DNA of 64,000 nt from NCBI GenBank assembly GCA_964402415.1, contig CAYOCI010000004.1, positions 20,346 through 84,345 of the forward strand. Direction: 5' to 3'. Within the stretch, counting starts at the first letter, position 1, and each line of letters opens with the position of its first letter. The notes beneath the pieces are model-generated. The model was given only the letters and a program-made list of their open reading frames with translations, was not told where the DNA came from and made no database searches. Origin of the DNA: an uncultured Clostridia bacterium. Its GTDB lineage: Bacteria > Bacillota > JAAYKD01 > CAYOCI01. The position numbers and the translations under genes are program-made. This document shows, piece after piece, positions 1 through 64,000 of the stretch.

Positions 1-792
1 GGTAGAACCTGTGCCTGTTGTGATAGGCCCCTCATCGAAGAAGGCCATGAGCAGGTCTTCAGCCTCCAGCCGGAGCTGGCCGGTCCACAGCTGCGTGAGA
101 TGATCCCCTCGTTCAAGCTGTTTGCGGTCTACATGGTTCAATGCCAATGTGGCGAGTGGTTCCATGGCGACTGCCTTATGCCGCTGCAACAGGAAACCGT
201 GATAGCGGTCGATATTCGTCAGCCCAATGGCGTCATCACCACCAAGCAGGGCGCGAGCCACTCCATCCACTGCCCCAAGTGTGGGCAGCTAGTCTGGGAG
301 GTCCGTGGGCAGCAGCCCCACCGGTGGCAGCAGGAACTGATGATCAGGCTTCCTCACCCCAGCGAAAAAAGAGCTGAGTTTCTGCGCAGCTATGAAGCAT
401 ATCTGCGGCCCCACCTGAGCGAATGGCCCAGCTTGGCTCTCCGCCCTCGAGGCAAGCGAGAACGTTCGTGGGCCCAACATCCCTATCCGAGGGGCGGGAG
501 CGTCCCCAGCGTTGACGAGATAGGGCGCAACTTCTGGATAGCCGATAAAACGCAAACGACCCTACATCATGTCGCCCAGGAGATCTGCACCAACGAGATC
601 ACCATCAAGGAGATCCTGGGCAACCATATCGCTGAACGCGAGCGAACGCGCACCGAGCGTGAGCACCTCGCGGCGGCTAATGCCGCCGCGAGCCGTCAGC
701 CATCAGGCGTCAGGCATCAGGAGAAGGATGCCCGCGAGGACAAGGCCACCGGATGGCGAGGTCTCTTCGGACTGGGGAAGAAGGGGGATTAG
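1..792 (+). CDS. Hypothetical Cys-rich (putative Zn-binding) protein, 5' truncated by the window edge
   Basis: Frame is open from base 1 (GRTCACCDRPL...) into ORF 100..792; CxxC-like motifs CACCD, CQCGEW and CPKCG. Confidence 0.6.
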   Translation, partial: GRTCACCDRPLIEEGHEQVFSLQPELAGPQLREMIPSFKLFAVYMVQCQCGEWFHGDCLMPLQQETVIAVDIRQPNGVITTKQGASHSIHCPKCGQLVWEVRGQQPHRWQQELMIRLPHPSEKRAEFLRSYEAYLRPHLSEWPSLALRPRGKRERSWAQHPYPRGGSVPSVDEIGRNFWIADKTQTTLHHVAQEICTNEITIKEILGNHIAERERTRTEREHLAAANAAASRQPSGVRHQEKDAREDKATGWRGLFGLGKKGD

Positions 793-924
793 TTAACAAG
801 GGGTCAGACCCCTTGTTAACTAATATTCTCAGGCGCGGTCATGCTGCGCATTCGGTTCTCATCGTCCCAGTGGTTCTCCTTCCCACTCCAAATCAACTGA
901 TGGCTGATGCCTGTTGGCTGATGG
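693..924. repeat. Inverted pair of CATCAGG/CTGATGG-type heptamer arrays enclosing a perfect palindrome
   Basis: 693-720 ccgtcagccatcaggcgtcaggcatcag and 897-924 ctgatggctgatgcctgttggctgatgg; perfect 18-bp inverted repeat at 788-824 (attagttaacaaggggtc-a-gaccccttgttaactaat). Confidence 0.8.
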
Positions 925-968
925 CACCTCCGGGGCCAATGGCCGAGCCATTGGCCCCGGAGGTTTTC

Positions 969-3167
969 ATGCAGCTCCTCGAAGGCACCGTTGAACGCAT
1001 CACCTTCCGCAATGACGAGACCCTCTACACCGTAGCCCGCTTCAAGGTGGGGCGGCGTGAGGGTCCTGCTACCATTGTCGGCAACTTCCCCAGTATCAAT
1101 GTCGGCGAGAGCCTGCGCCTCGAGGGCGAGTGGACCACCCATCCAGAGTATGGTCGCCAATTTAGGGTCAACAAAGTCGAGACCATGATCCCGGCCACTG
1201 TCAATGGCCTGGAACGTTACCTGGGCTCCGGGTTGGTCAAGGGGATCGGACCTAAGACGGCCAAGAAGCTGGTCGAGCGCTTCGGTCTCGACATTCTCGA
1301 TATCATCGAACAGGACCCTCGGCGGCTGACCGAGCTACCCGGCATTAGCGTCAGCAAGGCTCAGCGGATCCAGGCCGCCTACCTCGGGCAGAAAGAGATG
1401 AAGGATGTCTTGGTCTATCTGCAGGGGCACGGCATCAGCGCGACGTATGCGGTGAAGATCTACAAACATTACCGTGATCAGACCATGGCGATCGTCCAGC
1501 AGAACCCTTATCGTCTGGCTGATGAGGTCTTTGGGATAGGGTTCAAGACCGCCGACAAGATCGCTCAGCAGCTGGGCGTCGATCCTAGCTCGCCCCATCG
1601 CCTGGCCAGCGGTCTACAATACGTACTTGGTGAACTGGCCAATGAGGGGCATACCTACGTCCCGGAGGCCGAACTGCTGAACCAAGCCGCCGAAAATCTT
1701 GAGGTTGAGGCGCATCTGTTACAGGAGCCCTTGATCCAGCTGGCAGAGAGACGCCAGATCTTCATCGAATCCGACCTCAACGAGCAGCGGGTCTACCTAG
1801 CCCCCTTCCTCTATGCCGAGGCGGGGGTGGCTCGCTTGCTAAGCACCCTGACCCTGGGCCAGCTTCAGTCGACCCAACTCTCACTGGCTGGTATGGAACG
1901 GATGGTGGAAGAGGAGATCGACCAGGCAGAGAAGGTCCAAGGGATCACCTTTGCCCCCGAGCAGCGCGAGGCGCTGCGCCAGGCACTCAACTCTGGCGTG
2001 GTCGTCATCACCGGCGGCCCCGGAACGGGTAAGACCACCATCGTGCGGGCACTCTTGGAACTATATCAGCTCCGTGGGGCGAAGGTGCTGTTGGCCGCCC
2101 CCACCGGTCGCGCAGCTAAGCGCATGACCGAGGCGACCGGCAGGCCCTCGAAGACGATCCACCGCCTGCTGGAGTACAGCTTCGTTGCCGGTGCGGGGAT
2201 GAACTTCGCCCGCAACGAGGAGAACCCTCTGGAGGCCGACGTGGTGATCCTCGACGAGGTCTCCATGGTCGACCTGCTCCTCATGTACAACTTCCTGAAG
2301 GCGCTACCGCCGTCCTGCCGCCTAGTTCTAGTCGGCGACCGCGACCAGCTACCATCCGTGGGCGCAGGCAACGTGCTGAAAGATATCATCTCCTCTGAGA
2401 CCATCCCCACTGTTACCCTGAAGACTATCTTCCGTCAGGCGCAACAGAGCATGATTGTGGTGAACGCCCACCGTATCAACCAAGGCGAGTTCCCCCTGCT
2501 CAACGACCGCCAGGCTGACTTCTTCTTCATGGAAGAGGAGACCCCCGAGAAGGCGCTGCCCCTGATACTTGACCTGTGTGCTCGGCGGCTGCCTGCCTAT
2601 GCCAAGGTTGACCCGCTGGACGGGATCCAGGTCCTAGCGCCCATGCGTCGCGGGGCTGTTGGAGTGGAGACGCTCAACCATGAGCTACAGCAGGCGCTGA
2701 ACCCGGCCGATGCCCGCCGGAAGCCAGAGCTTAGGGTAGCTGGGACGGTTTACCGTTTGGGCGATAAGGTGATGCAGATCCGCAACAACTACCAGAAGAA
2801 TGTCTTCAACGGCGATATCGGCCGCATCTCTCAGATCGATGACGAGGAGGGTGAGCTGACCGTCGATTTCCCCGAGGCTGAAGGGGTGCACCGCGTCAGC
2901 TATGAGCTGACGGATTTGGACGAGTTGGTCCTCTCCTACGCGGTCTCCGTTCACAAGAGCCAGGGGAGCGAGTATCCCGTGGTGGTCATGCCGGTCATGA
3001 CCCAGCACTTCATGATGCTGCAGCGCAATCTGCTTTACACCGGCATCACCCGCGCCAAGCGTCTGGTGGTCCTGGTCGGCAGCAAGAAGGCGCTAGCCAT
3101 CGCGGTGAGTAACAATCGCGTCGCTGAGCGCTATTCGCGCCTAGCGGAGCGACTGCGATTGAATTAA
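969..3167 (+). CDS. recD2: ATP-dependent RecD-like (RecD2) SF1B DNA helicase
   Basis: N-terminal LEGTVERITFRN, HhH region (GIGPKTAKKLVERFG), Walker A GGPGTGKT, DEVSM, YAVSVHKSQGSEY; GGAGG RBS before ATG 969. Confidence 0.95.
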   Translation: MQLLEGTVERITFRNDETLYTVARFKVGRREGPATIVGNFPSINVGESLRLEGEWTTHPEYGRQFRVNKVETMIPATVNGLERYLGSGLVKGIGPKTAKKLVERFGLDILDIIEQDPRRLTELPGISVSKAQRIQAAYLGQKEMKDVLVYLQGHGISATYAVKIYKHYRDQTMAIVQQNPYRLADEVFGIGFKTADKIAQQLGVDPSSPHRLASGLQYVLGELANEGHTYVPEAELLNQAAENLEVEAHLLQEPLIQLAERRQIFIESDLNEQRVYLAPFLYAEAGVARLLSTLTLGQLQSTQLSLAGMERMVEEEIDQAEKVQGITFAPEQREALRQALNSGVVVITGGPGTGKTTIVRALLELYQLRGAKVLLAAPTGRAAKRMTEATGRPSKTIHRLLEYSFVAGAGMNFARNEENPLEADVVILDEVSMVDLLLMYNFLKALPPSCRLVLVGDRDQLPSVGAGNVLKDIISSETIPTVTLKTIFRQAQQSMIVVNAHRINQGEFPLLNDRQADFFFMEEETPEKALPLILDLCARRLPAYAKVDPLDGIQVLAPMRRGAVGVETLNHELQQALNPADARRKPELRVAGTVYRLGDKVMQIRNNYQKNVFNGDIGRISQIDDEEGELTVDFPEAEGVHRVSYELTDLDELVLSYAVSVHKSQGSEYPVVVMPVMTQHFMMLQRNLLYTGITRAKRLVVLVGSKKALAIAVSNNRVAERYSRLAERLRLN

Positions 3168-3587
3168 GAATTAAGAATGCAGAATTAAGAGTTGGAGAAC
3201 GAGGGCAGTGATGAGCGACAACGTTATCCGGGATAAGAGCAAGGGCTTTGCTCTTAGGGTGATAAAGCTGTATCAGTATCTGAATGAGGAGAAACACGAG
3301 TATGTCCTGTCTAAACAACTGCTGCGTAGCGGAACGAGCATTGGGGCAAATGTCCGTGAAGCAACAAGAGGACAATCAAAACCGGACTTTTACGCCAAGC
3401 TCCATATCGCACTGAAAGAAGCGGATGAAACAGCCTATTGGCTTGAACTGCTTCATGAAAGCGGGTACATGGATGACAAAACCTTTGCCAGTATCAACGC
3501 TGACTGCAACGAGCTGATGTCCATACTCGTTGCCATCCTAAGAACCAAGCACTCCAATTCTTAATTCTTCATTCTTAATTCTTAATT
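3161..3587. mobile_element. Candidate small element: four-helix-bundle gene flanked by 36-bp inverted heptamer (GAATTAA)n arms
   Basis: Left arm 3162-3197 and right arm 3552-3587 are reverse complements with 2 mismatches; the interior looks more AT-rich than the flanking genes. Mobility is inferred. Confidence 0.6.
3208..3564 (+). CDS. Four helix bundle protein (TIGR02436 / 23S rRNA IVS / Avd-like family)
   Basis: 118 aa with family motifs KSKGFALRVIKLY, SKQLLRSGTSIGANVREA, KLHIALKEADETAYWLELL. Confidence 0.92.
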   Translation: MMSDNVIRDKSKGFALRVIKLYQYLNEEKHEYVLSKQLLRSGTSIGANVREATRGQSKPDFYAKLHIALKEADETAYWLELLHESGYMDDKTFASINADCNELMSILVAILRTKHSNS

Positions 3588-3606
3588 TGAAGGGAGGGGA
3601 GGAACG

Positions 3607-4314
3607 ATGTCGGAGACATACGTGACGACCCTCACGAATTTGCTCTTCCCGCCGCGGCAGGTCTGTTCCCTCTGCGGTGATGCCATCGATGATCGTATAG
3701 ATTACGGCGTCTGCCCCGCTTGCCGGATCAAGCTCCCCTATATCGAGGACCCGGTCTGCCCGCGCTGTGGGGAACCGACCGATCATGCTCAGCTCTGCTC
3801 CGACTGCCGTTTGACTGACCACGCCTTTGTCGCATCTCGCTCGCTGTTCAGCTACGAAGGGCTAGGCAAGAAGCTGGTCACCAACCTCAAATTCCGCTTT
3901 CACCCGAGCCTGGCTCGACTATTGGCGGAAATGCTTTACAGCCGGGTCCTCAGTCAACTATCATGGAACTATGACCTGGTTGTCCCGGTCCCCCTCCACT
4001 GGCGCGGGCTCAAGGAGCGTGGCTACAACCAGAGCGAGCTCCTGGCCCGCGCCGTTGGCAGCCTGACATACCGCCCCGTGGTGGATGTCCTGCGTAAGCG
4101 CCACACTGCTGCGCCGCAGCATCACCTGGGCCGTGCCGGACGTTGGACAGCATTGGCCGATAGCTACCACTGCTCGGCGACCCAGGCGGTCAGAGGTAAG
4201 TCGATACTACTCGTCGACGATGTCTACACCACCGGCGCCACTGCCCATTTCTGCACCGAGGCGCTACTAAAGGCTGGCGCTATCTCAGTCCATGTCGTAA
4301 CCATTGCCAGGTAA
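3607..4314 (+). CDS. comFC: ComF family phosphoribosyltransferase-like competence protein with N-terminal double zinc ribbon
   Basis: CSLC/CPAC/CPRC/CSDC motifs, VPVPLH, RGYNQSELLA, LLVDDVYTTGAT. Confidence 0.92.
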   Translation: MSETYVTTLTNLLFPPRQVCSLCGDAIDDRIDYGVCPACRIKLPYIEDPVCPRCGEPTDHAQLCSDCRLTDHAFVASRSLFSYEGLGKKLVTNLKFRFHPSLARLLAEMLYSRVLSQLSWNYDLVVPVPLHWRGLKERGYNQSELLARAVGSLTYRPVVDVLRKRHTAAPQHHLGRAGRWTALADSYHCSATQAVRGKSILLVDDVYTTGATAHFCTEALLKAGAISVHVVTIAR

Positions 4315-4328
4315 GGAGGACAACACCG

Positions 4329-4763
4329 ATGAGTCCATCACCGCAGGATATCCGCAATTGCCCACGCTGTGGGAAAGTCTTCGTGCGCGTCTCCCGTCCC
4401 CTGTGCCCCCAGTGTATTCGTGATGAGGATGAGATGATTGAGAAGGTCAAGGACTACCTGCACGAACACAAGGGCGCCTCTTTGACGGAAGTGGTGGAGG
4501 CAACAGAGGCAGAAGAGGCGCTCGTCCTGCGCCTGATCCGCGAAGGGCGTATCCTCGTCAGCGACGCAAACGTCGCAATCAAATGCGAGCGCTGTAGTCG
4601 TTCGATCTCTGAGGGGCGCTTCTGCAACGCCTGCGCCAGTGAACTCGCCCGCGGACTGATGGGTGGCACAAAGCCCGCTGTGGCACCAAGCACCAGCTAT
4701 GAGCGTAACGCCCGCGTTCATCTGGAAACGCTCAAGAAACGCGATACCACCAACAAGCAATAA
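4329..4763 (+). CDS. yvyF: Flagellar operon protein YvyF-like (TIGR03826-like)
   Basis: RNCPRCGKVF...LCPQC and CERC...GRFCNAC; located between comFC and flgM as in Bacillus. Confidence 0.8.
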   Translation: MSPSPQDIRNCPRCGKVFVRVSRPLCPQCIRDEDEMIEKVKDYLHEHKGASLTEVVEATEAEEALVLRLIREGRILVSDANVAIKCERCSRSISEGRFCNACASELARGLMGGTKPAVAPSTSYERNARVHLETLKKRDTTNKQ

Positions 4764-4764
4764 C

Positions 4765-4791
4765 TAAAGTTTCGCATCCAGATACCGATAA
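4765..4791 (+). promoter_or_regulatory. Sigma-28 (SigD/FliA) promoter for flgM
   Basis: TAAA-N15-ACCGATAA upstream of flgM. Confidence 0.75.
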
Positions 4792-4805
4792 GAAGGGTAG
4801 ATAAG

Positions 4806-4881
4806 AGTCCCTCGCCCCTCGTCCCTCGCCCCTCGTTGATAACCAACTTGTGGACCTGTGGACTTGTGTTCCTGTGGACTC
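4806..4881. repeat. CCCTCGY heptamer array followed by TGTGGAC(T/C) octamer array
   Basis: gtccctcgcccctcgtccctcgcccctcgt (4807-4836); ttgtggacctgtggacttgtgttcctgtggac (from 4848). Confidence 0.8.
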
Positions 4882-4899
4882 GTAAACGAGGTGAGCTCC

Positions 4900-5217
4900 A
4901 TGAAGATCTCCAACAACCAGACGAACAAGATCCTGTCACTTTACACCCAACAGAGCCAGGCTGCTGGGGCTAAGGGCAAGGCAACCGATGCTGGAGCTAC
5001 GGCAAAGCCTGCCGGCCAGCGTGATGAGTTGGTGTTATCTGATCGCGCCCGGGAGATCCAGCTAGCCATGAGGACGGCCAAAGCCTCGCCAGATATCCGC
5101 GAAGAACGGGTGCGGGCGATCAAGGAGCAGATCCAGAGCGGCACCTATTCAGTGCCTGCCGAGGATGTTGCTCGCATGATGCTAGATCGAGCCATGGCTG
5201 ATAGACGGGTGGAGTAG
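4900..5217 (+). CDS. flgM: Anti-sigma-28 factor FlgM
   Basis: DELVLSDRA, DIREERVRAIKEQIQSGTYSVPAEDVARMM; GAGGTGA RBS. Confidence 0.9.
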   Translation: MKISNNQTNKILSLYTQQSQAAGAKGKATDAGATAKPAGQRDELVLSDRAREIQLAMRTAKASPDIREERVRAIKEQIQSGTYSVPAEDVARMMLDRAMADRRVE

Positions 5218-5221
5218 AGGG

Positions 5222-5737
5222 ATGCCCATGTTGAAACAGAACCCCATGGAGCAACTGATATCGATATTGACAGGGCAGCGTGATTGTTACGCTGCTCTTT
5301 TGGGATTAGCTGAGCAGAAACACCAAGCCATCATCGAGGAGAACCTCAAAGGGATCGAGCATAGCGTTGAGCAGGAGCAAGCGCTCATCGGAACGCTCGG
5401 TCGGATGGAGCGTGAGCGGGCGGCGCTAGCTGATGAGATCGCCGCTTACTTGCAGATACCCATCGACCAGCTCAATGTAACGTCCGTACTCGAGCGAGTG
5501 GATCCCTTCACGCGTCGAGTGCTAATCGGTCTCCGTGATCAGATCGTCAGTGATCTGGAGCGTATCGATGCGCTCAGTCAGACCAATGGCGGACTACTTG
5601 AGAAGGCACTCCGCCGAGTCAACCGTTCGATGCAGATACTGGGGGTCAACGCTCAGCAGCCAAACACATATCGGCCCAAGACGCAGCCAACCAACCAACA
5701 GCAAACTAAGACCAGCCTGTTTGATCGCAAAGTCTGA
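5222..5737 (+). CDS. flgN: FlgN family flagellar export chaperone (copy 1)
   Basis: Helical ~170 aa, LAEQKHQAII, N..LL..AL..VN pattern; directly after flgM. Confidence 0.75.
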   Translation: MPMLKQNPMEQLISILTGQRDCYAALLGLAEQKHQAIIEENLKGIEHSVEQEQALIGTLGRMERERAALADEIAAYLQIPIDQLNVTSVLERVDPFTRRVLIGLRDQIVSDLERIDALSQTNGGLLEKALRRVNRSMQILGVNAQQPNTYRPKTQPTNQQQTKTSLFDRKV

Positions 5738-5836
5738 TGAGACACCAGACACTAGACACTAGAAGTCACGAAACCCGAAGGACCACTTGCATGCTTGTGG
5801 ACTTGTGTTCTTGTGGACTCCAGAGGAGTGAAGCCC

Positions 5837-6316
5837 ATGTCTCCGTGGCAAGAACTCACGACCATACTCGCCAATGAGCTGCCCATTCTCGACGCGCTGG
5901 CCCAGATTGGCGAGCGCAAACGAGACGCCATGCTGAGCGATGATCTCTCCCTGATCGATGAGGCTGTAGCCCAAGAAACGGCGCTGCTGAAGCGGCTACA
6001 GGACGAGGAAACGCGTGTGATCGGCGTGGTGGCAAGGCTCAAGCCGCTGATAAAGAGCGATCAGTTGCCTGATCTGATCGCCTCAGTCCACTGCCCCTGC
6101 CCCGACGAGCTGTATCGACTCTACGAGCAGGTGGTGGGAGCGGTCTCTGCGCTCAAGAGTGTTACCCAGCAGAACCAGGCGCTAATCAAACAGTCCTTGG
6201 ATTACGTTGGTCTGACCGTCAAGACCATGATGGGGAAGGCCGAGAACCCAGGCTATACCGCCAAGGGTGTTCAATCCACAGCCAACCCGAACCGCCGACT
6301 TGACTTCCGCGCCTGA
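5837..6316 (+). CDS. flgN: FlgN family flagellar export chaperone (copy 2)
   Basis: GERKRDAML, QQNQALIKQSLDYV, C-terminal GYTAKG...RLDFRA; GAGGAG RBS. Confidence 0.7.
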   Translation: MSPWQELTTILANELPILDALAQIGERKRDAMLSDDLSLIDEAVAQETALLKRLQDEETRVIGVVARLKPLIKSDQLPDLIASVHCPCPDELYRLYEQVVGAVSALKSVTQQNQALIKQSLDYVGLTVKTMMGKAENPGYTAKGVQSTANPNRRLDFRA

Positions 6317-6418
6317 ATCATCTGTTCGCTGCGTTCCTTTTCTCCCCCAATTCCCGATTCATCACTCCCAATTCTTGATTCTTTATTCTGAATTCTTAAT
6401 TTGATCGGGGTGACCACC

Positions 6419-7867
6419 ATGCGATCGACCTTTTTTGGCTTTGAGGCAGCGCGCAAGGCCTTGATGGCTCAACAGCGCTCCTTAGATGTGACCTCACACA
6501 ATATCGCCAATGCCAATACCGACGGCTACTCTCGTCAGCGAGCTGAGTTGACAACTACGACACCTTACACCATCCCCGGGATGAAGGGGCAGATTGGTTC
6601 TGGCGTCGAGGTCAGCACTGTTGTCCGTCTGCGTGAGGAGTTTGCTGACTTTCAGTTCCGCGCTGAGAACCAGGCGCTGGGCAAGTGGGAGACCTACTCC
6701 CAAGCCCTGGAGCGTGTCGAAGGGATCTTTGCCGAGCCAACTTCATCCGGGTTGAAGCAGGCCATCGGCGAGTTCTTCAACGCCTGGCAGGAGCTCAGCA
6801 AAGACGGTGGCAACGAGACCGTTCGCGCTCTGGTTAGGCAGCGCGGTATCGCCATGACCGATATGTTCCACCATCTGAATCGTCAGTTGGATGAGACCCG
6901 GGTCGACCTTAACGAGGGGATCGCACTGGCGGTCAAGGATATCAATGGCATCGCCGACCAGATCGCCTCGCTCAATGGTCAGATCTACAACAGCGAGCTG
7001 ACAGGCTACACCGCCAATGACCTGCGCGATCGCCGCGATCTGCTGGTGGACAAGCTCTCCAGTTTGGTCAACGTTCGTGTCCAAGAGGACAATGGCCAGT
7101 ACTCCGTGCTGGTAAGCGGCACCCGCATCGTCAGCCACACCTCTGTGGTCCACATGGAGGCGGTGCCGATCACCAGCGGGGATGAGGCCGGCTCAGGGAT
7201 GTTTGAACTGCGCTGGGTGAACGAGATTGGTGCCAGTGGTTCCGGGGCGCTTGTTCAGGTCACCAGTGGCCAGCTCTCGGGCTACCTGGAAGTTCGTAGT
7301 GACATTCGCACCAAGTACATGGCTGAGCTGGACAACCTCGCCAAAGCCATGGTCCAAGACCTCAATGCCCAGCATGGCCAAGGCTCAGCCTATGTGAACG
7401 GTGCCTGGACCACGGGTATTGACTTATTCGATCCCAGCACCCTGTCAGCCAAGACCATCAAACTCACCGACGATATCTTGGCGGACAAGACCGGCCTAGC
7501 CTATATCGCCGCCGCTGTCACCCCGACCGATGGCAGTACCCCCGTCCGCGGCGACGGCGGCAACGCCCTTGCTCTCGCCCAGCTCCGCCATAACCGCGGT
7601 CCGAGCAAAGATACCTTTGAGCATATGTATGAATCCATGCTCGGAACCCTCGGCGTCCAAGCCCAATATGCCAACCGCCTGACCGAGAACCAAACCTTCC
7701 TCACCGAGCAGCTGCAACACCGCCGTGAGTCCGTCTCCGGCGTCTCGCTGGATGAAGAGATGACCAATATGATCAAGTTCCAGCATGCCTATAACGCTGC
7801 CGCCCGCGTTACCACCGTCATGGACGAGGTGCTCGACACCCTGATCAACCGTCTCGGAGCGAGATAA
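6419..7867 (+). CDS. flgK: Flagellar hook-associated protein 1
   Basis: SHNIANANTDGYSRQRA; C-terminal SVSGVSLDEEMTNMIKFQHAYNAAARV. Confidence 0.97.
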   Translation: MRSTFFGFEAARKALMAQQRSLDVTSHNIANANTDGYSRQRAELTTTTPYTIPGMKGQIGSGVEVSTVVRLREEFADFQFRAENQALGKWETYSQALERVEGIFAEPTSSGLKQAIGEFFNAWQELSKDGGNETVRALVRQRGIAMTDMFHHLNRQLDETRVDLNEGIALAVKDINGIADQIASLNGQIYNSELTGYTANDLRDRRDLLVDKLSSLVNVRVQEDNGQYSVLVSGTRIVSHTSVVHMEAVPITSGDEAGSGMFELRWVNEIGASGSGALVQVTSGQLSGYLEVRSDIRTKYMAELDNLAKAMVQDLNAQHGQGSAYVNGAWTTGIDLFDPSTLSAKTIKLTDDILADKTGLAYIAAAVTPTDGSTPVRGDGGNALALAQLRHNRGPSKDTFEHMYESMLGTLGVQAQYANRLTENQTFLTEQLQHRRESVSGVSLDEEMTNMIKFQHAYNAAARVTTVMDEVLDTLINRLGAR

Positions 7868-8092
7868 CCAATTTGATGTAGGGGCGCCGCCATGCAGCGC
7901 CCGCCATATGGTCTATCGATCACACCACTGAGGGCTGCTCTGTGTCCTGGTGGTATGGCGCTCCACTGCTTGTGGACATGTGAACTTGTGTTCCTGTGGA
8001 CTGTTGGGTCCACTCATCCTACCCTCATCCTTCACCCATAGCCCTTACTGTGGGCTGTGGGCTGCGGGCTGCGGGCAATAGCGGAGGCACTT

Positions 8093-8986
8093 ATGCGCGT
8101 CACCAACTCCATGCTCACCGATGGCTTCATGCGCAACCTGCGCACTAATCTCCAAGGCCTGGACGAGATCCAACGCAAGCTCTCCTCGAAAAAGGAGGTC
8201 AGCCGCCCGTCGGATGATCCTGTCCGTCTGCAGCAGATTCTGAATCTCGATACATCCCTCGACCAGACCGAGCAGTTCCTGCGCAATATCGATAACGCCT
8301 CATCCTATCTCGCCACCACCGAAGGGGCGCTTAGCCAAGCCATGGCTCTGCTCTCCCGTGCTAGTGAATTGGGCACTCGCAGCCTCAACGGCACCAACAA
8401 CCAAGAGGCCATGGAGGCCACCGCCCAAGAGATCAAGCAACTCCTCGAACAGCTGGTCGAGGTGGCCAATACCACCCATACCGGACGCTATGTTTTCGCT
8501 GGGACCGATACATCCACCAAGCCGTACACCATCAGCAGCTTGGCGGTGACCGCCGAGTCCGAAGCGCCTAACGGCAAGATCGAGTATGAAGTCGGTCCAG
8601 GGGTGAAGATGACCATCAATGTCACCGGCCCAGAAGCCTTCGGTGATGGGGCAGACAGTGCCTTTACCGCTCTCCAAGAGCTTGCCGCTGCCATGAGCGC
8701 GGATGATAAGACAGCCATTAGCGCGGCCACGGAGAAGCTGACGATGGCCAGCGACAAGCTGCTGACCTCCCGCACCGACCTGGGAGCGAGGGTGAACCGC
8801 CTGGAAGCGACGGAAGATCGCTACCAGGAAGACCTAATCAATATCAAAGAGCTAAAGTCCAAGTCCGAGGATATCGATCTCGCCAAGGTGATCATGGATC
8901 TGAAGACCCAGGAAAGCGTTTACCAGGCCTCGCTGGCCGCCGGTGCGCGGATCATCCAACCCAGCTTGGTTGACTTCCTACGCTGA
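8093..8986 (+). CDS. flgL: Flagellar hook-associated protein 3
   Basis: MRVTNSM, SRPSDDP, GRYVFAGT, YQASLAAGARIIQPSLVDFLR. Confidence 0.96.
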   Translation: MRVTNSMLTDGFMRNLRTNLQGLDEIQRKLSSKKEVSRPSDDPVRLQQILNLDTSLDQTEQFLRNIDNASSYLATTEGALSQAMALLSRASELGTRSLNGTNNQEAMEATAQEIKQLLEQLVEVANTTHTGRYVFAGTDTSTKPYTISSLAVTAESEAPNGKIEYEVGPGVKMTINVTGPEAFGDGADSAFTALQELAAAMSADDKTAISAATEKLTMASDKLLTSRTDLGARVNRLEATEDRYQEDLINIKELKSKSEDIDLAKVIMDLKTQESVYQASLAAGARIIQPSLVDFLR

Positions 8987-9549
8987 TGCGTATCGGTAGC
9001 CTACAGATCGAGCAGACCTGGGCGCGGATAGGCATGGAACGACAGCGTGGTGGCGGGGTAGAGATGCGGCAACGATCTGCTGAACTGCAGATCCAGCAGG
9101 CCTCTGCCCAGTTGGAGATTACGCCCAACTTCGCCAAGGTGACCATCGACCAGAGCGCCGCTTGGGCTGATGTTGGCTTGGCCGGGAATGTCGACTTCAT
9201 GGCGACGCAGGTACAGGAAGCCCGCGCCGCTGCCCTGGAGGGGATCGGTCGTGTCGCCCAGGCAGGCGATCTGATGATGCGCCAGCGCAACGCCATTCCC
9301 ACCATCGTCGAGCGGGCCTGCTGGCGCGAATACGAGTTCAACTTCGACATGGTCCCCAAGCACCCGCCCAAGGTCGACGTGGTCGACGCTGAGCCGCCCC
9401 AGATTGAGATCACACCCAGTGAGACCCAGATCGACGTGCAGCCCCACAGCCCTGAGATCACCTTCCGCCCCGACGCGCTGAGGATCTACCTCGAGCAGCG
9501 CGAAGCGCTGTCCATCCGCTATCAGCCAGCGCTAGATGCACGGGTGTAG
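8986..9549 (+). CDS. YviE/DUF6470-like flagellar operon protein
   Basis: LQIEQTWARIG, IDQSAAWADVGL, EGIGRVAQAGD; located between flgL and fliW. Confidence 0.7.
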   Translation: MRIGSLQIEQTWARIGMERQRGGGVEMRQRSAELQIQQASAQLEITPNFAKVTIDQSAAWADVGLAGNVDFMATQVQEARAAALEGIGRVAQAGDLMMRQRNAIPTIVERACWREYEFNFDMVPKHPPKVDVVDAEPPQIEITPSETQIDVQPHSPEITFRPDALRIYLEQREALSIRYQPALDARV

Positions 9550-9612
9550 GCAGATGGAGTCCCTCGCCCCCAGCAAGATGACCGAGGAATGCTATCAGCG
9601 TGGTTGTCACCA

Positions 9613-9740
9613 CCTGCGTTTGCGCTCTCTTCGCTGCGCTACGTTCGCGCTGGGCGTATGCATACGCCCCTATGTGAAGAACTGCATAATGCGATGCGCT
9701 ACGGTTGAATTAATTGTAGGGGCGTATTGCATACGCCCGC
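9613..9740. repeat. REP doublet (REPIN-like), family A, copy 1
   Basis: gggcgtatgcatacgcccctat...gtaggggcgtattgcatacgcccgc with a conserved ctgcgtttgcgct leader; homologs at 49023-49151 and 58120-58246. Confidence 0.85.
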
Positions 9741-9905
9741 GACGACCTAGGGTCGTCCAAACGCATCACAGACCTAATCCACACCTGGTCGGTGTGGATT
9801 TCTCATACATCGCTCCGAACTCCGCAGGTCCCTGCTCAGATCCCCCACTTGTGGACATGTGGACTTGTGTTCTTGTAGACTCTTAACCGACAGGAGGTCT
9901 CCCCC

Positions 9906-10346
9906 ATGCCGACCATATCCACTGCCCGGTTCGGTACCATTGATATCCCTGACGAGGCAATCTACACGTTCCCCGCAGGCATCCCCGGTTTTCCCGATGA
10001 GAAACGCTTCGCCGTTCTCAAGAACGGTCTCGACAATACACAGTTCTCTTGGCTGCAGAGCATTCAGGATGGTAATCTCTCTTTCCTCACCATCGACCCG
10101 AACACAGCCTTCGTTTACTATACAGTCTCGCTCAGCGACGACGATGCCGTTGCACTTCAGGCCGAGTGGCCCCAGCAACTCCAACTGCTCTGCATCGTCA
10201 CCGTCCCCGAAGGCGGCCTGAAGCAGGCGACCGCCAACCTCAAAGCTCCTATAGTCCTCAACCTGGCGACCATGCTCGCAGCCCAAGTCGTCTTGGATAA
10301 CGCGAACTACTCCATCCGTCAACCACTCTTCGGAGAGGGGGCGTAG
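9906..10346 (+). CDS. fliW: Flagellar assembly factor FliW (CsrA antagonist)
   Basis: TARFGTIDI, FPAGIPGF, WLQS, TANLKAPIVLN. Confidence 0.95.
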   Translation: MPTISTARFGTIDIPDEAIYTFPAGIPGFPDEKRFAVLKNGLDNTQFSWLQSIQDGNLSFLTIDPNTAFVYYTVSLSDDDAVALQAEWPQQLQLLCIVTVPEGGLKQATANLKAPIVLNLATMLAAQVVLDNANYSIRQPLFGEGA

Positions 10347-10348
10347 AT

Positions 10349-10585
10349 ATGCTGATCTTGGCACGCAAGAAAGACCAGGTGATCAAGATCGGTGATCAGA
10401 TAACAATCACCGTGATCGAGATCGGCGACGGCTCCGTTCGCCTCGGGATCGATGCCCCGCGCAGCATGCCCATCCACCGTCTGGAGATCTACGAGGCAAT
10501 TGAGCGGGAGAACAAGCAGGCAGCGACTGTCAGCGTTCATTTGGCTGATCTGACCCAAAACGGGCCAATAGTGCGCAAGGGATAA
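10349..10585 (+). CDS. csrA: Carbon storage regulator CsrA
   Basis: MLILARKKDQVIKIGDQITITV...VRLGIDAPRSMPIHRLEIY. Confidence 0.96.
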   Translation: MLILARKKDQVIKIGDQITITVIEIGDGSVRLGIDAPRSMPIHRLEIYEAIERENKQAATVSVHLADLTQNGPIVRKG

Positions 10586-10647
10586 CAGAGCTGACTCATC
10601 TCCCCTGTTAGTCTGCTCTCATACTCACCGGTGCCTTGGTGACTCAA

Positions 10648-10673
10648 AGAACCGCCTTACAGGCGGTTTTTTG
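10648..10673 (+). terminator. Intrinsic terminator after csrA
   Basis: aaccgcc-ttaca-ggcggtt followed by a T run. Confidence 0.75.
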
Positions 10674-10684
10674 TCGCTTCATGC

Positions 10685-10712
10685 TAAAGCTCCTCGAACC
10701 GTCTTCCGATAA
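10685..10712 (+). promoter_or_regulatory. Sigma-28 promoter for flagellin
   Basis: TAAA-N16-TCCGATAA about 115 nt upstream of the flagellin ATG. Confidence 0.8.
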
Positions 10713-10825
10713 CAGGAGTGAGGACAAACCAGACCTTCCAGTTGTGGCCACCTGGATGCGATGGGGCGTCGAAAAACCCTGGGCAAGGATGCCAAGGGAT
10801 AAGCAAATATCAAGGAGGAACAACC

Positions 10826-12508
10826 ATGCGGATTAACAACAACATCTCCGCCCTCAACACCTGGAGAGGCCTTAGCCAGACCGACTCCGCCATGAGCAAG
10901 TCGCTTGAGAAACTCTCTTCTGGTCTCCGTATCAACCGTGCCGGTGACGATGCCGCCGGTCTAGCCATCTCCGAAAAAATGCGCGGCCAGATCAAGGGTT
11001 TGAACCAGGCCACCCGGAACGCCCAGGACGGGATCTCCATGATCCAGACCGCTGAGGGTGCGCTTAACGAGACTCATAGTATTCTGCAGCGTATGCGGGA
11101 GCTGGGAGTTCAGGCTTCGAATGACACCAATACTGAGGCTGATCGTGCTGAGATCCAGAAGGAGATGAACCAGCTCACATCCGAGGTCAATCGTATCGGC
11201 AATACCACCGACTTCAACACCAAGAAGCTGCTGAACGGTGGAGATTTCGGCACAGCAGAAGCTAGCGGCACCAAACTGACGGGTGGCGTCGATGCGGCGG
11301 CTGCCACTCAAGCAGTCTACACTATAGACTTGAGTGCCCAAATCACCGCCGCCACCAGCCTCAACCTGAAATTTGGGACCACAGACATCGATATCGCTAT
11401 CACAGATCTCGACAACGTCGTCAACGGTACCACGATTGGCATTCAGAGTAACGCTAGCCAGTCAGACGACGCTGACGACATTGTTACTGCACTCAACGCG
11501 GCTCTGACTACGGCGGGCCTAAATACCAGCTGGGTGGCAGCCAAAAACGGAAGCAACGATGTAACGATCACCGCTCAGGGCCTTGGGGCAGCAGGAAATG
11601 CTGTGGTCTCTAACGACGGTTCAGTCATTGATACCCTAACCAGCGTCGGTCAAACCACTACGGGTGTGGATGCAGTTGTAGCTAAGGCAGCGACAGGTTC
11701 CATCTCCTTCTCCAACAACCTGCTGGGCAGCGGCTCTACGATCAACATTGGCGATGCCACCTATCAGCTCTACAACAGCACCAAAGGTGATGCCACTCCC
11801 ACTGGAGCTACCGCGATCGATATCAAGGACATGAAGACCAATGAGGACCTGATCGACGCGATAGTCGCCTCAGGGACACAGCCCACGGGCGTGACACTGT
11901 CAAAAAACGGAACTAACACTCTGCAGGCTACAGCCAGCGCCACCGGAGTTGGCGGCAATGCCTTCGCCCTGTCCGTCAACCCCAAAGGCGGATCAAATGA
12001 CATTTTCACTGCTGACTTCCAGATTGGCGCCAACAAAGGTCAGAGCATGACCATCAACGTGAACGACATGCGTGCTAGCGCCCTGGGAATTAGCAGCCTG
12101 TCCGGTACTTCGAACTCCGTTACGATTAACGGCAAGACCTTTGAGGTTGCTTGGGCTACGTCAAAGGGAGTAACCGATGGAACCAACAACACCAGCATCG
12201 AGGCCGGGTTAAGCGTGTCGTCCCATACGGATGCTGCCAAGGCTGTTGAAGTCCTTGACGCGGCAATCGCCAGTGTTTCCACGGAGCGCTCCAGACTAGG
12301 TGCTTACCAGAACCGTCTCGAGCATACCATCAACAACCTTGGAACATCGGCTGAGAACCTCACCGCTGCCGAGTCCCGCATCCGTGACGTTGACATGGCT
12401 GCTGAGATGATGAATATGACCCGTCAGAACATCCTCAGCCAGGCTGGTACCGCCATGATGGCTCAGGCTAACCAACGTCCACAAGCAATCCTGCAGCTCC
12501 TCCGCTAG
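10826..12508 (+). CDS. fliC: Flagellin (560 aa)
   Basis: MRINNNISAL, LSSGLRINRAGDDAAGLAISEKMRGQI, RSRLGAYQNRLEH, ESRIRDVDMA; AAGGAGG RBS. Confidence 0.98.
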   Translation: MRINNNISALNTWRGLSQTDSAMSKSLEKLSSGLRINRAGDDAAGLAISEKMRGQIKGLNQATRNAQDGISMIQTAEGALNETHSILQRMRELGVQASNDTNTEADRAEIQKEMNQLTSEVNRIGNTTDFNTKKLLNGGDFGTAEASGTKLTGGVDAAAATQAVYTIDLSAQITAATSLNLKFGTTDIDIAITDLDNVVNGTTIGIQSNASQSDDADDIVTALNAALTTAGLNTSWVAAKNGSNDVTITAQGLGAAGNAVVSNDGSVIDTLTSVGQTTTGVDAVVAKAATGSISFSNNLLGSGSTINIGDATYQLYNSTKGDATPTGATAIDIKDMKTNEDLIDAIVASGTQPTGVTLSKNGTNTLQATASATGVGGNAFALSVNPKGGSNDIFTADFQIGANKGQSMTINVNDMRASALGISSLSGTSNSVTINGKTFEVAWATSKGVTDGTNNTSIEAGLSVSSHTDAAKAVEVLDAAIASVSTERSRLGAYQNRLEHTINNLGTSAENLTAAESRIRDVDMAAEMMNMTRQNILSQAGTAMMAQANQRPQAILQLLR

Positions 12509-12518
12509 TTCTTCAACT

Positions 12519-12548
12519 GGAGCCGGTCATATGGCCGGCTCCATCTTT
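12519..12548 (+). terminator. Intrinsic terminator after flagellin
   Basis: ggagccggtcat/atggccggctcc hairpin followed by atcttt. Confidence 0.65.
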
Positions 12549-12573
12549 AACTTCACCCGAGGAGGCGAAGTAG

Positions 12574-12966
12574 ATGGGACGTATTGGAGAGATCAGTGGG
12601 ATTGGCCCCGCGGTTCGCGAGACGTTTCAGCCGATCACATCTCAAGCTCGGCTTACGGAAGTGTCAATGCAGTCGCCAGGCGCCGTTGAGCCTGATCAGA
12701 ACTCGACGCAACAGCAGTCACGCACCAACGAACGTCCGGCCAGTCCTGAGGAACTCAAACGTGCGTTGGACGAGGTTAACAAGTCCATCAAGACCATGAA
12801 TGAAAGGTTACAGTTCAGGGTCCACGAGGCGACCAACGTCATCATGGTCAAGGTGGTAGATACTTACACTAATGAGGTGATCAAAGAGATCCCTCCAGAA
12901 AAGTTCCTCGATATGGTGGCGAAACTTCAAGAGCTCGTTGGAATTCTGGTAGACCATAAGATATGA
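12574..12966 (+). CDS. flaG: FlaG family protein
   Basis: LQFRVHEATNVIMVKVVDTYTNEVIKEIPPEKFLDMVAKLQELVGILVDHKI. Confidence 0.93.
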   Translation: MGRIGEISGIGPAVRETFQPITSQARLTEVSMQSPGAVEPDQNSTQQQSRTNERPASPEELKRALDEVNKSIKTMNERLQFRVHEATNVIMVKVVDTYTNEVIKEIPPEKFLDMVAKLQELVGILVDHKI

Positions 12967-12981
12967 GGGAGTTGAGTCAAG

Positions 12982-14832
12982 ATGTCCATGTCAGTCAGAG
13001 GCATTGCCAGTGGGCTTGATGTCGATAGTATCATCAGTCAACTGATCGCGCTGGAGCGTAAGCCAATCACCCTGCTGCAAACCAAGCAACAGCGTTTGGA
13101 GACCCAGCAGAGTGCCTGGCGCGACGTGAACACTCGACTGAAAAGTTTGGACTCCACACTCTCCAGCCTGAAGCTGGAGTCTACCTACTTAGCCAAGAAG
13201 GCATCCACCGGCGACAACAAGGTCCTAACTGCCAGTGCGACCACCCAGGCTATGGCGGGTACCTATGATATCGTCATTGAGAGCCTGGCTACCGTTCCTA
13301 CATACACTAGATTCAGTCGTCTCGCGGTCGAGGACCCGGCTAAGGATCTAGCGATTACCGGCTCCGTCACCATTGCCTCGGGAGATACCACCTGGAAGGT
13401 GGATGTCAAGTCCGACTACTCCCTAACCGAGATCGCCGATGCCATCAACCGCACCAAGGACGCCGATGGTAAGGCCATTACCGTCAGAGCAGCTGTCGTG
13501 GATAAGAAGCTGGTCTTAACTAGCACTGGCAAGGACTTCACTGCCACCTTTACTGATGGGCCAGGCACCGTGAACAAGTTTGACAAGATCCTCGGTCCCA
13601 GAGTTGACGGTGCCTATACCTTCGACAGCAACACCCCTGCCACAGCGACCAAAGCGGTGATCCATATCAATGGCATGCGGGTGGAGTCGGATACCAATAC
13701 CGTCACCGCCATCCCCGGGGTCACGCTCAACCTGCTGGCAGCATCGGAAGGAAAGGCGATCAAGGTCAACGTTGAGTCCGACACCAGCGTCGTCACCAAG
13801 GCGATGCAAGGGGTAGTTGATCAGTACAACTCGGTGATGGAGTTCATCAACACCAAGCTTGAGAAAGAAAAAGGCGACCTGCGTGGCGACAGTACACTCA
13901 TGCGCCTGCAATCGTCACTTCGCCAGATGATGACCAGCCGGTCATCCTATACACAGGGCAAGTACCTGACACTGGGCGATATTGGCATCTCCACGGCCAA
14001 ATGGGACAAGGATAGCCCTGACTATAGTGGCAAGTTGACGCTGGATACAGGCAAATTGGAGGCCGCCCTGAAGGAGAGCTCCTTAGCGATTAAGGATATA
14101 CTTTTCAAACAGACCAATATGGTTACCCAGTCAGGTGTTACCGCGAGTGGTCAGAGCTCCATGCCGGGGTACGATGCGGCGGACGTGGTCAATGGAGTCA
14201 AAGACTCATCGCTCTGGTTGAGCGGCAATGGGTGGCGTAGCTTGGACCTGTCGAGCCCACGGACGCTGACTATAGACCTTGGCACCAGCCGAACCCTTGA
14301 CACGGTCAAGCTCTTCACGCTCAATTCGACAGAAAACCCAGCCGACAGGTTCGGTGTCAAAGAGTACGATCTCTATGCCTACTTCAGCGATAATCCCACC
14401 GAGCGTAAGTTGGTTGGTGCCGTTAAAGATAACAAACTCGGTGAGATTACTCACTCGCTTGGCAACCGCAAGGTGGATAAGCTAGAATTTGAATTCAAGG
14501 CCAGCAATGACGTGACACCGCCGGGCTTTGCCCGGATAGTGGAGGTGGAGGCGTATTCGAACTCTGGAGCGTTTCACAACCTTGACACCTATCTGAATGG
14601 CTTCATCCGCTCAGGCGATGGCATTCTAGCCGAAAAGCAGAAATCGTACACCAACGAGCTAGACGATATCAAGGATCAGATTGAACGAATGGAAGACCGC
14701 TTGGTCAGACGCGAGGAGATGCTCGTCCGCCAGTACACCGCTTTGGAGAAGGCGCTCGGGTCCATGCAGAACCAGGGCAATTGGCTGAGCAGCCAGATCG
14801 GGTCCTTGCCGAAATATAACACAGGGGAGTAG
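12982..14832 (+). CDS. fliD: Flagellar filament cap protein FliD with an inserted discoidin/F5/8-type-C-like domain
   Basis: GIASGLDVDSIISQLIALER N-terminus, NTVTAIPGVTLNL, DLRGDSTL, C-terminal QYTALEKALGSMQNQ; insertion at about 14110-14560. Confidence 0.93.
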   Translation: MSMSVRGIASGLDVDSIISQLIALERKPITLLQTKQQRLETQQSAWRDVNTRLKSLDSTLSSLKLESTYLAKKASTGDNKVLTASATTQAMAGTYDIVIESLATVPTYTRFSRLAVEDPAKDLAITGSVTIASGDTTWKVDVKSDYSLTEIADAINRTKDADGKAITVRAAVVDKKLVLTSTGKDFTATFTDGPGTVNKFDKILGPRVDGAYTFDSNTPATATKAVIHINGMRVESDTNTVTAIPGVTLNLLAASEGKAIKVNVESDTSVVTKAMQGVVDQYNSVMEFINTKLEKEKGDLRGDSTLMRLQSSLRQMMTSRSSYTQGKYLTLGDIGISTAKWDKDSPDYSGKLTLDTGKLEAALKESSLAIKDILFKQTNMVTQSGVTASGQSSMPGYDAADVVNGVKDSSLWLSGNGWRSLDLSSPRTLTIDLGTSRTLDTVKLFTLNSTENPADRFGVKEYDLYAYFSDNPTERKLVGAVKDNKLGEITHSLGNRKVDKLEFEFKASNDVTPPGFARIVEVEAYSNSGAFHNLDTYLNGFIRSGDGILAEKQKSYTNELDDIKDQIERMEDRLVRREEMLVRQYTALEKALGSMQNQGNWLSSQIGSLPKYNTGE

Positions 14833-14841
14833 TGAGAGCAG

Positions 14842-15255
14842 ATGGCAGCACTTCCTAACCCATACAGCCAATATCGTCAGACCCAGGTCCAGACCGCTAG
14901 CGCCGAGCAACTGGTCCTGATGCTCTATGATGGGGCGATTAGGTTCAGCCTCAAGGCGGGCGACTGCATCGCTCGCAAGGATATGACCGAGGCGAACAAT
15001 GCTCTCATCCGTGTGCAGGAGATCATTGATGAACTCATGATTGGTGTCAACCCCCAGGCTGGCCAGATCGCTGAGCAGCTAACCCTGATGTATGACTACC
15101 TCCAGCGCCGTGCCACTGAGGCGAATCTCAAGAAGGACCCTGCCGTCGTCCAAGAGTTGCTCCGCTTCTTTCGCGAGATGCGCAGCACCTGGGCTGAGGC
15201 CATCGCTCTAGCACGACATCAGGTCAGCGGAGGCCAGACCAATGGTCGGGTCTAG
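14842..15255 (+). CDS. fliS: Flagellar export chaperone FliS
   Basis: YRQTQVQTASAEQLVLMLYDGAIRF, LTLMYDYL. Confidence 0.96.
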   Translation: MAALPNPYSQYRQTQVQTASAEQLVLMLYDGAIRFSLKAGDCIARKDMTEANNALIRVQEIIDELMIGVNPQAGQIAEQLTLMYDYLQRRATEANLKKDPAVVQELLRFFREMRSTWAEAIALARHQVSGGQTNGRV

Positions 15256-15724
15256 ATCCGATGAGGTGATCAAGGCCTATGCCGTTCAGATCCCGTTGTA
15301 CCAGAAGATGCTTGCTCTCTCCCAGGAGCAGGGCAAGTGCCTACAGCAGGGGAACTACCCCATACTCGAAGAGATCGCTGAGCAGTGTCTGCGCCTGCAG
15401 GACGAGATCAGTGAGCTAAGCACCCAGGCGCATAGCTTGGTCTCAGAGCTCAGTGCCGAGCTTGGACTGTCGGAGTTTAACCTCAGCGCGCTGAGGGGTA
15501 AGCTCCCTCAAACCCAGATCTCACTTCTCGCCACGGCCTTCGAACGGATTGCCTCTACCATCACCGCCATCCAAGCCCAGGACGAGGCCAACATGATGGC
15601 GATCAAAGGCCAGATGGAGGGGGTCCGCGGCCAGTTTGGCGAGATGGACCGCGCCCGCCAAGCCGTCCGCGCCTACAACCCAGTTATGCCCACCACCGCA
15701 CGCTTCATCGACAAGAAGAAATAG
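15242..15724 (+). CDS. FliT/FlgN-like flagellar chaperone
   Basis: Helical 160 aa after fliS, ending AVRAYNP...ARFIDKKK. Confidence 0.65.
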   Translation: MVGSRSDEVIKAYAVQIPLYQKMLALSQEQGKCLQQGNYPILEEIAEQCLRLQDEISELSTQAHSLVSELSAELGLSEFNLSALRGKLPQTQISLLATAFERIASTITAIQAQDEANMMAIKGQMEGVRGQFGEMDRARQAVRAYNPVMPTTARFIDKKK

Positions 15725-15857
15725 CCGCCCCGCTCGGGGTGGCTATTCGCATCATATGGGGTCTGACCCCAGTTGTTCGGTCTTCCTGCTCCCCAAGGCC
15801 TCACCTGATGGCTGATGCCTTCGGCCTTTACAAATGTGTGAATTATGTGCCAACCTC

Positions 15858-15885
15858 TTGTCAGTTTCGGTTCGTGTGCTATAAT
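15858..15885 (+). promoter_or_regulatory. SigA-type promoter
   Basis: TTGTCA-N16-TATAAT with an extended -10 TG. Confidence 0.7.
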
Positions 15886-16049
15886 GAAGTCAAACAAATT
15901 GCACTAGCCAGCTAATGAGCGGATGATCTGGTCGGTTGAACTGGACCTCTGGGATGGGTTCTCCTGGTCTCAAGCCCGATTTTCATCGCCCTCTGACCCG
16001 CCCGATTGGTGAAGCAAGGTGTTACAGATTGAAGTGAGGGGATCCGGAG

Positions 16050-16337
16050 ATGTACGAGGACAAGGTCATCAAGTGTAAAGACTGCGGTAACGAGTTCGTC
16101 TTCAGCGCTGGTGAGCAGGAATTCTACGCTAGCAAGGGCTTCACCAATGAGCCCACACGCTGCCGTGACTGCCGTGCCGTGCGTCGTGCCCAGAGTGGTG
16201 AGGGTCAGCCTCAGCGCGAGATGTATGATGCCGTCTGCGCCGAATGTGGTAAAGAAACGAAGGTGCCCTTTAGGCCACGCAATGATCGGCCGATCTACTG
16301 TTACGACTGCTTCCAAAAGCAGAGACAAGGCCAGTGA
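16050..16337 (+). CDS. Zinc-ribbon / CxxC-x17-CxxC domain protein
   Basis: MYEDKVIKCKDCGNEFVFSAGEQEFYASKGFTNEPTRCRDCR; AVCAECGKETKVPFRPRNDRPIYCYDCF. Confidence 0.9.
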   Translation: MYEDKVIKCKDCGNEFVFSAGEQEFYASKGFTNEPTRCRDCRAVRRAQSGEGQPQREMYDAVCAECGKETKVPFRPRNDRPIYCYDCFQKQRQGQ

Positions 16338-16342
16338 TTGAC

Positions 16343-16372
16343 CTGCCCAGACTTCGGTCTGGGCTTTTGTTT
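16343..16372 (+). terminator. Intrinsic terminator
   Basis: gcccagac-ttcg-gtctgggc followed by ttttgttt. Confidence 0.8.
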
Positions 16373-16577
16373 ACCCTGTGATTATGTGGAAAGGGGGGAT
16401 TAAGGTCGAAGCAAGACGAATAGACTAATGATGCAGGGGCGCCGCTCAGCTGCGCCCGCGTCCGTAGCCCCTGGTCCCTAGTGGGTAATGGGATGCGGAC
16501 GGAGTTCCAGCAAGATCTATTACAAGAGTCACCGCCACGACAGAGATACGGGCGGTGCGGAAGGAGCTGAGTTGGTC

Positions 16578-17096
16578 ATGGAAGTTACCGTCAAAGGTAA
16601 GAATGTCCAGATCACTGACGCCATTCGCGATCATGCGAAGAGAAAGCTCAGCAAGTTTGACAAGTATTTTGACGTGACCCCTGAGGCCACAGTCACCTGT
16701 TCTGTGGAGAAGGAGCGCCATACCGCTGAGGTGACCATGCTGGCCGGTGGGCTCGTTATACGAGGTGAAGAAACCACCTCCGACCTGTATGCGTCGATCG
16801 ATATGGTGGTTGACATAATTGACAAACAGATCAATAAGAACAAGACCCGGCTAGGGCGACGCATCCGCCAAGAGATGGTGCCCAATGGTGTCAGCCACGA
16901 TCGCGGCGAAGAACCCAGGGTTGTTCGCAGTAAGAAGTTTGCCCTGAAACCCATGGCTGTCGATGAGGCGATCTTGCAGATGAACCTGGTTGGTCACGAT
17001 TTCTTCGTCTTCTCCAACGCCGAGACCGAGGAGGTCAATGTCGTCTACAGACGCCGCGATGGCAACTACGGGTTGATCGAGCCGGGCGAGGATTGA
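16578..17096 (+). CDS. hpf: Ribosome hibernation promoting factor (long HPF/RaiA)
   Basis: MEVTVKGKNVQITDAIRDHAKRKLSKFDKYF, DLYASID, KPMAVDEAILQMNLVGHDFFVF, VVYRRRDGNYGLIEP. Confidence 0.96.
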   Translation: MEVTVKGKNVQITDAIRDHAKRKLSKFDKYFDVTPEATVTCSVEKERHTAEVTMLAGGLVIRGEETTSDLYASIDMVVDIIDKQINKNKTRLGRRIRQEMVPNGVSHDRGEEPRVVRSKKFALKPMAVDEAILQMNLVGHDFFVFSNAETEEVNVVYRRRDGNYGLIEPGED

Positions 17097-17098
17097 GA

Positions 17099-17373
17099 GA
17101 GTCCTCGCCCCTCGTAGGGGTACGTAGGGACTAATACGCACGCAGAAGTCCGTCCACCGTTTTGGTGGGCGGTCTTTTTTGTGCGTAAGTAAAGGATTGG
17201 TGCCAATCGCAGAGAATATGGGAAACGACAAGAATCTAGGCATCAGTCGAGCAAACGCCGTATTCGTTCCACGTCCCCACTCGCGTCAGATTACCCGGGC
17301 GCTGCATGGCGGCGCCCGCAATCGAGGCCTTCTTTGATTGACTCACGAGGGGCGAGGGACGAGGGGCGAGGGT
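17099..17373. repeat. Inverted CCCTCG/CGAGGG heptamer pair enclosing the hpf terminator
   Basis: gtcctcgcccctcg at about 17101-17114 and cacgaggggcgagggacgaggggcgaggg at about 17344-17372; terminator gtccgtccacc...ggtgggcggtcttttt at about 17146-17180. Confidence 0.75.
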
Positions 17374-17398
17374 CTTACACAGAACGGAGTTGACGCAT

Positions 17399-18514
17399 AT
17401 GCTAACGGCCATAATCTTCGAAGGAGGCGGGGCTAAGAGCCTCGTCGAGCAGCAGTTGTTGAGTGTACGCAAGGCAGTGGCCTTGGACAATATGGAGAAA
17501 CTGGTGCGTCTACCGCAGTATGAACGGGTCATCCTCTGCACCAACTACCCCGACCTAGCCGAGCAGGCTCGCGAACTGGGGGTGGTGGTCGAGGATACGA
17601 CGCAGGGAGCATTCCATTTCGGCGAAGCTCTGCAGGATCTTATCCGCCGTTACGGGATCAAGAAGGCGCTCTACTTTGGCGGAGCCAGTTCGCCTCTGCT
17701 CACTGAAGGTGAGTTCGCTCGCATCGCCGAGAAGGTGATGGCGTCTGATCAGATCGTCTACACCAACAATGTCCAGTCCGCCGATATCGTCGCTTGGTCA
17801 CCCGCAGAGGCGATCCTGACCATCGAGCCTCCGGTAATGGACAATGTCCTGGCCGGTGAACTGCGCTATCAAGCGGGGCTGCCGCAGGTGTTGATGCCCC
17901 ATTCGGTGGGGATCCATTTCGATATCGATACCCCGACCGAGCTGCTGTTTCTTAAGGTTTTGCCGGGAGTGGGACCACGGACCAAGGCTGCGCTGGACGC
18001 GCTAGACCTTGACGTTGCGCCATTGCTGCGGGCGAAGGCTGTCCTGGCCAGCAAGAGTTACGCCGAGACGTTCATTTACGGGCGGGTGGGGGCGCCGATC
18101 ATTGCCCACCTGAACTCCAACCTGGCGCTTCGTTTGCGGGTCTACTCTGAGGAACGCGGCATGAAGGCGCTGGGGAGGATTGAGAAAGGGCAGGTCACCT
18201 CGTTCATCGGCGACTATATCGAGCACCTTGGGATCGAGGCTTTCTTCAGCTATCTGACCAAGGTCTGCCAGGTGGCCTTTGTCGATACGCGCGTGATCTT
18301 CTCACACTTCAAGCTGAATCCCAGTGAGTCGGACCGGTTCAACTCCGACCTCGGCAACTGGCAACTGATCCAGGATCCGTTCATCCGTGAATTCACCAAG
18401 CGAGCGGTCGAGGCGTCGATTCCGGTCATCCTCGGTGGCCACACGCTGGTGCTGGGTGGGTTATGGGCGTTGGTCGATACGATCAAGCGGGAGCGGGGGG
18501 AGGCCATTCGTTAG
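17399..18514 (+). CDS. Hypothetical protein, possible CofC/nucleotidyltransferase-like fold
   Basis: Long ORF with GGAG RBS; VILCTNYPDL, GASSPLL, FDIDTPTEL resemble NTP-transferase/GT-A motifs. Confidence 0.6.
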   Translation: MLTAIIFEGGGAKSLVEQQLLSVRKAVALDNMEKLVRLPQYERVILCTNYPDLAEQARELGVVVEDTTQGAFHFGEALQDLIRRYGIKKALYFGGASSPLLTEGEFARIAEKVMASDQIVYTNNVQSADIVAWSPAEAILTIEPPVMDNVLAGELRYQAGLPQVLMPHSVGIHFDIDTPTELLFLKVLPGVGPRTKAALDALDLDVAPLLRAKAVLASKSYAETFIYGRVGAPIIAHLNSNLALRLRVYSEERGMKALGRIEKGQVTSFIGDYIEHLGIEAFFSYLTKVCQVAFVDTRVIFSHFKLNPSESDRFNSDLGNWQLIQDPFIREFTKRAVEASIPVILGGHTLVLGGLWALVDTIKRERGEAIR

Positions 18515-18632
18515 CGCGAAGCGCGGCCGAATGGAGTCCACAGGAACACAAGTCCACGAGTCCACAGCAGATATGGCGACGAAAGAACAAGGAATCAGGT
18601 AACAACGGGGTCAAACCCCGTTGTTACCTAAC

Positions 18633-18703
18633 GGGCGCAGCATGGCGGCGCCCCTACGTGGGTTACGGACCTTGCGTGTAGGGGCCCTAAACGTGTTGCG
18701 CCC
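18633..18703. repeat. REP doublet, family B
   Basis: gggcgcagcatggcggcgcccctac...gtaggggccctaaacgtgttgcgccc; related copies at 7878-7902, 16434-16458, 26583-26655 and 43801-43871. Confidence 0.8.
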
Positions 18704-18768
18704 ATGTTTCGTTTCTGTCGGTTGGTGTCGCTCTTTTATGTTTCCCCTAGGAAGGGAAATGGCGGAGC

Positions 18769-19437
18769 TTGGCAGAATATGTAGTTACTTCGATCTTCGG
18801 GGAGGTTGACCAGGTGAAGGCTTTTGACGTTCGTGCCGTTGAGACTTGGTTGCAGGAGTTGGCGGATATCGCCGCCTGCCGAGCGGTTGTCTCTGAAAAG
18901 GGAGACCTGGAGGAACTGCACGTCCTCGCCAAGACGGGGCGATCCCCGAAGCAGATCGTGCGTGACATTGAGACCTTGCTCGCTATCAAGACTGGTGAGC
19001 ATGTTGACCATAAGAAGATTAGTGTTGTCCAACTTGATAGCGTGGCCACCCAAGTTGCACTTCGCCGCCCCAAGATGGGGGCGGTACAGTTTACGGTCGA
19101 TGGTATGCTCTGCACGGCGGAGGTTACCATGTCGCTGGACGAAGCGACTGTCCTCGGCTTGGCGCACGGACCTGCCTCGCGTGGCAACCGCCTGCGCCTA
19201 CTGGCCATGGCGACCATCGATGCGCTCAACAAGCTGATCCCCGAACTGGTTGGCCTCGTCATCGAGGACGTCAGTGTCGTCACCATGGCCCAGGGGCGCG
19301 TCGCCCTCGCCATGGTCACCCGCATGACCCAGCAAACTGAGGAAACCCTCATTGGAGCAGCGTTAGTGCGGCATGACGAGAAAGAAGCCGTGGTACGCGC
19401 CACACTCGATGCCATCAACCGTAGGTTGATGGCATAG
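18769..19437 (+). CDS. Conserved hypothetical protein
   Basis: 222-aa ORF, TTG start with GGAG upstream; SPKQIVRDIET, VDHKKISVVQL, AVVRATLDAINRRL. Confidence 0.7.
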   Translation: MAEYVVTSIFGEVDQVKAFDVRAVETWLQELADIAACRAVVSEKGDLEELHVLAKTGRSPKQIVRDIETLLAIKTGEHVDHKKISVVQLDSVATQVALRRPKMGAVQFTVDGMLCTAEVTMSLDEATVLGLAHGPASRGNRLRLLAMATIDALNKLIPELVGLVIEDVSVVTMAQGRVALAMVTRMTQQTEETLIGAALVRHDEKEAVVRATLDAINRRLMA

Positions 19438-19555
19438 TGTGGGGCGAGTGGCTAGCACCTAAGTTTTAGGGCCGACATGTATCTCCATCCGAGCGGAGCG
19501 GAAACCCCTGCCACAATAGCGGAAGGCAGAGGCCACACGCAAAGGGGGAGAACTT

Positions 19556-19642
19556 GTGAAGAATAAGATCATCGCCATCATCGTGGCTTTGACCAGCCTG
19601 CTTCTTGCCGGCGGCGCCAACTTCAGATGGACTGAGTTTTAA
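19556..19642 (+). CDS. Small 28-aa putative secreted or signalling peptide MKNKIIAIIVALTSLLLAGGANFRWTEF
   Basis: GTG start 5 nt after GGGGGAG; basic N-terminus, hydrophobic core, AGGA-NFRW tail; below the ORF-track size cutoff. Confidence 0.7.
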   Translation: MKNKIIAIIVALTSLLLAGGANFRWTEF

Positions 19643-19754
19643 CCTTTTGTCGGCCCTAATATCATATTGATCGCTGAGACGTGCGCTTCGCGGAGCCACT
19701 ATTCTGACATACCTACGCTTTGGCCTTTGGGAACCATGAAGAGGAGGTGCAACC

Positions 19755-21026
19755 ATGAGGCCCATGAGCAAGAGGGAGATTACATACGTTGCATCTATTA
19801 TCCTGATCGGCTTCGCGATACTTGTTGGCGAGACCTTATATGGGCACGGGGCCAACATTGGTTCGATCGCAATCTTCACAGCCCTGCTTCTGGCTGCCGA
19901 GGCTAGCCCCATCATTATCCCCGGGATTGGCACCGTTACCATCGGTTTCATTATCTGCCTCGCATCCAACTGGATCATCGGTCCCGCCTCGACAGTGTGG
20001 GTTGCAGCTATTGGGAGTATCAGCCTCAATGCGGAAGTCCGCAAGCAAGAGCGTTGGTTCATGGGAGCGTTCAATAGCGCTCAGGTTGTTGTCAGCGTAT
20101 TCGTAGCTGGGCATCTCTTCACGGCGCTAGGAGGGGTTCCAGGAGGCGTTGTTCTTCCAGATGACCTGCTTGCCATCGTGCTAGCGGCCGTTTCCCACTA
20201 CATGCTGAACTCGGGTGTCGTAGCAGCCATCATCGCGATGCGCAAACAGCGTTCGTTCCTCTATATCTGGGGCAGCAATATGAGGGCCTGGCTACCTAAC
20301 CTCGTTGCCCTGACCCCCCTGGCGGCGCTGATGGCGATCACCTATCAGCTTGCCGGGCTCTACGGTATCCTACTATTCCTGATCCCCATGATGCTGGCGA
20401 GGCACAGCTTCCAGATGTACACTGAGATGCGGGATACGTATCTCTCAACCATTCGAGCTCTGGCAAAGTCCATCGACATCAAAGACGAATATACTGGCGG
20501 GCATTCTGAGCGCGTAGCTCAGTACTCGGTGAGTATCGGCCGTCGTATGGGGTTGAAGAGCGATGACCTCGATATGCTGGAGTATGTTGCCCTCCTACAC
20601 GATATTGGCAAGATCGGTGTTCCGGAAGCGGTCTTGAACAAGCCTGGTCGGCTGGAGCCCCACGAGCGTGAGGCGATCAACAAACACGCGGCGGTTGGCG
20701 CTGAGATCATCAGTCAGATTGCCTTCCTTAGTCGTGGCGTGGAGGCTGTTCGTCATCATCACGAATGGTACAATGGCAACGGCTACCCCGACCACGTCAA
20801 GGCCCAAGAGACCTCCCAGTGGGCGCGGATTATCGCGGTCGCCGATGCCTTCGACGCCATGACATCCGACCGCCCCTATCGGCAGGCTTGGTCAGTGGGG
20901 CAGGCCGCCGAAGAACTCACCCGCTGCTCCGGGACGCAGTTTGATCCCGAGGTGGTCAAGGTCTTTCTAGCTATTCTCGCTCCACAGCTGCAAGCAGAGA
21001 AGGAGGCAGCGGCCGGTGCTCATTGA
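19755..21026 (+). CDS. Membrane-anchored HD-GYP c-di-GMP phosphodiesterase
   Basis: Multi-TM N-terminus; HSERVA, LLHDIGKIG, HHEWYNGNGYP, ADAFDAMTSDRPYR. Confidence 0.92.
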   Translation: MRPMSKREITYVASIILIGFAILVGETLYGHGANIGSIAIFTALLLAAEASPIIIPGIGTVTIGFIICLASNWIIGPASTVWVAAIGSISLNAEVRKQERWFMGAFNSAQVVVSVFVAGHLFTALGGVPGGVVLPDDLLAIVLAAVSHYMLNSGVVAAIIAMRKQRSFLYIWGSNMRAWLPNLVALTPLAALMAITYQLAGLYGILLFLIPMMLARHSFQMYTEMRDTYLSTIRALAKSIDIKDEYTGGHSERVAQYSVSIGRRMGLKSDDLDMLEYVALLHDIGKIGVPEAVLNKPGRLEPHEREAINKHAAVGAEIISQIAFLSRGVEAVRHHHEWYNGNGYPDHVKAQETSQWARIIAVADAFDAMTSDRPYRQAWSVGQAAEELTRCSGTQFDPEVVKVFLAILAPQLQAEKEAAAGAH

Positions 21027-21615
21027 TGGTGTGCTCTTGTTCCTGGTCCTGGGCTGGATACGCGGCGGCCGTCTAACTGGGCTGACCGAGATCTCGCTGC
21101 GGCAGTTCTGGCTGATTCTTGTGGCTCTGGTGCTGCGTGCGGGCCCGGTCTTTCTCGCTGGGTTCGGTGTGGAGGCGGCCCTGCGCTTTGGATCGGCCGC
21201 TCAGGTGATTGGCTACTTGGTACTCTTCCTCGCCCTGTATCTCAATAAAGAGATTCCTGGCATGCCACTCTTGGTCGTCGGTGTGGTACTGAACTTCCTC
21301 GTGATCCTAGCGAATCAAGGACGGATGCCGGTCTCGATGTGGGGAATCCAGGTGACCAATATGAACGACATGCTGCCGGTCTTGACCTCGGGGGCCTATA
21401 CGTCGCACAGCCTCTTGACGGAGGCGACGCGCCTTCCGTGGCTAGCCGATATCATCCCCATCCCCCGCCCGTACCCCCTGCCAAAGATCATCAGCATTGG
21501 CGATATCCTGATGGTTCTGGGAGTGGGGAGGCTCATCATGGTATCCATGATGAGCGCCCGCGGCCCGCAGCCCGCAGCCCGCAGTATGGGGGATCCAACG
21601 TCGGTGGGAGACTGA
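21016..21615 (+). CDS. DUF5317-like membrane protein
   Basis: GGRLTGL, LNFLVILANQGRMPVS, LPWLADIIPIP, SIGDIL; overlaps the HD-GYP stop. Confidence 0.75.
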   Translation: MLIDGVLLFLVLGWIRGGRLTGLTEISLRQFWLILVALVLRAGPVFLAGFGVEAALRFGSAAQVIGYLVLFLALYLNKEIPGMPLLVVGVVLNFLVILANQGRMPVSMWGIQVTNMNDMLPVLTSGAYTSHSLLTEATRLPWLADIIPIPRPYPLPKIISIGDILMVLGVGRLIMVSMMSARGPQPAARSMGDPTSVGD

Positions 21616-21770
21616 ACAGCCCGCGGACCACTGCCCCCAACTACAGAGCCGCACCCCTCGTCTTCGACCTCTACTGTTGGCCGTGGGCTGTGGACTCGTT
21701 GTGTCGCTGTCACGAACTGTTAACTTGTCTAAGGTCCTGGTATAGTGTTACAATACCATCGGGGAATTCT

Positions 21771-21798
21771 AGGTTGGGGCACCACCCCAACCTTTTTT
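21771..21798 (+). terminator. Intrinsic terminator-like hairpin upstream of secA
   Basis: aggttgggg-cacca-ccccaacct followed by ttttt. Confidence 0.65.
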
Positions 21799-21900
21799 GC
21801 TCAGTAGGAGCTACAGCGATTACAGAGCCGCACTCCTCGTCACTCGGCCTCTACTGTGGGCTGTGGGCTGTGGGCTGTGGACTCGATAGGGAGTGTTTCC

Positions 21901-24393
21901 ATGCTAGGTATTCTTAAGAAGCTCATGGGTGATCCCAACGAGCGTGAGCTGAAGAAGCTTCAGCCGATCGTCGATAAGATCAACTCGCTCGAACCACAGT
22001 TCAAAGCCTTGAGCGATGATCAGCTGCGGGGAAAGACCCAGGAGTACAAAGATCGCCTCGCCAAGGGCGAGACCCTCGATGATCTATTGCCTGAAGCCTT
22101 TGCCACCGTGCGTGAGGCAGCGATCCGTGCCATCGGGCAGCGAGCGTTCGACACACAGGTGCTGGGTGGGATCGTACTCCACCAAGGGCGAATCTCTGAG
22201 ATGAGGACCGGCGAGGGCAAGACTCTAACGGCAGCCCTGCCATCCTATCTCAACGCCCTGTCGGGCAAAGGGGTCCACGTAATCACGGTCAATGACTATC
22301 TGGCGCGCACCCAAGGCGAATGGATGGGTCAGATCTACCGCTTCCTCGGGATGGAGGTTGGCCTGATTCTCCACGGTCTCGACTTTGGTCAGCGGCAGCG
22401 TGCGTACGCCGCCGATATTACCTACGGGACAAACAACGAGTTTGGCTTTGACTATCTGCGTGACAACATGGTCGTCTACCGTGAGCAGATGGTACAGCGC
22501 CCACTGAGCTACGCCATCGTCGACGAGGTGGACAGCATCCTCATCGATGAGGCCCGCACGCCGCTAATCATCAGCGGGCAGGCTGAGCAGTCCACCGATC
22601 TCTACTATCGCTTTGCCAAAATCGTCCCGCGCCTGCGCCAAGGCGAGGACTACACCGTCGATGAAAAGGCCCATACCGTCTCGCCTTCGGAAGGCGCCGT
22701 TACCAAGGTCGAGCGGATGCTGGGCGTGGAGAACCTGGTCGGCCATGAGAACAGCGGGCTCTACCACCACTTCATGCAGGCGCTGAAGGCTGAAGCGCTG
22801 ATGAAGGCCGAGCGTGACTACGTGGTCAAAGACGGCGAGGTCATCATTGTCGATGAGTTTACCGGCCGCTTGATGTTTGGCCGTCGCTATAGCGAAGGTC
22901 TGCATCAGGCGATCGAGGCCAAAGAAGGCCTAAAGGTGGAGCGCGAGAGTCAGACCCTGGCGACCATCACCTTCCAGAACTATTTCCGTATGTATAAGAA
23001 GCTGGCCGGCATGACCGGTACCGCTTTGACCGAGGAAGATGAGTTCCGCGCCATCTATGGTCTAGACGTCGTTGTCATCCCCACCAACAAGCCGATGATC
23101 CGTATGGATATGCCGGACGTTGTTTACAAGAACGAGCAGGCTAAGTTTAGGGCGGTGGTGGAGGAGATCATCAGCCGCCACCAAACCGGTCAGCCGCTAC
23201 TGGTCGGTACCATCTCCATTGAGAAGTCAGAATACCTCTCCAGGATGCTAGAGAAACGCGGGATCGGGCACCAGGTGTTGAACGCCAAACACCACGAGAA
23301 AGAGGCGCAGATCATCGCCCTGGCTGGACAGCGTGATGCCGTTACCATCGCCACCAACATGGCCGGTCGCGGGACCGACATTATCTTAGGTGAAGGGGTA
23401 CCGGAGCTGGGCGGGCTGCATATCATTGGTACCGAGCGGCATGAGGCACGGCGCATCGACAACCAGTTGCGTGGTCGCTCTGGCCGCCAAGGCGACCCAG
23501 GTTCGTCGCAGTTCTTCATCTCCTTGGAAGATGATCTGATGCGGCTCTTCGGCTCGGACAATATCATGGTGATGATGGATAAGCTGAAGATCGAAGAAGA
23601 CATGCCGATCGAACACTCGCTGCTGAGCAAGGCGATCGAGACCGCGCAGAAGCGCGTCGAGGCTAGGAACTTCGATATCCGCAAACACGTCCTGGAGTAT
23701 GACAATGTCATGAACCAGCAGCGTGAGGTGATCTACAAGCAGCGTCGCGATATTCTCGAGGGCGACAACCTCAGGCCGACCGTGGTGAACATGATCCGGA
23801 CCATGGTCGACAACGCGTTGGAGATCTACTGCAGTGAGAAGGTCTTCCCCGAAGAGTGGGATCTGGAAGGGTTCTTCAACCATGTGGCCGAGGTGATCCC
23901 GCTTCCTGCGGACTTTACCTTTGAGAAGATCCAAAACCTGGGCCGCGACGAGCTGAAGGAAGAGTTCCACCGCGTGGTCGAACAGGCTTACGAGCGTCGT
24001 GAGCAGGAGCTGGGTGAGCAGATCATGCGCGAGTTGGAGCGCGTGATCACGCTGCGCATGGTCGATACCAAGTGGATGGACCATATCGATGCCATGGACG
24101 AACTGCGTGCTGGGATCGGACTGCGCGCCTATGGACAAAAGGATCCGCTAGTGGAGTACAAGTTCGAGGCCTACGATATGTTTACTGCCATGACCAATAG
24201 CATCCAGGAGGATATCGCCCGCACCATCCTGCGCGTGCAGGTGGAGCAGCCACCAGAACGCGAAGCGGTGATGGTGGCCACCGATACCGCAGGACCGACC
24301 CAGCCAGTGACCGGCCCAGCCAATAAGGTAGGGCGCAATGATCCCTGCCCCTGCGGCAGCGGGAAGAAGTATAAGCACTGTTGTGGTAAATAG
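21901..24393 (+). CDS. secA: Preprotein translocase ATPase SecA
   Basis: [46 protein letters not shown] motif [19 protein letters not shown]. Confidence 0.99.
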
Positions 24394-24410
24394 GAAGGCG
24401 GTCCCAGCGT

Positions 24411-24567
24411 ACCGCGCGACGTGCTTCGCATTTTTGACCGAATGAGCTCGACGTCTCGGGAAGCTCACAAACTCGCCCTATGGGCTCAAACAGTGTTCGC
24501 TTCTTCTCCTCAACGTCTGCGCTCTTTGAATGGGCTCGCAATGTCGCGCTACGTGCGCTTGGGGCCT
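24411..24567. repeat. About 155-bp dispersed structured repeat, copy 1
   Basis: Aligns over its length with 48803-48957 (accgcgc..cgtgcttcgc...caaactcgcc...ggctca.acagtg...gtcgcgctacg..cgcttggggcct). Confidence 0.85.
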
Positions 24568-24684
24568 TTCGCGGTGGGAGACGAGACGGGGGTGCGGGGG
24601 AGGCGGCCCTAAATGGGCCGCGCGACGTCGGATGCACCACGGGCGCAGCACATGTGTGCCTGCAAGACCAAAGGAGTGATATGT

Positions 24685-25804
24685 ATGTTGGATGACGTGA
24701 AACGTCAGTTGGCAGATGTAAAGGACATGGTGTCAGAACTCAGAGGTTCTCTTTGACCTGGCCGGCAAACAGGCAAGGTTAGCTGAACTAGAAGAGGTCA
24801 TGACCCGCGAGGGTTTCTGGGACGACCAGGAGAAGGCTCAAAAGACCATCGCCGAGGTCAACGGCCTGCGCGGCAAGGTCGAGGCCTTCACCTCGGTGGC
24901 CAATGAACTGAACGACATCCTCGGGATGGTCGAGCTGTTGGAGATGGAGCCCGACCCAGAGTTGGAGCGAGAACTGGAGAAGGGGGCTGCAACGCTGGTT
25001 CACCATGCGGAGCAGTTGGAGCTTCAGACCCTGCTCTCTGATCGTTATGACGGAAACAACGCCATTGTCACCATCCATCCTGGGGCCGGTGGAACGGAGT
25101 CTCAGGATTGGGCGTCGATGCTGCTACGCATGTTCACCCGGTGGTGCGAGCAGAACGACTTTGCGGTCGAGATGGTCGACTACCAAGGTGGTGACGAAGC
25201 AGGGATCAAGAACGCTACCTTCTTCGTCAAAGGTGAGAACGCCTACGGCTACCTTAAGTCAGAGCATGGCGTCCACCGGCTGGTCCGGATCTCACCGTTT
25301 GATACATCCGGACGGCGCCACACCTCATTTACCGCTGTGGAAGTCCTGCCCGAGCTGGAGAACGATATCGCCATCGAGGTCAAACAAGACGAGATCCGTA
25401 TCGATGTGTATCGCTCCGGGGGAGCGGGCGGACAGAATGTCAATAAGGTAGAGACCGCCATCCGTATCACCCATCTGCCCACGGGGATCGTGGTAACCTG
25501 CCAGAACGAGCGCTCACAGCACTCGAATCGGCAGACCGCCATGGCGATTCTTAAGGCTAGGTTGTATGAGCGCGAGCGTCAGGCCAAAGAGGCCGAGGCC
25601 AGCGCCGTTCGTGGCGAGAAGGGCGAGATCGCCTGGGGTAACCAGATTCGGTCCTACGTCCTACAGCCGTACAGCCTGGTCAAGGATCACCGCACCGGTG
25701 TGGAGATGGGCAATACCCAGGCTGTGCTCGACGGCGAGCTGGAGCCATTTATCCAAGGATATCTAAAGGCGCTGGCAACCGGGAACTGGGCAACCAAGGA
25801 ATGA
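24685..25804 (+). CDS. prfB: Peptide chain release factor 2, expressed via programmed +1 frameshift
   Basis: ATG 24685 MLDDVKRQ...RGSL, CTT TGA at 24751-24756, continuing in the +1 frame (DLAGKQARL...); SPF, GGQ (GAGGQNVNK) and WGNQIRSY motifs. Confidence 0.97.
24742..24757 (+). promoter_or_regulatory. RF2 autoregulatory +1 frameshift site
   Basis: AGAGG internal SD, then TTCT CTT TGA C. Confidence 0.93.
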
Positions 25805-25990
25805 CCACGTCATTCCTTGGTTGCCCAGCCCGAAGGCATCAGGCATCAGCTGGGGGAAAATACGGCCATCGGCCGCAGTTGGTCAGACTTGCCTGACTCC
25901 ACTCGCGCCCAGTCCCACCCGTATTTCTACCGTTGATCTCTGATGCCTGATGCCTGATGGCTTCGGGCACCGACGTAAGGAGGCATCGCC

Positions 25991-26485
25991 ATGCATTCAT
26001 CGATCAAACGCATTCTTGCAGTCGTTGTCCTGATCAGTGTCGGCTTCGTGATTGGCCATACCGTCCAAGCCAGCGCACCGCAGCCTGGCTCTGCGCAAGA
26101 CCCGCTGGTCTCGCAGAGCTATGTGGACAAGCTGATCGCCGAGGTCAGAAGCTATGTGGATACGAAGGTGCAATCCCCGACGGGGCAGACACCGACTACA
26201 CCCTCGACGCCTGCGGCCGCACCGCAGCTCCAGGTCGTGTCGTTGACCGCTGGCCAACAGTTGGTGATGGGCGCGGGTAGTGAGATTGTGCTGCGCGGTG
26301 GCAAGGCCATTGCTGTAGCCAGCAGCGCTGGCGGGCTCTCTGACCTGACCGACGGGTTTGATCTGGGACAGGGCACACCTATCCCCCCAAACCATCTTCT
26401 GCTGGTAGCCAAGAGTGATGGCCGTGGGATCAAGGCCACGGAGAACGCGATTGTCTTGGTGAGAGGGGAATACACGGTTAAGTGA
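25991..26485 (+). CDS. Exported hypothetical protein
   Basis: Signal peptide, PGSAQDPLVSQSYVD, GSEIVLRGG, GLSDLTDG, PPNHLLLV. Confidence 0.75.
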   Translation: MHSSIKRILAVVVLISVGFVIGHTVQASAPQPGSAQDPLVSQSYVDKLIAEVRSYVDTKVQSPTGQTPTTPSTPAAAPQLQVVSLTAGQQLVMGAGSEIVLRGGKAIAVASSAGGLSDLTDGFDLGQGTPIPPNHLLLVAKSDGRGIKATENAIVLVRGEYTVK

Positions 26486-26490
26486 TGGGA

Positions 26491-26992
26491 GAGTCCCTCG
26501 CCCCTCGTCCCTCGCCCCTCGTGAGAATGTCGAATAAGGCGTGGTTCAGGAAGATTGAAAGCCCGGAACTACTAGGGATTGCGGGCGCAGCATGGCTGCG
26601 CCCCTACATGTTGAGGTATCTCCCTGGGTCGTAGGGGCACGGCCATGCTGCGCCCGCGGCCTTTCGTCGGTCTCCCTAGTGGGAGAGACGGAGAAGTTGA
26701 GGAGCGCTACCGTGATTCGCAGAGCCGCCGATGGGCGGCTCTTTGCGTGTACATCAGAGCTAAATCTGACAAGCTTCGCCACATGTGGTAAAATGGCAGG
26801 AGTGTAAGCGGTGGTTTGGCCCTGCCAAGAGAGGAAATCATTCTCGTGGTTAGAATATAAGTAGGGATTTCGCGGTCCCAAGCCTGGTAGCGCTGCTACA
26901 TTGCACGTAGGGCAGGGCAGGTTTTGAAGCCCAGTGTCCAGCTACCAGTTCCCAGTGTTCTCACGAGGGGCGAGGGACGAGGGACTAGGGAC
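26491..26992. repeat. Inverted CCCTCG/CGAGGG heptamer pair enclosing a REP doublet, a terminator-like hairpin and a promoter
   Basis: agtccctcgcccctcgtccctcgcccctcgtgag versus ctcacgaggggcgagggacgaggggactagggac. Confidence 0.8.
26766..26794 (+). promoter_or_regulatory. SigA-type promoter for the cell-wall polymer locus
   Basis: CTGACA-N17-TAAAAT with TG at the extended -10. Confidence 0.6.
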
Positions 26993-27031
26993 CCATGGGC
27001 GCGACGCGCCCAGGACAAGGCGGTGGAATAG

Positions 27032-28690
27032 TTGAAGAACGAGCGCCCGTGGGGGCTACCCCTGATACTCATCCTTGCGCTAGTCTTGGCCGGCTACACG
27101 GTTGTCTATCGAGTCAAGGTAGAGAGCTTCGTCAAGCCTGTGGAGATCGCCCTGGACTATGATGATATCGTTGAGGTTGGGAAGCTGACCAACACGACAC
27201 CGCTACAGCTGGTCCAGCGCTATCATCGGGCGGGGATGAGCTCCTTAGTGCTTGTCGACGATCGCGCTACTGAACCCGATCCTGAGCTGGCCGCCTACGC
27301 TAAGGAGTCTGGACTGCTCTTGATCCCGCAGCTCACCAACCAACCTGGGCTGAGCAATTATGATATCGCTGAGACCATTGACAAGGTTGCTGATCTGCCC
27401 AATTGCAGCAAACTGATCTTCCGTGGCTATGAGGCCTATGGCTACCCTGATAACCTTGACGTGACTGCTCGTGCTCTGTCCGTGGAGCAACTGCCGGTCG
27501 GGATCGTGGAGTTCCTCGGTGAACAGAAGGGGCTCGACCAGATCCTCGCCCAGACGGGCTATCAAGCGATCCGTGTCCATCCCGGTTACCCTGCTGACAC
27601 CCGCGCGGAGTTCGCCTTGGCGGTAAAGGACAGGGGCATCCGGATTGTCTTTCTTAAGCCGTTTAAGCATATGGACCTCAAACAGGACGCCGCCGCTGAG
27701 GTTGAGCGGTGGGTGCGCGGTGTTGCCCAAGATGTACAGGGCTATGGTTTCCCGCTGGGAGAGGCGCAGCGTTTGCCCAACTTCACCATTAAGCCGGGGA
27801 CACTGAGCTGGATCGGGGTGGGGATTGTCTCAGCCGGGGTTCTGTTTCTCAGTGAGGCGCTCTTGGGGCTGTCGTTTCGTATCTCGCTGCTACTATGGGC
27901 GCTGGGCAGTGTTGGCGTGGTTGCTCTCAACATGCTTCGTCCTGGCAGCCTCTTGTTGGCTGAGGGTTTGGCCTGGCTGGCAGCCGTGATCTTTCCTGCC
28001 TGGGGTATGGTTCGAGTTGGCAAACGCCTGGTTCCTCTCCAAGATGGTAATAGTGCCACTGGGGCGATACGCCTGCTGCTGGAGGCTACGGTGATCACCC
28101 TAGCTGGTGCCCTCTTAGCCAATGCAGCCTTGAGCGATATCCGTTATCTGCTCGCCTGGCGTGTTTTCCGTGGGGTCAAGGTAGCGTTTATTGCGCCATT
28201 GGTGTTGGTTACCATTGCTTATCTCCTGGTCTGGAGCGGCAAGATCATCCAAGAGCGCAACTGGCGGCGCCTGCTCAGTTGGCGTACGCTCTTGGCATTT
28301 GGGGTGGCTGGGCTGCTGCTGGCGATCTATGTGATGCGTAGTGGCAATGTCAGTGCCGCGCCCGTCTTTGGTTTTGAAGCCACCCTGAGGCAATGGCTAG
28401 AGGCAGTTCTGCGCGCCCGACCACGGACCAAGGAGTTTCTGATCGGTCATCCCGCCCTCTTCCTGGCTGCCTGGGCGGCCAAGGATCGCAAGCGTTGGGT
28501 CTTACCCCTGCTGCTGATCGCCACCACCGGTCAGGTCTCCATCTTCAATACCTTTGTGCATCTGCATACGCCCGTAATGTTGTCGCTGTTGCGAACTATC
28601 TATGGGTTGGTGCTGGGCGTTGTGGTCGGGTACGTGGCGGTCTGGGTCGCATCCCGCGCTCTGAGGGCGCGGGAGAGTCATGAGTCATGA
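27032..28690 (+). CDS. DUF5693-like polytopic membrane protein (paralog 1)
   Basis: VEIALDYDD, FRGVKVAFIAPL, RARPRTKEFLIGHP, SIFNTFVHLHTP. Confidence 0.75.
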   Translation: MKNERPWGLPLILILALVLAGYTVVYRVKVESFVKPVEIALDYDDIVEVGKLTNTTPLQLVQRYHRAGMSSLVLVDDRATEPDPELAAYAKESGLLLIPQLTNQPGLSNYDIAETIDKVADLPNCSKLIFRGYEAYGYPDNLDVTARALSVEQLPVGIVEFLGEQKGLDQILAQTGYQAIRVHPGYPADTRAEFALAVKDRGIRIVFLKPFKHMDLKQDAAAEVERWVRGVAQDVQGYGFPLGEAQRLPNFTIKPGTLSWIGVGIVSAGVLFLSEALLGLSFRISLLLWALGSVGVVALNMLRPGSLLLAEGLAWLAAVIFPAWGMVRVGKRLVPLQDGNSATGAIRLLLEATVITLAGALLANAALSDIRYLLAWRVFRGVKVAFIAPLVLVTIAYLLVWSGKIIQERNWRRLLSWRTLLAFGVAGLLLAIYVMRSGNVSAAPVFGFEATLRQWLEAVLRARPRTKEFLIGHPALFLAAWAAKDRKRWVLPLLLIATTGQVSIFNTFVHLHTPVMLSLLRTIYGLVLGVVVGYVAVWVASRALRARESHES

Positions 28691-28930
28691 GTCAGTACTG
28701 TCGGCGGACTTCCAAATGGAAGTGCAATCAGGTCGCCTGTGGCGACCGGGCGTATGCGATTCGCCCCTACAAACGCCTTGGCTGTTTCATGATCTGTTCT
28801 CATGAACACATGACTTATGCTCTTTTCCTCGCCGCCTAGAATCGTTACTTTGACTTATGACCTACCGTTTTTTCGCATTCTACTGATGGCTGCGGGCTGA
28901 TGCCTGATGGCTGCGATGGAGGTTTTGCCT

Positions 28931-31090
28931 TTGCTTAAGAAGATCTGCGCCGCCATTGTTGCGCTCTCCATGCTCCTGGTGGGCGGTGTTGCGTGGCAGC
29001 GCTACCAGGTGGAGAACAACAGCCGTACGATTGAGATCGCTGTGGATGCCGATGAGGTCTGGGCGATGATCGCGCGTGATGGCGGCGGTCGCGAAGATTA
29101 CTTCGCCGCTCTGGGCGACTTTCGCAAGTCTGGCGCCACTTCGATCGCGGTCTATCAGCTAAACCTGCTCCGCATGGAGGAGCAGGGGATGGTTAGCGTC
29201 TTTGATGCCCGAACTCTGGGCAATTTTACCCGTTTCTGGCCCCAAGGAGAGATCATGACCCTGATCGGTCAGGTTAAGCCTGCCACCACCTATGTGCTTT
29301 TCGACGACCAACCAACTTTCCAACGCGTGCGCGAGACCTTCGCCCGCCAGTTCCAGCAGGTGAGGGTACGGGCACTGGCAGGAACGCAGGTCTCTGTGCT
29401 GGAGATCCCATCGGTCTACTGGAAGGACTACCAGAAGGCCGCGCTATGGTTTGATCAGGAAGAGGTCACCCGTATCGCGGCGATGGGACTGGAGATCCTG
29501 GCCCGCCCAGCCCCTCGCCCCGGGATCACCGCGGCGGAGCTGCGCGAGATGATGCAGCCTCTCATTAGATCCGGCAAGGTCAAGACCGTGGTGCCCACCG
29601 GAGGCGTCCTCCCGGGAATGTTTGATGCCCAGGGAGAGGTTGCCAAAGCAGGGAACCCAAGCTACCAGGAGTTCATCACGCTGCTGAAAGAACAGGGGTG
29701 GACCCTGGGTCTGATCGAGCAGCCCAACCAGCTGGGGCATGTCGGCTACTATGGCGATACAGTCGCGTTAGAGAAAACCGACTATCAAGCGGCTCGTGTC
29801 TATGCCATCCAGCGGGCTGAGCTGGATAAGCCGAACTGGTTGGATCAGGCTGGCATCAGGGATCGTTGGTTCCGGGCAGTGATTGATCGCAATATTCGCG
29901 TCCTGTACATGCGCCTATTCTCCGGCACTGAGGCGCGTCCGCAACAGGTCCTCAAGATCAACCAGGCGATTATCAGTGAGTTCATTCCCCAGCTGCAGAA
30001 CGCCGGCTATGGCCTTGGGCATGCCTCAGTGCTGCCTGCCTTCCATCTGGCTGGCAAGATGCTGCTGCTCCCCATGGGGATTGCGGCAGCGGGTGTCCTC
30101 TTGCTCATTCACTGGCTTAACCCCAAGCCGTTGTGGGGATATGCTCTGCTGGCCCTTGCCCTGGCGGGGGCGGCGGCGATTGGTTGGCTGTCCCGATCGC
30201 CTGGAACGGTGGGAGGTCGCTGGGTGCAGATGCGGCAGCTCCTAGGGCTCGGCGCCCATGTCGTCTTTCCGACGCTGGCCGGCATGGTGCTGCTGGATCG
30301 CTTGGAGAAGCGGAACCCAGGCAAGACCTTGGGACGGGCTCTTCTGCAGGGTGTCCTGCTCATGGTCATGACCTCGTTGGTCAGCCTGTTGGGAGGCATC
30401 ACCCTCGGTACCGTCCTCGCCGATAATACCTTCATGCTCGAGATCAACTACTTCCGTGGAGTCAAGGTGAGCTTCATCCTGCCCATGATCCTGGTCGCAG
30501 TCTATTACTTCACCCACTACGGTCTGGTTTTTGAGCAACGCCCGCCTCGCCGTGGTTTTGACCAGTGGCGTGATGATATCCGCACGCTGCTCAAACAACC
30601 AATTAGTTTCCTGATCCTTGGCGCATTGGCGCTTGCGACCGTGGCTATCTATATCTATATAGGACGCTCAGGGCATACCGCCGGGGTTGGTGTCAGTGAG
30701 CTTGAACTCCGCTTGCGCAACTTCTTGGAACAAACGCTGATCGCCCGCCCACGCAACAAAGAGTTTCTTATTGGTCATCCGGCGATCATGGTGATGCCCC
30801 TCCTGTTGCAGCGTGGCTACCGCTGGTTGGTAGGACCTGCTCTGCTGGCAGCCATGAGCGGCCAGATCTCCATTGTCAACTCCTTTGCTCATATCCGCAC
30901 GCCGATCGTCTACAGTGTGGAGCGCGGCCTGTATGGCCTAGCGTTAGGGATCGTCGTTGGCGCCATCGTAGTGCTGGTTGCCGCAGCGATACTTAGCCTA
31001 TACGAGCACACAATTATGCGGCAGAGCCGCGAACAACAAGGAAACGGATCGCCGCCGAGGGCGTGCGACCGTGAGAAGGAGCCCAGCTGA
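28931..31090 (+). CDS. DUF5693-like polytopic membrane protein (paralog 2)
   Basis: RAVIDRNIR, FRGVKVSFILP, ARPRNKEFLIGHP, SIVNSFAHIRTP; TTG start 8 nt after GGAGG (exact start uncertain). Confidence 0.78.
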   Translation: MLKKICAAIVALSMLLVGGVAWQRYQVENNSRTIEIAVDADEVWAMIARDGGGREDYFAALGDFRKSGATSIAVYQLNLLRMEEQGMVSVFDARTLGNFTRFWPQGEIMTLIGQVKPATTYVLFDDQPTFQRVRETFARQFQQVRVRALAGTQVSVLEIPSVYWKDYQKAALWFDQEEVTRIAAMGLEILARPAPRPGITAAELREMMQPLIRSGKVKTVVPTGGVLPGMFDAQGEVAKAGNPSYQEFITLLKEQGWTLGLIEQPNQLGHVGYYGDTVALEKTDYQAARVYAIQRAELDKPNWLDQAGIRDRWFRAVIDRNIRVLYMRLFSGTEARPQQVLKINQAIISEFIPQLQNAGYGLGHASVLPAFHLAGKMLLLPMGIAAAGVLLLIHWLNPKPLWGYALLALALAGAAAIGWLSRSPGTVGGRWVQMRQLLGLGAHVVFPTLAGMVLLDRLEKRNPGKTLGRALLQGVLLMVMTSLVSLLGGITLGTVLADNTFMLEINYFRGVKVSFILPMILVAVYYFTHYGLVFEQRPPRRGFDQWRDDIRTLLKQPISFLILGALALATVAIYIYIGRSGHTAGVGVSELELRLRNFLEQTLIARPRNKEFLIGHPAIMVMPLLLQRGYRWLVGPALLAAMSGQISIVNSFAHIRTPIVYSVERGLYGLALGIVVGAIVVLVAAAILSLYEHTIMRQSREQQGNGSPPRACDREKEPS

Positions 31091-32232
31091 TGGCTAGGGT
31101 TGTTATCTCGGGTTATTACGGTTTCAACAACGTGGGTGACGAAGCTATCCTGATCGCCATGAAAGAGGCACTGCTGCGTCAGGAGCCCAATCTGGAGATC
31201 ACAGTGCTCTCCGCCAACCCCCAGTTGACCGAAGACCAGTACGGGCTCCGCTCGATCGGCAGGGCCGACCTGTTCCCCATTCTCAAAGCCCTGCGCGAGG
31301 CAGATCTGTTGATCAGCGGTGGTGGCAGCCTGCTGCAGGATGTCACCAGCCACCGCAGTCTGCGTTATTATCTAAGCATCATGACCTTGGCCCGGATGGT
31401 TGGCTGTCCTGTGATGCTCTATGCACAAGGGATCGGCCCGATCCGCAATGGTTATAACCGCTGGCTGACGGGGGTGGTTCTGAACCGCGCCTCGTTGATC
31501 TCGGTCCGAGACGCTGCCTCTGCCGAGGAACTCCGCAGTCTGGGTGTCCTGCGTCCCCCGGTCCATGTCACCGCTGACCCTGTTGTGGCACTGCCACCGG
31601 CCAACCATGAGGTGGGAGCCGAGATCCTGCGGCAGGCGGGGGTTGAACTTGGGGGAGATGCTCCCCTGATAGGCGTTTCCGTGCGTGCCTGGCCTGGCCG
31701 TGAGCGCTTCACCACCGAGGCGGCCGAGGCGTTTGATCGGCTTATTGAGAATGAAGGCGTCCGCTTAGTCTTCATCCCAATGCATTTCCCCGAGGACCTG
31801 GAGATGACCAATAGCCTCCGGCGGGTGATGCGCCACGGGGACCAGACCAAAGTGCTCTGCAATCGCTACCACGCCCAAGAACTGCTCAGCGCTGTGGGAC
31901 ACCTGGACCTGCTGGTCGCGGTTCGGCTTCACGCTCTCATCTTTGCGGCCGTGATGAACGTACCAGGCGTGGCGATCAGCTACGACCCGAAGGTCGATCG
32001 TTTCGCTGACCTGGTCGGTCAGCCAATGGCAGGCAGCATGGAGCAACTCTCCGGAGACGAGCTCTACCGCGGCATGTCGGAGACCTTGCGCAACCGTCTC
32101 GCGATCAAGCAGCAGCTCGCCACCACGGTGGCCGACCTACAGGCCTCCGCCCTGGAGAATGCGCGCTTGGCAGCAGGGCTGCTGCGCGGCAGAAAAGACA
32201 CCAGACACCAGACACCAGAGGGCAGGTGCTAG
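31090..32232 (+). CDS. csaB: Polysaccharide pyruvyl transferase CsaB
   Basis: VVISGYYGFNNVGDEAIL, SGGGSLLQDVTS, YAQGIGP, SVRD, VTADPV, RLHALI, YDPKV. Confidence 0.95.
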   Translation: MARVVISGYYGFNNVGDEAILIAMKEALLRQEPNLEITVLSANPQLTEDQYGLRSIGRADLFPILKALREADLLISGGGSLLQDVTSHRSLRYYLSIMTLARMVGCPVMLYAQGIGPIRNGYNRWLTGVVLNRASLISVRDAASAEELRSLGVLRPPVHVTADPVVALPPANHEVGAEILRQAGVELGGDAPLIGVSVRAWPGRERFTTEAAEAFDRLIENEGVRLVFIPMHFPEDLEMTNSLRRVMRHGDQTKVLCNRYHAQELLSAVGHLDLLVAVRLHALIFAAVMNVPGVAISYDPKVDRFADLVGQPMAGSMEQLSGDELYRGMSETLRNRLAIKQQLATTVADLQASALENARLAAGLLRGRKDTRHQTPEGRC

Positions 32233-32413
32233 AAGAGACACCAGAGGGAAGACACCAGAGATCTGGTGAGACCCTCCGATGTAAGTTATCAGATGGGATT
32301 CTGGGACGCGGGAGTTGTCAGGTACCTGGATGCCGGTCGTTGTGTGGCGTGGCCCCACTTCTTCTGGTGCCCGGTGTCTGCCCTCTGGTGTCTCTCAACG
32401 GACGGTGAGTCAT

Positions 32414-33148
32414 TTGTCCAAACAAGCCAACATACTCGGCTACAAAGTAGATAATGTCACCATGGACGAAGCGCTGCAGCGCGTAGAACAGTACATACAG
32501 AAGAGGCAGCCGCGTCATCTCGTCACCATTAACCCCGAGATCATCATGTCGGCCGCGACCAACGATGAGCTACACAGAGCTCTGAAGAAGGCGGACCTGG
32601 TGGTTCCCGATGGCTCTGGTGTGGTCTGGGCCTCGCGGTATACCGGGCAGCCGCTGCCGGAGAGGGTAGCGGGCTACGACCTGATGCAGCGGATGTTGGC
32701 TCTGGCAGCAGAGAAGCGGTATCGGGTCTTTCTGCTCGGGGCAGCTCCTGGAGTGGCAAAGCAGGTAGCGCTGAGGATCACCGAACTCTATCCAGGCTGC
32801 ACCATCTGTGGGACGCAGGATGGATACTTCAAAGACGAAGAAGAGGCGGCTGTGGTGGCGACCATCGCGCAGTCGGGCGCTGACATGCTTTTCTGCGCTC
32901 TGGGTCCGCCTCGTCCGGCCGAGATTTGGGTCCAACGGCACCTCAGCACTCTCAACATCCCTGTTTCCATGGGGGTAGGGGGGAGCTTCAACGTTATGGC
33001 CGGCATCATCAAACGCGCCCCTGTCTGGATGCAGAAGATCAACCTGGAGTGGCTGCATCGGGCGCTATCTGACCCCAAGCGCATTAAGCGCTTGGCAGTG
33101 CTGCCGAGGTTCGTGATGAAGGTGGTTAGATCTAGAATTAAGAATTAA
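32414..33148 (+). CDS. tagA: WecB/TagA/CpsF family N-acetylmannosaminyltransferase
   Basis: LVTINPE, VPDGSGVVWA, ERVAGYDL, FLLGAAPGVA, GVGGSFNV, NLEWLHR; start codon approximate. Confidence 0.93.
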   Translation: MSKQANILGYKVDNVTMDEALQRVEQYIQKRQPRHLVTINPEIIMSAATNDELHRALKKADLVVPDGSGVVWASRYTGQPLPERVAGYDLMQRMLALAAEKRYRVFLLGAAPGVAKQVALRITELYPGCTICGTQDGYFKDEEEAAVVATIAQSGADMLFCALGPPRPAEIWVQRHLSTLNIPVSMGVGGSFNVMAGIIKRAPVWMQKINLEWLHRALSDPKRIKRLAVLPRFVMKVVRSRIKN

Positions 33149-33286
33149 GAATGAAGAATTAAGAGTTAGGAATTGGGAGTACATAGAATTGAGAACTGCG
33201 ATGATGAGGAACATGACTGCTGCGTGTCCGCAGGGGTCTTCCGGTCATCCTGGTATTCTTAATTCTTCATTCTTAATTCCTAATTC
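33135..33286. repeat. Inverted GAATTAA/TTAATTC heptamer pair without a cargo gene
   Basis: 33135-33167 matches 3161-3193 with one mismatch; right arm 33255-33286 ends just before the transketolase RBS. Confidence 0.9.
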
Positions 33287-33303
33287 GAAACGGAGGTTTC
33301 GTT

Positions 33304-34110
33304 ATGTCTACCGAACTCGCTGGGAAGGCGAAAGAGATTAGGCGCTGGATTCTTAAGTCCATTACCGAGGCGAAATCAGGCCATCCGGGTGGATCGCTCT
33401 CCATCGCGGATATCATGGCATCCCTCTATTTCAAGGTCATGCGGGTGGATCCGCAGAACCCCAGCTGGCCCGATCGCGACCGCTTTGTGCTTTGTAAAGG
33501 TCACGCAGCTCCTGCGCTCTACGCGACCTTGGCGGTGCGCGGCTTCTTCCCCACCGAAGAGATGCTGACTCTGCGTAAGATCGACTCCCGCCTGCAGGGG
33601 CATCCCGACATGAAGAAAGTCCCGGGAGTGGATATGTCCACTGGCAGTTTGGGGCAAGGTCTCTCCACCTGCGTTGGCATGGCTCTCGCTGCCCGCCTTG
33701 ACAAGAAGGACTATAAGGTCTATGGCATTCTCGGCGATGGCGAGGTTCAGGAGGGTCAGGTCTGGGAGGCGGCCATGGCTGCTGGTCACTATCAGTTGAA
33801 CAATCTCATCGTCTTCCTGGACAACAACGGGCTGCAGATCGATGGTCCTGTCCAGAAGGTGCTTTCGCCTCTGCCTTTGGTGGAGAAGTGGCAGGCCTTC
33901 AACTGGAATGTCATCGAGATCGACGGGCACGATCATCAGCAGATCCTCGCTGCTATAGAACAGGCCCAGCAATGCACCGACAAGCCGACCCTGATCAATG
34001 CCAAGACCATCAAGGGCAAAGGGGTCTCCTTCATGGAAAACCGGGCCGAGTGGCATGGCAACGCCCCCAGCCGTGAGCAGCTGGAGCAAGCGCTACAGGA
34101 GCTCCAGTAG
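33304..34110 (+). CDS. Transketolase, N-terminal (TPP-binding) subunit
   Basis: SGHPGGSLS, DRDRFVLCKGHAAPALYA, LQGHP, STGSLGQG, GDGEVQEGQVWEA. Confidence 0.96.
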   Translation: MSTELAGKAKEIRRWILKSITEAKSGHPGGSLSIADIMASLYFKVMRVDPQNPSWPDRDRFVLCKGHAAPALYATLAVRGFFPTEEMLTLRKIDSRLQGHPDMKKVPGVDMSTGSLGQGLSTCVGMALAARLDKKDYKVYGILGDGEVQEGQVWEAAMAAGHYQLNNLIVFLDNNGLQIDGPVQKVLSPLPLVEKWQAFNWNVIEIDGHDHQQILAAIEQAQQCTDKPTLINAKTIKGKGVSFMENRAEWHGNAPSREQLEQALQELQ

Positions 34111-34428
34111 GAGTTCCTGAGTCCCTAGTCTCAAGTCCCTAGTTCCTAGTGGGCGACGGAGAATGTGGGGGTCGCCTGCTGGCGACCCGTGGGAGGGCAG
34201 ACCATCGCAGCATGGCTGCGAGGCTACACCCTCCCCTGCAGACGCCCCTGTTGTTACCCTCGAGACAACGGGATTACAGGTGAGTTGGTTGTAGGGGCGG
34301 GTTTCAAACCCGCCCGTGGAGTGGCGCTTGAGCGCCATGGCTCTCGGCTCTCTCTGGTACCGCCTCGCGGTAGACCACTTATGACTCATGACTTATGACT
34401 CTTGACTCTCCTGAAAGGAGTACTTACT

Positions 34429-35373
34429 ATGACCACGAAGATCGCCACTCGCGATGCCTATGGTGAGGCGTTGGTGGAGCTGGGTAAGACTAACCCCAAT
34501 GTGGTGGTGCTGGACGCCGACCTTTCCAAGTCGACCAAGACAGCCGGTTTTGGCAAGGCGTATCCGGAACGCTTCTTCAATGTCGGTATTGCAGAGGCCA
34601 ATATGATGGGGATCGCGGCCGGACTGGCCGCCAGCGGCAAGACCCCATTTGCCAGCACCTTTGCCATGTTTGCCACCGGACGTCCCTATGAGCAGGTGCG
34701 CAATACCATCGGTTACCCCAAGCTGAACGTCAAGATAGCCGCGACCCATGCAGGGTTGACTGTTGGCGAGGATGGTGCATCCCATCAGGCGATCGAGGAT
34801 ATCGCCTTGATGCGGGTTATCCCTGGGATGACGGTGATCGTGCCTGCTGACGCCGAGGAGACCACGGCGGCGGTGCGGCTGGCTGCCGAATATCGGGGCC
34901 CCGTCTATATCCGCATGGGCCGCTCTGCGGTTCCTGTGATCCACGAGCAGGGCCTCTCCATGGAATGGGGCAAGGCCATGGTCCTGCGTCAGGGCAAGGA
35001 TATCACCGTGGTCGCTACAGGGATCATGGTCTCTGCTGCACTGGAGGCAGCGCAGCAGTTGGCCGGTGACGGGATCGAGGCTGAGGTCATCGACATCCCA
35101 TTCATCAAGCCTTTTGATGCTGCCACCGTTAGCGCATCAGTGAAGAAGACTGGCGCTGTGGTCACCGCCGAGGAACACAGCATCATCGGTGGTCTGGGCG
35201 GCGCCGTCGCCGAAGTCCTGGCCGAGAACGCCCCCGCCCCCATGGAAAGGGTGGGAGTCAAGGATACCTTCGGCGAGTCTGGTACTCCCGATGCTCTGTT
35301 GAGGAAGTACGGATTGACCGCCACCGACATCGTTGCGGCTGCGAAGAAGGTTCTGATGAGGAAACAGGGATGA
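34429..35373 (+). CDS. Transketolase, C-terminal subunit
   Basis: ATRDAYG, LDADLSKST, VGIAEANM, GEDGASHQAIED, EEHSIIGGLG. Confidence 0.96.
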   Translation: MTTKIATRDAYGEALVELGKTNPNVVVLDADLSKSTKTAGFGKAYPERFFNVGIAEANMMGIAAGLAASGKTPFASTFAMFATGRPYEQVRNTIGYPKLNVKIAATHAGLTVGEDGASHQAIEDIALMRVIPGMTVIVPADAEETTAAVRLAAEYRGPVYIRMGRSAVPVIHEQGLSMEWGKAMVLRQGKDITVVATGIMVSAALEAAQQLAGDGIEAEVIDIPFIKPFDAATVSASVKKTGAVVTAEEHSIIGGLGGAVAEVLAENAPAPMERVGVKDTFGESGTPDALLRKYGLTATDIVAAAKKVLMRKQG

Positions 35374-35380
35374 AACGAGA

Positions 35381-35412
35381 ACGGAGTTGGCACCGGTTGG
35401 TGCCAACTCCGC
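35381..35412. terminator. Hairpin between convergent transketolase and rnj
   Basis: cggagttggcacc-ggtt-ggtgccaactccg. Confidence 0.7.
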
Positions 35413-35467
35413 TTATTTGTCTTGCTGAGGCCCGCTAGGGCACGAGGGAGCTTGATCATAATGGAGA

Positions 35468-37135
35468 TCAGATCTCCATTATGATCGGTAAAATCATCGG
35501 CTGACGTTGGGTCTTTTCATAGAGGAAGGTGCTCAGGGCATCGCGGACGCTGGATTTGAGCAGTGTCCACTCTGTGTTCCCTTCGCTGAGCTGTTCGTTG
35601 AGGACGCCCGCCACGATCTTGCAGGCATCGTCGATCAGTGCCTCAGACTCGCGCACATAGACAAAGCCGCGGGTGATGATATCGGGGCCGGCGACGATGC
35701 TGCGGCCCTCTTTGTCGATGGTGACTACGACCGTCAGGACACCATCTTGGGCGAGTTGCTTGCGGTCACGCAGCACCACATTGCCCACATCGCCGATACC
35801 CAGACCATCGACGAAAACCATCCCTGCCTGAACCTTGCCCACCTTCTTAAGCTCCTCACCCACCTCGATGACATCGCCGATATCCATGATGATCGAGTTC
35901 TCGCGGGGTATCCCCACTTGCTCACCCAGCTTCGCCAGGGATGCCTGATGGCGGTACTCACCATGGAAGGGGAGAAGGAACTTCGGTTTGACCAAGTTGA
36001 GCACCAGCTTGAGCTCTTCTTGGCTGGCATGACCGGAGACGTGCACATCCGCCATCCCCTGATGGATGACCTTGGCTCCACAGCGGTAGAGCCCGTTGAT
36101 CACTCGATTGACCAGCTTCTCATTGCCAGGGATTGGCGTCGACGACATAATCACCACATCACCGTAACCGATGTTGATCTTATGGTGGCTTTGCATCGCC
36201 ATGCGTGTCAGCCCAGACAGCGGCTCACCCTGACTGCCGGTGGAGATGACCACTAACTCATTATCAGGGATCTTGCTGATCTCATCAATATCCACGTATG
36301 TCTTCTCGGGAAAGCTCAAGTAGCCGAGCTTCGAGGCCACGGCGATATTGTTGACCATGCTGCGCCCCACCACGGTGACGCGCCGCTTGTGCTTGACCGC
36401 CATATCAAAGACCTGCTGGACGCGGTGAATATTGGAGGCAAAACTGGCGATGATGATCCGGTTTTGATGGTGGGTGCGGAAGATCTCGTCGAAGGTCCGT
36501 CCGACAAGACGCTCGGACTTGGTGTAGCCTTCGCGCTCGGCATTGGTAGAGTCAATGAAGAGGGCCAGCACCCCGCGACGACCGTAGTCGGCTAGACGCT
36601 GAAGATCGGTAACCGGCCCAGAGACGGGTGTCTGATCGAGCTTAAAGTCACCGGTATGCACCACCACGCCTGCTGGAGTGGTGATCGCCATGCAGAAGCT
36701 GTCGGGGATGCTGTGGTTGCTATGGATGAACTCGACCGTGAAGTTGTTGCCCAGCTTCACCGACTGCCCAGCGGTAACCACATTCAGTTGGGCGCTGATA
36801 TTGTGCTCTTTGAGCTTCCCTTCGAGTAGACCCAGGGTCAAGCGACTGCCATAGATGGGGAGCTGGATCTGCTGCAGGACGTAGGGAAGCCCGCCGATAT
36901 GGTCCTCATGTCCATGGGTCAGCACGATCCCACGCACCTTGTCTTTGTGCTCCAGCAGGTAAGAGATATTGGGAATGACAAAATCGATCCCCAGCATCTC
37001 CTCTTCCGGGAACTTTAGCCCGGCGTCGACCACGATCATCTCGTTGCCGTAGCGGAGCACCATCATGTTCTTGCCGATCTCACCCACCCCGCCCAGCGGG
37101 ATGATCTGGAGACGGTCTTCTTTTCTTGTTGCCAT
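35468..37135 (-). CDS. rnj: Ribonuclease J
   Basis: IIPLGGVGEIGKNM, LTHGHEDHIGG, HTGDFK, HVSGHA, RQPMILPIIMEI; GGAGG RBS. Confidence 0.97.
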   Translation of the reverse strand: MATRKEDRLQIIPLGGVGEIGKNMMVLRYGNEMIVVDAGLKFPEEEMLGIDFVIPNISYLLEHKDKVRGIVLTHGHEDHIGGLPYVLQQIQLPIYGSRLTLGLLEGKLKEHNISAQLNVVTAGQSVKLGNNFTVEFIHSNHSIPDSFCMAITTPAGVVVHTGDFKLDQTPVSGPVTDLQRLADYGRRGVLALFIDSTNAEREGYTKSERLVGRTFDEIFRTHHQNRIIIASFASNIHRVQQVFDMAVKHKRRVTVVGRSMVNNIAVASKLGYLSFPEKTYVDIDEISKIPDNELVVISTGSQGEPLSGLTRMAMQSHHKINIGYGDVVIMSSTPIPGNEKLVNRVINGLYRCGAKVIHQGMADVHVSGHASQEELKLVLNLVKPKFLLPFHGEYRHQASLAKLGEQVGIPRENSIIMDIGDVIEVGEELKKVGKVQAGMVFVDGLGIGDVGNVVLRDRKQLAQDGVLTVVVTIDKEGRSIVAGPDIITRGFVYVRESEALIDDACKIVAGVLNEQLSEGNTEWTLLKSSVRDALSTFLYEKTQRQPMILPIIMEI

Positions 37136-37650
37136 AGGATATAACCTCCGTGTTGTCAAAGCCCGCCGCCCGCTGCCCGCCGCCCACGGTTAGGGTCGAC
37201 GACGGACTACGTGCCGTATCGGACTGAATTCGCTCTACTGCCGTCTGGTAAGTCAGGGTGACGCGGTACCTACGATCCTTCCCACTGAGGGCCGTGAGCC
37301 GCGGGCTGCGGGCAGTCTTGTATCAGTTTACCACAATAGTGACTCAAACTCTAATTTCTTCCATGGTTTATCTTAACCACAAATCTCGGCAGGAATCATC
37401 TTTTTGCTGTCGAACACGTAGAGATGAATCGGATTATGTCACTTTGTTTCCTCTTTTGCAACCTGTCACGTCGATTGGTGGAACCTCTGGTTCCGGTGTC
37501 ACGTCCTATTGGTGTTGCGGGTTTCGTGCTGCAGTCTGTTCTCAGCTTGACGATGATTGCGATTATGGGACCACCAGCCAACCCGCCAGACGAGGAGATA
37601 CGTTATCTCTTCTGTGGGCTGTGGGCTGTGGACTCCATGGAGGTTATTTC

Positions 37651-38337
37651 ATGATTGAACTCGCTGGCGTCAGCAAGGTTTATTCGAACAAAGTCGCGGC
37701 CCTGCAAGGGGCTTCGTTTCGTATTGAAAAGGGTGAGTTCGCCTTCTTAGTCGGCCCCAGTGGGGCGGGCAAGTCGACCATTCTCAAGCTAATCACCTGT
37801 GAAGAGCGACCTACCTCGGGACAACTCGTCATCGTCGGTAAGCTGATCAGCAAACTGAAGAGCTGGGAGATCCCATATCTGCGTCGACAGATGGGGGTTG
37901 TCTTTCAGGACTTCCGCCTGCTGCCCAACAAGACGGTCTACGAGAACGTCGCCTTCGCCATGCAGGTGGTCGAGGCTCACCCGCGCGAGCTGAAGCAGCG
38001 GGTGCCCGAGGTGCTGGAACTGGTCGGCTTGAGCCACAAGTACCGCGCCTATCCGCATCAGCTCTCTGGTGGTGAACAACAGCGTATCTCGTTGGCACGG
38101 GCACTGGTGAATGAGCCGCAAGTGCTGATCTGTGACGAGCCAACAGGCAACCTTGATCCGGATACTTCTTGGGATATTGTCAACCTGATCTTAGGGGTTA
38201 ATCAGTGCGGGACAACCGTTCTAATGGCGACCCATGCCAAGAATATCGTCGACCAGATGCGCAAACGCGTTATTGCCGTGGAGCGGGGGCGTGTGGTTCG
38301 CGACGAACAAAGAGGGGTATATGGGTATGCGCATTAG
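37651..38337 (+). CDS. ftsE: Cell division ATP-binding protein FtsE
   Basis: GPSGAGKST, VFQDFRLL, LSGGEQQR, CDEPTGNLDP, MATH. Confidence 0.96.
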   Translation: MIELAGVSKVYSNKVAALQGASFRIEKGEFAFLVGPSGAGKSTILKLITCEERPTSGQLVIVGKLISKLKSWEIPYLRRQMGVVFQDFRLLPNKTVYENVAFAMQVVEAHPRELKQRVPEVLELVGLSHKYRAYPHQLSGGEQQRISLARALVNEPQVLICDEPTGNLDPDTSWDIVNLILGVNQCGTTVLMATHAKNIVDQMRKRVIAVERGRVVRDEQRGVYGYAH

Positions 38338-39214
38338 AACATGGGGCTATTTCATTAAGGAGTCTTTAGCCAGCCTGGTTCGCAATGCCTGGATGACCAT
38401 CGCCTCAGTGGGCACCGTTACCGTTGCTCTACTGATCTTGGGCACCTTCCTGCTCCTAGCGGTGAACCTTGATCACATGGCCTCTACAGTGGAGTCACAA
38501 GTCGAGATCACCGCCTATCTAGAAGACGGGATGCAGGACGCCGAAATAAAGGACTTGAGCAAGAAAATCAGCGCCATTGGCGGCATTGAGCAGGTCAAGT
38601 TTGTCTCCAAAGAAGAGGCACTGACACGCTTGGCCGACCGGCTGGGTGAAAACAAATCGTTGCTCGAAGGCTACGAGAGCGACAACCCACTCCGTCACTC
38701 CTACGAGATCCGCACGAAAGATGCGGATGACGTGGTACGTGTCGCCGAGGCGGTGGCGCAAACCAAGGGGATCGCCGAGGTCAAATACGGTCGTGAGATC
38801 GTTGAGAAGCTACTACAGTTCACCAAGATGGTGCGCGTTGTTGGTTTGGTGCTGATGGTCGGATTGGCAGTGGCAGCCCTGTTTATTATCGCCAATACCA
38901 TTCGCCTAACCGTCTATGCTCGCCGGCGTGAGATCGGAATTATGAAGTTCGTCGGTGCAACCGATTGGTTTATCCGTTGGCCATTCGTGGTTGAGGGGCT
39001 CTTCTTGGGTCTCCTCGGTTCAGGGCTGGCGTCACTCGCCCTGGTCTATCTCTATCGCGCCGTGCTGCGCAGTGTCGAGCTCAACCTGCCTATCTTGCCG
39101 GTTGTCGGTGCGACACCGCTCCTAAGTAACTTGGTCAAGCTCATGTTGACCACCGGTGGCCTGATCGGTATGATCGGCAGCACGATCTCGCTGAGGAAGT
39201 TTTTGAAGGTGTAA
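38321..39214 (+). CDS. ftsX: Cell division permease-like protein FtsX
   Basis: RNAWMTIAS, FVSKEEAL, NTIRLTVYARRREIGIMKFVGATDWFIRWPF. Confidence 0.96.
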   Translation: MGMRIRTWGYFIKESLASLVRNAWMTIASVGTVTVALLILGTFLLLAVNLDHMASTVESQVEITAYLEDGMQDAEIKDLSKKISAIGGIEQVKFVSKEEALTRLADRLGENKSLLEGYESDNPLRHSYEIRTKDADDVVRVAEAVAQTKGIAEVKYGREIVEKLLQFTKMVRVVGLVLMVGLAVAALFIIANTIRLTVYARRREIGIMKFVGATDWFIRWPFVVEGLFLGLLGSGLASLALVYLYRAVLRSVELNLPILPVVGATPLLSNLVKLMLTTGGLIGMIGSTISLRKFLKV

Positions 39215-39341
39215 AACGAGCCCGAGGGCATCAGGCGTCAGGCCGAAGGGAACGTCTGGGGACTGACGATCTCCCGTGGTTCTAGCCCCTGATGGCTGAT
39301 GGCTGATGCCGTCGGGCTGATAGATAGGAGGACAAGCTACC

Positions 39342-40490
39342 ATGCCCAACGTAGGAAGACGTGTAATTGCTGGTGGTATGGCGCTGGTACTAACATTCGG
39401 CGGTGTTCAGCTGACCTATGCCAGCAACCTGCAGCAACAGCAACAGCAGCAGCAACAGCTGCAAGACAACATGAAGGACTTGCAGGGGAAGATCATCTGG
39501 GCCGACAAGGAGAAGACTAACGTCCTGGCTGAGATCAATCGTATCGACTGGGACCTCACTCAAGCTAGCAATGACTTAGCTTACCTCGAGAACCGACGCT
39601 TGACTGTTGAACAGGAGATCAAGGCAGCTACCCAACGGCTGACAGAGACGGAAGAGCGCTTAGATGCCACCAACCAGACCGCCAACAAGCGCCTGCGCTC
39701 GCTTTATGAGAATGGCAGCGTTAGCTATCTTGATGTGCTCTTCAATGGGACAAGCTTCAATGACTTTCTCGCGCGCTTTGACTTAGTAAAGCTCCTGCTT
39801 AAGCGTGATGTGGAACTGCTCAAAGAAGTGAAGCGCTTACGCGTGCAGCAGGCGGCCGATAAGGTGAGAGTAGAGCAGACCAAGGCGGAGATCGTCAGCC
39901 TGGAGACTGAGACAGCGGCACGCCAAGTGACCTTAGCATCACGACAGGCCGACCGTACTCAGGTCGTCCAGAGCCTAGAGCAGCAGAAAGAGGCTTGGCA
40001 GGCGGCCTACGAGCAGTTCGAGGCGGAGTCTCGCCAGCTGGAAGCAGAGATCAGGCGCATGATCGAGGCCAGCAAAGGACAGCCGAGCCAAGGCACAGGG
40101 ACCTTCGGTTGGCCCGTTCCCGGCTATTATACATTTACTGATACGTACGGCTGGCGCGATGATCCCTTCGGTGGTTCCACGGGCAACTTTCATGGCGGTG
40201 TCGATATCGCGGCACCCAGTGGTACGGGGATTGCGGCTGTGGACAGCGGCACGGTCGCCCAGGCGGAGTACTCCGGTGGGTTTGGTAATATGGTCCTCAT
40301 CGACCATGGTGGTGGCCTGTTCACCCTCTACGCCCATGCGTCCAAGCTGCTGGTGACCAAGGGGCAGAAAGTGGCCAAGGGTGAGACGATCGCCAAGGTT
40401 GGCAGCACTGGCTGGAGCACTGGCCCCCATCTGCATATCGAAGTCCGCGTCAACGGTGAGCGCACCGATCCGATGCCATATCTGCCATAG
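39342..40490 (+). CDS. Coiled-coil M23 peptidase (EnvC/CwlO-like murein hydrolase or activator)
   Basis: Signal peptide, long coiled coil, HGGVDIAA, GNMVLIDHG, YAHAS, STGPHLHIEV. Confidence 0.9.
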   Translation: MPNVGRRVIAGGMALVLTFGGVQLTYASNLQQQQQQQQQLQDNMKDLQGKIIWADKEKTNVLAEINRIDWDLTQASNDLAYLENRRLTVEQEIKAATQRLTETEERLDATNQTANKRLRSLYENGSVSYLDVLFNGTSFNDFLARFDLVKLLLKRDVELLKEVKRLRVQQAADKVRVEQTKAEIVSLETETAARQVTLASRQADRTQVVQSLEQQKEAWQAAYEQFEAESRQLEAEIRRMIEASKGQPSQGTGTFGWPVPGYYTFTDTYGWRDDPFGGSTGNFHGGVDIAAPSGTGIAAVDSGTVAQAEYSGGFGNMVLIDHGGGLFTLYAHASKLLVTKGQKVAKGETIAKVGSTGWSTGPHLHIEVRVNGERTDPMPYLP

Positions 40491-40691
40491 GCAAATAGGC
40501 ATCGGATGGGGTCAGGCACCTCACTTGGTTCACTTGTACGGTGAGTTCTTGTGCTTCGATGCTGTTCGCCTATGACCTAGTTAACTCGTCTCATCGGTTG
40601 TGTGTGAACAACTGAACAACTGAGTGCCAGACCCCCTGTGGCACGCGTTGCCATGCTGCGCCCGCAACCCTTGGCATCCGGCTATCAGCCC

Positions 40692-40713
40692 TTCACAGAC
40701 TGTTCACAGACTG
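40692..40713 (+). promoter_or_regulatory. Putative OmpR-family response regulator site
   Basis: Perfect 11-bp tandem repeat TTCACAGACTG x2, upstream of TATAAT (40751) and ctpA. Confidence 0.5.
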
Positions 40714-40862
40714 GGGAATCGTTCTACTATTGTCTTTCACTGTCGTATAGTATAATATTCTTGGCTGATCAACCACAGGTTCGCCCTGTGGTTTTCCGCT
40801 ATCTAGCTCTATTCCTGATGGCTAATGGCAGATCGCTGTTGGCTCGAACACGGAGGTGTCCC

Positions 40863-42293
40863 ATGGACGAACGATCCAACCGCCCCAGTAACACAGGGCT
40901 GCTGTTTCTTCTGGTTCTATCGGTGCTCGCGGGTTCGCTAATCTTCTACGGGCGAGTTGCCCTGCGCCAGCAAGCCACTCAGACTTGGTCCGGCGTGCAG
41001 GCTGCTTCGCCAGTGATCAACGATGGTGCTTTTGGCGTGATCGCCCAAGGATACGCGGTGTTGCGTGATGCCTTCGTGAGAGAGATCGACCCCACGGTGC
41101 TGGTTGAAGGCGCGCTGGCAGGGATGACTAAGGCCACTGCAGACCCTCATACCGTCTACTTTACTCCCAAGCAGCTGGCGAGCTTTACAGAACGAACCGA
41201 TGGGACCTACTCTGGGATTGGCTCAACAATCGAGCTCAAAGACGGCTTTCTGACCATCGTCGCGCCCATGGAAGGTTCACCGAGCCAGAAGGCGGGGCTC
41301 CGCACCGGCGATCAGCTGATCAAGGTCGACGGCCAAGAGATGAAGAACATTACCCTGGAAGAAGGGGTAGCCAAGGTCAAAGGCCCCGCTGGCAGTACCG
41401 TGGTGCTGACGGTAAAACGCCCGGGCGCAGAATCATTTGACGTTAGCATTGTCCGTGCTAGCATTGTCTCGCCGACTGTCAGTAGCCGGATGCTGGAAGA
41501 CAAGATCGGCTATATCGCCATGAGCCAGTTTGCCGAGACCACCACCGCCCAGTTTGATAAGGCGCTTTCTGACCTCCGCACCCAAGGGATGACGGGGCTG
41601 ATCCTTGATCTGCGTAACAACGGGGGTGGTCGCCTGGATACATGTCTGGCGATTGCCAACCGTCTGGTGCCAAAGGGACCGGTCGTGCATCGTGTTGACC
41701 GTGAAGGTCAGAAGGTGACCGAGTATTCACGTTTAGAGAAGCGGGATTTCCCCATGGCCGTTCTGATCAACAACTACAGCGCCAGCGCCTCTGAGATTAT
41801 CGCTGGCGCGCTGCAGGATACTAAGTCGGCGACCATCGTCGGGGTTCGTTCCTTTGGCAAAGCCTCCGTGCAGAGGACCTATCCGCTCGACAATGGTGGC
41901 GCTATCAAGGTGACCATTGAGAACTACCTCACCCCCAATGAGCAGCATATTCAGGGGGTCGGGATCCAGCCCGACCTTAAGGTCTTTGATCCGGTATGGC
42001 CGTTGATGCCCGCCAGCCCCGACGCGTCAGTCACCAAACAGGAAGCCGATGATATCGAACTACTCCAAGCCAAATTGCGCGCCCTAGGCTACGCCATCGC
42101 CAATCAGGAACAGGGGATGGGGTTGCAGACCGCTGCGGCGCTGAAGAGCTTCCAAGGTAGCCATGAACTGACCGCCTCGGGCAAGCTCAATGAGGAGACC
42201 ATGGACGCTCTTAATCAAGCAACCTTGGATCTGAAGCTCCCCGACCTGCAGTTGGGCAAGGCCATTGAAGCGGTGAAAGGGCAGATACGCTAA
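40863..42293 (+). CDS. ctpA: S41 carboxyl-terminal processing protease with PDZ and C-terminal PG-binding domain
   Basis: YSGIG, LILDLRNNGGG, SASASEI, SFGKASVQ, GVGIQPD; GGAGG RBS. Confidence 0.93.
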   Translation: MDERSNRPSNTGLLFLLVLSVLAGSLIFYGRVALRQQATQTWSGVQAASPVINDGAFGVIAQGYAVLRDAFVREIDPTVLVEGALAGMTKATADPHTVYFTPKQLASFTERTDGTYSGIGSTIELKDGFLTIVAPMEGSPSQKAGLRTGDQLIKVDGQEMKNITLEEGVAKVKGPAGSTVVLTVKRPGAESFDVSIVRASIVSPTVSSRMLEDKIGYIAMSQFAETTTAQFDKALSDLRTQGMTGLILDLRNNGGGRLDTCLAIANRLVPKGPVVHRVDREGQKVTEYSRLEKRDFPMAVLINNYSASASEIIAGALQDTKSATIVGVRSFGKASVQRTYPLDNGGAIKVTIENYLTPNEQHIQGVGIQPDLKVFDPVWPLMPASPDASVTKQEADDIELLQAKLRALGYAIANQEQGMGLQTAAALKSFQGSHELTASGKLNEETMDALNQATLDLKLPDLQLGKAIEAVKGQIR

Positions 42294-42521
42294 GGGCCCG
42301 CGGCCCACAGCCCGCCGCCCACAGATAGAGAAACGTTGGACCGAACCGAGTTCCTGAACTTCGCTACCTGACCGACGGGCCACCCCAGAGTGGTCCGTTG
42401 TCGTACTGAGGGTTGGTAGTTAACAGCTCATGGATGCGCAATAGCTCCAACTCGCTCGGCCATACTCCGCTCACTGCGGGCTGCGGGCTGCGGGCTGCGG
42501 GCTTGTGGAAGGAGGGTTACG

Positions 42522-43748
42522 ATGCTTCCTCTCTGGGATCTCTTGGTCGCGTTTGCTGACGCGCTGCCAAGCTTTTTTCTCAGCTTCTACTTCTGGATCG
42601 TGGTGGCGTTGGTGGTGGTCCAATATCGCCGCAGCGCTCGCTTGGAGCGGGGCCTGTTCGGCGTGAGCAAGTATGCTCTGCCCCAGCAGATAATCGTCTC
42701 ACTGGCCTTTGGCCTGATCGGCGGGCTATTGGGCAGTCTGGTTCTGATCGCCGTTGGTGTCACCATTGGCGATACCGGGATCGGGATCATCTGGCCGATC
42801 GCGCTGGCCCTCATGTTCATCAACCCACGCTTCATCTGCTTCGCATACGCGGGCGGGATTGTTAGTGTGCTTAATCTTGCCACCGGCTGGCCCAAAGTGC
42901 ATGTGCCGGGGATTATGTGCCTGGTAGCGATTCTCCACTTCACGGAGAGTGCGCTAATCTACCTAAGCGGACATCTGCAGCCAACACCGATCTACGTGCG
43001 TGGTCAAGCAGACGAGCTGGTCGGCGCCTTTAGCCTGCAGAAGTTCTGGCCGCTGCCGTTGATCGCTCTGTCCGCCTTAGTGATACCGGGCGGTGCCCCG
43101 ACCGCGGGAAGCATTGCCATGCCCGATTGGTGGCCCCTTTTTCGTTCCACTCTGCTGCGCCCCGAGACCATTTTTGTGATGTTTCCTGTGGTCGCGGGGC
43201 TGGGCTACGGCGATATCGCCATCACCATGACGCCACGGCAGAAGAGTAGAAAGACTGCGGGACGCCTGGCGGGCTACAGTGTTCTGCTCTTGTTCTTAGC
43301 GCTTGCGTCGCTGCGAGTTGGTTGGGTCGCTTGGATAGTAGCGATAGCTGCTCCGCTTCTGCACGAACTGCTGGTGGTGATCGGGGTCCTGGAGGAGCGA
43401 GAGGGTCGACCGCTCTATCAACACCCCGATCAAGGATTGATGATCCTGGACATGCGCCCGGGCTCAGCCGCTGAGCGCGCCGGCCTGCGCTCCGGAGACA
43501 TTATCTTGGCGATCAACGGCACCGAGTTAAACACGTATGAGGCTTGGCAGCAGGACATGGCCGCCGACCAGATGGTTACCCTGACCGTCAAGACAACCCA
43601 CAACCGCCTTCGTTACCTGCATCTGCAACACTCGCTCGATCTAGGGATTATCTTCGTCCCCGACGCGGGCCAGGAGAAGTACATGGAGATGAGGATGAAT
43701 AGCCCACTGCTAGGGCTGTTGCGACGACTGCGTCGTCGCGAGCCTTAG
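42522..43748 (+). CDS. Polytopic membrane protein with C-terminal PDZ domain (MinJ/YvjD-like)
   Basis: PRFICFAYAGG, LHFTESALI, FWPLPL, GSAAERAGLRSGDIILAING. Confidence 0.8.
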   Translation: MLPLWDLLVAFADALPSFFLSFYFWIVVALVVVQYRRSARLERGLFGVSKYALPQQIIVSLAFGLIGGLLGSLVLIAVGVTIGDTGIGIIWPIALALMFINPRFICFAYAGGIVSVLNLATGWPKVHVPGIMCLVAILHFTESALIYLSGHLQPTPIYVRGQADELVGAFSLQKFWPLPLIALSALVIPGGAPTAGSIAMPDWWPLFRSTLLRPETIFVMFPVVAGLGYGDIAITMTPRQKSRKTAGRLAGYSVLLLFLALASLRVGWVAWIVAIAAPLLHELLVVIGVLEEREGRPLYQHPDQGLMILDMRPGSAAERAGLRSGDIILAINGTELNTYEAWQQDMAADQMVTLTVKTTHNRLRYLHLQHSLDLGIIFVPDAGQEKYMEMRMNSPLLGLLRRLRRREP

Positions 43749-44037
43749 CAGAGTCCCTAGTCTCGAGTCCCTAGTCCCTAGTGAGATACGGGGGAACCGC
43801 GGGCGCGGCAACTAGCGCCTCTACGGTATTGAGCGCGGGTTCATGTGTAGGGGAGTAGCCATGCTGCGCCCAAAGGTCGCCGTTCAGGCGACCTTTCCGT
43901 CTCTTGGGACCTCTGTCCCCAATCTTGGACACACCCACGAGGGGCGAGGGCCGAGGGGCTAGGGGCTAGCGCAGCGTGACTAGGGACTCGCGAAGCGGGG
44001 CATACTAACCAGTGACGCAATTCGCGGAGGTGGTTAG

Positions 44038-45207
44038 GTGCCCAAGCGTGTTTATGCCCTGCTGCTGATCGTGGTTCTCTTCTTGGGCGGGTGCCGTTGG
44101 TTCGGATCACAGCCCAAACGTCCAGAGTCCACCATGGTAGATCTCACCGAGCAATGGGGGCGGGTGGATGCCGCCATTCGCAGCGCATTGGACAAGGTAG
44201 GTGAGGCCTACCAGGTTGAGGCGGAGCGACTCTCCGTTGATATCTACCCAACGCCCGAGGGTCAACTGCATTCCCCATCTCGTCGGATGACGGCCAACTT
44301 CAGCAATCCTGTCTCCACGGACAAGGTCGTTGGACTGCTTGCCAAGGAGCTGGAGGGCGTTCCGGGGCGTCTGGCCGACATTCAGACCCAGCGCAGTGCG
44401 GGTTGGCAGACCGTTCACATGGAGGTCGGCTATACTTGGGACCGGGCTCAGCCGCCGATCTTTGTCCGTACCCATACGCTCGATGTTCGCTACAAGGAGC
44501 CGAGTAAGCCTGCGCTTCCTCCCGCTGCCCCCGGTCAGACAGTCGGGAAAGTGGCGATCATCATTGATGACTTTGGTTACGGCGGAGCCGGAACCCAGGA
44601 GATACTGGCCCTGAAGGGGCCGATCACCGTCGCTGTGCTGCCCCATCTTCCCTATAGCGTGACCCTCGCCGGACAAGCCAAGCGTCAGGGGCATGAGGTA
44701 ATTCTCCATCAACCGATGGAGTCGCAGAACCCTGAGCAGGATCCCGGACCGGGTGCGATACTGGTTACAACCCCCGATGAAGAGATCAAGTCGACTATCG
44801 AGAGCAATCTCAAGCAGGTCCCTGGGGCGGTAGGTGTCAATAACCACATGGGATCGTTGGCGACCGCTGACCAGCGCGTCATGACCGCTGTGCTCGGCGA
44901 GGCGAAGCAGCGTGGACTCTACTTCATCGATAGCGCCACAACACCAGTCTCGGTGGTTAGCAAGGTGGCAACGGGAGTTGACCTTCCAGTGGGCGTCAAT
45001 GAGCGGTTCCTGGACAATGTCCGTGACAAGGAGACCATCAAGGAGGAGATCCGTCAGCTGGCGCGCCTAAGCGCCGATGAAGGGCCTTCGCTTGGGATCG
45101 GCCATGTCCATGAGGCCATGGCATCCGCTCTACAGGAGATGATGCCTGAACTGCAACAAGCTGGGATCAAGCTGATACCTGCGTCGCAGATCGTTCGCAG
45201 ACCATAG
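44038..45207 (+). CDS. Divergent polysaccharide deacetylase (YibQ-like) lipoprotein
   Basis: Lipobox FLGGC; VAIIIDDFG, AVLPHLPYS, LHQPME, GVNNHMGS, YFIDSAT, FLDN, IGH. Confidence 0.9.
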   Translation: MPKRVYALLLIVVLFLGGCRWFGSQPKRPESTMVDLTEQWGRVDAAIRSALDKVGEAYQVEAERLSVDIYPTPEGQLHSPSRRMTANFSNPVSTDKVVGLLAKELEGVPGRLADIQTQRSAGWQTVHMEVGYTWDRAQPPIFVRTHTLDVRYKEPSKPALPPAAPGQTVGKVAIIIDDFGYGGAGTQEILALKGPITVAVLPHLPYSVTLAGQAKRQGHEVILHQPMESQNPEQDPGPGAILVTTPDEEIKSTIESNLKQVPGAVGVNNHMGSLATADQRVMTAVLGEAKQRGLYFIDSATTPVSVVSKVATGVDLPVGVNERFLDNVRDKETIKEEIRQLARLSADEGPSLGIGHVHEAMASALQEMMPELQQAGIKLIPASQIVRRP

Positions 45208-45261
45208 GCGTGGGAACGATCGGACCCAAGACACTAGAAGTGTGACCCACACCTAAGGGTA

Positions 45262-45293
45262 GAAGAAAAAGCGACCATATGGTCGCTTTTTCC
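45262..45293. terminator. Bidirectional terminator between convergent deacetylase genes
   Basis: aaaaagcgacc-atat-ggtcgcttttt. Confidence 0.75.
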
Positions 45294-45551
45294 ACTGTGT
45301 ATGCAGGAGATCGAAGAACAGCATCGAATACAAACCTCTGTTCGTATGGTAAATGCGCGAAACGCTGTCCGGAGGGTTGACCTCGTTTGAGGTCACCTGG
45401 CGGTGACCTACGGGCGTATCGCATACGCCCATGCGACCGAAGCACAGCGAAGAGAGCTCAAACGCACGGGTGATTGAGCGCGAGGTTTCTCGACAGTCTC
45501 GCTAGTGTCTAGTGTCTTGGGTCCAGTGTCTAGTGCGATAGAGCAGTGCAT

Positions 45552-46517
45552 TCACTGCCCTATCGCACTAAGTCGAAACGCTGCATTCTTGTAGTACTGT
45601 ACGTTGAGGCGGCGGGTGCTGATGCCCAATGGTTTGCCCATGGCATCGGCGCCATTGGGACCTAAGCTGATCCGGAAGAACTCTTGGCCGACACGGTCCG
45701 AGATGGCCGTGTAGGCAGCAAAGGGGTAGCTGAGGACGGTTACGGGTTTGCCGGTATGCTTCTCGATCAACTGCTTGCTTACGGCAAAGTCCTCGCGTAG
45801 ACGCTTGGCATCGACCTTGGTGACCAACGGCGCCCCGTTCTCCTGACCGTGCAGATTGTGAGTATGACTCTGCGCGTCAATAACACCCGAGTCCACCATC
45901 TCCTTTATCTGTTCCCAAGATAGGTAGGTGGTGACGCCTGGGTCGAAGGGTTGGGCCTTCTCGGTAACCAATGAGGTGACGAGGTTGATGGTTGCCTTGT
46001 CACCGTGCTTCTTGAGCAGGGGCCAGGCGTAGGCATAATTGCTCTGATAGCCGTCATCGAAGAAGATAATCGCGGGCTTCTTAGGCAGGTCTCCCTTACC
46101 GTCGATGGCGTTGAGCAGGTCGCCGAAGAAGATGGTGGTATAGCCCTTGTCTTGTAGGTAGAGCAGGTCTCTCTCAAACTGTTCAGGTGTGGTTGTCTCG
46201 CCAGCTTGGTTGTGTAGGTTTAGCTGGCTAGGCGCCAGGTGATGGTAGGCCAGAAGCGGGATAACCACCTGGGGGAGTGGCTTCGTCCGTGCAGACTGCT
46301 GAGCTTTCAGCACCGCTTTCGTCACATGCTTAGCAGGCGGTAGACGCCTGGCAAGCCCGAGCCGAGGCTCCCTGATGAGTACGTTGGACAGGTACAGAGC
46401 TGAAAGCGACTTCGGTTGACGTCGCACTAGGGAGGCGCTCCTCTGAGCTGCTGCTATGGTTGACCCCAAGGAGCTTACCAGCAGACAGATGATCAGGAGC
46501 GCAGTAGATCGCCGCAT
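45552..46517 (-). CDS. Exported NodB/IcaB-like polysaccharide deacetylase
   Basis: IPLLAYHH, IFFDDGYQSNY, QSHTHNLH, SYPF; GGAGG RBS. Confidence 0.9.
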   Translation of the reverse strand: MRRSTALLIICLLVSSLGSTIAAAQRSASLVRRQPKSLSALYLSNVLIREPRLGLARRLPPAKHVTKAVLKAQQSARTKPLPQVVIPLLAYHHLAPSQLNLHNQAGETTTPEQFERDLLYLQDKGYTTIFFGDLLNAIDGKGDLPKKPAIIFFDDGYQSNYAYAWPLLKKHGDKATINLVTSLVTEKAQPFDPGVTTYLSWEQIKEMVDSGVIDAQSHTHNLHGQENGAPLVTKVDAKRLREDFAVSKQLIEKHTGKPVTVLSYPFAAYTAISDRVGQEFFRISLGPNGADAMGKPLGISTRRLNVQYYKNAAFRLSAIGQ

Positions 46518-46804
46518 ACAAACATCCCTCCGGAAGAGGAGAATGAGACAAGGAGAATGGAAGAGTCATAAGTCATAAGTCATGCGTCGGTGCAACGTTC
46601 AGAGGCTAGCGCCCCGCTCTCAGAATCATACAGCATCACCGTATATTTGAAAAGGATCACAAATCGCTGACATGCTATAATGATGATTGGTACCAGTTGC
46701 GCGAACGTGTGCTGGCATCTCTCTTGCATATCGATACGACCCGTATGGACCGTCTTCTTATCATGACTTATGACTCATGCTCCCTGCAAAGGATGTGATC
46801 ATAG

Positions 46805-48784
46805 ATGCCTCAGTTCCAGCTGGTCTCCGACTATCAGCCACGTGGCGATCAGCCCGAGGCCATCGAGAAGCTCGCCATGGGCGTCGAGCGGGGGGACAAG
46901 GAGCAGACCCTGCTTGGTGTCACCGGCTCAGGGAAGACCTTTACCATGGCCAACGTTATCGCTAAGGTTCAGAAACCCACCTTGGTTATCGCTCACAACA
47001 AGATTCTCGCGGCGCAGCTGTGTAGTGAGTTCCGCGAGTTCTTTCCTAACAATGCCGTCGAGTACTTTGTCAGTTATTATGACTACTACCAGCCAGAGGC
47101 TTATATCGCTTCTACAGATACCTATATCGAGAAAGACTCGCAGATCAACGATGAGATCGACAAGCTCCGCCACTCGGCGACCAGTGCGGTGCTGGAGCGG
47201 CGCGATGTGATTATCGTCGCCAGCGTTTCCTGCATCTATGGCCTCGGCTCTCCCGCGGACTACCTCGATCTGCAACTGGCGCTCAAGCCAGGCATGGTTA
47301 TAGACCGTGACGAGATCCTGCGCCGCCTGGTGGCCATCCAGTACCAGCGCAATGAGATCGACTTTAGGCGCGGACGCTTTCGCGTGCGCGGTGAGATTCT
47401 CGAGATATTCCCGGCGAATACCTCCGATAAGGCCATCCGTGTCGAGATGTTCGGTGACGAGGTGGAGAGGATTACGGAGATCGACATTGTTACCGGTGAG
47501 GTTCTGGGTCAGCTCGATCATATTGCCATCTATCCGGCCTCCCACTATGTCACGCCTAAGGAGAACCTGCAACGCGCCATCGTCGATATCCAGCAAGAGC
47601 TGACGTTGCGCCTGCAAGAGTTCAACGACCAGGGACGTTACTTGGAGGCCCAGCGTATTGAGCAGCGGACCAACTATGACCTGGAGATGCTGACGGAGAT
47701 GGGCTTCTGCCAGGGGATCGAGAACTATTCGCGCCATATCGCCGGTCGCGAGCCAGGGGCACCCCCTGAGGTTCTGATCGACTACTTCCCCAAGGACTTT
47801 CTGGTGATCATCGATGAGTCACACGTCTCCCTGCCGCAGATACGCGGTATGTACGCGGGCGATCGCTCGCGCAAAGACTCGCTGGTGGAGCATGGCTTCC
47901 GCCTGCCCTCGGCCTACGATAACCGCCCCTTGCGCTTCCATGAGTTTGAGGAGCGGATCAACCAGGTGATCTATGTTTCCGCCACGCCGGGCGATTACGA
48001 GACGTCGCGCAGTCAGCAGGTGGTGGAGCAGATCATCCGCCCGACAGGCCTCTTGGATCCCGAGGTCTCGGTGCGCCCGATCAAGGGACAGATCGACGAT
48101 CTCTACACGGAGATTGTCACGCGCGCGGAGAAAAAGGAGCGGGTCCTGGTGACCACCCTGACCAAGAAGATGGCCGAGGACCTGACCGACTATATGAAGG
48201 GGCTCGGGGTCAAGGTCCGCTATATGCATTCTGACATTGAGACGTTGGAACGCATGGAGATCATCCGCGATCTACGCTTGGGCGTGTTTGATGTGTTGGT
48301 AGGGATCAACCTGCTACGTGAGGGGTTGGATCTGCCCGAGGTGACACTGGTTGCCATCCTTGATGCTGATAAGGAAGGTTTCCTGCGGTCCGACCGTTCG
48401 TTGATCCAGACCATCGGACGAGCCGCACGCAACGAACAGGGGCGGGTCATCATGTATGCGGATAAGATCACTGATTCCATGGCCCGCGCCATCGGAGAGA
48501 CCAACCGCCGACGTCAGATCCAGGCGCAGCACAACAGCGAGCATGGGATCACACCGCAGACCATACACAAGGGTGTGCGCGATGTGATCGAGGCTACTAT
48601 GAAAGTGGCCGAGGACAAGGATGCTTATCTAAGCAAGGACAAGATCCAGGCTCTGACTACGCGTGGGAGGCAAGAGCTGATCGCAAAGATGGAGAAGGAG
48701 ATGAAGGACGCGGCCAAGCAGCTCGACTTCGAGCGAGCCGCTAATCTCCGCGACGTCATCAGCGAGATCAGACAGATGAAGTAG
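46805..48784 (+). CDS. uvrB: Excinuclease ABC subunit B
   Basis: [51 protein letters not shown]. Confidence 0.99.
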
Positions 48785-48802
48785 GATGCTCGGCCCCGGC
48801 GG

Positions 48803-48957
48803 ACCGCGCTCCGTGCTTCGCCTTTTTACTGAACGAGCTCGACAGCTCGGGATGTCGCCAAACTCGCCTAACGGCTCAGACAGTGGCGACTTCAGTTCCT
48901 CGCTGTCTGCGCTCCCTGAATGATCTCGCAAGGTCGCGCTACGCCCGCTTGGGGCCT
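48803..48957. repeat. About 155-bp dispersed structured repeat, copy 2
   Basis: Homologous to 24411-24567. Confidence 0.85.
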
Positions 48958-49022
48958 GGTCGGTTGGGGACGTTGGACGGTGACCAAGGCCACCGTCAGT
49001 AGCCGCGCAGCCATGCTGCGCT

Positions 49023-49151
49023 CCTGCGTTTGCGCTTTCTCCGCTGAGCTCCGTGCGCGCGGGCGTATGCGATACGCCCCTACAAGGATGGCCCACTTGA
49101 CTTGTAAATGATCAGTCGATTCGCTCGTAGGGGCGCATTGCATACGCCCGC
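49023..49151. repeat. REP doublet, family A, copy 2
   Basis: gggcgtatgcgatacgcccctac...gtaggggcgcattgcatacgcccgc. Confidence 0.85.
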
Positions 49152-49370
49152 AGGTCGACGCAGGAGACGTAAACGCAACACTATCATTCTAGCATACTGT
49201 CGATTAGGCACATATTTCCCGGGAAATCTGTCGTATTTCCCTCGCCATATTTCCCCATTACCTATACTACAAACAATCCCATGGTCGTAAGGCACCCACA
49301 GGCGACTCATGACTTATGACTCATGACTCCCCTGATGGCTGATGCCTGATGACTGATGGCTGGAGGTATC

Positions 49371-52268
49371 ATGTCCAAAGACAAAATCATCATCAAAGGT
49401 GCGCGGCAGCACAACCTGAAGAATATCGACCTGGAGCTGCCGCGCGATCAGCTCACCGTCATCACGGGGCTGAGTGGCTCGGGTAAGTCGTCGCTGGCTT
49501 TCGACACCATCTACGCTGAAGGGCAGCGCCGCTATGTCGAATCGCTGTCGGCGTATGCGCGCCAGTTTCTAGGACAGATGGATAAGCCAGACGTAGATTA
49601 TATCGAAGGGCTCTCGCCCGCCATCTCGATCGACCAGAAGACCACCAGTAAGAACCCTCGGTCGACGGTGGCGACGGTAACAGAGATCTATGACTACCTG
49701 CGCCTGCTCTTTGCTCGCATTGGCCACCCCCACTGTCCGAACTGCGGCAACGAGATCAGCCAGCAGACGGTCGAGCAGATGGTTGACCAGGTGATGACGC
49801 TCCCAGAGCGTACCCGCATCCAGGTGCTTGCTCCGCTAGTGCGTGGGCGCAAGGGCGAGCACCAGAAGGTCTTCGAAGATACCCGCAAGGATGGCTATGT
49901 GCGCGTGCGCGTCGATGGCCAACTGCGTGAGGTCACTGAAGAGATCAAGTTGGAGAAGAACAAGAAACACTCCATTGAGGTCGTCGTCGACCGTATCGTG
50001 ATCAAGCCGGAAGTCGCTCAGCGTTTGGCTGACTCCATTGAGACCGCCATCAAGCTGAGCGGTGGCTTGGTCATCATCGATATCATCGACCAGGACGAAT
50101 GGCTGTTCAGCAGTAGTTTCGCTTGTCCGGACTGCGGCTTCAGCTTTGAAGAGATCTCGCCGCGTATGTTCTCCTTCAACAGCCCTTGGGGTGCATGTCC
50201 GGACTGCACGGGCCTTGGGGTCAATATGGAGATCGACCCCGATCTGATCATCCCGGATCGCAGCCGCTCGATCACCGATGGTGCCATCGATCCCTGGTCC
50301 AGCTCTACCAGCAATTACTATCCACAGATGTTGGAAGCTTTATCGAAGCACTATGACTTCAGCCTGAATACCCCGGTGGACGAGCTGCCAGATGAAATTG
50401 TGCAGGTTATTCTGTACGGCAGCGGTGATCAGAAGATACGTTTCCACTACGAGAACCCATATGGGCGCCAGGCAACTTATGATGCGCGCTTCGAAGGGGT
50501 GATTAGCAATCTCAACCGCCGGTATAAAGAGACTCAGTCTGAGTACATGAGGGAAGAGATCGAGCAATACATGAGCACTAAGCCTTGCCCTACCTGCCAG
50601 GGCGCCCGCCTGAAGAAGGAAGTGCTCTCTGTACTAGTCGCTGGGCGCAATATTGCTGAGGTCAGCAAGTTCTCGATCATTGACGCGCTCAGCTTCTTCC
50701 GTGCACTGACCCTGACCGATCGTGAGAGGATCATTGGCAAGCAGATCCTCAAGGAGATCAATGAACGCCTGGGCTTCTTGGTCAACGTGGGGCTAGACTA
50801 CCTGACCCTCAACCGTGCGTCAGGGACCTTGTCTGGCGGCGAGGCGCAGCGTATCCGCCTGGCCACACAGATCGGTTCCAGCTTGGTGGGTGTGATCTAT
50901 ATCTTGGACGAGCCCAGTATCGGTCTGCATCAGCGCGACAACACCCGTCTGCTTGAGACCTTGAAACGCTTGCGTGATCTGGGCAACACGCTCTTGGTGG
51001 TCGAGCACGATGAGGAGACCATGTGGACCGCCGACCATATCGTTGATATCGGACCCGGTGCCGGGTCTAACGGTGGCCGGGTGGTTGCCCAAGGGTCAGT
51101 GGATGATATCATGCGGGTGGAGGAGAGCTGGACCGGACAGTATCTGAGTAGGCGCCGTGAGATTCCGATTCCTGAGGTGCGGCGTCAACCCAATGGTAAG
51201 TGGATCGAGGTACGTGGGGCGCGCGAGAATAACCTCAAGAACCTCAATGCCCGCTTCCCCCTAGGTGTATTTACCTGTGTAACCGGTGTCTCCGGCTCCG
51301 GCAAGAGCAGCTTGGTCAATGAGATCCTGCACAAGAAACTGGCGCATCTCATCCAGCGTGCCCGGGCCCGTGCCGGCGAGCATGATGAGATTATTGGGGT
51401 GGAGTACCTGGACAAAGTGATCGACATTGATCAATCGCCGATCGGGCGCACCCCGCGCTCCAACCCAGCTACGTATACTGGCCTGTTCAATGATATTCGT
51501 GACCTGTATGCTTCCACCAATGAGGCCAAGGTGCGCGGCTACAAGCCGGGACGCTTCAGCTTCAACGTGCGTGGAGGCCGTTGTGAGGCGTGTAAGGGCG
51601 ATGGGATCATCAAGATCGAGATGCATTTCCTGCCCGACGTCTATGTCCCCTGTGAGGTCTGCAAGGGACAACGCTACAGTCGCGAGACCCTGGAAGTCAA
51701 GTATAAGGGCAAGAGCATCGCCGAGGTTCTAGATATGACGGTGGAGGAAGCCCTGGACTTCTTCCAAAACCTGCCGCGCATTCAGCGCAAGGTACAGACC
51801 TTATATGATGTAGGTTTGGGCTACGTGCGCCTCGGACAACCTGCTACCACGCTCTCGGGCGGTGAGGCGCAGCGCGTGAAGTTGGCAACCGAGCTCAGTC
51901 GCCGCAGCAATGGGAAGACGCTCTATATCCTTGATGAGCCGACCACTGGCTTGCATATCGCCGATATCCACAAGCTCCTTGAGGTTCTGCAACGGCTGGT
52001 GGACGCTGGTGACACGGTACTGGTGATCGAGCACAACCTCGATGTAATCAAGACCGCCGACCATATCATCGACATGGGCCCCGAGGGGGGCGACCGCGGC
52101 GGACAGATCGTTGCGGTGGGCACTCCCGAGCAGGTGGCCGAGGTGGCCGAGTCTTACACCGGCCAGTATCTGAAGAAGGTGCTGAGTGGGGAAGGGTTCT
52201 CTAAACAGCCCACAGCCCACAGCCCACAGCCCACAGTGGGGGCGACGGGAGAGGACGACGATCTATAG
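49371..52268 (+). CDS. uvrA: Excinuclease ABC subunit A
   Basis: [28 protein letters not shown] twice, [10 protein letters not shown], Zn fingers. Confidence 0.99.
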
Positions 52269-52273
52269 CACGA

Positions 52274-52307
52274 AGAAACCACAGGGGGTTGCCCCTGTGG
52301 TTTCTTG
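52274..52307. terminator. Terminator-like hairpin after uvrA
   Basis: aagaaaccacagggg-gttg-cccctgtggtttctt. Confidence 0.7.
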
Positions 52308-52413
52308 TTACTGTGGATTGCACTCCGTGAAGGATTTGCCACGCTGCCCGCGAATTGCTTAACGGTTAACATACTACGGTGGGCTGCGGGCTCACGAAGT
52401 GCAGGTGATCTTC

Positions 52414-53583
52414 ATGCTCGAAAGACTACTCTCCCATCTCCGACATCTGGCTGAGACTATTGGACCGCGGGGTTCGACCACGCAGGGCGAGCGAGATGCG
52501 GCTGATTATATCGAGAAGACCCTTCAAAGTTACTCACTACAGCCTGAGAGGCAGAGCTTTCGCTCCATCAGGACCTTCTCTTGGTTGTACGCCATCTTGT
52601 ACGGCCTTTTCCCTGTGGCGGCCATGGTCTATCCCGAGAGCGTGACAGCCGCTGCCTTGATCAGCCTGGCGGCGCTAGCACTATTCCTTCTGGAGAACAA
52701 CTCCATTGAGGCACTCTCGCGTCTGTTGCCCAAGGGCGAGAGCCAAAATATCCTGGCCAAGGTGAAGGGTAAGGGCGACAACAGGCGCGTGGTAGTAATC
52801 TCCGCGCACTATGACTCATCGCGCTCCGCCCTGAACTTTCGACCCGACCTGGTCAAAGGCTTCCGCACTTCCTTCCAATGGATGGTCGGTGCCATGGTGT
52901 TGCAGTGCGGCAGCTATCTCTTCGCACTGATCTTGCGCCTCTTCCGGTTTACGGAGATCGAGCGCTATCTGTGGATGCTGTCCTGGCCGGGTGCTCTATA
53001 TCTGACGGCCAGCGTCTTGATGCTGGTCCATCGCGAGACCCATGGTCGCCATACTCATGGGGCCAATGACAATGCCTCCGGCGTGAGCGTGATGCTGGAA
53101 GTGGCGCGCGAGATAGCCCTAGATCCCTGTCAGAAGGTCGACCTCTGGTGTCTGGCTACCGGCTGTGAAGAAGTAGGCACCGTGGGCATGATCCGTTTCC
53201 TGGATGACGGGTTACTGCCAATCAAGCGGGGAGATATTATTAACCTTGATAACCTGGGAGCTGGGCAGATGAAGATCGTCACTGGGGAGGGGATGACCAA
53301 GGTTTGGCCATGCACTCCAGAACTGGTAGAGCTGGGCGTCCGTATGGCTCGCGAAGAGAACCTACCTGTGGCGCCAAGCGACTATCGCATCATGCCTACT
53401 GATGCCCAAGCAGCACTGGTGCGGGGCTATAGAGCGGCGAGCATCATGGCCATGGACGAGAACGGTCTGCTGCCCAATTGGCACTGGCTCACTGACACCG
53501 TAGAGAACGTACAGCCTGCCAACCTAACCATCGCCACACGCTTGGTATTGGCGATGATAAGGGAGATAGACCGCCAGGCGTGA
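52414..53583 (+). CDS. Membrane-embedded M28 family metallopeptidase
   Basis: VISAHYDS, GANDNASGV, TGCEEVG, INLDNLG, WHWLTD; TM inserts. Confidence 0.85.
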   Translation: MLERLLSHLRHLAETIGPRGSTTQGERDAADYIEKTLQSYSLQPERQSFRSIRTFSWLYAILYGLFPVAAMVYPESVTAAALISLAALALFLLENNSIEALSRLLPKGESQNILAKVKGKGDNRRVVVISAHYDSSRSALNFRPDLVKGFRTSFQWMVGAMVLQCGSYLFALILRLFRFTEIERYLWMLSWPGALYLTASVLMLVHRETHGRHTHGANDNASGVSVMLEVAREIALDPCQKVDLWCLATGCEEVGTVGMIRFLDDGLLPIKRGDIINLDNLGAGQMKIVTGEGMTKVWPCTPELVELGVRMAREENLPVAPSDYRIMPTDAQAALVRGYRAASIMAMDENGLLPNWHWLTDTVENVQPANLTIATRLVLAMIREIDRQA

Positions 53584-53594
53584 GCCTGGCGAAC

Positions 53595-53758
53595 TCCCTA
53601 GTCCCTAGTCCCCAGTCCCTAGTCCCTAGCGGGGAACCTGGACTGCTGAACTCGCGGGCTTACTGCTCATTTCAGAAGTGTCCCGTCTCGATTCGGTGAC
53701 CCTTGGGACCGGTAGTCTTATCTGCCTACTAGGGACTAGGGACCAGGGACTAGGGACT
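53595..53758. repeat. Inverted GTCCCTA/TAGGGAC heptamer pair
   Basis: ctccctagtccctagtccccagtccctagtccctag versus ctactagggactagggaccagggactagggact. Confidence 0.85.
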
Positions 53759-53776
53759 GCTAGACCGGAGGTCTGC

Positions 53777-54451
53777 ATGCTTCTCCTTTACAGCCTTATC
53801 TTCGTCGTCATCGCGGCGGTTATCGGTCTGCCTTTGGTGAGAACCAGCCCGAGTAGACCTTGGTGGTGGTGGGCGCTCGTCGGCGGCGCGGTGGCCTTCC
53901 CTTTGACCATGCAGCTCCAGCCACCGCTACAGATGGCGTATGCTCAGAGACTGATCCCCTTGGTGAAGGATAGCCTGCCAGTGGAGATCTACAGCATCCC
54001 ATCGATCCTGATCAGTGGTCTGGTGCAGGAGGCTCTGAAGGTTATCCCGATCGTCGCCATCCGCCGCATCTGGGGTCTAAAGCTCCGCGATACGGTTGCG
54101 GCCGGGGCTGGGGCGGGGATCGGTTTCGGTGTTACCGAGGCGATCATGCTCGTCGCCATACCACTGGCCTCGCAGAGCGGTTTCGTTACGGGTGCAGTCG
54201 TGGAGCGGCTCGTCGCCATCCCCTTTCACGTCCTAGCATCCGCGTTGGCGGCAGGCGGCTTGGTGCTTCGCAAGGGATGGCAGACCTATCTGCTGGCAGC
54301 GATTGCTCATGGTGTGCTCAACTACAGCGTTGTCCTGGTCGGGCTGTGGTACCTCAACACCAACGGCATGCTGCTCTGGTGTTTGACCATCGACATCTTG
54401 ACGGCGCTGTTGCTCTGGAAGCTGGTGAGAGGAGCGAGGCTGCATGCGTAA
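53777..54451 (+). CDS. PrsW/YhfC-like intramembrane glutamic protease family protein
   Basis: VQEALK, GFGVTE, FHVLAS, AHGVLN motifs in a polytopic protein. Confidence 0.7.
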   Translation: MLLLYSLIFVVIAAVIGLPLVRTSPSRPWWWWALVGGAVAFPLTMQLQPPLQMAYAQRLIPLVKDSLPVEIYSIPSILISGLVQEALKVIPIVAIRRIWGLKLRDTVAAGAGAGIGFGVTEAIMLVAIPLASQSGFVTGAVVERLVAIPFHVLASALAAGGLVLRKGWQTYLLAAIAHGVLNYSVVLVGLWYLNTNGMLLWCLTIDILTALLLWKLVRGARLHA

Positions 54452-55148
54452 GCAGATCTGGTGCGCGTTGTTGTTGGTTGTCGTGCTGCTGGTAGGCTGC
54501 TCATCATCCAAGCCGCTGACCGCTCTCACGCCCCCGTTTGGCGATGCCGAAACCTTCACCTACGACCTTTTGGTGAGCGGGCAGAAGATAGCTGAGCCAC
54601 GTTTCATTGTCAAGAAAGACCAATATGCACAACAAACGGCATGGCTGATGGCCATAGATCTCCAAGCCGGGGACCAATCCGAGATCAACGAGGTCTGGAC
54701 GAATATCGCCACACTCCGGCCGCTCTTCTCTCGGATCCAGCTTGGGTCGCCGCAAGGCGACTATGATATACGGGCAACGTACCATGAAAAGAAGCTCAAT
54801 CTGGAGGCCGACACACCCCAAGGTGAGCAGAAGGTTGAGCGCAATATTAGTGGTGCAGTCTACGACAATGCACAGATCCTGATGACGCTGCGGGCGCTGC
54901 CTTTGGCCGAGGGTTACCAGACCAAGCTCAACTTCGTCCAAACCAAGAACCTCACGCGCGGTGAGATGGTGGTTAAGGTTGTGGGCAAAGAGAAGGCGCA
55001 GGTTCCCGCTGGCGAGTTCGACTGTTACAAAGTTGAGATGAGCATCCAGGGTGCCAAGCAGAGCTGTTGGTACTCCGTGGACGCGAAGCACTGGCTGATC
55101 AAATATGACAACGGCCAGAGCCAATTTGCTTTGACAAAAACTCGGTAG
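54444..55148 (+). CDS. DUF3108-like lipoprotein
   Basis: Lipobox LLVGC; VVGKEKAQVPAGEFDCYKV; overlaps the upstream stop. Confidence 0.7.
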   Translation: MRKQIWCALLLVVVLLVGCSSSKPLTALTPPFGDAETFTYDLLVSGQKIAEPRFIVKKDQYAQQTAWLMAIDLQAGDQSEINEVWTNIATLRPLFSRIQLGSPQGDYDIRATYHEKKLNLEADTPQGEQKVERNISGAVYDNAQILMTLRALPLAEGYQTKLNFVQTKNLTRGEMVVKVVGKEKAQVPAGEFDCYKVEMSIQGAKQSCWYSVDAKHWLIKYDNGQSQFALTKTR

Positions 55149-55275
55149 CTTAATCTGACTGACAAAGAAACCAGAAACTGACTAGTGACAAACCGTCGCG
55201 GATGCTTTATCATTAGGAATGTCAAAACTACAAAATCCTACGGAACGCGTTAGCGATTGTGTTTTTACCTACAGA

Positions 55276-55457
55276 GAGTTTTCGGGAGCTGGAGTTCCGG
55301 TGGTGCTGATAAGCCTTCACTCGATGCCATGCATTTGAGTCGAAGGAAATCAAAAACCCGACGGACAGGCGCCCACCTGCAAGAGCAGGTCTAAAAACTC
55401 AGTAGCGACGGTTTAGTGGGATAGCGAAAGCCAATGGTGTGAACCATTGGCTTTTTT
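55276..55457 (+). ncRNA. Candidate structured leader RNA ending in an intrinsic terminator
   Basis: Pairings GAGTTTT/AAAAACTC, TCGGG/CCCGA, CCTTCACTC/GAGTCGAAGG, ACCTGC/GCAGGT; terminator aaagccaatgg...ccattggctttttt. Family not recognised. Confidence 0.45.
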
Positions 55458-55721
55458 GTGCTTGTACGGCTTTAAACGTAGGAAGATTACGGATTGGGAT
55501 GGAACTATTACTCGGAGTCAAAAGTCATAAGTCATAAATTAGTAGTTCATCTGCCGATCCGCGGCACCAAAAGTGATGAACGGTCGCTAAGCCTGCGACT
55601 CCTACATAGATCTTTTGATAGGCAGCCATAGCTCACGAGTCATGTCTGAAAGCAATGGTGCCGATAAGATGATTAGGGGCAATATCCCATCATGTTGTCT
55701 CTTTCCGCAAAGGAGGACCCC

Positions 55722-57959
55722 ATGCGTATCACCATCTCTCGCACGTTCGCAACAACACTCGTGCTCGCCCTGGTCTTAGCCTGCCTGCCACCAACCATGG
55801 CCCAAGCTGCATCATCAAAGAACGATGGTCCCGTAAGAGCCATTGACACGGTAGCACTGGAACTAACTTACAAGGTCACCCGTACGGGCAGCGGCACAGC
55901 CGAGGCCCAGATACCGGTCCTTCCCGTGGCTTCCACCAGCTACTACACCTTCATCAGCGAGCAGGTTCCTGATAGTCTGACTGAGCAGATCGACGCCCAC
56001 GGCAACCGCTCCCTTAGCGCCTCGATGGCAGCCGGGCAGGAGCTGACGCTGCGCTTCACCGTGGCACTGAACCAAGCTGCATACCAGCTGAGCAAGAGCT
56101 CTGGTCAGGGTGAACTACCCAGCGAGTTGTCCCGCTATCTACTACCCACAACCATGGTTGAGTCGCAGGCGCAGCCGATCCTATCGCGCGCGCGACAGGC
56201 GACCAGCGGTGAGAAGACCGACGCCGGCAAGGTGGCAAAGATCGCGAGTTTTGTGCAGAACCACCTCGACGCTTACCAAGGCAGCGAAGAGCGATCTGCC
56301 CTCTGGGCGCTGAACAACGGTTGGGGAGGGGTAAAGGAGAAGGCTCGACTCTTTGCCGCTCTTTGCCGAGCAACTGGGGTTCCGGCGCGGGTGGTGACGG
56401 GGATACGCTATGCTGGTAGCAGCCTGAGCTCATATGGCGTCAATGTCAACTATCCGCTCGCTTCGACCACCACGCTGTGGGCGGAGGCTTATCTGCCGGG
56501 TGCTGGCTGGACACCAATGGACTTTGCTGCTGCCCAACCAGCCTTTGGTCAGCTTAACGCCTATCTACTCCCGTTAGCCATCGAGGGTGATGCGCTGGAG
56601 CCGACGGCTGCCTCCGGATGGGTGAGACGGCAGAGCACGCTGAAGCGGCTTGACACCGTCGGCAATCGCCCGCCCGAGGCGGTGATTACTGTGACGCCGG
56701 ACGGTACACTGACTACGGCCACGGAGTTGTACTTCTCGGCCTATTACAGTACTGATCCTGATAACGACAAGATCGTTCGTGAGGAATGGGAGAACAAGCA
56801 GAGCGCCTATGCGGTCGGTAAGCACCGTGTTCGCTTACGGGTGATGGATGAGCGAGGGGCATGGAGCCGCTGGGTGGAGAAGACACTGACCGTCAGTACG
56901 CCCAATGCCAAACCAACCGTGGAGATTACTCTCAGCAACAAAGGTACCTTGGCCCCAGAGACAGTCGTCAACCTCAGCTACAAGGCCAAAGACCCAGATA
57001 AGGACGCCATAGTCGACGCGGAATGGCTGAACAAACAAGCCACCTACTCGGCAGGCTCGCATCTGGTCTGGCTACGCGTCATGGATGCCCGAGGAGCCTG
57101 GAGCGACTGGGTCAGCAAAGAGCTCCAGATCGTGGCGCCCAACCGAGCGCCGCAGGCGGTGATCACGTACGAACCCCAGGGAGAGTTGACCACCGCGACC
57201 CAGATCACGTGGAAAAGTGATCTGTCGTCTGATCCTGATGGCGATCAGATCGTGGATGCACAGTGGCAGAATAAGAAAGCCACTTACTCCGCAGGCGTGC
57301 AGAAGGTTAGGCTGCGTGTGAAAGACAGCCGTGGCCTATGGAGCGATTGGGTGGAGAAAGAGATCACAGTGGTGCAGGGCAGCCAGAGCGCGCCGTCGAA
57401 CCCGGCCCAGCCTGCCCCAACTCAGCCTACGCCAACCCCGGTTGTGCCGTCGCCTCAGCCCGCGATCCCTGCGCCGGAGTTGGGCAGCAACCGTGCCCCT
57501 GTGGCGCGGATCTACCTTTACCCCGGAGAGGCATTCACTGCTGATACGCCGGTCATCTGGCTTGCCCAGGGGAGTGATCCCGACGGTGACGCCATTGTGG
57601 CTGAGGAGTGGCAGAACCGCCAGACCGCCTACGCCGCTGGCGAGCACCTGGTGCGACTTCGAGTGCAGGACAGCCGTGGGACATGGAGCGAATGGGTGGA
57701 GAAACGGATCGTGGTCAGCGGCAATCGTCCCCCCCAAGCCGCCATTTTGATCTTCCCCGACTTCAACCTGACCCCCACCACCGCGGTTCATTTCTACAAT
57801 GGCAGTTGGGATCCAGATGGTGATACCATCGAAGCCGAAGAGTGGGAGAACCGTCAAGAAACCTACGCTATGGGCAAGCACACCGTTCGTCTGCGTGTCA
57901 AGGACAGCAAAGGGGCGTGGAGCCTGTGGACGGAGAGGAGCTTTGTGGTAGGCCCGTAG
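55722..57959 (+). CDS. Exported transglutaminase-like-domain protein with five PKD/Ig-like repeats
   Basis: Signal peptide; LFAALCRATGVPARVVTG, WAEAYLPGAGW.PMD; five ~80-aa repeats N..P.A.I....DPDGD.I...EW.N....Y..G.H.VRLRV.D.RG.WS.WVEK. Confidence 0.85.
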   Translation: MRITISRTFATTLVLALVLACLPPTMAQAASSKNDGPVRAIDTVALELTYKVTRTGSGTAEAQIPVLPVASTSYYTFISEQVPDSLTEQIDAHGNRSLSASMAAGQELTLRFTVALNQAAYQLSKSSGQGELPSELSRYLLPTTMVESQAQPILSRARQATSGEKTDAGKVAKIASFVQNHLDAYQGSEERSALWALNNGWGGVKEKARLFAALCRATGVPARVVTGIRYAGSSLSSYGVNVNYPLASTTTLWAEAYLPGAGWTPMDFAAAQPAFGQLNAYLLPLAIEGDALEPTAASGWVRRQSTLKRLDTVGNRPPEAVITVTPDGTLTTATELYFSAYYSTDPDNDKIVREEWENKQSAYAVGKHRVRLRVMDERGAWSRWVEKTLTVSTPNAKPTVEITLSNKGTLAPETVVNLSYKAKDPDKDAIVDAEWLNKQATYSAGSHLVWLRVMDARGAWSDWVSKELQIVAPNRAPQAVITYEPQGELTTATQITWKSDLSSDPDGDQIVDAQWQNKKATYSAGVQKVRLRVKDSRGLWSDWVEKEITVVQGSQSAPSNPAQPAPTQPTPTPVVPSPQPAIPAPELGSNRAPVARIYLYPGEAFTADTPVIWLAQGSDPDGDAIVAEEWQNRQTAYAAGEHLVRLRVQDSRGTWSEWVEKRIVVSGNRPPQAAILIFPDFNLTPTTAVHFYNGSWDPDGDTIEAEEWENRQETYAMGKHTVRLRVKDSKGAWSLWTERSFVVGP

Positions 57960-58119
57960 GAACTACAGAGACACTAGACCCAAGACCCAAGACACTAGAT
58001 GAACGAAGCAATCCTGATGAGCAACACGTGAAAGACGCCCCGCCATCGGCAGGGGCGTCTTCGCTTTCGATCTCCTGGTTGTTAGTGAGACTGTCGAAGA
58101 ACCCGGGCTTGATCACCTG

Positions 58120-58246
58120 TGCGTTTGCGCTCTCTACGCTGTGCTTTGGTCGCGTGGGCGTATGCAATACGCCCCTACGCAGTGGCCTGCATGCCATCCA
58201 GCGCATACGGTTGAGTTGGTTGTAGGGGCGTATTGCATACGCCCGC
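58120..58246. repeat. REP doublet, family A, copy 3
   Basis: gggcgtatgcaatacgcccctac...gtaggggcgtattgcatacgcccgc. Confidence 0.85.
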
Positions 58247-58356
58247 GGGTCGCCGCGAGGTGACCTAACCGAAACAGGGGACTAATCCTCAGGCGTAGCA
58301 GATGCTTTTTCGACAGCCTCTCCAGTGTCTTGGGTCTGATATGTATCGAGCGCAGC

Positions 58357-59343
58357 TCACTGCGCTCGATACATATCCAGTATTAGCCGATCATGCTCGG
58401 GGTCGAGGAGCCATTCGCAGTCACTAATCTGTTGGCCGTCGCTGGGGGTTATGGTAAGCGTCAGTGCCCCTTTGACTTGCGTCAGCTTCACCAGGCGGAT
58501 GGTTGGGTCGTTCAAGGGAAGCTCGCGACTCTCTGCTCCCATGGATATACCATCAAGCTGTCCCAGCCAGTTCCCTGAGAGGGGGTCATAGGTCAGCATC
58601 CTTGGTGTGTAGGGCTCTGCTGTGATCGATGATAGGTAGAGGATCAACCTCACCCGGTCGGGATAAGCGATGGTAGCGGCTCGTCTCAGGTAATGGGTTC
58701 CCGAGGCCTGATAGGGGCGATGGTCTGCGGGCAACTCGACGCTGGCTGTTTGTGTGACGGCGTCCCAAGCGACGGATGCCCCCACCCATCCGGCTAAGCT
58801 GCGTAATGGTAGGTAGAGTGTGCCTTGGCACTGTCTGGCTGTGGCGCGGCCCGCTGCCTCGAGGGAGGTAGATCCACGCTGTCCCGCCACGCTCACCGGC
58901 CAGACCTCACTGCGGAAGAGCAGATCGACGCCGTTGTCTGTGATCTTGCTGCCAATCCCGAGGATCTCCACCGCAGCGTCAATCGGGAAGTAGAAGTGAC
59001 CATCAGCTAGCATCGGGGGAGGACTAAGTAGCTGATACTGCCCATCGACTACCAGGTTAACCTCTTGGTTGACCGCTGAGAGCAGCGCGTTGGCGGTATT
59101 GCCATCGACCCAGCCGGTGTCGGGAAGATGATAGCGTTGCTGGAAGAGTTTTACTGCATCCTGGGTATTATAGTCGTAGTGCTCAGTGATCTCGCCTTTA
59201 TACAGGCCAAGTTGTCTGAGAAAGCTCTGTAGGTAGTAGACATCCTCGCCAACCATCTCTGGGGTGATCACGCGGTAGTTGAAGTGGGCAGCCTGGACTC
59301 CGTTGGCGGAGAGTAGCACCACCATGACCATGAGTACCACCAA
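58357..59343 (-). CDS. Exported peptidoglycan-binding protein with copper-amine-oxidase-N-terminal-like (stalk) domain
   Basis: GEDVYYLQSFLRQLGLY...TQDAVKLFQQRYHLPDTGWVD; LYLPLRSLAGWVGASVAWD. Start codon uncertain. Confidence 0.75.
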   Translation of the reverse strand: MVVLMVMVVLLSANGVQAAHFNYRVITPEMVGEDVYYLQSFLRQLGLYKGEITEHYDYNTQDAVKLFQQRYHLPDTGWVDGNTANALLSAVNQEVNLVVDGQYQLLSPPPMLADGHFYFPIDAAVEILGIGSKITDNGVDLLFRSEVWPVSVAGQRGSTSLEAAGRATARQCQGTLYLPLRSLAGWVGASVAWDAVTQTASVELPADHRPYQASGTHYLRRAATIAYPDRVRLILYLSSITAEPYTPRMLTYDPLSGNWLGQLDGISMGAESRELPLNDPTIRLVKLTQVKGALTLTITPSDGQQISDCEWLLDPEHDRLILDMYRAQ

Positions 59344-59615
59344 GCGCCTCGCGAGCTCTCTCGAGCGCGGATGACAAGCTCGGCTGCAGAACCCGATACT
59401 CCGTACCACCACCGGTGGCTGGTGGCTGGTGGCTGTGGACTCGGCCGCAAGGCCGTTGGTCTGTGGACTGTGGTCTGTGGACTCTTTGAACTTGTGGACT
59501 TGTGGTCTTGTGGACTCCACTGTCACAAGGCATACACCTCCATCAGCATTCTTGACCACCTTGAGGATCGGCAAACATAGGCTTCCTTCTGCTATAATGG
59601 GATGGGGGTGATGGC

Positions 59616-61478
59616 GTGCGTTTCGAAGAGGAACTGAAGATGCTTTCCGACAAGCCTGGGGTGTACCTGATGAAGGATGAAGAGGGGACAATCATCTACG
59701 TAGGGAAGGCGGTTTCGCTGCGGAACCGTGTTCGCTCCTACTTCCAGTCCTCCCGAAACCACAGCGTGAAGACCCAGGCGTTGGTTCGACAGATCGCCAG
59801 CTTCGAAACCATAGTCACCGATAACGAGGTCGAGGCGCTCAACCTCGAGAGCAACCTGATCAAGCAGTATCGCCCTCGCTATAATGTAAAGCTGAAAGAC
59901 GACAAACATTACCCATATCTGAAAGTGACAGTATACGAGCCTTTTCCTCGGCTCGTCATCGCCCGCCAGGTCAAGAAGGACGGGGCGCGCTATTTCGGTC
60001 CTTACCCAAACTCGGGAGCGGTACATGAAACCATAAAACTGCTGCGCAGGCTATTTCCCATCCGCAACTGCAAGAAGGAGCTAACTGGCGAGCCTGACGG
60101 ACGGGTCTGTCTGAATTTCCACATTAAGCGATGCATCGGGCCTTGACAGGGGAACTCAGTGAAGGCAGAGTATGATCACCTGATTCGCCAGGTCCTCATG
60201 TTTCTTGACGGTAAGCAAGATGAACTCATCCGTGAGCTGGAGACGAAGATGCAACAGGCGGCTGAGGAACTTGACTTTGAGCGTGCTGGCGAGCTCCGTG
60301 ACCAGGTTCAAGCGGTACGACGCATCACGGAGCGTCAGAAGATGGACTCTGGGGGTCTTGAAGACCGTGATGTTATCGCGATGGCGCGCGGTATCGATGA
60401 AGCAAACGTGCAGGTCTTCTTCATTCGCAATGGCAAAATGGTCGGACGCGAGAACTTCTTGCTTAGCGGCACTGAGGGGCAAGAGCGTGGGGAGGTCCTA
60501 GCTTCTTTCGTCAAGCAATACTATAGTGCCGCGACATTTGTCCCCAAAGAGCTGCTCCTTCAAGAAGAGGTCGATGAGGTCGAACTGCTGGAGAACTGGC
60601 TCTCACAGAAACGGGGCTATCGTGTGAGCATCTCCACGCCCAAACGGGGTGAGAAACGCGAGTTGGTGGAGATGGTGGCCAAGAACGCCTTGATGACGCT
60701 GACCCAGTCAGCGGAACGAGTGCGCAGCAGCTCCGAACAGGGACGCCTGGCCATGGAAGAGTTGAGGTACTACCTCAACCTGAAAGAGCTGCCGATGCGA
60801 ATTGAGGCCTATGATATCTCCAATATCCAGGGCAGTCAGACGGTCGCCTCCATGGTGGTCTTCTCCGGGGGGATGCCAGACCGCAATCAGTACCGTCGTT
60901 TCCGTATCAAGACCGTTGAGGGTCCCAATGACTTTGCCAGTATGCAGGAGGTCATCACCAGACGCTTCTCCCATGCGCGCAAGGAACAAGAGGCGATCGC
61001 CAACGGGGAGCTGGTGGCGGATAAGGCCAAGTTTGCACCTCTACCTGATCTGGTCCTAATCGACGGCGGCAAGGGACAACTAAGTGCTGCGCGTGAGATC
61101 ATGCGCCAGTTGGGTTTTGCTGACGTTGCCACTATTGGCTTAGCGAAGCAGTTTGAGTGGGTCTACGTGGAAGGAAAATCCGATCCCATCATTCTGCCTG
61201 ACCGTTCACGACCCCTATACCTTATTCAGCGGGTTCGCGACGAGGCACACCGCTTTGCCATCACCTATCACCGCACCATTCGTGGTCATGAGAGCCTGCA
61301 GTCTGCGCTGCGCGAGATACCCGGGATCGGCCCTACACGGCAAAAAGGCCTGCTTAAGCACTTCACCAGCCTGGAGAAGATCGCTGGTGCCGAGGTTCAA
61401 GAGCTCGCCGAGGTTCCGGGGATGAACGTGGCCGCTGCTGAAGAGGTATATCGTTTCTTTCGAAAGAAAGTAGAGTGA
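59616..61478 (+). CDS. uvrC: Excinuclease ABC subunit C, interrupted by an in-frame TGA at 60144-60146
   Basis: GIY-YIG domain (PGVYLM, IYVGKA), UVR domain, RIEAYDISN, PDLVLIDGGKGQ, RDEAHRFAI, HhH; both ORF parts lie in the same frame. May be a pseudogene, a recoded gene or an assembly error. Confidence 0.9.
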
Positions 61479-61654
61479 ATTGACCGAGCCCGCAGCCCAC
61501 AGCCCACAAAGGGACGGCTATCTCGGGGTGCGGAGCGACTCTCGAGGCCAGTTGAAAATACGATATGATACCGTTGCCCTTAGGGAGTCCACTGGCGGGC
61601 CCCTGGTCCTCAGACGGATCGCTCAAAACGGTTAACGGTACAGGGAGAGGTTTC

Positions 61655-62503
61655 ATGAGCCGTATTGCCATCGTCACCGACAGCACTGCGTATCTACCGG
61701 ATGGATACGCCCAGGAGCACCATGTACACATCCTACCATTGATGGTCGTCAGCGGCGATCGTTCCTATCTCGAAGGGGTTGACCTGAGCAACGACGATTT
61801 CTACTGTATGCTCCAGGCTGGTCAGGAGCTGCCGACCACTTCGCAGCCTGGCCTGGGAGCAACCGCTACGCTCTTTGAGCGCTTGGTAGCAGACCACTAC
61901 GATGAGGCTGTTTGCATTCATCTATCAAGCGGGATTAGCGGGACATATGCCACTACCGTGACCGCTGGCGGGATGATCCCAGGCATCAAGGTACAGGTCT
62001 TTGACTCGGAGATCAGCACCATGGTCCAGGGTTTCTATGTTCAGGAAGCAGTGCGTATGGTGGAAGCGGGCTGCGACAGCCAGGCGGTGATGGCGCATCT
62101 AGATGCGCTGAAGCGCAGGATGAGAGCGTACTTTGTGGTTGATGATCTGAACAACCTTTACAAAGGTGGTCGCCTACCCAAGATCGCCAGTACTGTAGGT
62201 GGCGCTCTACAGATCAAACCGATCCTTCATTTTCGCGAAGGCAAAATCGTGCCGTGCGAGTTGGCCAGAACCATGCGGCGGGCGATGAGCAACATTGTCG
62301 AGAGGTTCGAGAGTGATGCTCAGTGTGGTCAGCCGATGCGTGCGGTCCTGGTCCACGGGCACGCGCCCGAAGAGGCTGCTGCCCTGATGGAAGAGATCAG
62401 CGCTCGTTACCCGCATGTCGAGGTGGTCATCAGCGAGATAGGGCCCGTGATCGGAACCCATCTGGGGGCGGGCTCACTTGGTTTAGGCTGGTATATCAAA
62501 TAG
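61655..62503 (+). CDS. degV: DegV family fatty-acid-binding protein
   Basis: IAIVTDSTAYLP, PTTSQPG, IHLSSGISGTY, NLYKGGR, IKPIL, GPVIGTHLGAG. Confidence 0.94.
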   Translation: MSRIAIVTDSTAYLPDGYAQEHHVHILPLMVVSGDRSYLEGVDLSNDDFYCMLQAGQELPTTSQPGLGATATLFERLVADHYDEAVCIHLSSGISGTYATTVTAGGMIPGIKVQVFDSEISTMVQGFYVQEAVRMVEAGCDSQAVMAHLDALKRRMRAYFVVDDLNNLYKGGRLPKIASTVGGALQIKPILHFREGKIVPCELARTMRRAMSNIVERFESDAQCGQPMRAVLVHGHAPEEAAALMEEISARYPHVEVVISEIGPVIGTHLGAGSLGLGWYIK

Positions 62504-62815
62504 GAGCGGCAATGCCGCTCCTATTTGATATACCAGTAGCCCAAAGCCCAGCGACCTACGGTCGAGCCCAAAGGCCAACGTAAGGGACAAGGGGCAACGA
62601 GTACAGCGCATCTAAGGACCTTCGTGCAGTCGCGAAGTCATGCGACGGTTTGGTGTGTTCGATAGGCGATAGGATGAATATGGCACCCGCGTCAGCCATC
62701 GGATAGTCGATGATGGGGCAGGAATAGCTCGGACTCATCTCGAAACCTAGGAGTCCAAACACCTTTGGGCTTTGGCCTTTGGACTCCGCGTACTACGCGG
62801 CGAGGGGGGAAGACG

Positions 62816-63565
62816 ATGAGCACCGCGCCTGACTCATGGGCTCGACACCTGGATGAGGCGATCATGATCAAGGGGGGGACGATCGTTCCCCACCTGTTAC
62901 TGGATTACCAGACCGAACTCCGCCTCTCTGACCGTGAGATGCTGGTGATCATCAACCTGATTCGATTGCGCACCACGCAGCCGCAACCGGTATCACTCAC
63001 TGACTACCTGATGGATCGCCTCAAGATTGATCGCACCGAGGCGCGCTATCTGCTATTTCAACTGGACAGCAAGGGCTACGTGGCCAGCATCAAAGAGTCA
63101 GGCAGTACACGGGTGACGGGGGTTTCCCTAACGCCGCTTTATGATCGGCTGATGCAATTTTATGCCCGCGATACCATCAACCCTCCAGTCCCTCAGCCCA
63201 TGCCGAAGACCAGCCATCTGCTCAGATCATTTGAGCAGGCGTTCCCTCGCGGGCTCACTCCGTGGGAGTATGAGATGACGGTTAAGTGGCAGGAAGAGGA
63301 TGGCTGGCCAGAAGAGATCATCGCCGAAGCGCTGAAGATTGCCGCTCTACGGCGGAAGCTTAACTTCACCTACATTGATCGCATTCTCTACAACTGGCAG
63401 GTCAATCAACTCGATACTCTCGAGAAGATCAAGGAGCACGATGCCTTCTTCCGTGCCTCGCGGGCGCGAGGACCAGCCAAGAGGCGGTCTAAAGACGGTG
63501 TTCAGGTAAAGGATGAGACCAAGGCCGCAGAAAGGAAAAAGCTCTATGACGACATCTACGAATAG
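62816..63565 (+). CDS. dnaD: DnaD domain replication protein
   Basis: N-terminal wHTH (LSDREMLVII), C-terminal FEQAFPRGLTPWE...ALKIA...NFTYIDRILYNW. Confidence 0.85.
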   Translation: MSTAPDSWARHLDEAIMIKGGTIVPHLLLDYQTELRLSDREMLVIINLIRLRTTQPQPVSLTDYLMDRLKIDRTEARYLLFQLDSKGYVASIKESGSTRVTGVSLTPLYDRLMQFYARDTINPPVPQPMPKTSHLLRSFEQAFPRGLTPWEYEMTVKWQEEDGWPEEIIAEALKIAALRRKLNFTYIDRILYNWQVNQLDTLEKIKEHDAFFRASRARGPAKRRSKDGVQVKDETKAAERKKLYDDIYE

Positions 63566-64000
63566 GCGCGTTCAGAAGGAGCTAGCCCACTGGCAGAAGG
63601 TCGATGAGATCCATCGCAGCCATCCCGAACTTCTGCGCCTCGAGCAGGAGTTGCAGCAGACCCTAACCTCAGTCCTGCGACGGCAGATCGGTCAGGGTCG
63701 CGAAACTGTTGATGAGCTTCAGGAGCGACTGAGAGCATTGACCGCCGAGCGCTCAGCCCTCTTGCAGCGTTTACAGATACCTGACGATTATCAGGTACCT
63801 GACTATGACTGTCCTCTCTGTCAGGACAATGGTTATATTTACGAGGATGGGCGCTATCAGGTCTGCAGCTGTGAGAAGACACGGCAACTGCAGATCCGGT
63901 TTGCCTCCGCTAAGATATCGGAACGGATGCGTCACCAGAACTTCACTAACTTCTCGCTGGATCACTATGCGGATGATCAGGTTGACGAGCGCGGTGTCAG
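63546..64000 (+). CDS. DnaC/DnaI-like helicase loader, 3' truncated
   Basis: Own translation from ATG 63546: coiled coil, CPLCQDNGY...CSC Zn motif, then NFTNFSLDHY; overlaps the dnaD stop. Confidence 0.85.
   Translation, partial: MTTSTNRRVQKELAHWQKVDEIHRSHPELLRLEQELQQTLTSVLRRQIGQGRETVDELQERLRALTAERSALLQRLQIPDDYQVPDYDCPLCQDNGYIYEDGRYQVCSCEKTRQLQIRFASAKISERMRHQNFTNFSLDHYADDQVDERGV

Follow-up and report, generated by a model that had tools for sequence, protein, structure and literature searches.

To our knowledge, neither tandem heptamers (STRRs and long SSRs) nor the intervening sequences (IVSs) of rRNA have an accepted origin or function, although each was discovered over 30 years ago, and the four-helix-bundle "IVS protein" is among the most abundant unexplained small bacterial proteins. 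The units of STRR1-3 are CCCCAGT, TTGGTCA and CAACAGT, and the Correia elements of Neisseria are small transcribed MITEs with a TA target duplication, whose TIR hairpins are cut by RNase III. STRR heptamers were reportedly described in heterocystous cyanobacteria by Mazel et al. in 1990, and structured nif intergenic regions are said to have been described by Jackman and Mulligan in 1995. The Coxiella IVS carries GACAGAT heptamer repeats and a 28-bp terminal stem, and is cleaved by RNase III at the first repeat (PMC4990558). Other heptamer SSRs comprise TAACTGA in Beggiatoaceae (PMC4679880), GGGAATC in Xanthomonas and GGGGAYT in Nostoc (PMC4692102), and heptanucleotide elements have been reported in Geobacter metallireducens (PMC2700814).

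We analyzed a window of 64,000 nt, the whole stretch of DNA under study, and found 40 period-7 arrays of at least 17 nt, compared to 0-3 (mean about 0.5) in 20 Markov-1 shuffles. A stricter detector gave 35 arrays in the window and 0-1 in the shuffles; with this detector the window held one array of period 8, none of periods 9-11, 15 of period 5 and seven of period 6. The arrays contain 2.3-5.9 copies each, head-to-tail and longer than expected by chance, as in the heptamer class of long simple sequence repeats. In 80 unrelated control loci (1.39 Mb), which came from a UvrB search with distant taxa among the matches listed (71% for the best of those), the density was 1.9 period-7 arrays per 64 kb. 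Inverted-repeat clusters numbered 65 in the window versus 7-13 in the shuffles. Inverted arrays flank most intergenic gaps, and the spacers of about 21 junctions lie between a left array and its reverse complement. Every one of the 19 left/right pairs in the original prediction was recovered, with a largest offset of about 10-20 nt, the arm placed at 37276 having been moved to about 37285-37315. The arrays are not an assembly artefact, since the independent assembly L171 (run DRR182650) matches window positions 1367-4833 at 100% identity, arrays included. An Rfam scan of the window spacers revealed no known RNA family, the 6S RNA gene being the sole match; the window holds no tRNAs and, by Rfam, no rRNA. 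The array copies lie between protein genes or beside the 6S RNA gene, and none of the window copies is inserted in a 16S or 23S rRNA helix.

The placement of the arrays follows the translation signals closely. Left arrays overlap the upstream stop codon or begin 0-15 nt past it, right arrays finish 13-35 nt ahead of the start codon and immediately 5′ of the Shine-Dalgarno (SD) sequence, and every downstream gene has its own strong SD. The strand seen on the left side is constant within each unit family, and the constant polarity proposed earlier was upheld, one rule holding for 38 of the 40 arrays once minus-strand genes are read along their own strand. A cluster at 59412-59516 departs from it, with GGTGGCT x3 and TGTGGACT in the "wrong" orientation, placed in the N-terminal coding region or 5′ leader of a minus-strand PG-binding gene and upstream of the uvrC promoter. 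The accompanying proposal that most left units can be written AG-N5 does not discriminate for AGTCCCT and AGACACT because their complementary strand also phases as AG-N5, and a compositional rule that left arms are rich in A and C fails for the AGTCATG family. The density of the hexamers GAGTCC and GGACTC in spacers is 6-15 times that in genes, a comparison confounded by their both belonging to the units themselves. As suppliers of stops in all three frames the left arrays were rejected (0/22, versus 5/23 right arrays), and the frame that they leave open bears no consistent relation to that of the upstream gene.

The unit families recur at separate loci. The 30-mer GTCCCTCGCCCCTCGTCCCTCGCCCCTCGT has copies at 4807 and 26493, plus one in reverse complement at 17345, near-identical copies extend across loci with variant units included, and the GAATTAA arms of junctions J2 and J15 match and share their order of variant units. 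Other families differ by single bases (CTTTGGG, CTGTGGG, CTGCGGG), and 8-mer arrays precede four flagellar genes near fliW and csrA.

At the first pair (J1, 691-925), four AGSCRTC units (691-721) lie inside the 3′ end of ORF 100-792 and four CTGATGS units (897-925) precede the recD2 SD, with 27 left-right base pairs in the MFE fold. Junction J3 (4806-4882) has (GTCCCTCGCCCCTC)x2 on the left and an 8-mer CTTGTGGA array ahead of flgM on the right, with the termini GAGTCC...GGACTC, while at J4 (5740-5819) AGACACY x3.4 starts 2 nt past the flgN stop and an 8-mer array precedes a second flgN-like gene. Unpaired right-type arrays on the plus strand lie directly ahead of flgK (ATTCTTR x4.6, of the GAATTAA family, 6371-6401) and ahead of fliW (8-mer, 9847-9881), and two right-type plus-strand arrays precede flgL (7969-8076), namely 8-mer CTTGTGGA (7969-8005) and CTGYGGG x4 (8048-8076). 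Between hpf and ORF 17390, CCCTCGC is paired with CGAGGGG (J8, 17097-17372), and an unpaired left-type 8-mer AGTCCACA (18535-18566, plus strand) lies past the stop of ORF 17390-18514. Past prfB, GCCCGAAGGCATCAGGCATCAG is paired with CTGATGCCTGATGCCTGATGGCTTCGGGC (J11, 25828-25968), and J12 (26492-26992) has 35-nt arms (AGTCCCTCGCCCCTCG... and ...CGAGGGACTAGGGAC) around a 430-nt loop with REP-like palindromes. Palindromes tagged with GTAG occur inside loops, for instance at 26581-26657, separate from the heptamer arms, and the arms are devoid of the REP/BIME structure (20-40 bp imperfect palindromes, GTAG/CGTC tag, RAYT).

At J13 (28675-28913), GAGTCAT x3 provides the TGA stop of ORF 27032-28690, and ATGACTT fragments on the right are followed by a CTGATGS array ahead of the next gene. 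Between csaB and tagA (J14, 32196-32395) the arms are AGACACC and CTGGTGT, and the csaB ORF reads through the left one; between tagA and tktN (J15, 33134-33286) a GAATTAA pair has no ORF, and the tagA stop lies within the array. About 290 nt are inserted between the two transketolase halves tktN and tktC (J16, 34118-34409), where the left AGTCCCT and right ACTYATG arrays belong to different families and the termini read GAGTC...GACTC. In the 100-nt insert that separates ftsX from the M23 peptidase gene, AGGCRTC is paired with CTGATGG (J18, 39222-39317), and at J19 (40496-40845) a single AGGCATC unit on the left is followed by a CTGATGG-type array (40810-40845) ahead of ctpB, the loop containing a MITE-like insert missing from the related locus L081. 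Further pairs are AGCCCRC with CTGCGGG x4.3 between ctpB and the PDZ gene (J20, 42296-42503), AGTCCCT with CKAGGGG plus GACTAGGGACTCG (J21, 43751-43990), TCCCTAG x5 with ACTAGGG x4.4, in which a variant unit is mirrored in both arms (J26, 53593-53759), and AGCCCAA with CTTTGGS...GGACTC between degV and dnaD (J31, 62539-62786). Two abutting right-type arrays, GACTCAT x3.7 and CTGATGG x4.4, precede uvrA (49304-49362, plus strand), and no left arm was found for them; left-type AGTCATA lies unpaired 89 nt downstream of the 6S RNA gene (55516-55537, plus strand), and left-type AGCCCRC 8 nt past the uvrC stop (61487-61508, plus strand). Several arms abut inverted, stop-codon-centred palindromes that duplicate the ends of the host genes.

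The original prediction offered RNA stems that loop out the spacer and bring the stop codon next to the following ribosome-binding site. The MFE fold of the whole junction paired both arms in 19 of the 19 junctions tested, over 13-35 bp, as in IVSs, whose complementary termini form a long stem around the insert. The mean duplex energy was -41.8 kcal/mol for cognate arms and -17.2 kcal/mol for non-cognate arms, and the cognate partner ranked first or second of 19 in 14 of the 19 cases. Stems are thus predicted throughout, but this does not establish that they serve to bring the stop next to the ribosome-binding site. The arms are matched equally well at J10, J17, J22, J23, J25 and J28, where the spacer holds a terminator, a promoter or both, or the neighbouring genes are convergent or divergent, and where both arms are not expected on one transcript. 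At J10 (21556-21880), AGCCCGC and CTGTGGG lie between DUF5317 and secA, with an additional internal right arm at about 21685-21700 and a loop that holds a terminator-like hairpin and a promoter-like site. The AGCCCGC hairpin of J17 (37160-37631; arms at 37160-37185 and about 37296-37315) adjoins the start of rnj on the minus strand, and a further right arm, CTGTGGG (37612-37631), precedes the ftsE SD. At J22 (45222-45535), between convergent genes, GGACCCAAGACACTAGA and TCTAGTGTCTTGGGTCC form a perfect 17-nt match within a CTAGTGT array around a bidirectional terminator, and at J28 (57969-58340), also between convergent genes, AGACMCW faces AGTGTCTTGGGTCT (14 nt perfect). The AGTCATA/ATGACTY pair between the divergent deacetylase gene and uvrB (J23, 46563-46779) encloses the conserved uvrB promoter, and at J25 (52205-52393) ACAGCCC x4.6 within the 3′ end of the uvrA ORF and the right arm GGTGGGCTGCGGGCT enclose an intrinsic terminator.

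A single pair has gene cargo. J2 (3161-3587, plus strand) consists of GAATTAA arms at 3161-3197 and 3552-3587, 36 nt long and 94% complementary, with the recD2 stop (TAA, 3165-3167) inside the first unit, and it encloses a four-helix-bundle or "23S rRNA intervening-sequence protein" gene (3208-3564, plus strand, 118 aa; Pfam PF05635, E=1.3e-28; TIGR02436, E=6e-32; PDB 2RLD, E=1e-36). The GC content is 44% in the element versus 60% in the flanks. The nearest homologues of the product, in Clostridia and Bacteroidales, are 70-76% identical; this level is found in other phyla, whereas FtsX falls to 54% outside the lineage, and the J2 copy looks horizontally acquired. Only here is a PF05635/TIGR02436 ORF co-oriented with the host transcript, about 20 of the 21 window copies having no ORF. 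A tblastn search with 120 four-helix-bundle proteins against the window and its relatives found no gene remnants in other spacers (best match outside J2, E=0.05, at 25850-25930), and the other loops contain no credible ORFs. GxxExxY genes had been proposed for a bracketing check as well; no convincing case is present in the window, where the sole G..E..Y match is a 48-aa loop ORF without other support.

For the four-helix-bundle genes, the proposed check was strongly positive in metagenomes, where 44 of 50 distinct loci have flanking inverted repeats (70/76 before dereplication, with a score of at least 15), compared to 0/107 at shifted positions and no score above 13.5 in shuffles. Lag 7 is the dominant periodicity of the arms in all 44 of these distinct loci, and the arm unit tracks the protein phylogeny (Spearman 0.32, p=3e-24). 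Period-7 inverted arms flank these genes inside rRNA and, far more often, outside it; true IVSs, located in 23S rRNA and with CAATTGA-type arms, account for 7 of the 76 non-dereplicated loci. An (R)AATT core is present in nearly all arms beside four-helix-bundle genes and is missing from the GC-rich window families AGTCCCT, AGCCCRC, AGGCATC and AGACACY, and their kinship with IVSs is therefore one of architecture only. Our literature search found no paper that extends heptamer arms to four-helix-bundle genes generally, and a single case, that of Coxiella.

The original prediction had also called for a comparison of orthologous junctions, and those of relatives, the three close ones sharing 77-90% FtsX identity, proved to be empty, filled or occupied by a different unit family. 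The 100-nt insert between ftsX and the M23 gene is absent from L081 and L084 and replaced by an AGTCATA palindrome in L083, the 290-nt insert of tktN-tktC contrasts with overlapping genes in L081, and csaB and tagA are about 200 nt apart in the window versus 4 nt in L081. Between recD2 and comFC, GAATTAA and its gene in the window correspond to AGTCCCA in L172 and CGAGGGG in L173; between ctpB and the PDZ gene, AGCCCRC corresponds to an 8-mer AGTCCACA/TGTGGACT pair in L081; and the J3 junction of L173 holds an AAGGCCA/CTTTGGG pair. The rnj-ftsE spacer has an AAGCCCA hairpin in L081 and a CTTTGGC array ahead of ftsE in L083, whereas the J15 pair is present in L081 too, as is the J21 pair with a different loop. 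Right boundaries such as GGAYTCGTA are shared by the window and L173 while the arrays inside differ, and here in-situ unit turnover fits as well as replacement. The claim that the arrays sit in normally tight junctions holds against L081 for tktN-tktC (overlap), csaB-tagA (4 nt) and ftsX-M23 (29 nt) but fails for uvrB-uvrA, with about 470 nt in L081 also. No target-site duplication is visible at the ftsX-M23, tktN-tktC and csaB-tagA insertion boundaries, no transposase is present in the window or related loci, and no other mobility signature was found. Given the junction polymorphism and the near-identical dispersed copies, the arrays therefore behave like a dispersed, fast-turnover element family and not like independent slippage products.

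On balance, the arrays are probably the two arms of small hairpin (foldback) insertion elements, IVS-like or STRR-like and mostly without an ORF. The anatomy, polarity, pairing and turnover of the arrays and the link between four-helix-bundle genes and heptamer arms are established by the data above, and the terminal inverted repeats, many dispersed copies and presence/absence polymorphism are those of MITEs. Of the earlier suggestion of scars or ends of stem-loop insertion elements, the ends are retained, given the junction polymorphism, dispersed copies and four-helix-bundle cargo, and the scars are not. Each arm would be an inverted array of 3-6 tandem heptamers, sometimes octamers, and the elements would occupy the only tolerated slot, from the stop codon to the next SD, sometimes trimming or extending the last codons of the upstream gene. 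Several unit families may have spread as near-identical copies, being gained, lost and exchanged quickly among close relatives, and their loops would collect other small palindromic repeats. The proposed architecture is the same as that of 23S rRNA IVSs, 3161-3587 presumably still carrying the IVS-type gene and the remaining copies being ORF-less, like short IVSs and cyanobacterial STRR pairs. With both arms on one transcript, a predicted stem of 13-35 bp would close off the spacer, and the insertion may be harmless to the flanking cistrons because RNase III would cut this stem, by analogy with the Coxiella IVS; the rnc gene is not in the window. Copy number may change by slippage, and selection on translation signals may account for the polarity. 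For the several pairs with conserved terminators or promoters in their loops, or with convergent or divergent neighbours, compact hairpin insertion cannot explain the present layout unless the loops received later insertions.

The best of the alternatives, although unlikely, is that the arrays are SSRs produced in place by polymerase slippage at gene boundaries, with arms kept complementary by selection for an RNA stem that serves mRNA stability, mRNA processing or stop-SD coupling. In many bacteria no class of long SSR is more over-represented than heptamers, according to the passages of PMC4679880 and PMC4692102 that refer to Mrazek 2007, and slippage would fit the single-base differences among CTTTGGG, CTGTGGG and CTGCGGG, the conserved boundaries around differing arrays, the joint change of both rnj-ftsE arms between the window and L081, the stems predicted at all junctions tested, and the position of left arms at the stop and right arms immediately 5′ of the SD. 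However, 30-nt arrays are identical at three loci down to the higher-order unit order, clean 100-290 nt insertions occur where the relatives' junctions are tight, and the architecture co-travels with a horizontally mobile gene. The arms are also equally matched where no common transcript is anticipated (convergent J22 and J28, divergent J23, terminator-containing J25), and every downstream gene has its own SD.

We consider it improbable that the arrays are sites for a sequence-tolerant nucleic-acid-binding protein that reads the 7-nt periodicity in a post-transcriptional or DNA-level network, CsrA-type GGA binding being one version. The DGR protein Avd, which is nucleic-acid-associated, belongs to the four-helix-bundle family, GGA occurs in several right units and in the terminal GGACTC, and the 8-mer arrays ahead of the four flagellar genes near fliW and csrA would suit such a network. 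One has been proposed for the TAACTGA repeats of Beggiatoaceae, which lie immediately upstream of the SD as our right arrays do (PMC4679880), and (TAACTGA)n, read as (CTGATAA)n, resembles the CTGATGG family. Nevertheless, a single reader would have to accept seven or more unrelated units, housekeeping genes of all kinds lie beside the arrays, array presence is not conserved among relatives that are 80-90% identical, which would be odd for a regulon, and no candidate binder was identified. Least probable of all are footprints or scars of repeated transposon insertion and excision, or flanks of invertible switches: an old suggestion treats the inverted repeats of IVSs as remnants of transposition (PMC4990558) and the inverted gene-end palindromes abutting several arms resemble a templated, hairpin-generating event, but no transposase or invertase gene is nearby, the arms are long (20-45 nt), regular and near-identical across loci, unlike footprints, phase switches are not plausible in such numbers (21 pairs) around essential genes, and at J15 and J21, the pairs common to the window and L081, the loops keep one orientation.

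Hairpin insertion elements could also be placed in a wider frame, which we put forward with considerable doubt. The four-helix-bundle IVS proteins and heptamer-armed hairpins would form one widespread class of mobile elements, occupying rRNA helices and stop-SD slots across phyla, in which the protein recognizes the heptamers and confers mobility or maintenance; ORF-less IVSs, STRR pairs and the window arrays would be non-autonomous derivatives, and the inverted gene-end duplications by-products of hairpin-generating copying. The closest solved relative of the protein crystallises with five chains. The window joins heptamer arrays and IVS architecture at very high density in a non-cyanobacterial lineage, linking two poorly understood repeat classes through a shared architecture, and in the metagenomic loci surveyed four-helix-bundle genes are almost universally flanked by period-7 inverted arms. 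Binding of the arms by the protein, RNase III excision from mRNAs and the status of STRR-like arrays as non-autonomous copies thus become testable. The arrays also break short-read assemblies, contig L171 ending inside one, and shift annotated stops and starts, with repeat-encoded tails added to proteins that include UvrA and CsaB.

Compared to the described systems, the resemblance to STRRs noted in the original prediction is one of kind: there are several intergenic tandem-heptamer families, often inverted pairs that can pair as stem-loops, and both sets of regions are highly variable between close relatives. It does not extend to the unit sequences, the nearest window unit, AGTCCCT, matching STRR1 (AGTCCCC) at 6/7 positions, or to the host, a flagellated Bacillota-type genome by its gene order and flagellar genes and not a heterocystous cyanobacterium. 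In a Nostoc control locus (L080), (AGTCCCC)n occurs and an inverted pair of heptamers encloses a csbD-like gene; we know of no description of STRRs with the density (about 21 pairs per 64 kb), strict stop-to-SD placement and four-helix-bundle link of the window. The heptamer SSRs of other bacteria share period 7, an intergenic position often a few nt from the start codon, variable length and sequence between relatives, and occasional inversion, but have one dominant unit per genome and mostly direct repeats, whereas the window has at least seven families, mostly as matched inverted pairs around whole spacers. Correia elements are likewise small, non-autonomous, intergenic and co-transcribed, with hairpin-forming TIRs and presence/absence polymorphism between strains; their TIRs, however, are not built from tandem heptamers, and the window yielded neither a target duplication nor a cognate transposase. 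In contrast to IVSs, for which RNase III excision has been shown in rRNA only, the window copies lie between protein-coding genes and outside rRNA helices, are ORF-less in about 20 of 21 cases, and mostly use GC-rich units without an AATT core. The IVSs nevertheless share with the window an inverted-repeat stem (about 28 bp) that encloses an optional PF05635 ORF, as in the S23p-containing 23S rRNA IVSs of Coxiella burnetii and Leptospira, tandem-heptamer arms of strain-variable copy number, as in GACAGAT x3 of Coxiella (PMC4990558), co-orientation with the host transcript and signs of horizontal transfer.

Tandem Repeats Finder placed dozens of period-7 arrays in the window, and our own detector found 40 of at least 17 nt, compared to 0-3 in Markov shuffles. 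A stricter detector retained 35 period-7 arrays (0-1 in shuffles), together with one array of period 8, none of periods 9-11, 15 of period 5 and seven of period 6. The control density was 1.9 arrays per 64 kb, measured across 80 unrelated loci (1.39 Mb). All 19 left/right pairs named in the original prediction were present, displaced by no more than 20 nt from where it had put them. Furthermore, an independent assembly from another run (L171) was 100% identical across 3.5 kb, arrays included, and its contig ended inside an array, indicating that the arrays are real DNA and that they do break assemblies.

The arrays occupy restricted positions relative to the genes. Left arrays either overlap the upstream stop codon or start 0-15 nt 3′ of it, and right arrays end 13-35 nt 5′ of the start codon, immediately upstream of the SD. 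The stop codon used by recD2, tagA and the ORF at 27032-28690 is supplied by the array, while csaB, uvrA, DUF5317 and the ORF at 100-792 run into or through an array, which adds repeat-encoded residues. The polarity rule is obeyed by 38 of the 40 arrays, the exception being a cluster at 59412-59516, and it extends to minus-strand genes when these are read in their own direction (the rnj start, the deacetylase start and stop, and the PG-binding gene stop). As had been proposed, polarity is constant for each unit family, with one strand always on the left; the left-strand units are AGSCRTC, AGAATTA, AGTCCCT/CGCCCCT, AGACACY, AGCCCRC/AGCCCAA, AGTCATR and the 8-mer AGTCCACA. GAGTC(C) often opens the left arm, and (G)GACTC often closes the right arm. 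The G-rich, SD-like arms adjoin the SD and the C-rich, anti-SD-like arms follow the stop codon; in gene-bearing elements, the purine-rich arm lies 5′ of the ORF. The placement between stop codon and SD, together with the tolerated array-encoded tails, fits insertions that survive only where genes stay unbroken, and selection on translation signals may account for the polarity. Arrays of the 8-mer CTTGTGGA(C), with repeated GGA motifs, precede flgM, a second flgN-like gene, flgL and fliW (4846-4880, 5794-5819, 7969-8005 and 9847-9881) in the neighbourhood of fliW and csrA; they may have a flagellar-specific use, for instance as candidate CsrA sites, or may merely be another arm family. In the relative L081, this 8-mer is present as a matched pair at ctpB-PDZ.

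Both arms are present at about 21 junctions, and the elements total 8.4% of the window. When whole junctions were folded, the minimum-energy structure paired both arms in all 19 tested, with 13-35 bp and loops of 45-430 nt, and the mean predicted arm-duplex energy was -41.8 kcal/mol for cognate arms versus -17.2 kcal/mol for non-cognate arms. A variant unit in one arm has its counterpart in the other, as with AGAATGA/TTCATTC and AGTCCCC/ACCAGGG. A 30-mer with a 14-nt higher-order unit, GTCCCTCGCCCCTCGTCCCTCGCCCCTCGT, is present at both 4807 and 26493, and 17345 has its reverse complement with a single difference; similarly, the arm GAATTAAGAATGMAGAATTAAGAGTTGGAG is common to the junctions at 3161-3587 and 33134-33286, and GACCCAAGACACTAGA to those at 45222-45535 and 57969-58340, which both lie between convergent genes. 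Slippage acting separately at each locus would not yield the same order of variants, and these data indicate that arms were copied between loci. Where a pair surrounds a terminator or promoter, or lies between convergent or divergent genes, its arms match as well as those of operonic pairs, and the arms at 45222-45535 share a perfect 17-nt match. Selection on a cis RNA stem therefore cannot be the only force that keeps the arms complementary, and a DNA-level copying process is implied.

The host is an uncultured member of the Bacillota with a GC content of 57% in the window and a Bacillus-type gene order (recD2-comFC-flgM-flgN-flgK-flgL-fliW-csrA-flagellin-fliD-fliS-hpf-secA-prfB ... ftsEX-ctpB-uvrBA-uvrC). 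FtsX had protein matches at 90%, 86% and 77% identity, followed by 54%, at which level the named matches are Negativicutes; close relatives of this lineage are few. The window also contains a 6S RNA gene (55232-55426; Rfam RF00013, 62.5 bits) with an AGTCATA array 89 nt downstream. The uvrC gene (59616-61478) reads as two ORFs, 59616-60146 and 60159-61478, with an in-frame TGA near 60146, which may represent a pseudogene, a sequencing error or recoding. The prfB ORF starts near 24682 (about 24682-25804) and has, near 24756, what looks like the usual +1 programmed frameshift site, CTCTTTGACC.

Orthologous junctions were compared in L081 and L172 (GCA_964540595.1), L083, L084 and L173. Stable spacers, which the original prediction took to speak against it, were not seen in these relatives, in which junctions are empty, swapped or re-looped. 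The ftsX-M23 junction has a 100-nt AGGCRTC element in the window, a 29-nt gap in L081, an AGTCATA palindrome in L083 and a plain 56-nt spacer in L084. The 290-nt insert at tktN-tktC corresponds to overlapping genes in L081, and the csaB-tagA spacer of about 200 nt to 4 nt. At recD2-comFC, the GAATTAA arms and gene of the window are replaced by an AGTCCCA pair in L172 and a CGAGGGG arm in L173. In L081, the AGCCCRC pair at ctpB-PDZ is replaced by the 8-mer pair, and the AGCCCGC hairpin on the 5′ side of rnj by an AAGCCCA hairpin. Directly 5′ of the ftsE SD, the window has CTGTGGG, L083 CTTTGGC and L081 nothing, while the pairs at tagA-tktN and PDZ-deacetylase are of the same family in L081 with a different loop. 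On another contig of a relative, the unit families and their positions were as in the window. At some junctions the edges are conserved around differing arrays, a pattern that in-situ unit turnover could produce. The orthologues of an unknown gene upstream of recD2 each contain an array within the part that encodes the C terminus, of a different family in the window (691-721, AGSCRTC) than in L172 (7377-7406, AGACACC), with a conserved post-array tail.

Other palindromes are also frequent, and long tight hairpins number 1.4 per 10 kb in the window versus 0.38 in control loci. Perfect or near-perfect palindromes centred on stop codons (arms of 16-24 nt, loops of 1-4 nt), in which one arm is formed by the last codons of the host gene (prfB, rnj, the deacetylase gene, the PG-binding gene and degV), were found at 25786-25828, 35454-35486, 45531-45570, 58338-58377 and 62488-62536. 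Others lie at 788-824, 926-964 (including the recD2 SD) and 19398-19446 (including a gene start). Four of the stop-codon-centred palindromes abut a heptamer arm. Those at rnj and the deacetylase gene are absent from L081, indicating that they arose by inverted duplication in the window lineage. REP/BIME-like GTAG-tagged palindromes (GCGGGCG...CGCCCCTAC / GTAGGGGCG...) occur within loops of heptamer pairs, as inverted pairs at 26581-26657, 49059-49151 and 58156-58244 and as single copies near 7876, 17300, 18633 and 43800. A MITE-like element with ends GGGGTCAGGCACC...GGTGCCAGACCCC lies in the M23-ctpB spacer (40503-40650), and its family is found in L081 at a different junction, upstream of uvrB (about 16690-16800). 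Homologous sequences of about 200 nt follow the secA and uvrB stop codons (24394-24580 and 48785-48990) and would be either a further dispersed intergenic repeat or a small RNA.

One element carries a gene. Between its 36-nt, 94% complementary arms, the junction at 3161-3587 encodes a 118-aa four-helix-bundle protein (PF05635/TIGR02436, "23S rRNA intervening sequence protein") whose closest solved structure is 2RLD. The GC content of the element is 44% versus 60% in the surrounding genes, and the protein shares 70-76% identity with homologues in Clostridia and Bacteroidales. Since this out-of-lineage identity is far above that of the lineage's housekeeping proteins, the sequence points to horizontal acquisition. 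In unrelated gut Clostridia, homologous genes lie in tight junctions of restriction/defence operons with inverted heptamer arrays on their flanks. A metagenome scan for the four-helix-bundle gene yielded 80 loci, 76 with both flanks, and 70 of the 76 had flanking inverted repeats scoring at least the cut-off of 15; the highest shuffle score was 13.5, and all 107 shifted-position controls stayed below 15. After dereplication, 44 of 50 loci had such repeats, bearing out the suggestion that these genes are bracketed by arms. The dominant autocorrelation lag within arms was 7 in all 44, at 0.6 or more in 41. Their units include CGGAATT, AGAATTA, GACAATT, ACAAATT, AGTTGAG and AGTTCAT, most with an AATT core. 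Unit sequence follows the protein tree (Spearman 0.32, p=3e-24; unit distance 0.7 for close versus 2.9 for distant proteins), indicating that the arms are part of the element. Of the 76 loci, seven are bona fide 23S rRNA genes in which the ORF shares the rRNA strand, and the other 69 lie outside rRNA. The non-rRNA genes that we examined (L085-L090) are wedged, co-oriented with their neighbours, into tight restriction-modification/defence-type operon junctions (methyltransferase-ResIII helicase, SNF2-methyltransferase and a TIR-domain gene). The Coxiella intervening sequence (IVS) has three tandem GACAGAT repeats, strain-variable in number, and a 28-bp terminal stem that RNase III cuts at the first repeat (PMC4990558). 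Our literature search found no paper extending this case to four-helix-bundle genes generally; the general link between these genes and period-7 inverted arms is probably undescribed.

The observations are most economically explained by hairpin insertion elements that form a family and have arms of tandem heptamers. The stem-loop insertion element originally predicted is supported by the variable junctions in relatives, the arms copied between loci and the gene-bearing copy; no transposase was seen in the window or the related loci, and no target duplication at the ftsX-M23, tktN-tktC and csaB-tagA insertion boundaries. The other reading in that prediction, stems that would couple translation across the spacer, is hypothetical. 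By analogy with IVSs, RNase III would process the stems. Later nested insertions into the loops would push the arms apart, as suggested by the REP-like GTAG palindromes, MITE and terminator-like palindromes that the loops hold. The native GC-rich units of the window lack the AATT core, unlike most four-helix-bundle arm units, and no remnants of the four-helix-bundle gene were found in the loops of native GC-rich pairs. Inverted heptamer pairs also occur at gene junctions of unrelated controls, namely a Selenomonadaceae MAG (L055, 18244-18328 and 21714-21789), in which compact AGGAACT/AGTTCCT hairpins fill stop-codon-to-SD gaps, a Clostridia MAG (L028, 619-757), Desulfonema (L060, 2249-2455) and Nostoc (L080, 8511-9098), in which (AGTCCCC)n occurs and an inverted pair brackets a small, csbD-like gene. 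The STRR pairs of heterocystous cyanobacteria have the same architecture as the window elements, which on this reading belong with the IVSs and are a variant of two systems already known, the STRR/long SSR heptamers and the IVSs.

What the first reader, a model, noticed from the sequence alone, without database searches (positions are those of the whole stretch)
3161..3587. Four-helix-bundle (IVS/Avd-like) gene packaged between heptamer inverted arms as a self-contained cassette
Seen: 36-bp arms with 2 mismatches. The left arm supplies the recD2 stop (AAT TAA) and a GGAG for the cassette gene; the right arm supplies the cassette gene's own stop and ends just before the comFC RBS. Removing the cassette would leave recD2 next to comFC. 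The interior looks AT-richer than the flanks. Known: this family was first found in excised 23S rRNA intervening sequences and is structurally related to Avd, the RNA-binding partner of DGR reverse transcriptases. Inference: a minimal transposase-free mobile or excisable unit in mRNA context, with the protein possibly acting on the heptamer stem.
Basis: partly seen in the sequence, partly recalled or inferred. Interest (0 to 1): 0.8.

Follow-up and report, generated by a model that had tools for sequence, protein, structure and literature searches.

The report
IVS-type four-helix-bundle gene cassette in an operon
A small, AT-rich four-helix-bundle gene between recD2 and comFC is bracketed by inverted arrays of a 7-base repeat, the same build as the "intervening sequences" cut out of some 23S rRNAs, and relatives of this gene across several phyla turn out to carry such arms wherever they sit.

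Summary
Arms 3162-3197 and 3552-3587 are 34/36 complementary heptamer arrays. They enclose a PF05635/TIGR02436 gene (ATG 3211 to stop 3564) between recD2 and comFC, and the insert is AT-richer than its flanks.

The arms are a property of the gene family, not of this locus:
- In 80 metagenomic loci with homologues, 57 of 74 testable genes have flanking inverted repeats, against 1 of 190 shifted controls.
- Almost all of these arms are period-7 arrays with the unit A-R-T-K-N-R-N.
- Examples from named organisms, mostly cultured (Nostoc, Monoglobus, Bernardetia, Chlorohelix), show the same.
- Three loci are true 23S rRNA intervening sequences with the same arms.
- 44 of 51 cassettes lie between co-directional genes.

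Locally:
- The same arms recur as a 92-nt-interior mini-element (33133-33287) and a solo right arm (6355-6402).
- Two relatives carry different heptamer-armed inserts at the recD2-comFC junction.
- Two metatranscriptomes hold an RNA contig that spans only the interior (3193-3555).

Best reading: an IVS-type selfish cassette whose arms pair in the transcript as a probable RNase III substrate. How it moves is unknown. No target-site duplication, empty site or excision product was found. I rate it a new variant of a known kind; no prior description turned up in the searchable literature.

The parts
3162..3197 (+). Left arm: array of heptamers AATTAAG/AATGCAG/AGTTGGAG (array begins at 3161). It contains the recD2 stop TAA at 3165-3167.
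3201..3205 (+). Likely Shine-Dalgarno (GAGGG) of the cassette gene, 5 nt before ATG 3211, just inside the loop.
   Evidence: start codon fixed by the alignment consensus
3211..3564 (+). Four-helix-bundle gene, 117 aa, PF05635 / TIGR02436. Its stop TAA 3562-3564 lies in the right arm.
3552..3587 (+). Right arm: inverted heptamer array (CTTAATT units). It ends 10 nt before the comFC Shine-Dalgarno.
3193..3555 (+). Span of the RNA contig in two metatranscriptomes: the interior plus only 4-5 nt of each arm. 3193 pairs with 3556 in the stem.
753..3167 (+). recD2, the upstream host gene. Its last codons and stop lie in the first heptamer.
3607..4314 (+). comFC (ComF family), the downstream host gene.
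33133..33287 (+). Mini-element with near-identical arms (33135-33164 / 33257-33286) and a 92-nt interior that keeps short end fragments of the cassette. It lies between two co-directional ORFs; the upstream stop is in the first heptamer and GGAGG follows the right arm.
6355..6402 (+). Solo right arm (ACTCCCAATTCTTGATTCTTTATTCTGAATTCTTAATT) directly upstream of the flgK start. No left arm is present.

Best explanation
This is an IVS-type selfish gene cassette living inside a protein-coding transcription unit. The unit is [left heptamer array] - ribosome-binding site - four-helix-bundle ORF - [inverted heptamer array]. It is promoter-less as far as a sigma-70 consensus scan can tell, and co-oriented with its host genes.

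Proposed working. When recD2-comFC is transcribed, the two arms pair into a stem of about 36 bp that loops out the ORF. By analogy with the homologous 23S rRNA intervening sequences, this double-stranded RNA is cut by RNase III. That would release a discrete, abundant four-helix-bundle RNA and separate the upstream and downstream host messages.

The arms and the gene travel together as one horizontally acquired unit. That unit decays in place into mini-elements and solo arms.

Shown: the architecture, its conservation across the family, its presence in real 23S IVSs, turnover at this junction, multicopy arms, and an interior-only RNA contig.

Inferred: RNase III cleavage at this locus, the mobility itself and its mechanism, and recognition of the conserved A-R-T-K part of each heptamer by the pentameric protein.
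For: Architecture: 36-nt arms, 34/36 paired. In the RNA fold the arms pair and enclose the ORF: -155.2 kcal/mol against -124.1 +/- 6.0 in shuffles, z = -5.15.

Family-wide pattern:
- 57/74 homologous loci have flanking inverted repeats scoring at least 14 (median 19), against 1/190 shifted controls (median 7.5).
- 47/50 arrays fit the unit A-R-T-K, against 19% of random AT-rich heptamers.
- Unit variants are mirrored in the partner arm: position 2 G:C 39 against 12 unmatched; position 4 G:C 35 against 31 unmatched.
- 99 of 122 arrays in those loci lie within 200 nt of a four-helix-bundle gene. Background in unrelated genomes is 0.028 arrays per kb.
- Arms are also present in Nostoc, Monoglobus, Bernardetia and Chlorohelix records.

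Same kind as 23S IVSs: L068 and L105 (helix 45 region) and L106 interrupt 23S rRNA and carry the same arms. For the Coxiella IVS, RNase III excision, a 28-bp terminal stem and tandem heptameric repeats are documented (PMC4990558).

Operon residency: 44/51 cassettes have both neighbours co-directional, with gaps of 36 and 41 nt. Neighbours span 134 Pfam families.

Foreign and unstable here:
- GC is about 0.46 against about 0.6 in the flanks.
- Two relatives carry different heptamer arrays at the same junction, and L001 lacks the gene.
- A mini-element and a solo arm share the arms.
- Arms are 3-25 times deeper than the unique flanking sequence in the DNA runs.

RNA: in X2 and X4 the contig is 3193-3555 or 3193-3552 at depth 19.1 and 3.2-6.8. 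recD2 is at depth 0, and other genes of this organism in an 11-kb stretch of the window are at 2.5-4.7. DNA contigs of the same kind run 25-36 nt into the arms; the RNA contig does not.

The gene is under constraint: most of the listed differences from the X3 strain fall at third codon positions (14 of 20 by my count). The structure model has pLDDT 93.7 and TM 0.93 to 2RLD.
Against: - Mismatches in the arms show no excess of sense-strand G:U pairs: 27 G-T type against 34 A-C type. Selection for RNA pairing rather than DNA symmetry is therefore not demonstrated.
- RNA evidence comes from assembled contigs, not reads. A stable stem can also depress cDNA coverage without any cleavage. A weak promoter in the left arm is not excluded, although the consensus scan found none.
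- No empty site, excision joint at this locus, circle or target-site duplication was found.
- No pair of near-identical cassettes was found in unrelated contexts.
- The X3 strain keeps the cassette, apparently at the same place, which fits ordinary vertical inheritance over short times.
- In Coxiella the encoded protein is reported as probably not made.
Confidence: 0.55

Rival explanations
1. DNA-level terminal-inverted-repeat element. The arms are transposon ends bound by a recombinase supplied in trans (or by the four-helix-bundle protein itself). The mini-element and solo arms are MITE-like derivatives, and the RNA stem is a by-product.
For: Inverted terminal arrays with sharply defined AAT(T/G)...(A/C)ATT termini in many loci. 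Multicopy arms, an internally deleted derivative and arm-to-arm joints without interior in DNA contigs. No G:U bias.
Against: No target-site duplication in 33 of 39 loci. No transposase or recombinase family stands out among the 25 most frequent neighbour families, nor is one adjacent to the cassette here. 61 of 65 upstream neighbours are co-directional, which random DNA insertion would not give without strong selection. Homologous elements in 23S rRNA are processed as RNA.
Confidence: 0.2
2. Domesticated operon punctuation. The arms and gene are kept by the host as a processing or insulation site that uncouples expression of neighbouring genes, and the protein is a regulator or RNA chaperone. 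No current mobility.
For: The cassette is retained in the X3 strain. The gene is under purifying selection. In this genome most intergenic regions are bracketed by heptamer array pairs placed just after stops and just before starts. Solo right arms sit directly upstream of start codons.
Against: The cassette is absent from L001 at the same junction, where other inserts stand. It is AT-rich and foreign in composition. Contexts are extremely diverse and the cassettes enter rRNA. There can be several cassettes per operon.
Confidence: 0.15
3. Coincidence with host repeats. The heptamer arrays are this genome's own intergenic repeats, and a small unrelated gene happens to lie between two of them.
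For: 29-35 heptamer arrays in 64 kb, many as inverted pairs enclosing non-coding DNA with no four-helix-bundle remnant.
Against: The host's other arrays are GC-rich and of other sequence. The AATTAAG arms match the family rule A-R-T-K-N-R-N found next to homologues in unrelated organisms. Arrays are about 15 times rarer in unrelated genomes, yet cluster at four-helix-bundle genes.
Confidence: 0.05
4. A dedicated partner of recD2/comFC: a competence or DNA-processing accessory protein, with the repeats serving as its regulatory hairpin.
For: It is co-transcribed by position with recD2 and comFC.
Against: The gene is missing from L001, which keeps recD2-comFC-yvyF. Homologues sit in restriction-modification, ABC transporter, arabinose and many other operons, and in 23S rRNA.
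Confidence: 0.03

Closest known systems
23S rRNA intervening sequences that encode an S23p / four-helix-bundle ORF (Coxiella burnetii, Leptospira; PMC4990558)
   Same: Same protein family, and terminal inverted repeats that form a long stem around the ORF. Tandem heptameric repeats are noted at the 5' end of the Coxiella IVS. Three homologous loci in my sample (L068, L105, L106) are such IVSs and carry the same A-R-T-K heptamer arms.
   Different: This copy is not in rRNA. It lies between two protein-coding genes, supplies the upstream gene's stop codon, and has a good ribosome-binding site. RNase III cleavage is not shown here.
Avd, the accessory protein of diversity-generating retroelements (PDB 4DWL, 8UB7)
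   Same: Four-helix-bundle fold, TM 0.73-0.76. Avd forms a positively charged pentameric barrel described as similar to S23 ribosomal proteins, and it is needed for cDNA synthesis by the DGR reverse transcriptase on its RNA (bioRxiv 10.1101/2023.10.23.563531). The closest solved relative, 2RLD, has 5 chains in the entry.
   Different: Only 13-16% identity. No reverse transcriptase, template or variable repeat is nearby: the neighbours are RecD2, ComFC and YvyF. Reverse transcriptase is not among the frequent neighbour families.
Miniature inverted-repeat elements that sit in operons and are cut by RNase III, such as Neisseria Correia elements (from my own knowledge, not tested here)
   Same: Small inverted-repeat-bounded inserts between co-transcribed genes, able to fold in mRNA. 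Multicopy, with truncated derivatives.
   Different: Correia elements encode nothing, have fixed-sequence inverted repeats and a TA target duplication. Here the arms are heptamer arrays of variable sequence, a conserved gene is carried, and no duplication is seen.
Intergenic heptamer repeats of cyanobacteria, Beggiatoaceae and Bacteroidetes (STRR; TAACTGA repeats, PMC4679880)
   Same: Tandem 7-mers in intergenic regions, often ending a few bases upstream of a start codon. They are patchily distributed across phyla with no known mechanism. The reverse complement of TAACTGA rotates to AGTTATC, which fits A-R-T-K. Nostoc cassettes carry such arrays.
   Different: Those reports describe direct repeats without a linked gene. 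A link to four-helix-bundle genes is not made in the papers I could search.

Membership tests
PF05635 / TIGR02436 four-helix-bundle (23S rRNA IVS protein) family | Profile match above the curated cutoff | tested here: met
   PF05635 99.8 bits (cutoff 33.8); TIGR02436 110.1 bits (cutoff 24)
PF05635 / TIGR02436 four-helix-bundle (23S rRNA IVS protein) family | Four-helix up-down bundle fold like 2RLD / 2GSC | tested here: met
   Model pLDDT 93.7 with four helices. TM 0.93 to 2RLD and 0.73 to 2GSC. Sequence E-value 4e-49 to 2RLD.
PF05635 / TIGR02436 four-helix-bundle (23S rRNA IVS protein) family | Homopentameric ring | not tested
   2RLD has 5 chains and Xcc0516 is reported as a homopentamer. 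No multimer model was made for this protein.
23S rRNA intervening sequence (IVS) element | ORF of the S23p family enclosed by terminal inverted repeats that form a stem | tested here: met
23S rRNA intervening sequence (IVS) element | Inserted in a 23S rRNA helix (25 or 45) | tested here: not met
   No 23S similarity in the window. Rfam finds only 6S RNA. The neighbours are recD2 and comFC.
23S rRNA intervening sequence (IVS) element | Excised from the precursor RNA by RNase III | tested here: inconclusive
   An interior-only RNA contig 3193-3555 appears in two metatranscriptomes. It is suggestive, but it comes from assemblies and not from mapped ends, and there is no rnc control.
Terminal-inverted-repeat transposon / MITE | Terminal inverted repeats and multiple copies | tested here: met
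Terminal-inverted-repeat transposon / MITE | Target-site duplication flanking the ends | tested here: not met
   None in 33 of 39 loci; 2 bp in 5 loci and 4 bp in 1, as chance would give.
Terminal-inverted-repeat transposon / MITE | Cognate transposase, in the element or identifiable in trans | tested here: not met
   The only ORF is the four-helix-bundle protein. No transposase family stands out among the frequent neighbour families. The rest of the genome could not be searched.
Diversity-generating retroelement (Avd module) | Adjacent reverse transcriptase with template and variable repeats | tested here: not met
   The neighbours are RecD2, ComFC, YvyF and flagellar genes.
Known anti-phage defence or phage protein families | Match to PADLOC or PHROGs models | tested here: not met
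   0 families in each library, although neighbours are often restriction-modification genes.

The most novel reading that the evidence does not exclude
Four-helix-bundle genes with inverted A-R-T-K-N-R-N heptamer arrays may be a very large, unrecognised class of transposase-free mobile cassettes that colonise transcribed DNA (operons and rRNA). The Avd-like pentamer would read the heptamer arrays. 23S intervening sequences would be one special case. The gene-less array pairs and solo arrays that pepper this genome, and perhaps the cyanobacterial and Bacteroidetes heptamer repeats, would be their non-autonomous or decayed offspring.
Probability: 0.3. Interest if true: 0.9.

Novelty: new variant of a known kind. 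Interest (0 to 1): 0.72.

Why it matters
The origin and meaning of rRNA intervening sequences, and of intergenic heptamer repeats, have been open questions since the 1990s.

If the rule seen here holds, IVSs are only the rRNA-resident minority (3 of 80 loci in my sample) of a cassette that mostly lives inside ordinary operons, often restriction-modification ones. A protein family with many thousands of members, annotated only as "four helix bundle protein", would then gain a concrete and testable nucleic-acid partner: the A-R-T-K heptamer array.

It would also give a reason why long operons in many bacteria are cut into separate RNAs at these points. And it provides a simple sequence signature for annotating such inserts.

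Tried and rejected
- **Promoter.** I looked for a sigma-70-like promoter or terminator in 2900-3800. No promoter was found, and one chance-level terminator lies inside comFC.
- **Rfam.** No family matches the arms or the cassette.
- **Excision or empty site.** The DNA runs show only arm-to-arm joints of other copies with unknown flanks. Nothing joins recD2 to comFC.
- **G:U bias.** Tested as a sign of RNA-level selection; none was found.
- **Target-site duplications.** None found.
- **Near-identical cassettes in unrelated contexts**, which would prove recent movement. All pairs at 80% nt identity or more share flanks.
- **Decayed four-helix-bundle genes inside the GC-rich array pairs of the window.** None found.
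- **Synteny.** recD2-comFC adjacency was checked in 39 RecD2 loci. Only L001 shares it, so the synteny test rests on three relatives.
- **HEPN paper (PMC3710099).** It does not mention this family, so I make no HEPN claim.
- **Prior description.** Seven full-text searches found no paper that links these genes to heptamer arms. Subscription journals are not covered, so prior description cannot be excluded.
Full report
**1. What is in the sequence**

Between recD2 (753-3167; TIGR01448, 926.6 bits) and comFC (3607-4314; ComF family) lies a 117-codon ORF, ATG 3211 to TAA 3564. It matches PF05635 (99.8 bits) and TIGR02436 (110.1 bits).

It is bracketed by arms 3162-3197 and 3552-3587, 36 nt each with 2 mismatches. 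Both arms are period-7 arrays. An ungapped inverted-repeat score of 30 compares with at most 11-12 in shuffles.

- The recD2 stop TAA 3165-3167 lies in the first heptamer.
- The cassette stop lies in the right arm.
- The right arm ends 10 nt before the comFC Shine-Dalgarno.
- GC falls from about 0.6 to 0.42-0.49 across the insert.
- The better ribosome-binding site for the cassette gene is GAGGG 3201-3205, in the loop, not the GGAG in the arm.

A model built from 34 homologues is a four-helix bundle (pLDDT 93.7). Its TM-score is 0.93 to 2RLD (BT_0352, "S23 ribosomal protein family"), 0.73 to Xcc0516 and 0.73-0.76 to Avd of the Bordetella phage retroelement.

**2. The arms belong to the gene family**

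The closest homologues (70-76% aa) are very numerous: 7,993 proteins below 1e-10 among the 8,000 candidates scored. In the first contigs I opened they sit between genes of restriction-type operons. One operon holds three copies, and each copy is flanked by inverted heptamer arrays of a different sequence.

I then took 80 metagenomic loci with homologues of 53-73% identity. In each I scored the best inverted repeat between the 180 nt around the start codon and the 180 nt around the stop codon.

| Set | n | Score at least 14 | Median score |
|---|---|---|---|
| Four-helix-bundle loci | 74 | 57 (40 at 18 or more) | 19 |
| Positions shifted 1-1.5 kb in the same loci | 190 | 1 | 7.5 |

Nearly all arms are period-7 arrays with a median length of 31 nt.

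The heptamers differ between loci (AATTCGG, AATGCGG, AATTGAC, AATTCAT, AGTTAGG and others). Even so, 47 of 50 fit A-[A/G]-T-[T/G]-N-[A/G]-N on the sense strand of the left arm, against 19% of random AT-rich heptamers. The window's AATTAAG fits.

Unit variants are mirrored in register in the partner arm. At position 2 there are 39 G:C pairs against 12 unmatched. At position 4 there are 35 against 31. The G variants occur on the left arm and almost never as C, so the arms have a polarity tied to the gene's direction.

Arrays are 0.41 per kb in these loci, and 99 of 122 lie within 200 nt of the gene. In 456 kb of unrelated genomes the rate is 0.028 per kb.

Records of named organisms, most of them cultured, show the same:
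- Nostoc flagelliforme pNFSY06: perfect 35-nt AATTCGT arms.
- Nostoc punctiforme pNPUN01.
- Monoglobus pectinilyticus: between hsdS and hsdR.
- Bernardetia: upstream of recF.
- Candidatus Chlorohelix.
- Treponema saccharophilum also shows heptamer arrays, but its inverted-repeat score (13) is near chance.

**3. Link to rRNA intervening sequences**

Three of the 80 loci are real 23S rRNA insertions. In L068 and L105, similarity to E. coli 23S stops at about position 1157-1159 (the helix 45 region) and resumes further downstream. In L106 the cassette lies between positions about 1703 and 1770. All three carry A-R-T-K heptamer arms.

For the Coxiella IVS, one paper reports a 28-bp terminal stem, RNase III excision and tandem heptameric repeats before the ORF. 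It also recalls the old idea that the IVS is a mobile element whose ORF serves its mobility (PMC4990558).

The window's insert is therefore the same kind of element as a 23S IVS, placed in an mRNA instead of an rRNA.

**4. Context**

- 61 of 65 upstream neighbours and 49 of 58 downstream neighbours are co-directional.
- Both are co-directional in 44 of 51 loci.
- Median gaps of 36 and 41 nt are little more than the arms.
- Neighbours span 134 Pfam families. Restriction-modification is the most frequent (ResIII 6, Methylase_S 5, HSDR_N 4, N6_N4_Mtase 4), but ABC transporters, arabinose genes and others also occur.
- An earlier paper noted such genes between cas genes (PMC3936711).
- The protein matches no PADLOC or PHROGs model.

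**5. Signs that the unit is foreign and unstable in this genome**

The same arms recur twice in the window.
- A mini-element at 33133-33287 has arms that differ from the cassette's at only one or two positions. Its 92-nt interior keeps short pieces of the cassette's ends. It lies between two co-directional ORFs in the same way as the cassette.
- A solo right arm at 6355-6402 sits directly before flgK.

In the source metagenomes the arms are 3-25 times deeper than the unique flanking sequence. Right arms are deeper than left arms, and contigs exist in which a left arm abuts a right arm with no interior.

At the recD2-comFC junction three relatives differ.
- The window has the AATTAAG cassette.
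- L136 (ComFC 88% aa) has a CGAGGGG/CTAGGGG array before comFC. Its contig is short, and only about 107 nt upstream of comFC can be seen.
- L001 (RecD2 88%, ComFC 80%) has an AGTCCCA array plus a GC-rich hairpin and no four-helix-bundle gene.

A strain-level relative in run X3 holds an 88%-identical cassette at matching depth. The insert is therefore not brand new.

Closer proteins share the variable heptamer triplet more often even in different contexts: 28% at 65-75% identity against 5% below 55%, Mann-Whitney p = 3.5e-5. So the arms are partly co-inherited with the gene, but they turn over fast.

**6. RNA**

The 481-nt RNA folds with the arms paired around the ORF: -155.2 kcal/mol, z = -5.15.

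In two metatranscriptomes from the source study, the assembled RNA covers 3193-3555 (X2, depth 19.1) and 3193-3552 (X4, depth 3.2-6.8). recD2 has depth 0 and comFC at most 14.3. Other genes of this organism, over an 11-kb stretch of the window, reach 2.5-4.7 in X2.

DNA contigs of the same pipeline extend 25-36 nt into the arms, whereas the RNA contigs stop 4-5 nt inside each arm, at positions nearly opposite in the stem (3193 pairs with 3556). This fits excision of the loop from the stem. It also fits poor cDNA synthesis through a stable duplex. A promoter inside the arm is less likely, since none was found.

**7. What is not shown**

- There is no G:U excess in arm mismatches.
- There is no target-site duplication.
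- There is no empty site or excision joint at this locus.
- No near-identical cassettes occur in unrelated contexts.
- Nothing tests what the protein does.

The mechanism of spread is therefore open. A classic cut-and-paste transposon is unlikely. RNA-level behaviour like an IVS is the best-supported part.

**8. Verdict**

The element is a member of the four-helix-bundle protein family. It works like a 23S IVS but fails the defining feature of being inside rRNA, so I file it as a new variant of a known kind.

Three family-wide rules were not found in seven full-text searches: inverted A-R-T-K-N-R-N heptamer arrays, operon residency, and IVSs as a special case. Journals outside the library cannot be excluded.

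Noticed in passing
whole window; e.g. 25828-25968, 26493-26992, 32196-32395, 43751-43989, 53595-53758, 21556-21880, 37161-37631, 42296-42503: The genome is packed with GC-rich heptamer arrays: 29-35 in 64 kb, about 16 times the rate in other genomes. Nearly all are intergenic, usually one array 3-18 nt after a stop codon and its inverted partner 18-40 nt before the next start codon. They enclose non-coding DNA with no four-helix-bundle remnant.
   Followed up: partly
26581-26657, 49059-49151, 58153-58247; also L001 about 8400-8432 and the start of L136: A second repeat family of paired hairpins, GCGGGCG...CGCCCCTAC / GTAGGGGCG...CGCCCGC, which looks REPIN-like. It is often found inside the GC-rich heptamer-bracketed intergenic regions.
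   Followed up: no
window 3161-3587, L001 8308-8540, L136 1-107: The recD2-comFC junction carries a different heptamer-armed insert in each of three relatives, as if this intergenic slot were repeatedly refilled.
   Followed up: partly
4846-4880, 5794-5819, 7969-7990, 9847-9881, 18535-18566, 59462-59516: Period-8 arrays of TGTGGAC-like units. At least the first three sit just upstream of the next ORFs in the flagellar gene region.
   Followed up: no
55232-55426 (+): 6S RNA (RF00013, 62.5 bits), the only Rfam match in the window.
   Followed up: no
62488-62536: A perfect 24-nt palindrome with a 1-nt centre, CTGGTATATCAAATAGGAGCGGCA / TGCCGCTCCTATTTGATATACCAG.
   Followed up: no
L043 and L044: 1978-2331, 3001-3369, 5536-5895: Three four-helix-bundle cassettes, each with a different heptamer, lie inside one SNF2 - DUF4391 - methylase - ResIII operon. 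Sister contigs carry other small genes in the third slot.
   Followed up: partly
L093, L094, L095, L096, L100, L102, L120: The cassette gene is 99.7-100% identical across these contigs, while the 600-nt flanks are only 82-98% identical. This suggests recent exchange of the cassette or unusually strong constraint.
   Followed up: no
L106 1-1849: A 23S rRNA gene with two interruptions: one in the helix 45 region and a second between E. coli positions about 1703 and 1770. The second holds the four-helix-bundle cassette.
   Followed up: no
L008 12152-12224; L009 3167-3239: Gene-less heptamer palindromes, i.e. two inverted arrays 4-15 nt apart, in Bacteroidetes and Saprospiraceae contigs fetched for another purpose.
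   Followed up: no

What the first reader, a model, noticed from the sequence alone, without database searches (positions are those of the whole stretch)
33135..33286. Gene-less twin of the four-helix-bundle cassette between tagA and transketolase
Seen: the left arm 33135-33167 matches 3161-3193 at 32 of 33 nt and again supplies the upstream stop (tagA ends ...IKN*, recD2 ends ...RLN*). The right arm again ends just before an RBS, but only about 75 nt of non-coding filler lies between the arms. A solo right arm precedes flgK (about 6345-6401). Inference: a filled/empty pair, as with autonomous elements and MITE-like derivatives, or gene loss that left the arms behind.
Basis: partly seen in the sequence, partly recalled or inferred. 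Interest (0 to 1): 0.7.

Follow-up and report, generated by a model that had tools for sequence, protein, structure and literature searches.

The report
Gene-less heptad-repeat hairpin module
A 152-base hairpin whose two arms are mirror-image runs of the 7-base unit GAATTAA sits between two genes of an operon; it is the empty form of a widespread, fast-turning-over package that elsewhere carries the small 'ribosomal-RNA intervening-sequence' protein gene, and this genome is studded with such packages.

Summary
Arms 33135-33164 and 33257-33286 are inverted (GAATTAA)n arrays, 30 nt and 97% complementary. They are near-identical to the arms at 3161-3197 and 3552-3587, which enclose a PF05635/TIGR02436 four-helix-bundle (4HB, S23p) gene.

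- **Arms and gene family.** Inverted 7-nt tandem arrays are the usual packaging of this gene family. In 73 metagenome loci, 58 had complementary flanks, against 0 of 243 controls. Each locus has its own heptad; arrays are about 31 nt long.
- **Gene-less forms dominate.** Among (GAATTAA)n pairs in other bacteria, 34 are gene-less and 5 hold the gene.
- **The window is saturated.** It has 29 period-7 arrays in at least 7 sequence flavours, mostly bracketing intergenic spacers.
- **Relatives at tagA-tkt.** No relative has a gene there. An 84% relative has the same module, a 91% relative has a different-heptad module, and a 60% relative has none.
- **The filler.** It shows no gene remnant. It consists of decayed heptads and a small apical hairpin.

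The closest known element is the 23S rRNA intervening sequence (S23p ORF, heptameric repeats, RNase III excision), here placed in an mRNA.

My proposal is a co-transcribed hairpin cut by RNase III. Cleavage is inferred, not shown, and a DNA-level role is not excluded.

The parts
33135..33164 (+). Left arm of the gene-less module: GAATTAA GAATTAA GAATGAA GAATTAA GA. It contains the tagA stop codon (33146-33148).
33165..33256 (+). Interior ('filler'). Decayed purine-rich heptads lie on the 5' side (GTTAGGA ATTGGGA ...). Decayed pyrimidine-rich heptads lie on the 3' side. A small apical hairpin CTGCG-TGTC-CGCAG sits at 33220-33233. No credible ORF, and no 4HB remnant detected.
33257..33286 (+). 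Right arm (TCTTAATTCTTCATTCTTAATTCCTAATTC), 97% complementary to the left arm. It ends 5 nt before the tkt RBS (GGAGG, 33292-33296); the tkt ATG is at 33304.
3161..3197 (+). Left arm of the filled twin. It contains the recD2 stop codon (3165-3167).
3211..3564 (+). Four-helix-bundle / 23S rRNA-IVS protein gene (117 aa). The stop codon lies inside the right arm. GC is 47% and GC3 55%, against 60% and 72-75% in neighbouring genes. It is covered by RNA contigs in two metatranscriptomes.
3552..3587 (+). Right arm of the filled twin, 94% complementary to 3162-3197. It ends 19 nt before the comFC ATG (3607).
6366..6403 (+). Solo, degenerate right-arm-type array (AATTCTT-like heptads) 15 nt upstream of the flgK ATG (6419). 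No complementary partner within 700 nt. It lies within an RNA contig spanning 6176-6417.
32203..32395 (+). Same class, different heptad (AGACACC / GGTGTCT). This pair brackets the spacer just upstream of tagA, so tagA is flanked by two modules of different flavour.
53595..53758 (+). Same class, different heptad: (TCCCTAG)5 and (ACTAGGG)4.4. Arms are 30 nt and 93% complementary, with 99 nt between them.
26493..26992 (+). Same class, different heptad (CCCTCGY / CGAGGGR). Arms are 35 nt and 94% complementary, with 430 nt between them. The interior holds a REP-like palindrome and no credible gene.
25828..25968 (+). Same class, different heptad (AGGCATC / CTGATGC). Arms are 22 nt and 95% complementary, with 97 nt between them.
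42296..42503 (+). Same class, different heptad (GCCCRCM / CTGCGGG). The pair brackets the spacer between the genes ending at 42293 and starting at 42522.

Best explanation
What it is (shown). 33135-33286 is a gene-less member of a family of hairpin modules. Their arms are inverted tandem arrays of a 7-nt unit, here GAATTAA, about 4-6 units per arm. The same architecture, with the same arm sequence, packages the window's only four-helix-bundle (S23p / 23S-rRNA-IVS protein) gene. Inverted heptad arrays are the normal packaging of that gene family across bacteria.

Where it sits (shown). The module lies exactly between the tagA stop codon, which it supplies, and the tkt ribosome-binding site. (GAATTAA)n carries stop codons in all three frames on both strands. 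The module has no promoter or terminator of its own.

How it works (inferred). It is transcribed within the tagA-tkt mRNA and folds into a roughly 150-nt hairpin with a 30-bp near-perfect basal stem. The closest known relative is the S23p-carrying intervening sequence of 23S rRNA. That element has terminal inverted repeats containing tandem heptamers and is excised by RNase III. By analogy, the stem is most likely an RNase III substrate. Cutting would uncouple the upstream and downstream cistrons and leave tkt with a short leader.

Origin. The module is an inserted, fast-turning-over unit, not an ancient spacer. It is present with a homologous core in an 84%-identical relative, replaced by a module with a different heptad in a 91%-identical relative, and absent from a 60%-identical relative. 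It shares recent ancestry with the arms of the filled cassette. It is undecided whether it lost a gene or spread as an empty hairpin.
For: - **Anatomy.** Searches give the arms, stop codons, RBS positions and folds.
- **Gene identity.** PF05635 and TIGR02436 hits; PDB 2RLD at E 1e-36.
- **Heptad arms are the family's packaging.** Of 73 metagenome loci encoding 51-73% identical 4HB proteins, 64 have a period-7 array on a flank. Flanks are complementary in 58, against 0 of 243 displaced controls. The heptad sequence differs from locus to locus. Array length is narrowly set: median 31 nt, IQR 27-33. Isolates show it too: Nostoc punctiforme pNPUN01 and Treponema saccharophilum pTS1.
- **Spread of GAATTAA arms.** The 22-mer AATTAAGAATGMAGAATTAAGA occurs in more than 119 stretches from many phyla. 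My arithmetic for random sequence of that size gives about 0.1 expected.
- **Gene-less forms dominate.** 34 gene-less pairs against 5 filled.
- **Turnover at orthologous junctions.** Seen at tagA-tkt, recD2-comFC and Zn-ribbon-flgM.
- **Conserved fold.** All three tagA-tkt junction modules fold as closed hairpins.
- **No own promoter or terminator**.
- **Transcription.** RNA contigs cover the 4HB interior, the solo arm before flgK and the right arm before tktC.
- **IVS precedent.** PMC4990558 describes a 28-bp terminal stem, tandem GACAGAT heptamers that vary in number between strains, an S23p ORF and RNase III excision in vitro.
- **Slippage dynamics.** A 14-nt (two-heptad) indel separates strains at 34377.
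Against: - No RNA-end data exist for this hairpin. The metatranscriptomes are held only as contigs and barely cover the tagA-tkt operon. RNA contig ends at the arms (3193-3555) are equally explained by assembly breaking at repeats, because a DNA contig breaks there too.
- Mismatches between arms of 60 4HB cassettes show no excess of G-U over A-C (39 against 55). Nothing points to selection on the sense-strand RNA helix.
- Same-class pairs also bracket spacers between convergent and divergent genes, where one transcript need not contain both arms.
- No target-site duplication and no transposase were seen, so the mode of spread is unknown.
- 138 of 240 (GAATTAA)n arrays elsewhere are solo and cannot form a local hairpin.
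Confidence: 0.55

Rival explanations
1. DNA-level element. The inverted heptad arrays act in DNA, and the RNA hairpin is incidental. They could be terminal repeats of a mobile unit, or hairpin or cruciform sites for recombination or protein binding. The pentameric 4HB protein might be the binder.
For: - No G-U excess between arms.
- Pairs also occur between convergent and divergent genes.
- Modules are swapped at three orthologous junctions between close relatives.
- The cassette is compositionally foreign, with GC3 of 55% against 72-75% in neighbours.
- Array length is tightly set at about 31 nt, roughly three turns of B-DNA.
- Both solved homologues were deposited with 5 chains.
Against: - No target-site duplication.
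- No recombinase or transposase is associated with the cassettes examined.
- Arm orientation is coupled to the direction of the 4HB gene: the left arm is purine-rich in 45 of 52 loci and the right arm pyrimidine-rich in 43 of 48. This suggests a strand-specific, transcript-level constraint.
- The best-studied relative acts as RNA (PMC4990558).
Confidence: 0.2
2. In-situ simple-sequence repeat. The arrays arise locally by polymerase slippage of heptamers, and arm complementarity is kept by quasi-palindrome template switching. There is no mobility, no link to the 4HB gene and no function.
For: - Heptameric repeats are known to be over-represented in bacterial intergenic DNA, including inverted pairs in Xanthomonas (PMC4692102; PMC4679880).
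- Copy number varies between strains.
- Many different heptads occur in one genome.
Against: - The two GAATTAA loci share the same order of variant heptads (32/33 identity).
- The same 22-mer occurs in more than 119 stretches across phyla.
- The association with 4HB genes is tight: 58 of 73 loci against 0 of 243 controls.
- Whole modules, including unrelated interiors, differ between relatives that are 9% apart in protein sequence.
- Array length is tightly constrained.
Confidence: 0.12
3. Relic of an on-site deletion. A full 4HB cassette once sat between tagA and tkt, and its gene was deleted, leaving the arms.
For: - The arms are almost identical to those of the filled cassette in the same genome.
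- L020 shows a truncated 4HB gene between arms 207 nt apart.
- The Coxiella S23p ORF is reported to be undergoing reductive evolution (PMC4990558).
Against: - No remnant is detectable in the filler.
- The 84% relative has the same gene-less module, with extra heptads rather than gene fragments.
- The interior reads as decayed heptads.
- Gene-less pairs outnumber filled ones 34 to 5.
Confidence: 0.13

Closest known systems
23S rRNA intervening sequence (IVS) carrying an S23p ORF (Coxiella burnetii, Leptospira; PMC4990558)
   Same: - The filled twin encodes the same protein family (PF05635).
- Terminal inverted repeats form a stem of about 28-36 bp.
- Tandem heptameric repeats sit in the terminal region and vary in copy number between strains.
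- ORF-containing and ORF-less versions both exist.
- The element is regarded as selfish.
   Different: - It lies between protein-coding genes of an operon, not in helix 25 or 45 of 23S rRNA. Rfam finds no rRNA in the window.
- The heptad is GAATTAA rather than GACAGAT.
- Whole arms are built of heptads.
- RNase III excision is not shown here.
Intergenic heptameric repeats: GGGAATC in Xanthomonas and GGGGAYT in Nostoc (PMC4692102), TAACTGA in Beggiatoaceae, cyanobacteria and Bacteroidetes (PMC4679880), cyanobacterial STRR
   Same: - Tandem 7-nt units.
- Almost exclusively intergenic and close to the end of the upstream ORF.
- Frequent convergent (inverted) pairs in Xanthomonas.
- Length variation between relatives.
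- Function unknown.
   Different: - Those reports describe one dominant heptad per genome and do not link the repeats to S23p/4HB genes.
- This genome has at least 7 flavours.
- One flavour encloses a 4HB gene.
- Flavours are exchanged at orthologous junctions.
MITE-like transcribed hairpin repeats (Correia/NEMIS of Neisseria, ERIC, BOX, RUP), recalled from general knowledge and not tested here
   Same: - Elements of about 100-150 nt with terminal inverted repeats.
- Inserted in intergenic parts of operons.
- Co-transcribed and folding into hairpins. Correia elements are reported to be RNase III substrates.
- Presence or absence varies between strains.
   Different: - No target-site duplication here.
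- No related transposase-bearing parent.
- The arms are internally periodic (7 nt) and come in many sequence flavours.
Avd, the accessory protein of diversity-generating retroelements (PF05635 relatives; PMC10053308)
   Same: Same protein superfamily as the gene in the filled twin: a small four-helix bundle.
   Different: No reverse transcriptase or template/variable repeat pair was seen next to the cassette. The gene-less module has no protein at all.
Integron gene cassettes with attC sites (general knowledge)
   Same: A promoterless small gene plus an imperfect inverted repeat, wedged between a stop codon and the next RBS. Filled and empty sites both occur.
   Different: No integrase, no attC core sites and no cassette array. 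The repeats flank the gene on both sides and are heptad arrays.

Membership tests
PF05635 / TIGR02436 four-helix-bundle (23S rRNA-IVS protein), applied to the filled twin's gene | Profile match above the curated threshold | tested here: met
   PF05635 scores 99.8 bits (cut-off 33.8). TIGR02436 scores 110 bits (cut-off 24). PDB 2RLD matches at E 1e-36.
PF05635 / TIGR02436, applied to the gene-less module 33135-33286 | Encodes such a protein, or a recognisable remnant of one | tested here: not met
   There is no ORF with a family match. The interior has no significant similarity to the cassette interior. An iterative HMM over all window ORFs finds only the 3211-3564 gene.
23S rRNA intervening sequence | Inserted in 23S rRNA (helix 25 or 45) | tested here: not met
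   It lies between tagA (PF03808) and the transketolase N-terminal subunit (PF00456). The Rfam scan finds only 6S RNA in the window.
23S rRNA intervening sequence | Terminal inverted repeats forming a long stem | tested here: met
   The arms are 30 nt and 97% complementary. The fold is -67.4 kcal/mol, z = -7.
23S rRNA intervening sequence | Tandem heptameric repeats at the termini (as described for Coxiella) | tested here: met
   TRF reports period 7 with 5.9 and 4.6 copies. Compare PMC4990558.
23S rRNA intervening sequence | Excision from the transcript by RNase III | not testable with these tools
   Only contig-level metatranscriptomes are available, with almost no coverage of this operon.
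MITE (miniature inverted-repeat transposable element) | Terminal inverted repeats and multiple copies | tested here: met
   Three GAATTAA loci lie in the 64 kb window. Depth spikes of 56x and 75x over the arm, against 8.6x and 5.8x background, appear in two metagenomes.
MITE (miniature inverted-repeat transposable element) | Target-site duplication | tested here: not met
   No direct repeat flanks 23 of the 24 pairs examined; the remaining pair shows a 2-nt match. Arm boundaries are fuzzy, so the test is weak.
MITE (miniature inverted-repeat transposable element) | A related autonomous element encoding a transposase | tested here: not met
   The only cargo found between such arms is the 4HB gene, which has no known transposase function.
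Intrinsic (Rho-independent) terminator | A GC-rich stem followed by a U-tract | tested here: not met
   The stem is AT-rich and is followed by GAAACGGAGG. The only consensus hit, at 33286-33301, overlaps the RBS and start codon and is at the chance level.
Intergenic inverted heptameric repeat pairs (Xanthomonas type, PMC4692102) | Tandem 7-nt units, intergenic, next to the upstream ORF's end, paired in convergent orientation | tested here: met

The most novel reading that the evidence does not exclude
Heptad-armed hairpin modules form one pan-bacterial class of mobile element. Several things would then be faces of this class: the S23p-bearing rRNA intervening sequences, cyanobacterial STRRs, the Xanthomonas GGGAATC pairs, 4HB genes wedged inside cas and other operons, and the gene-less hairpins that saturate operon junctions here. 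The pentameric four-helix-bundle protein would be the element's own factor, reading or maintaining arrays of about 4-5 heptads. Modules would compete for, and replace each other at, the stop-codon/RBS gap of operons.
Probability: 0.2. Interest if true: 0.85.

Novelty: new variant of a known kind. Interest (0 to 1): 0.62.

Why it matters
Three things have each been described separately and left without a function:
- the S23p-bearing intervening sequences of rRNA,
- the very large 'four helix bundle protein' family,
- the over-abundance of intergenic heptameric repeats.

This locus, followed outward, ties them together. Inverted heptad arrays of about 31 nt are the regular packaging of the 4HB gene outside rRNA. 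The same packaging exists far more often without the gene. In this Bacillota lineage such modules occupy most operon junctions and are exchanged between close relatives.

That makes concrete experiments possible on a long-standing puzzle. It also matters for annotation:
- Stop codons and C-terminal residues of flanking genes are donated by the arms.
- Start codons are easily mis-called inside arrays.
- Assemblies break at the arms.

In the searchable literature I found no description linking heptad arms to 4HB genes outside rRNA.

Tried and rejected
- **Rfam, whole window.** Only 6S RNA was found; nothing at either module.
- **Gene remnant in the filler.** Local alignment to the cassette interior on both strands is not significant. 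Small ORFs in the region are overlapping and implausible.
- **Other genes inside other heptad pairs.** The interiors of 26493/26992 and 37161/37631 hold only low-quality ORFs. An iterative 4HB HMM finds no second copy in the window.
- **Promoter or terminator in either module.** None beyond chance.
- **Target-site duplications.** None.
- **G-U versus A-C mismatch test for RNA-level selection.** No signal.
- **Phage or plasmid vehicle.** Only 2 weak phage hits. There are 32 plasmid hits, mostly on large Nostoc plasmids, so the gene is present there, but no dedicated vector is evident.
- **RNA ends from metatranscriptomes.** Only contigs are held. They break at the arms in DNA runs too, so nothing can be inferred about cleavage.
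- **CRISPR, integron attC, DGR and riboswitch readings.** Rejected on anatomy: 7-nt units without spacers, no integrase or core sites, no reverse transcriptase, no Rfam match.
- **L120.** Its apparently 'empty' tktN-tktC junction is identical to L125 for 880 nt and then diverges abruptly. It may be a chimeric contig, so I do not rely on it.

Full report
**1. The observation**

33135-33164 and 33257-33286 are inverted runs of the heptad GAATTAA, 30 nt long and 97% complementary, with 92 nt between them. A 21-nt heptad pattern with up to 3 mismatches hits 12 times in the window and never in 100 shuffles.

The left arm matches 3161-3193 at 32 of 33 positions, with the same order of variant heptads. 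The right arms share 25 identical bases.

Both left arms contain the stop codon of the upstream gene. tagA ends at 33148 and recD2 ends at 3167. Both right arms stop 17-19 nt before the next start codon.

The arms at 3161-3197 and 3552-3587 are 36 nt and 94% complementary. They enclose a 117-aa gene that matches PF05635 and TIGR02436 well above threshold and PDB 2RLD at E 1e-36. Its own stop codon lies in the right arm.

The array before flgK (6366-6403) is a true solo.

Both modules fold far better than shuffles, with z = -7.0 and -6.4.

By direct reading, (GAATTAA)n has a stop codon in all three frames on both strands. This explains why the arms 'supply' stops.

**2. The arms are not peculiar to this cassette: the window is full of them**

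Tandem Repeats Finder and my own scan find 29 period-7 arrays in 64 kb. Shuffles give 0, and periods 4-12 other than 7 give 0-2.

The arrays fall into at least seven sequence flavours:
- GAATTAA
- GCCCGCA / CTGCGGG
- CCCTCGC / CGAGGGG
- AGGCATC / CTGATGC
- AGACACY / CTAGTGT
- GAGTCAT / ATGACTC
- TCCCTAG / ACTAGGG

Typically one array follows the upstream stop codon and its complement precedes the downstream RBS. Together they bracket spacers of about 90-450 nt. Such pairs also occur between convergent and divergent genes.

Only one of these modules holds a gene.

**3. The arms are the regular packaging of the 4HB gene family**

A profile scan of metagenome contigs returned 80 loci encoding proteins 51-73% identical to the window's 4HB protein.

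Of 73 loci with enough flank, 64 have a period-7 array beside the gene. The two flanks are complementary in 58. None of 243 displaced control intervals in the same contigs is complementary.

The heptad differs from locus to locus (GAATTCG, AATTGAC, AGTTGAC, GTAAAGT, TTAAACA, AGGTAAA and others). The period and length do not vary: median 31 nt, IQR 27-33, with 74 of 122 arrays holding 4-5 units.

Relative to the gene's direction, the left arm is purine-rich in 45 of 52 loci and the right arm pyrimidine-rich in 43 of 48.

Annotated isolates show the same thing. The 'four helix bundle protein' gene on Nostoc punctiforme pNPUN01 lies between GTCGGAR and YTCCGAC arrays. A Treponema saccharophilum gene lies between CTCTCCG arrays.

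**4. GAATTAA arms elsewhere, filled and empty**

The 22-mer common to all four arms occurs in more than 119 stretches. They come from Bacteroidota, Clostridia, Patescibacteria, Chloroflexota, Verrucomicrobiota, spirochaetes, proteobacteria and a cyanobacterium. My arithmetic for random sequence of that size gives about 0.1 expected.

Those loci hold 240 arrays:
- 16 tight hairpins (up to 30 nt between arms)
- 18 pairs with 31-250 nt inside, like the tagA-tkt module
- 6 pairs with 251-600 nt inside, 5 of which hold a 4HB gene
- 1 pair with 878 nt inside
- 138 arrays with no partner

L020 keeps a truncated 72-codon 4HB remnant between arms 207 nt apart.

So filled and empty pairs exist widely, empty is the common state, and a decay path from filled to empty is documented once.

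**5. The junction in relatives**

The organism is an undescribed Bacillota lineage from a sludge metagenome. Outside its own small clade, the best matches to its housekeeping proteins are only about 40-72% identical.

Three relatives keep the order PS_pyruv_trans - tagA - tktN - tktC:
- **L126** (TagA 84%, TktN 92.5%) has a GAATTAA module at the same place. It aligns with the window's module over its whole length, including the apical hairpin, and has about five extra heptads.
- **L125** (TagA 91%, TktN 95%, the closest relative) has a module with GCCCACA / CTGTGGG arms and an unrelated interior.
- **L127** (TagA 60%) has an ordinary 116-nt spacer with no heptads.

None has a gene there. All three modules fold as closed hairpins.

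The same flavour swapping is seen at two other junctions:
- **recD2-comFC:** GAATTAA plus the 4HB gene in the window and in a co-occurring strain; a CGAGGGG arm in an 88% relative; AGTCCCA arrays in an 81% relative.
- **Zn-ribbon-flgM:** CCCTCGY in the window against AAAGGCC / TTTGGGC in a relative.

A co-occurring strain keeps the left arm at tagA-tkt but replaces the following 135 nt with 140 other letters. It also differs by exactly two heptads in another array.

The 4HB cassette is compositionally foreign: GC3 of 55% against 72-75% in neighbours.

**6. What the filler is**

It has no significant similarity to the cassette interior. Read in heptad register, the 5' part is decayed GARTTRG units and the 3' part is decayed complementary units. 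They surround a short GC-rich hairpin at 33220-33233, which is conserved in L126 with one compensatory change. The 'filler' is therefore the worn inner part of one long hairpin, not a gene scar.

**7. Mechanism**

Shown:
- The anatomy and family membership of the arms.
- The position between stop codon and RBS.
- The absence of a promoter or terminator.
- Turnover between relatives.
- Transcription of the 4HB interior. It has the highest RNA contig depth of the 2400-8200 region in one metatranscriptome and is present in a second, while recD2 has none.
- Transcription of the solo arm before flgK.

Inferred:
- The tagA-tkt module is co-transcribed.
- Its 30-bp stem is cut by RNase III, as the S23p-bearing rRNA IVS is. 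That element has a 28-bp terminal stem, tandem GACAGAT heptamers of strain-variable number, and RNase III excision in vitro (PMC4990558).

Cautions:
- The contig ends at the arms are uninformative, because DNA contigs break there too.
- There is no G-U excess between arms (39 against 55).
- No target-site duplication was found.
- Many arrays are solo.

A DNA-level role therefore remains a serious rival.

**8. Comparison with what is known**

Heptameric intergenic repeats have been described, including 70-75 inverted pairs in Xanthomonas (PMC4692102). TAACTGA repeats have been described as well (PMC4679880). Neither report links the repeats to 4HB genes.

4HB genes have been noticed wedged between cas genes (PMC3936711) and in CPR rRNA insertions, alongside ORF-less versions (PMC11270868).

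I found no paper describing heptad arms as the general packaging of these genes, or gene-less modules at operon junctions. The library is limited to open-access texts, so an earlier description cannot be excluded.

**9. Verdict**

- The filled/empty reading is partly supported. The transposon/MITE framing and the gene-loss scar are not demonstrated.
- The element is best filed as an IVS-like, heptad-armed hairpin module in an mRNA context. That is a new variant of known kinds.
- It opens onto a wider and more interesting pattern than the single locus.

Noticed in passing
whole window; e.g. 4809-4835, 8048-8076, 17346-17372, 21556-21584/21854-21880, 42296-42324/42474-42503, 52205-52236, 53595-53629/53728-53758: There are 29 period-7 tandem arrays in 64 kb, against 0 in shuffles and 0-2 for other periods from 4 to 12. 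They fall into at least 7 heptad flavours. Most are complementary pairs that hug the stop codon and RBS of neighbouring genes.
   Followed up: partly
26581-26657, 49059-49151, 58153-58247; also about 9650-9760, 28730 and 45410: REP-like palindromes (GTAGGGGCGYATTGCATACGCCCGC and its complement) occur as close inverted pairs inside many of the heptad-bracketed spacers. This suggests nested or mosaic insertions.
   Followed up: no
4846-4880, 5794-5819, 7969-7990, 9847-9881; complement at 18535-18566; 59462-59516: Tandem 8-nt units (CTTGTGGA / TGTGGACT) recur just upstream of flagellar and neighbouring genes. This is a second periodic repeat family with a different unit length.
   Followed up: no
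34111-34428 (tktN-tktC spacer): The spacer between the two transketolase subunit genes is about 300 nt. It has non-matching arms (AGTCCCT-type on the left, ATGACTY-type on the right) and a REP-like element. More distant relatives have 11-32 nt there (L121, L124, L127). One strain differs by exactly 14 nt (two heptads) at 34377.
   Followed up: partly
3193-3555: The 4HB gene interior is the best-covered stretch of 2400-8200 in metatranscriptome X3 (depth 19). It is also present in X5, while the upstream recD2 has no RNA contigs. The cassette RNA may be unusually abundant or stable, but contig depth is a poor measure.
   Followed up: partly
L120 versus L125 (relatives of 33304-34110): The two contigs are 100% identical for about 880 nt and then diverge abruptly about 100 nt before the end of tktN. 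One has a 14-nt tktN-tktC spacer and the other a 275-nt heptad-bearing spacer. This is either recombination at the module or a chimeric contig.
   Followed up: partly
55232-55426: 6S RNA (RF00013, 62.5 bits) was the only Rfam family found in the window.
   Followed up: no
5222-5737 and 5795-6316: Two adjacent FlgN-family genes are separated by a spacer carrying an AGACACY heptad array. They lie in a comFC - Zn-ribbon - flgM - flgN - flgN - flgK cluster.
   Followed up: no
32315-32401 and 53678, 8057, 37258 (ORF starts): Mechanical ORF starts run into heptad arrays. For example, the tagA ORF appears to begin at 32315, but the real start is near 32402, after the right arm of the upstream module. 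Arrays are a source of start-codon mis-calls.
   Followed up: partly
plasmid collection hits: Half of the plasmid records carrying a close 4HB homologue are from Nostoc (16 of 32). Others are from Planktothrix, Dolichospermum and Anabaena. These are the cyanobacteria in which heptameric STRR repeats were first described.
   Followed up: no
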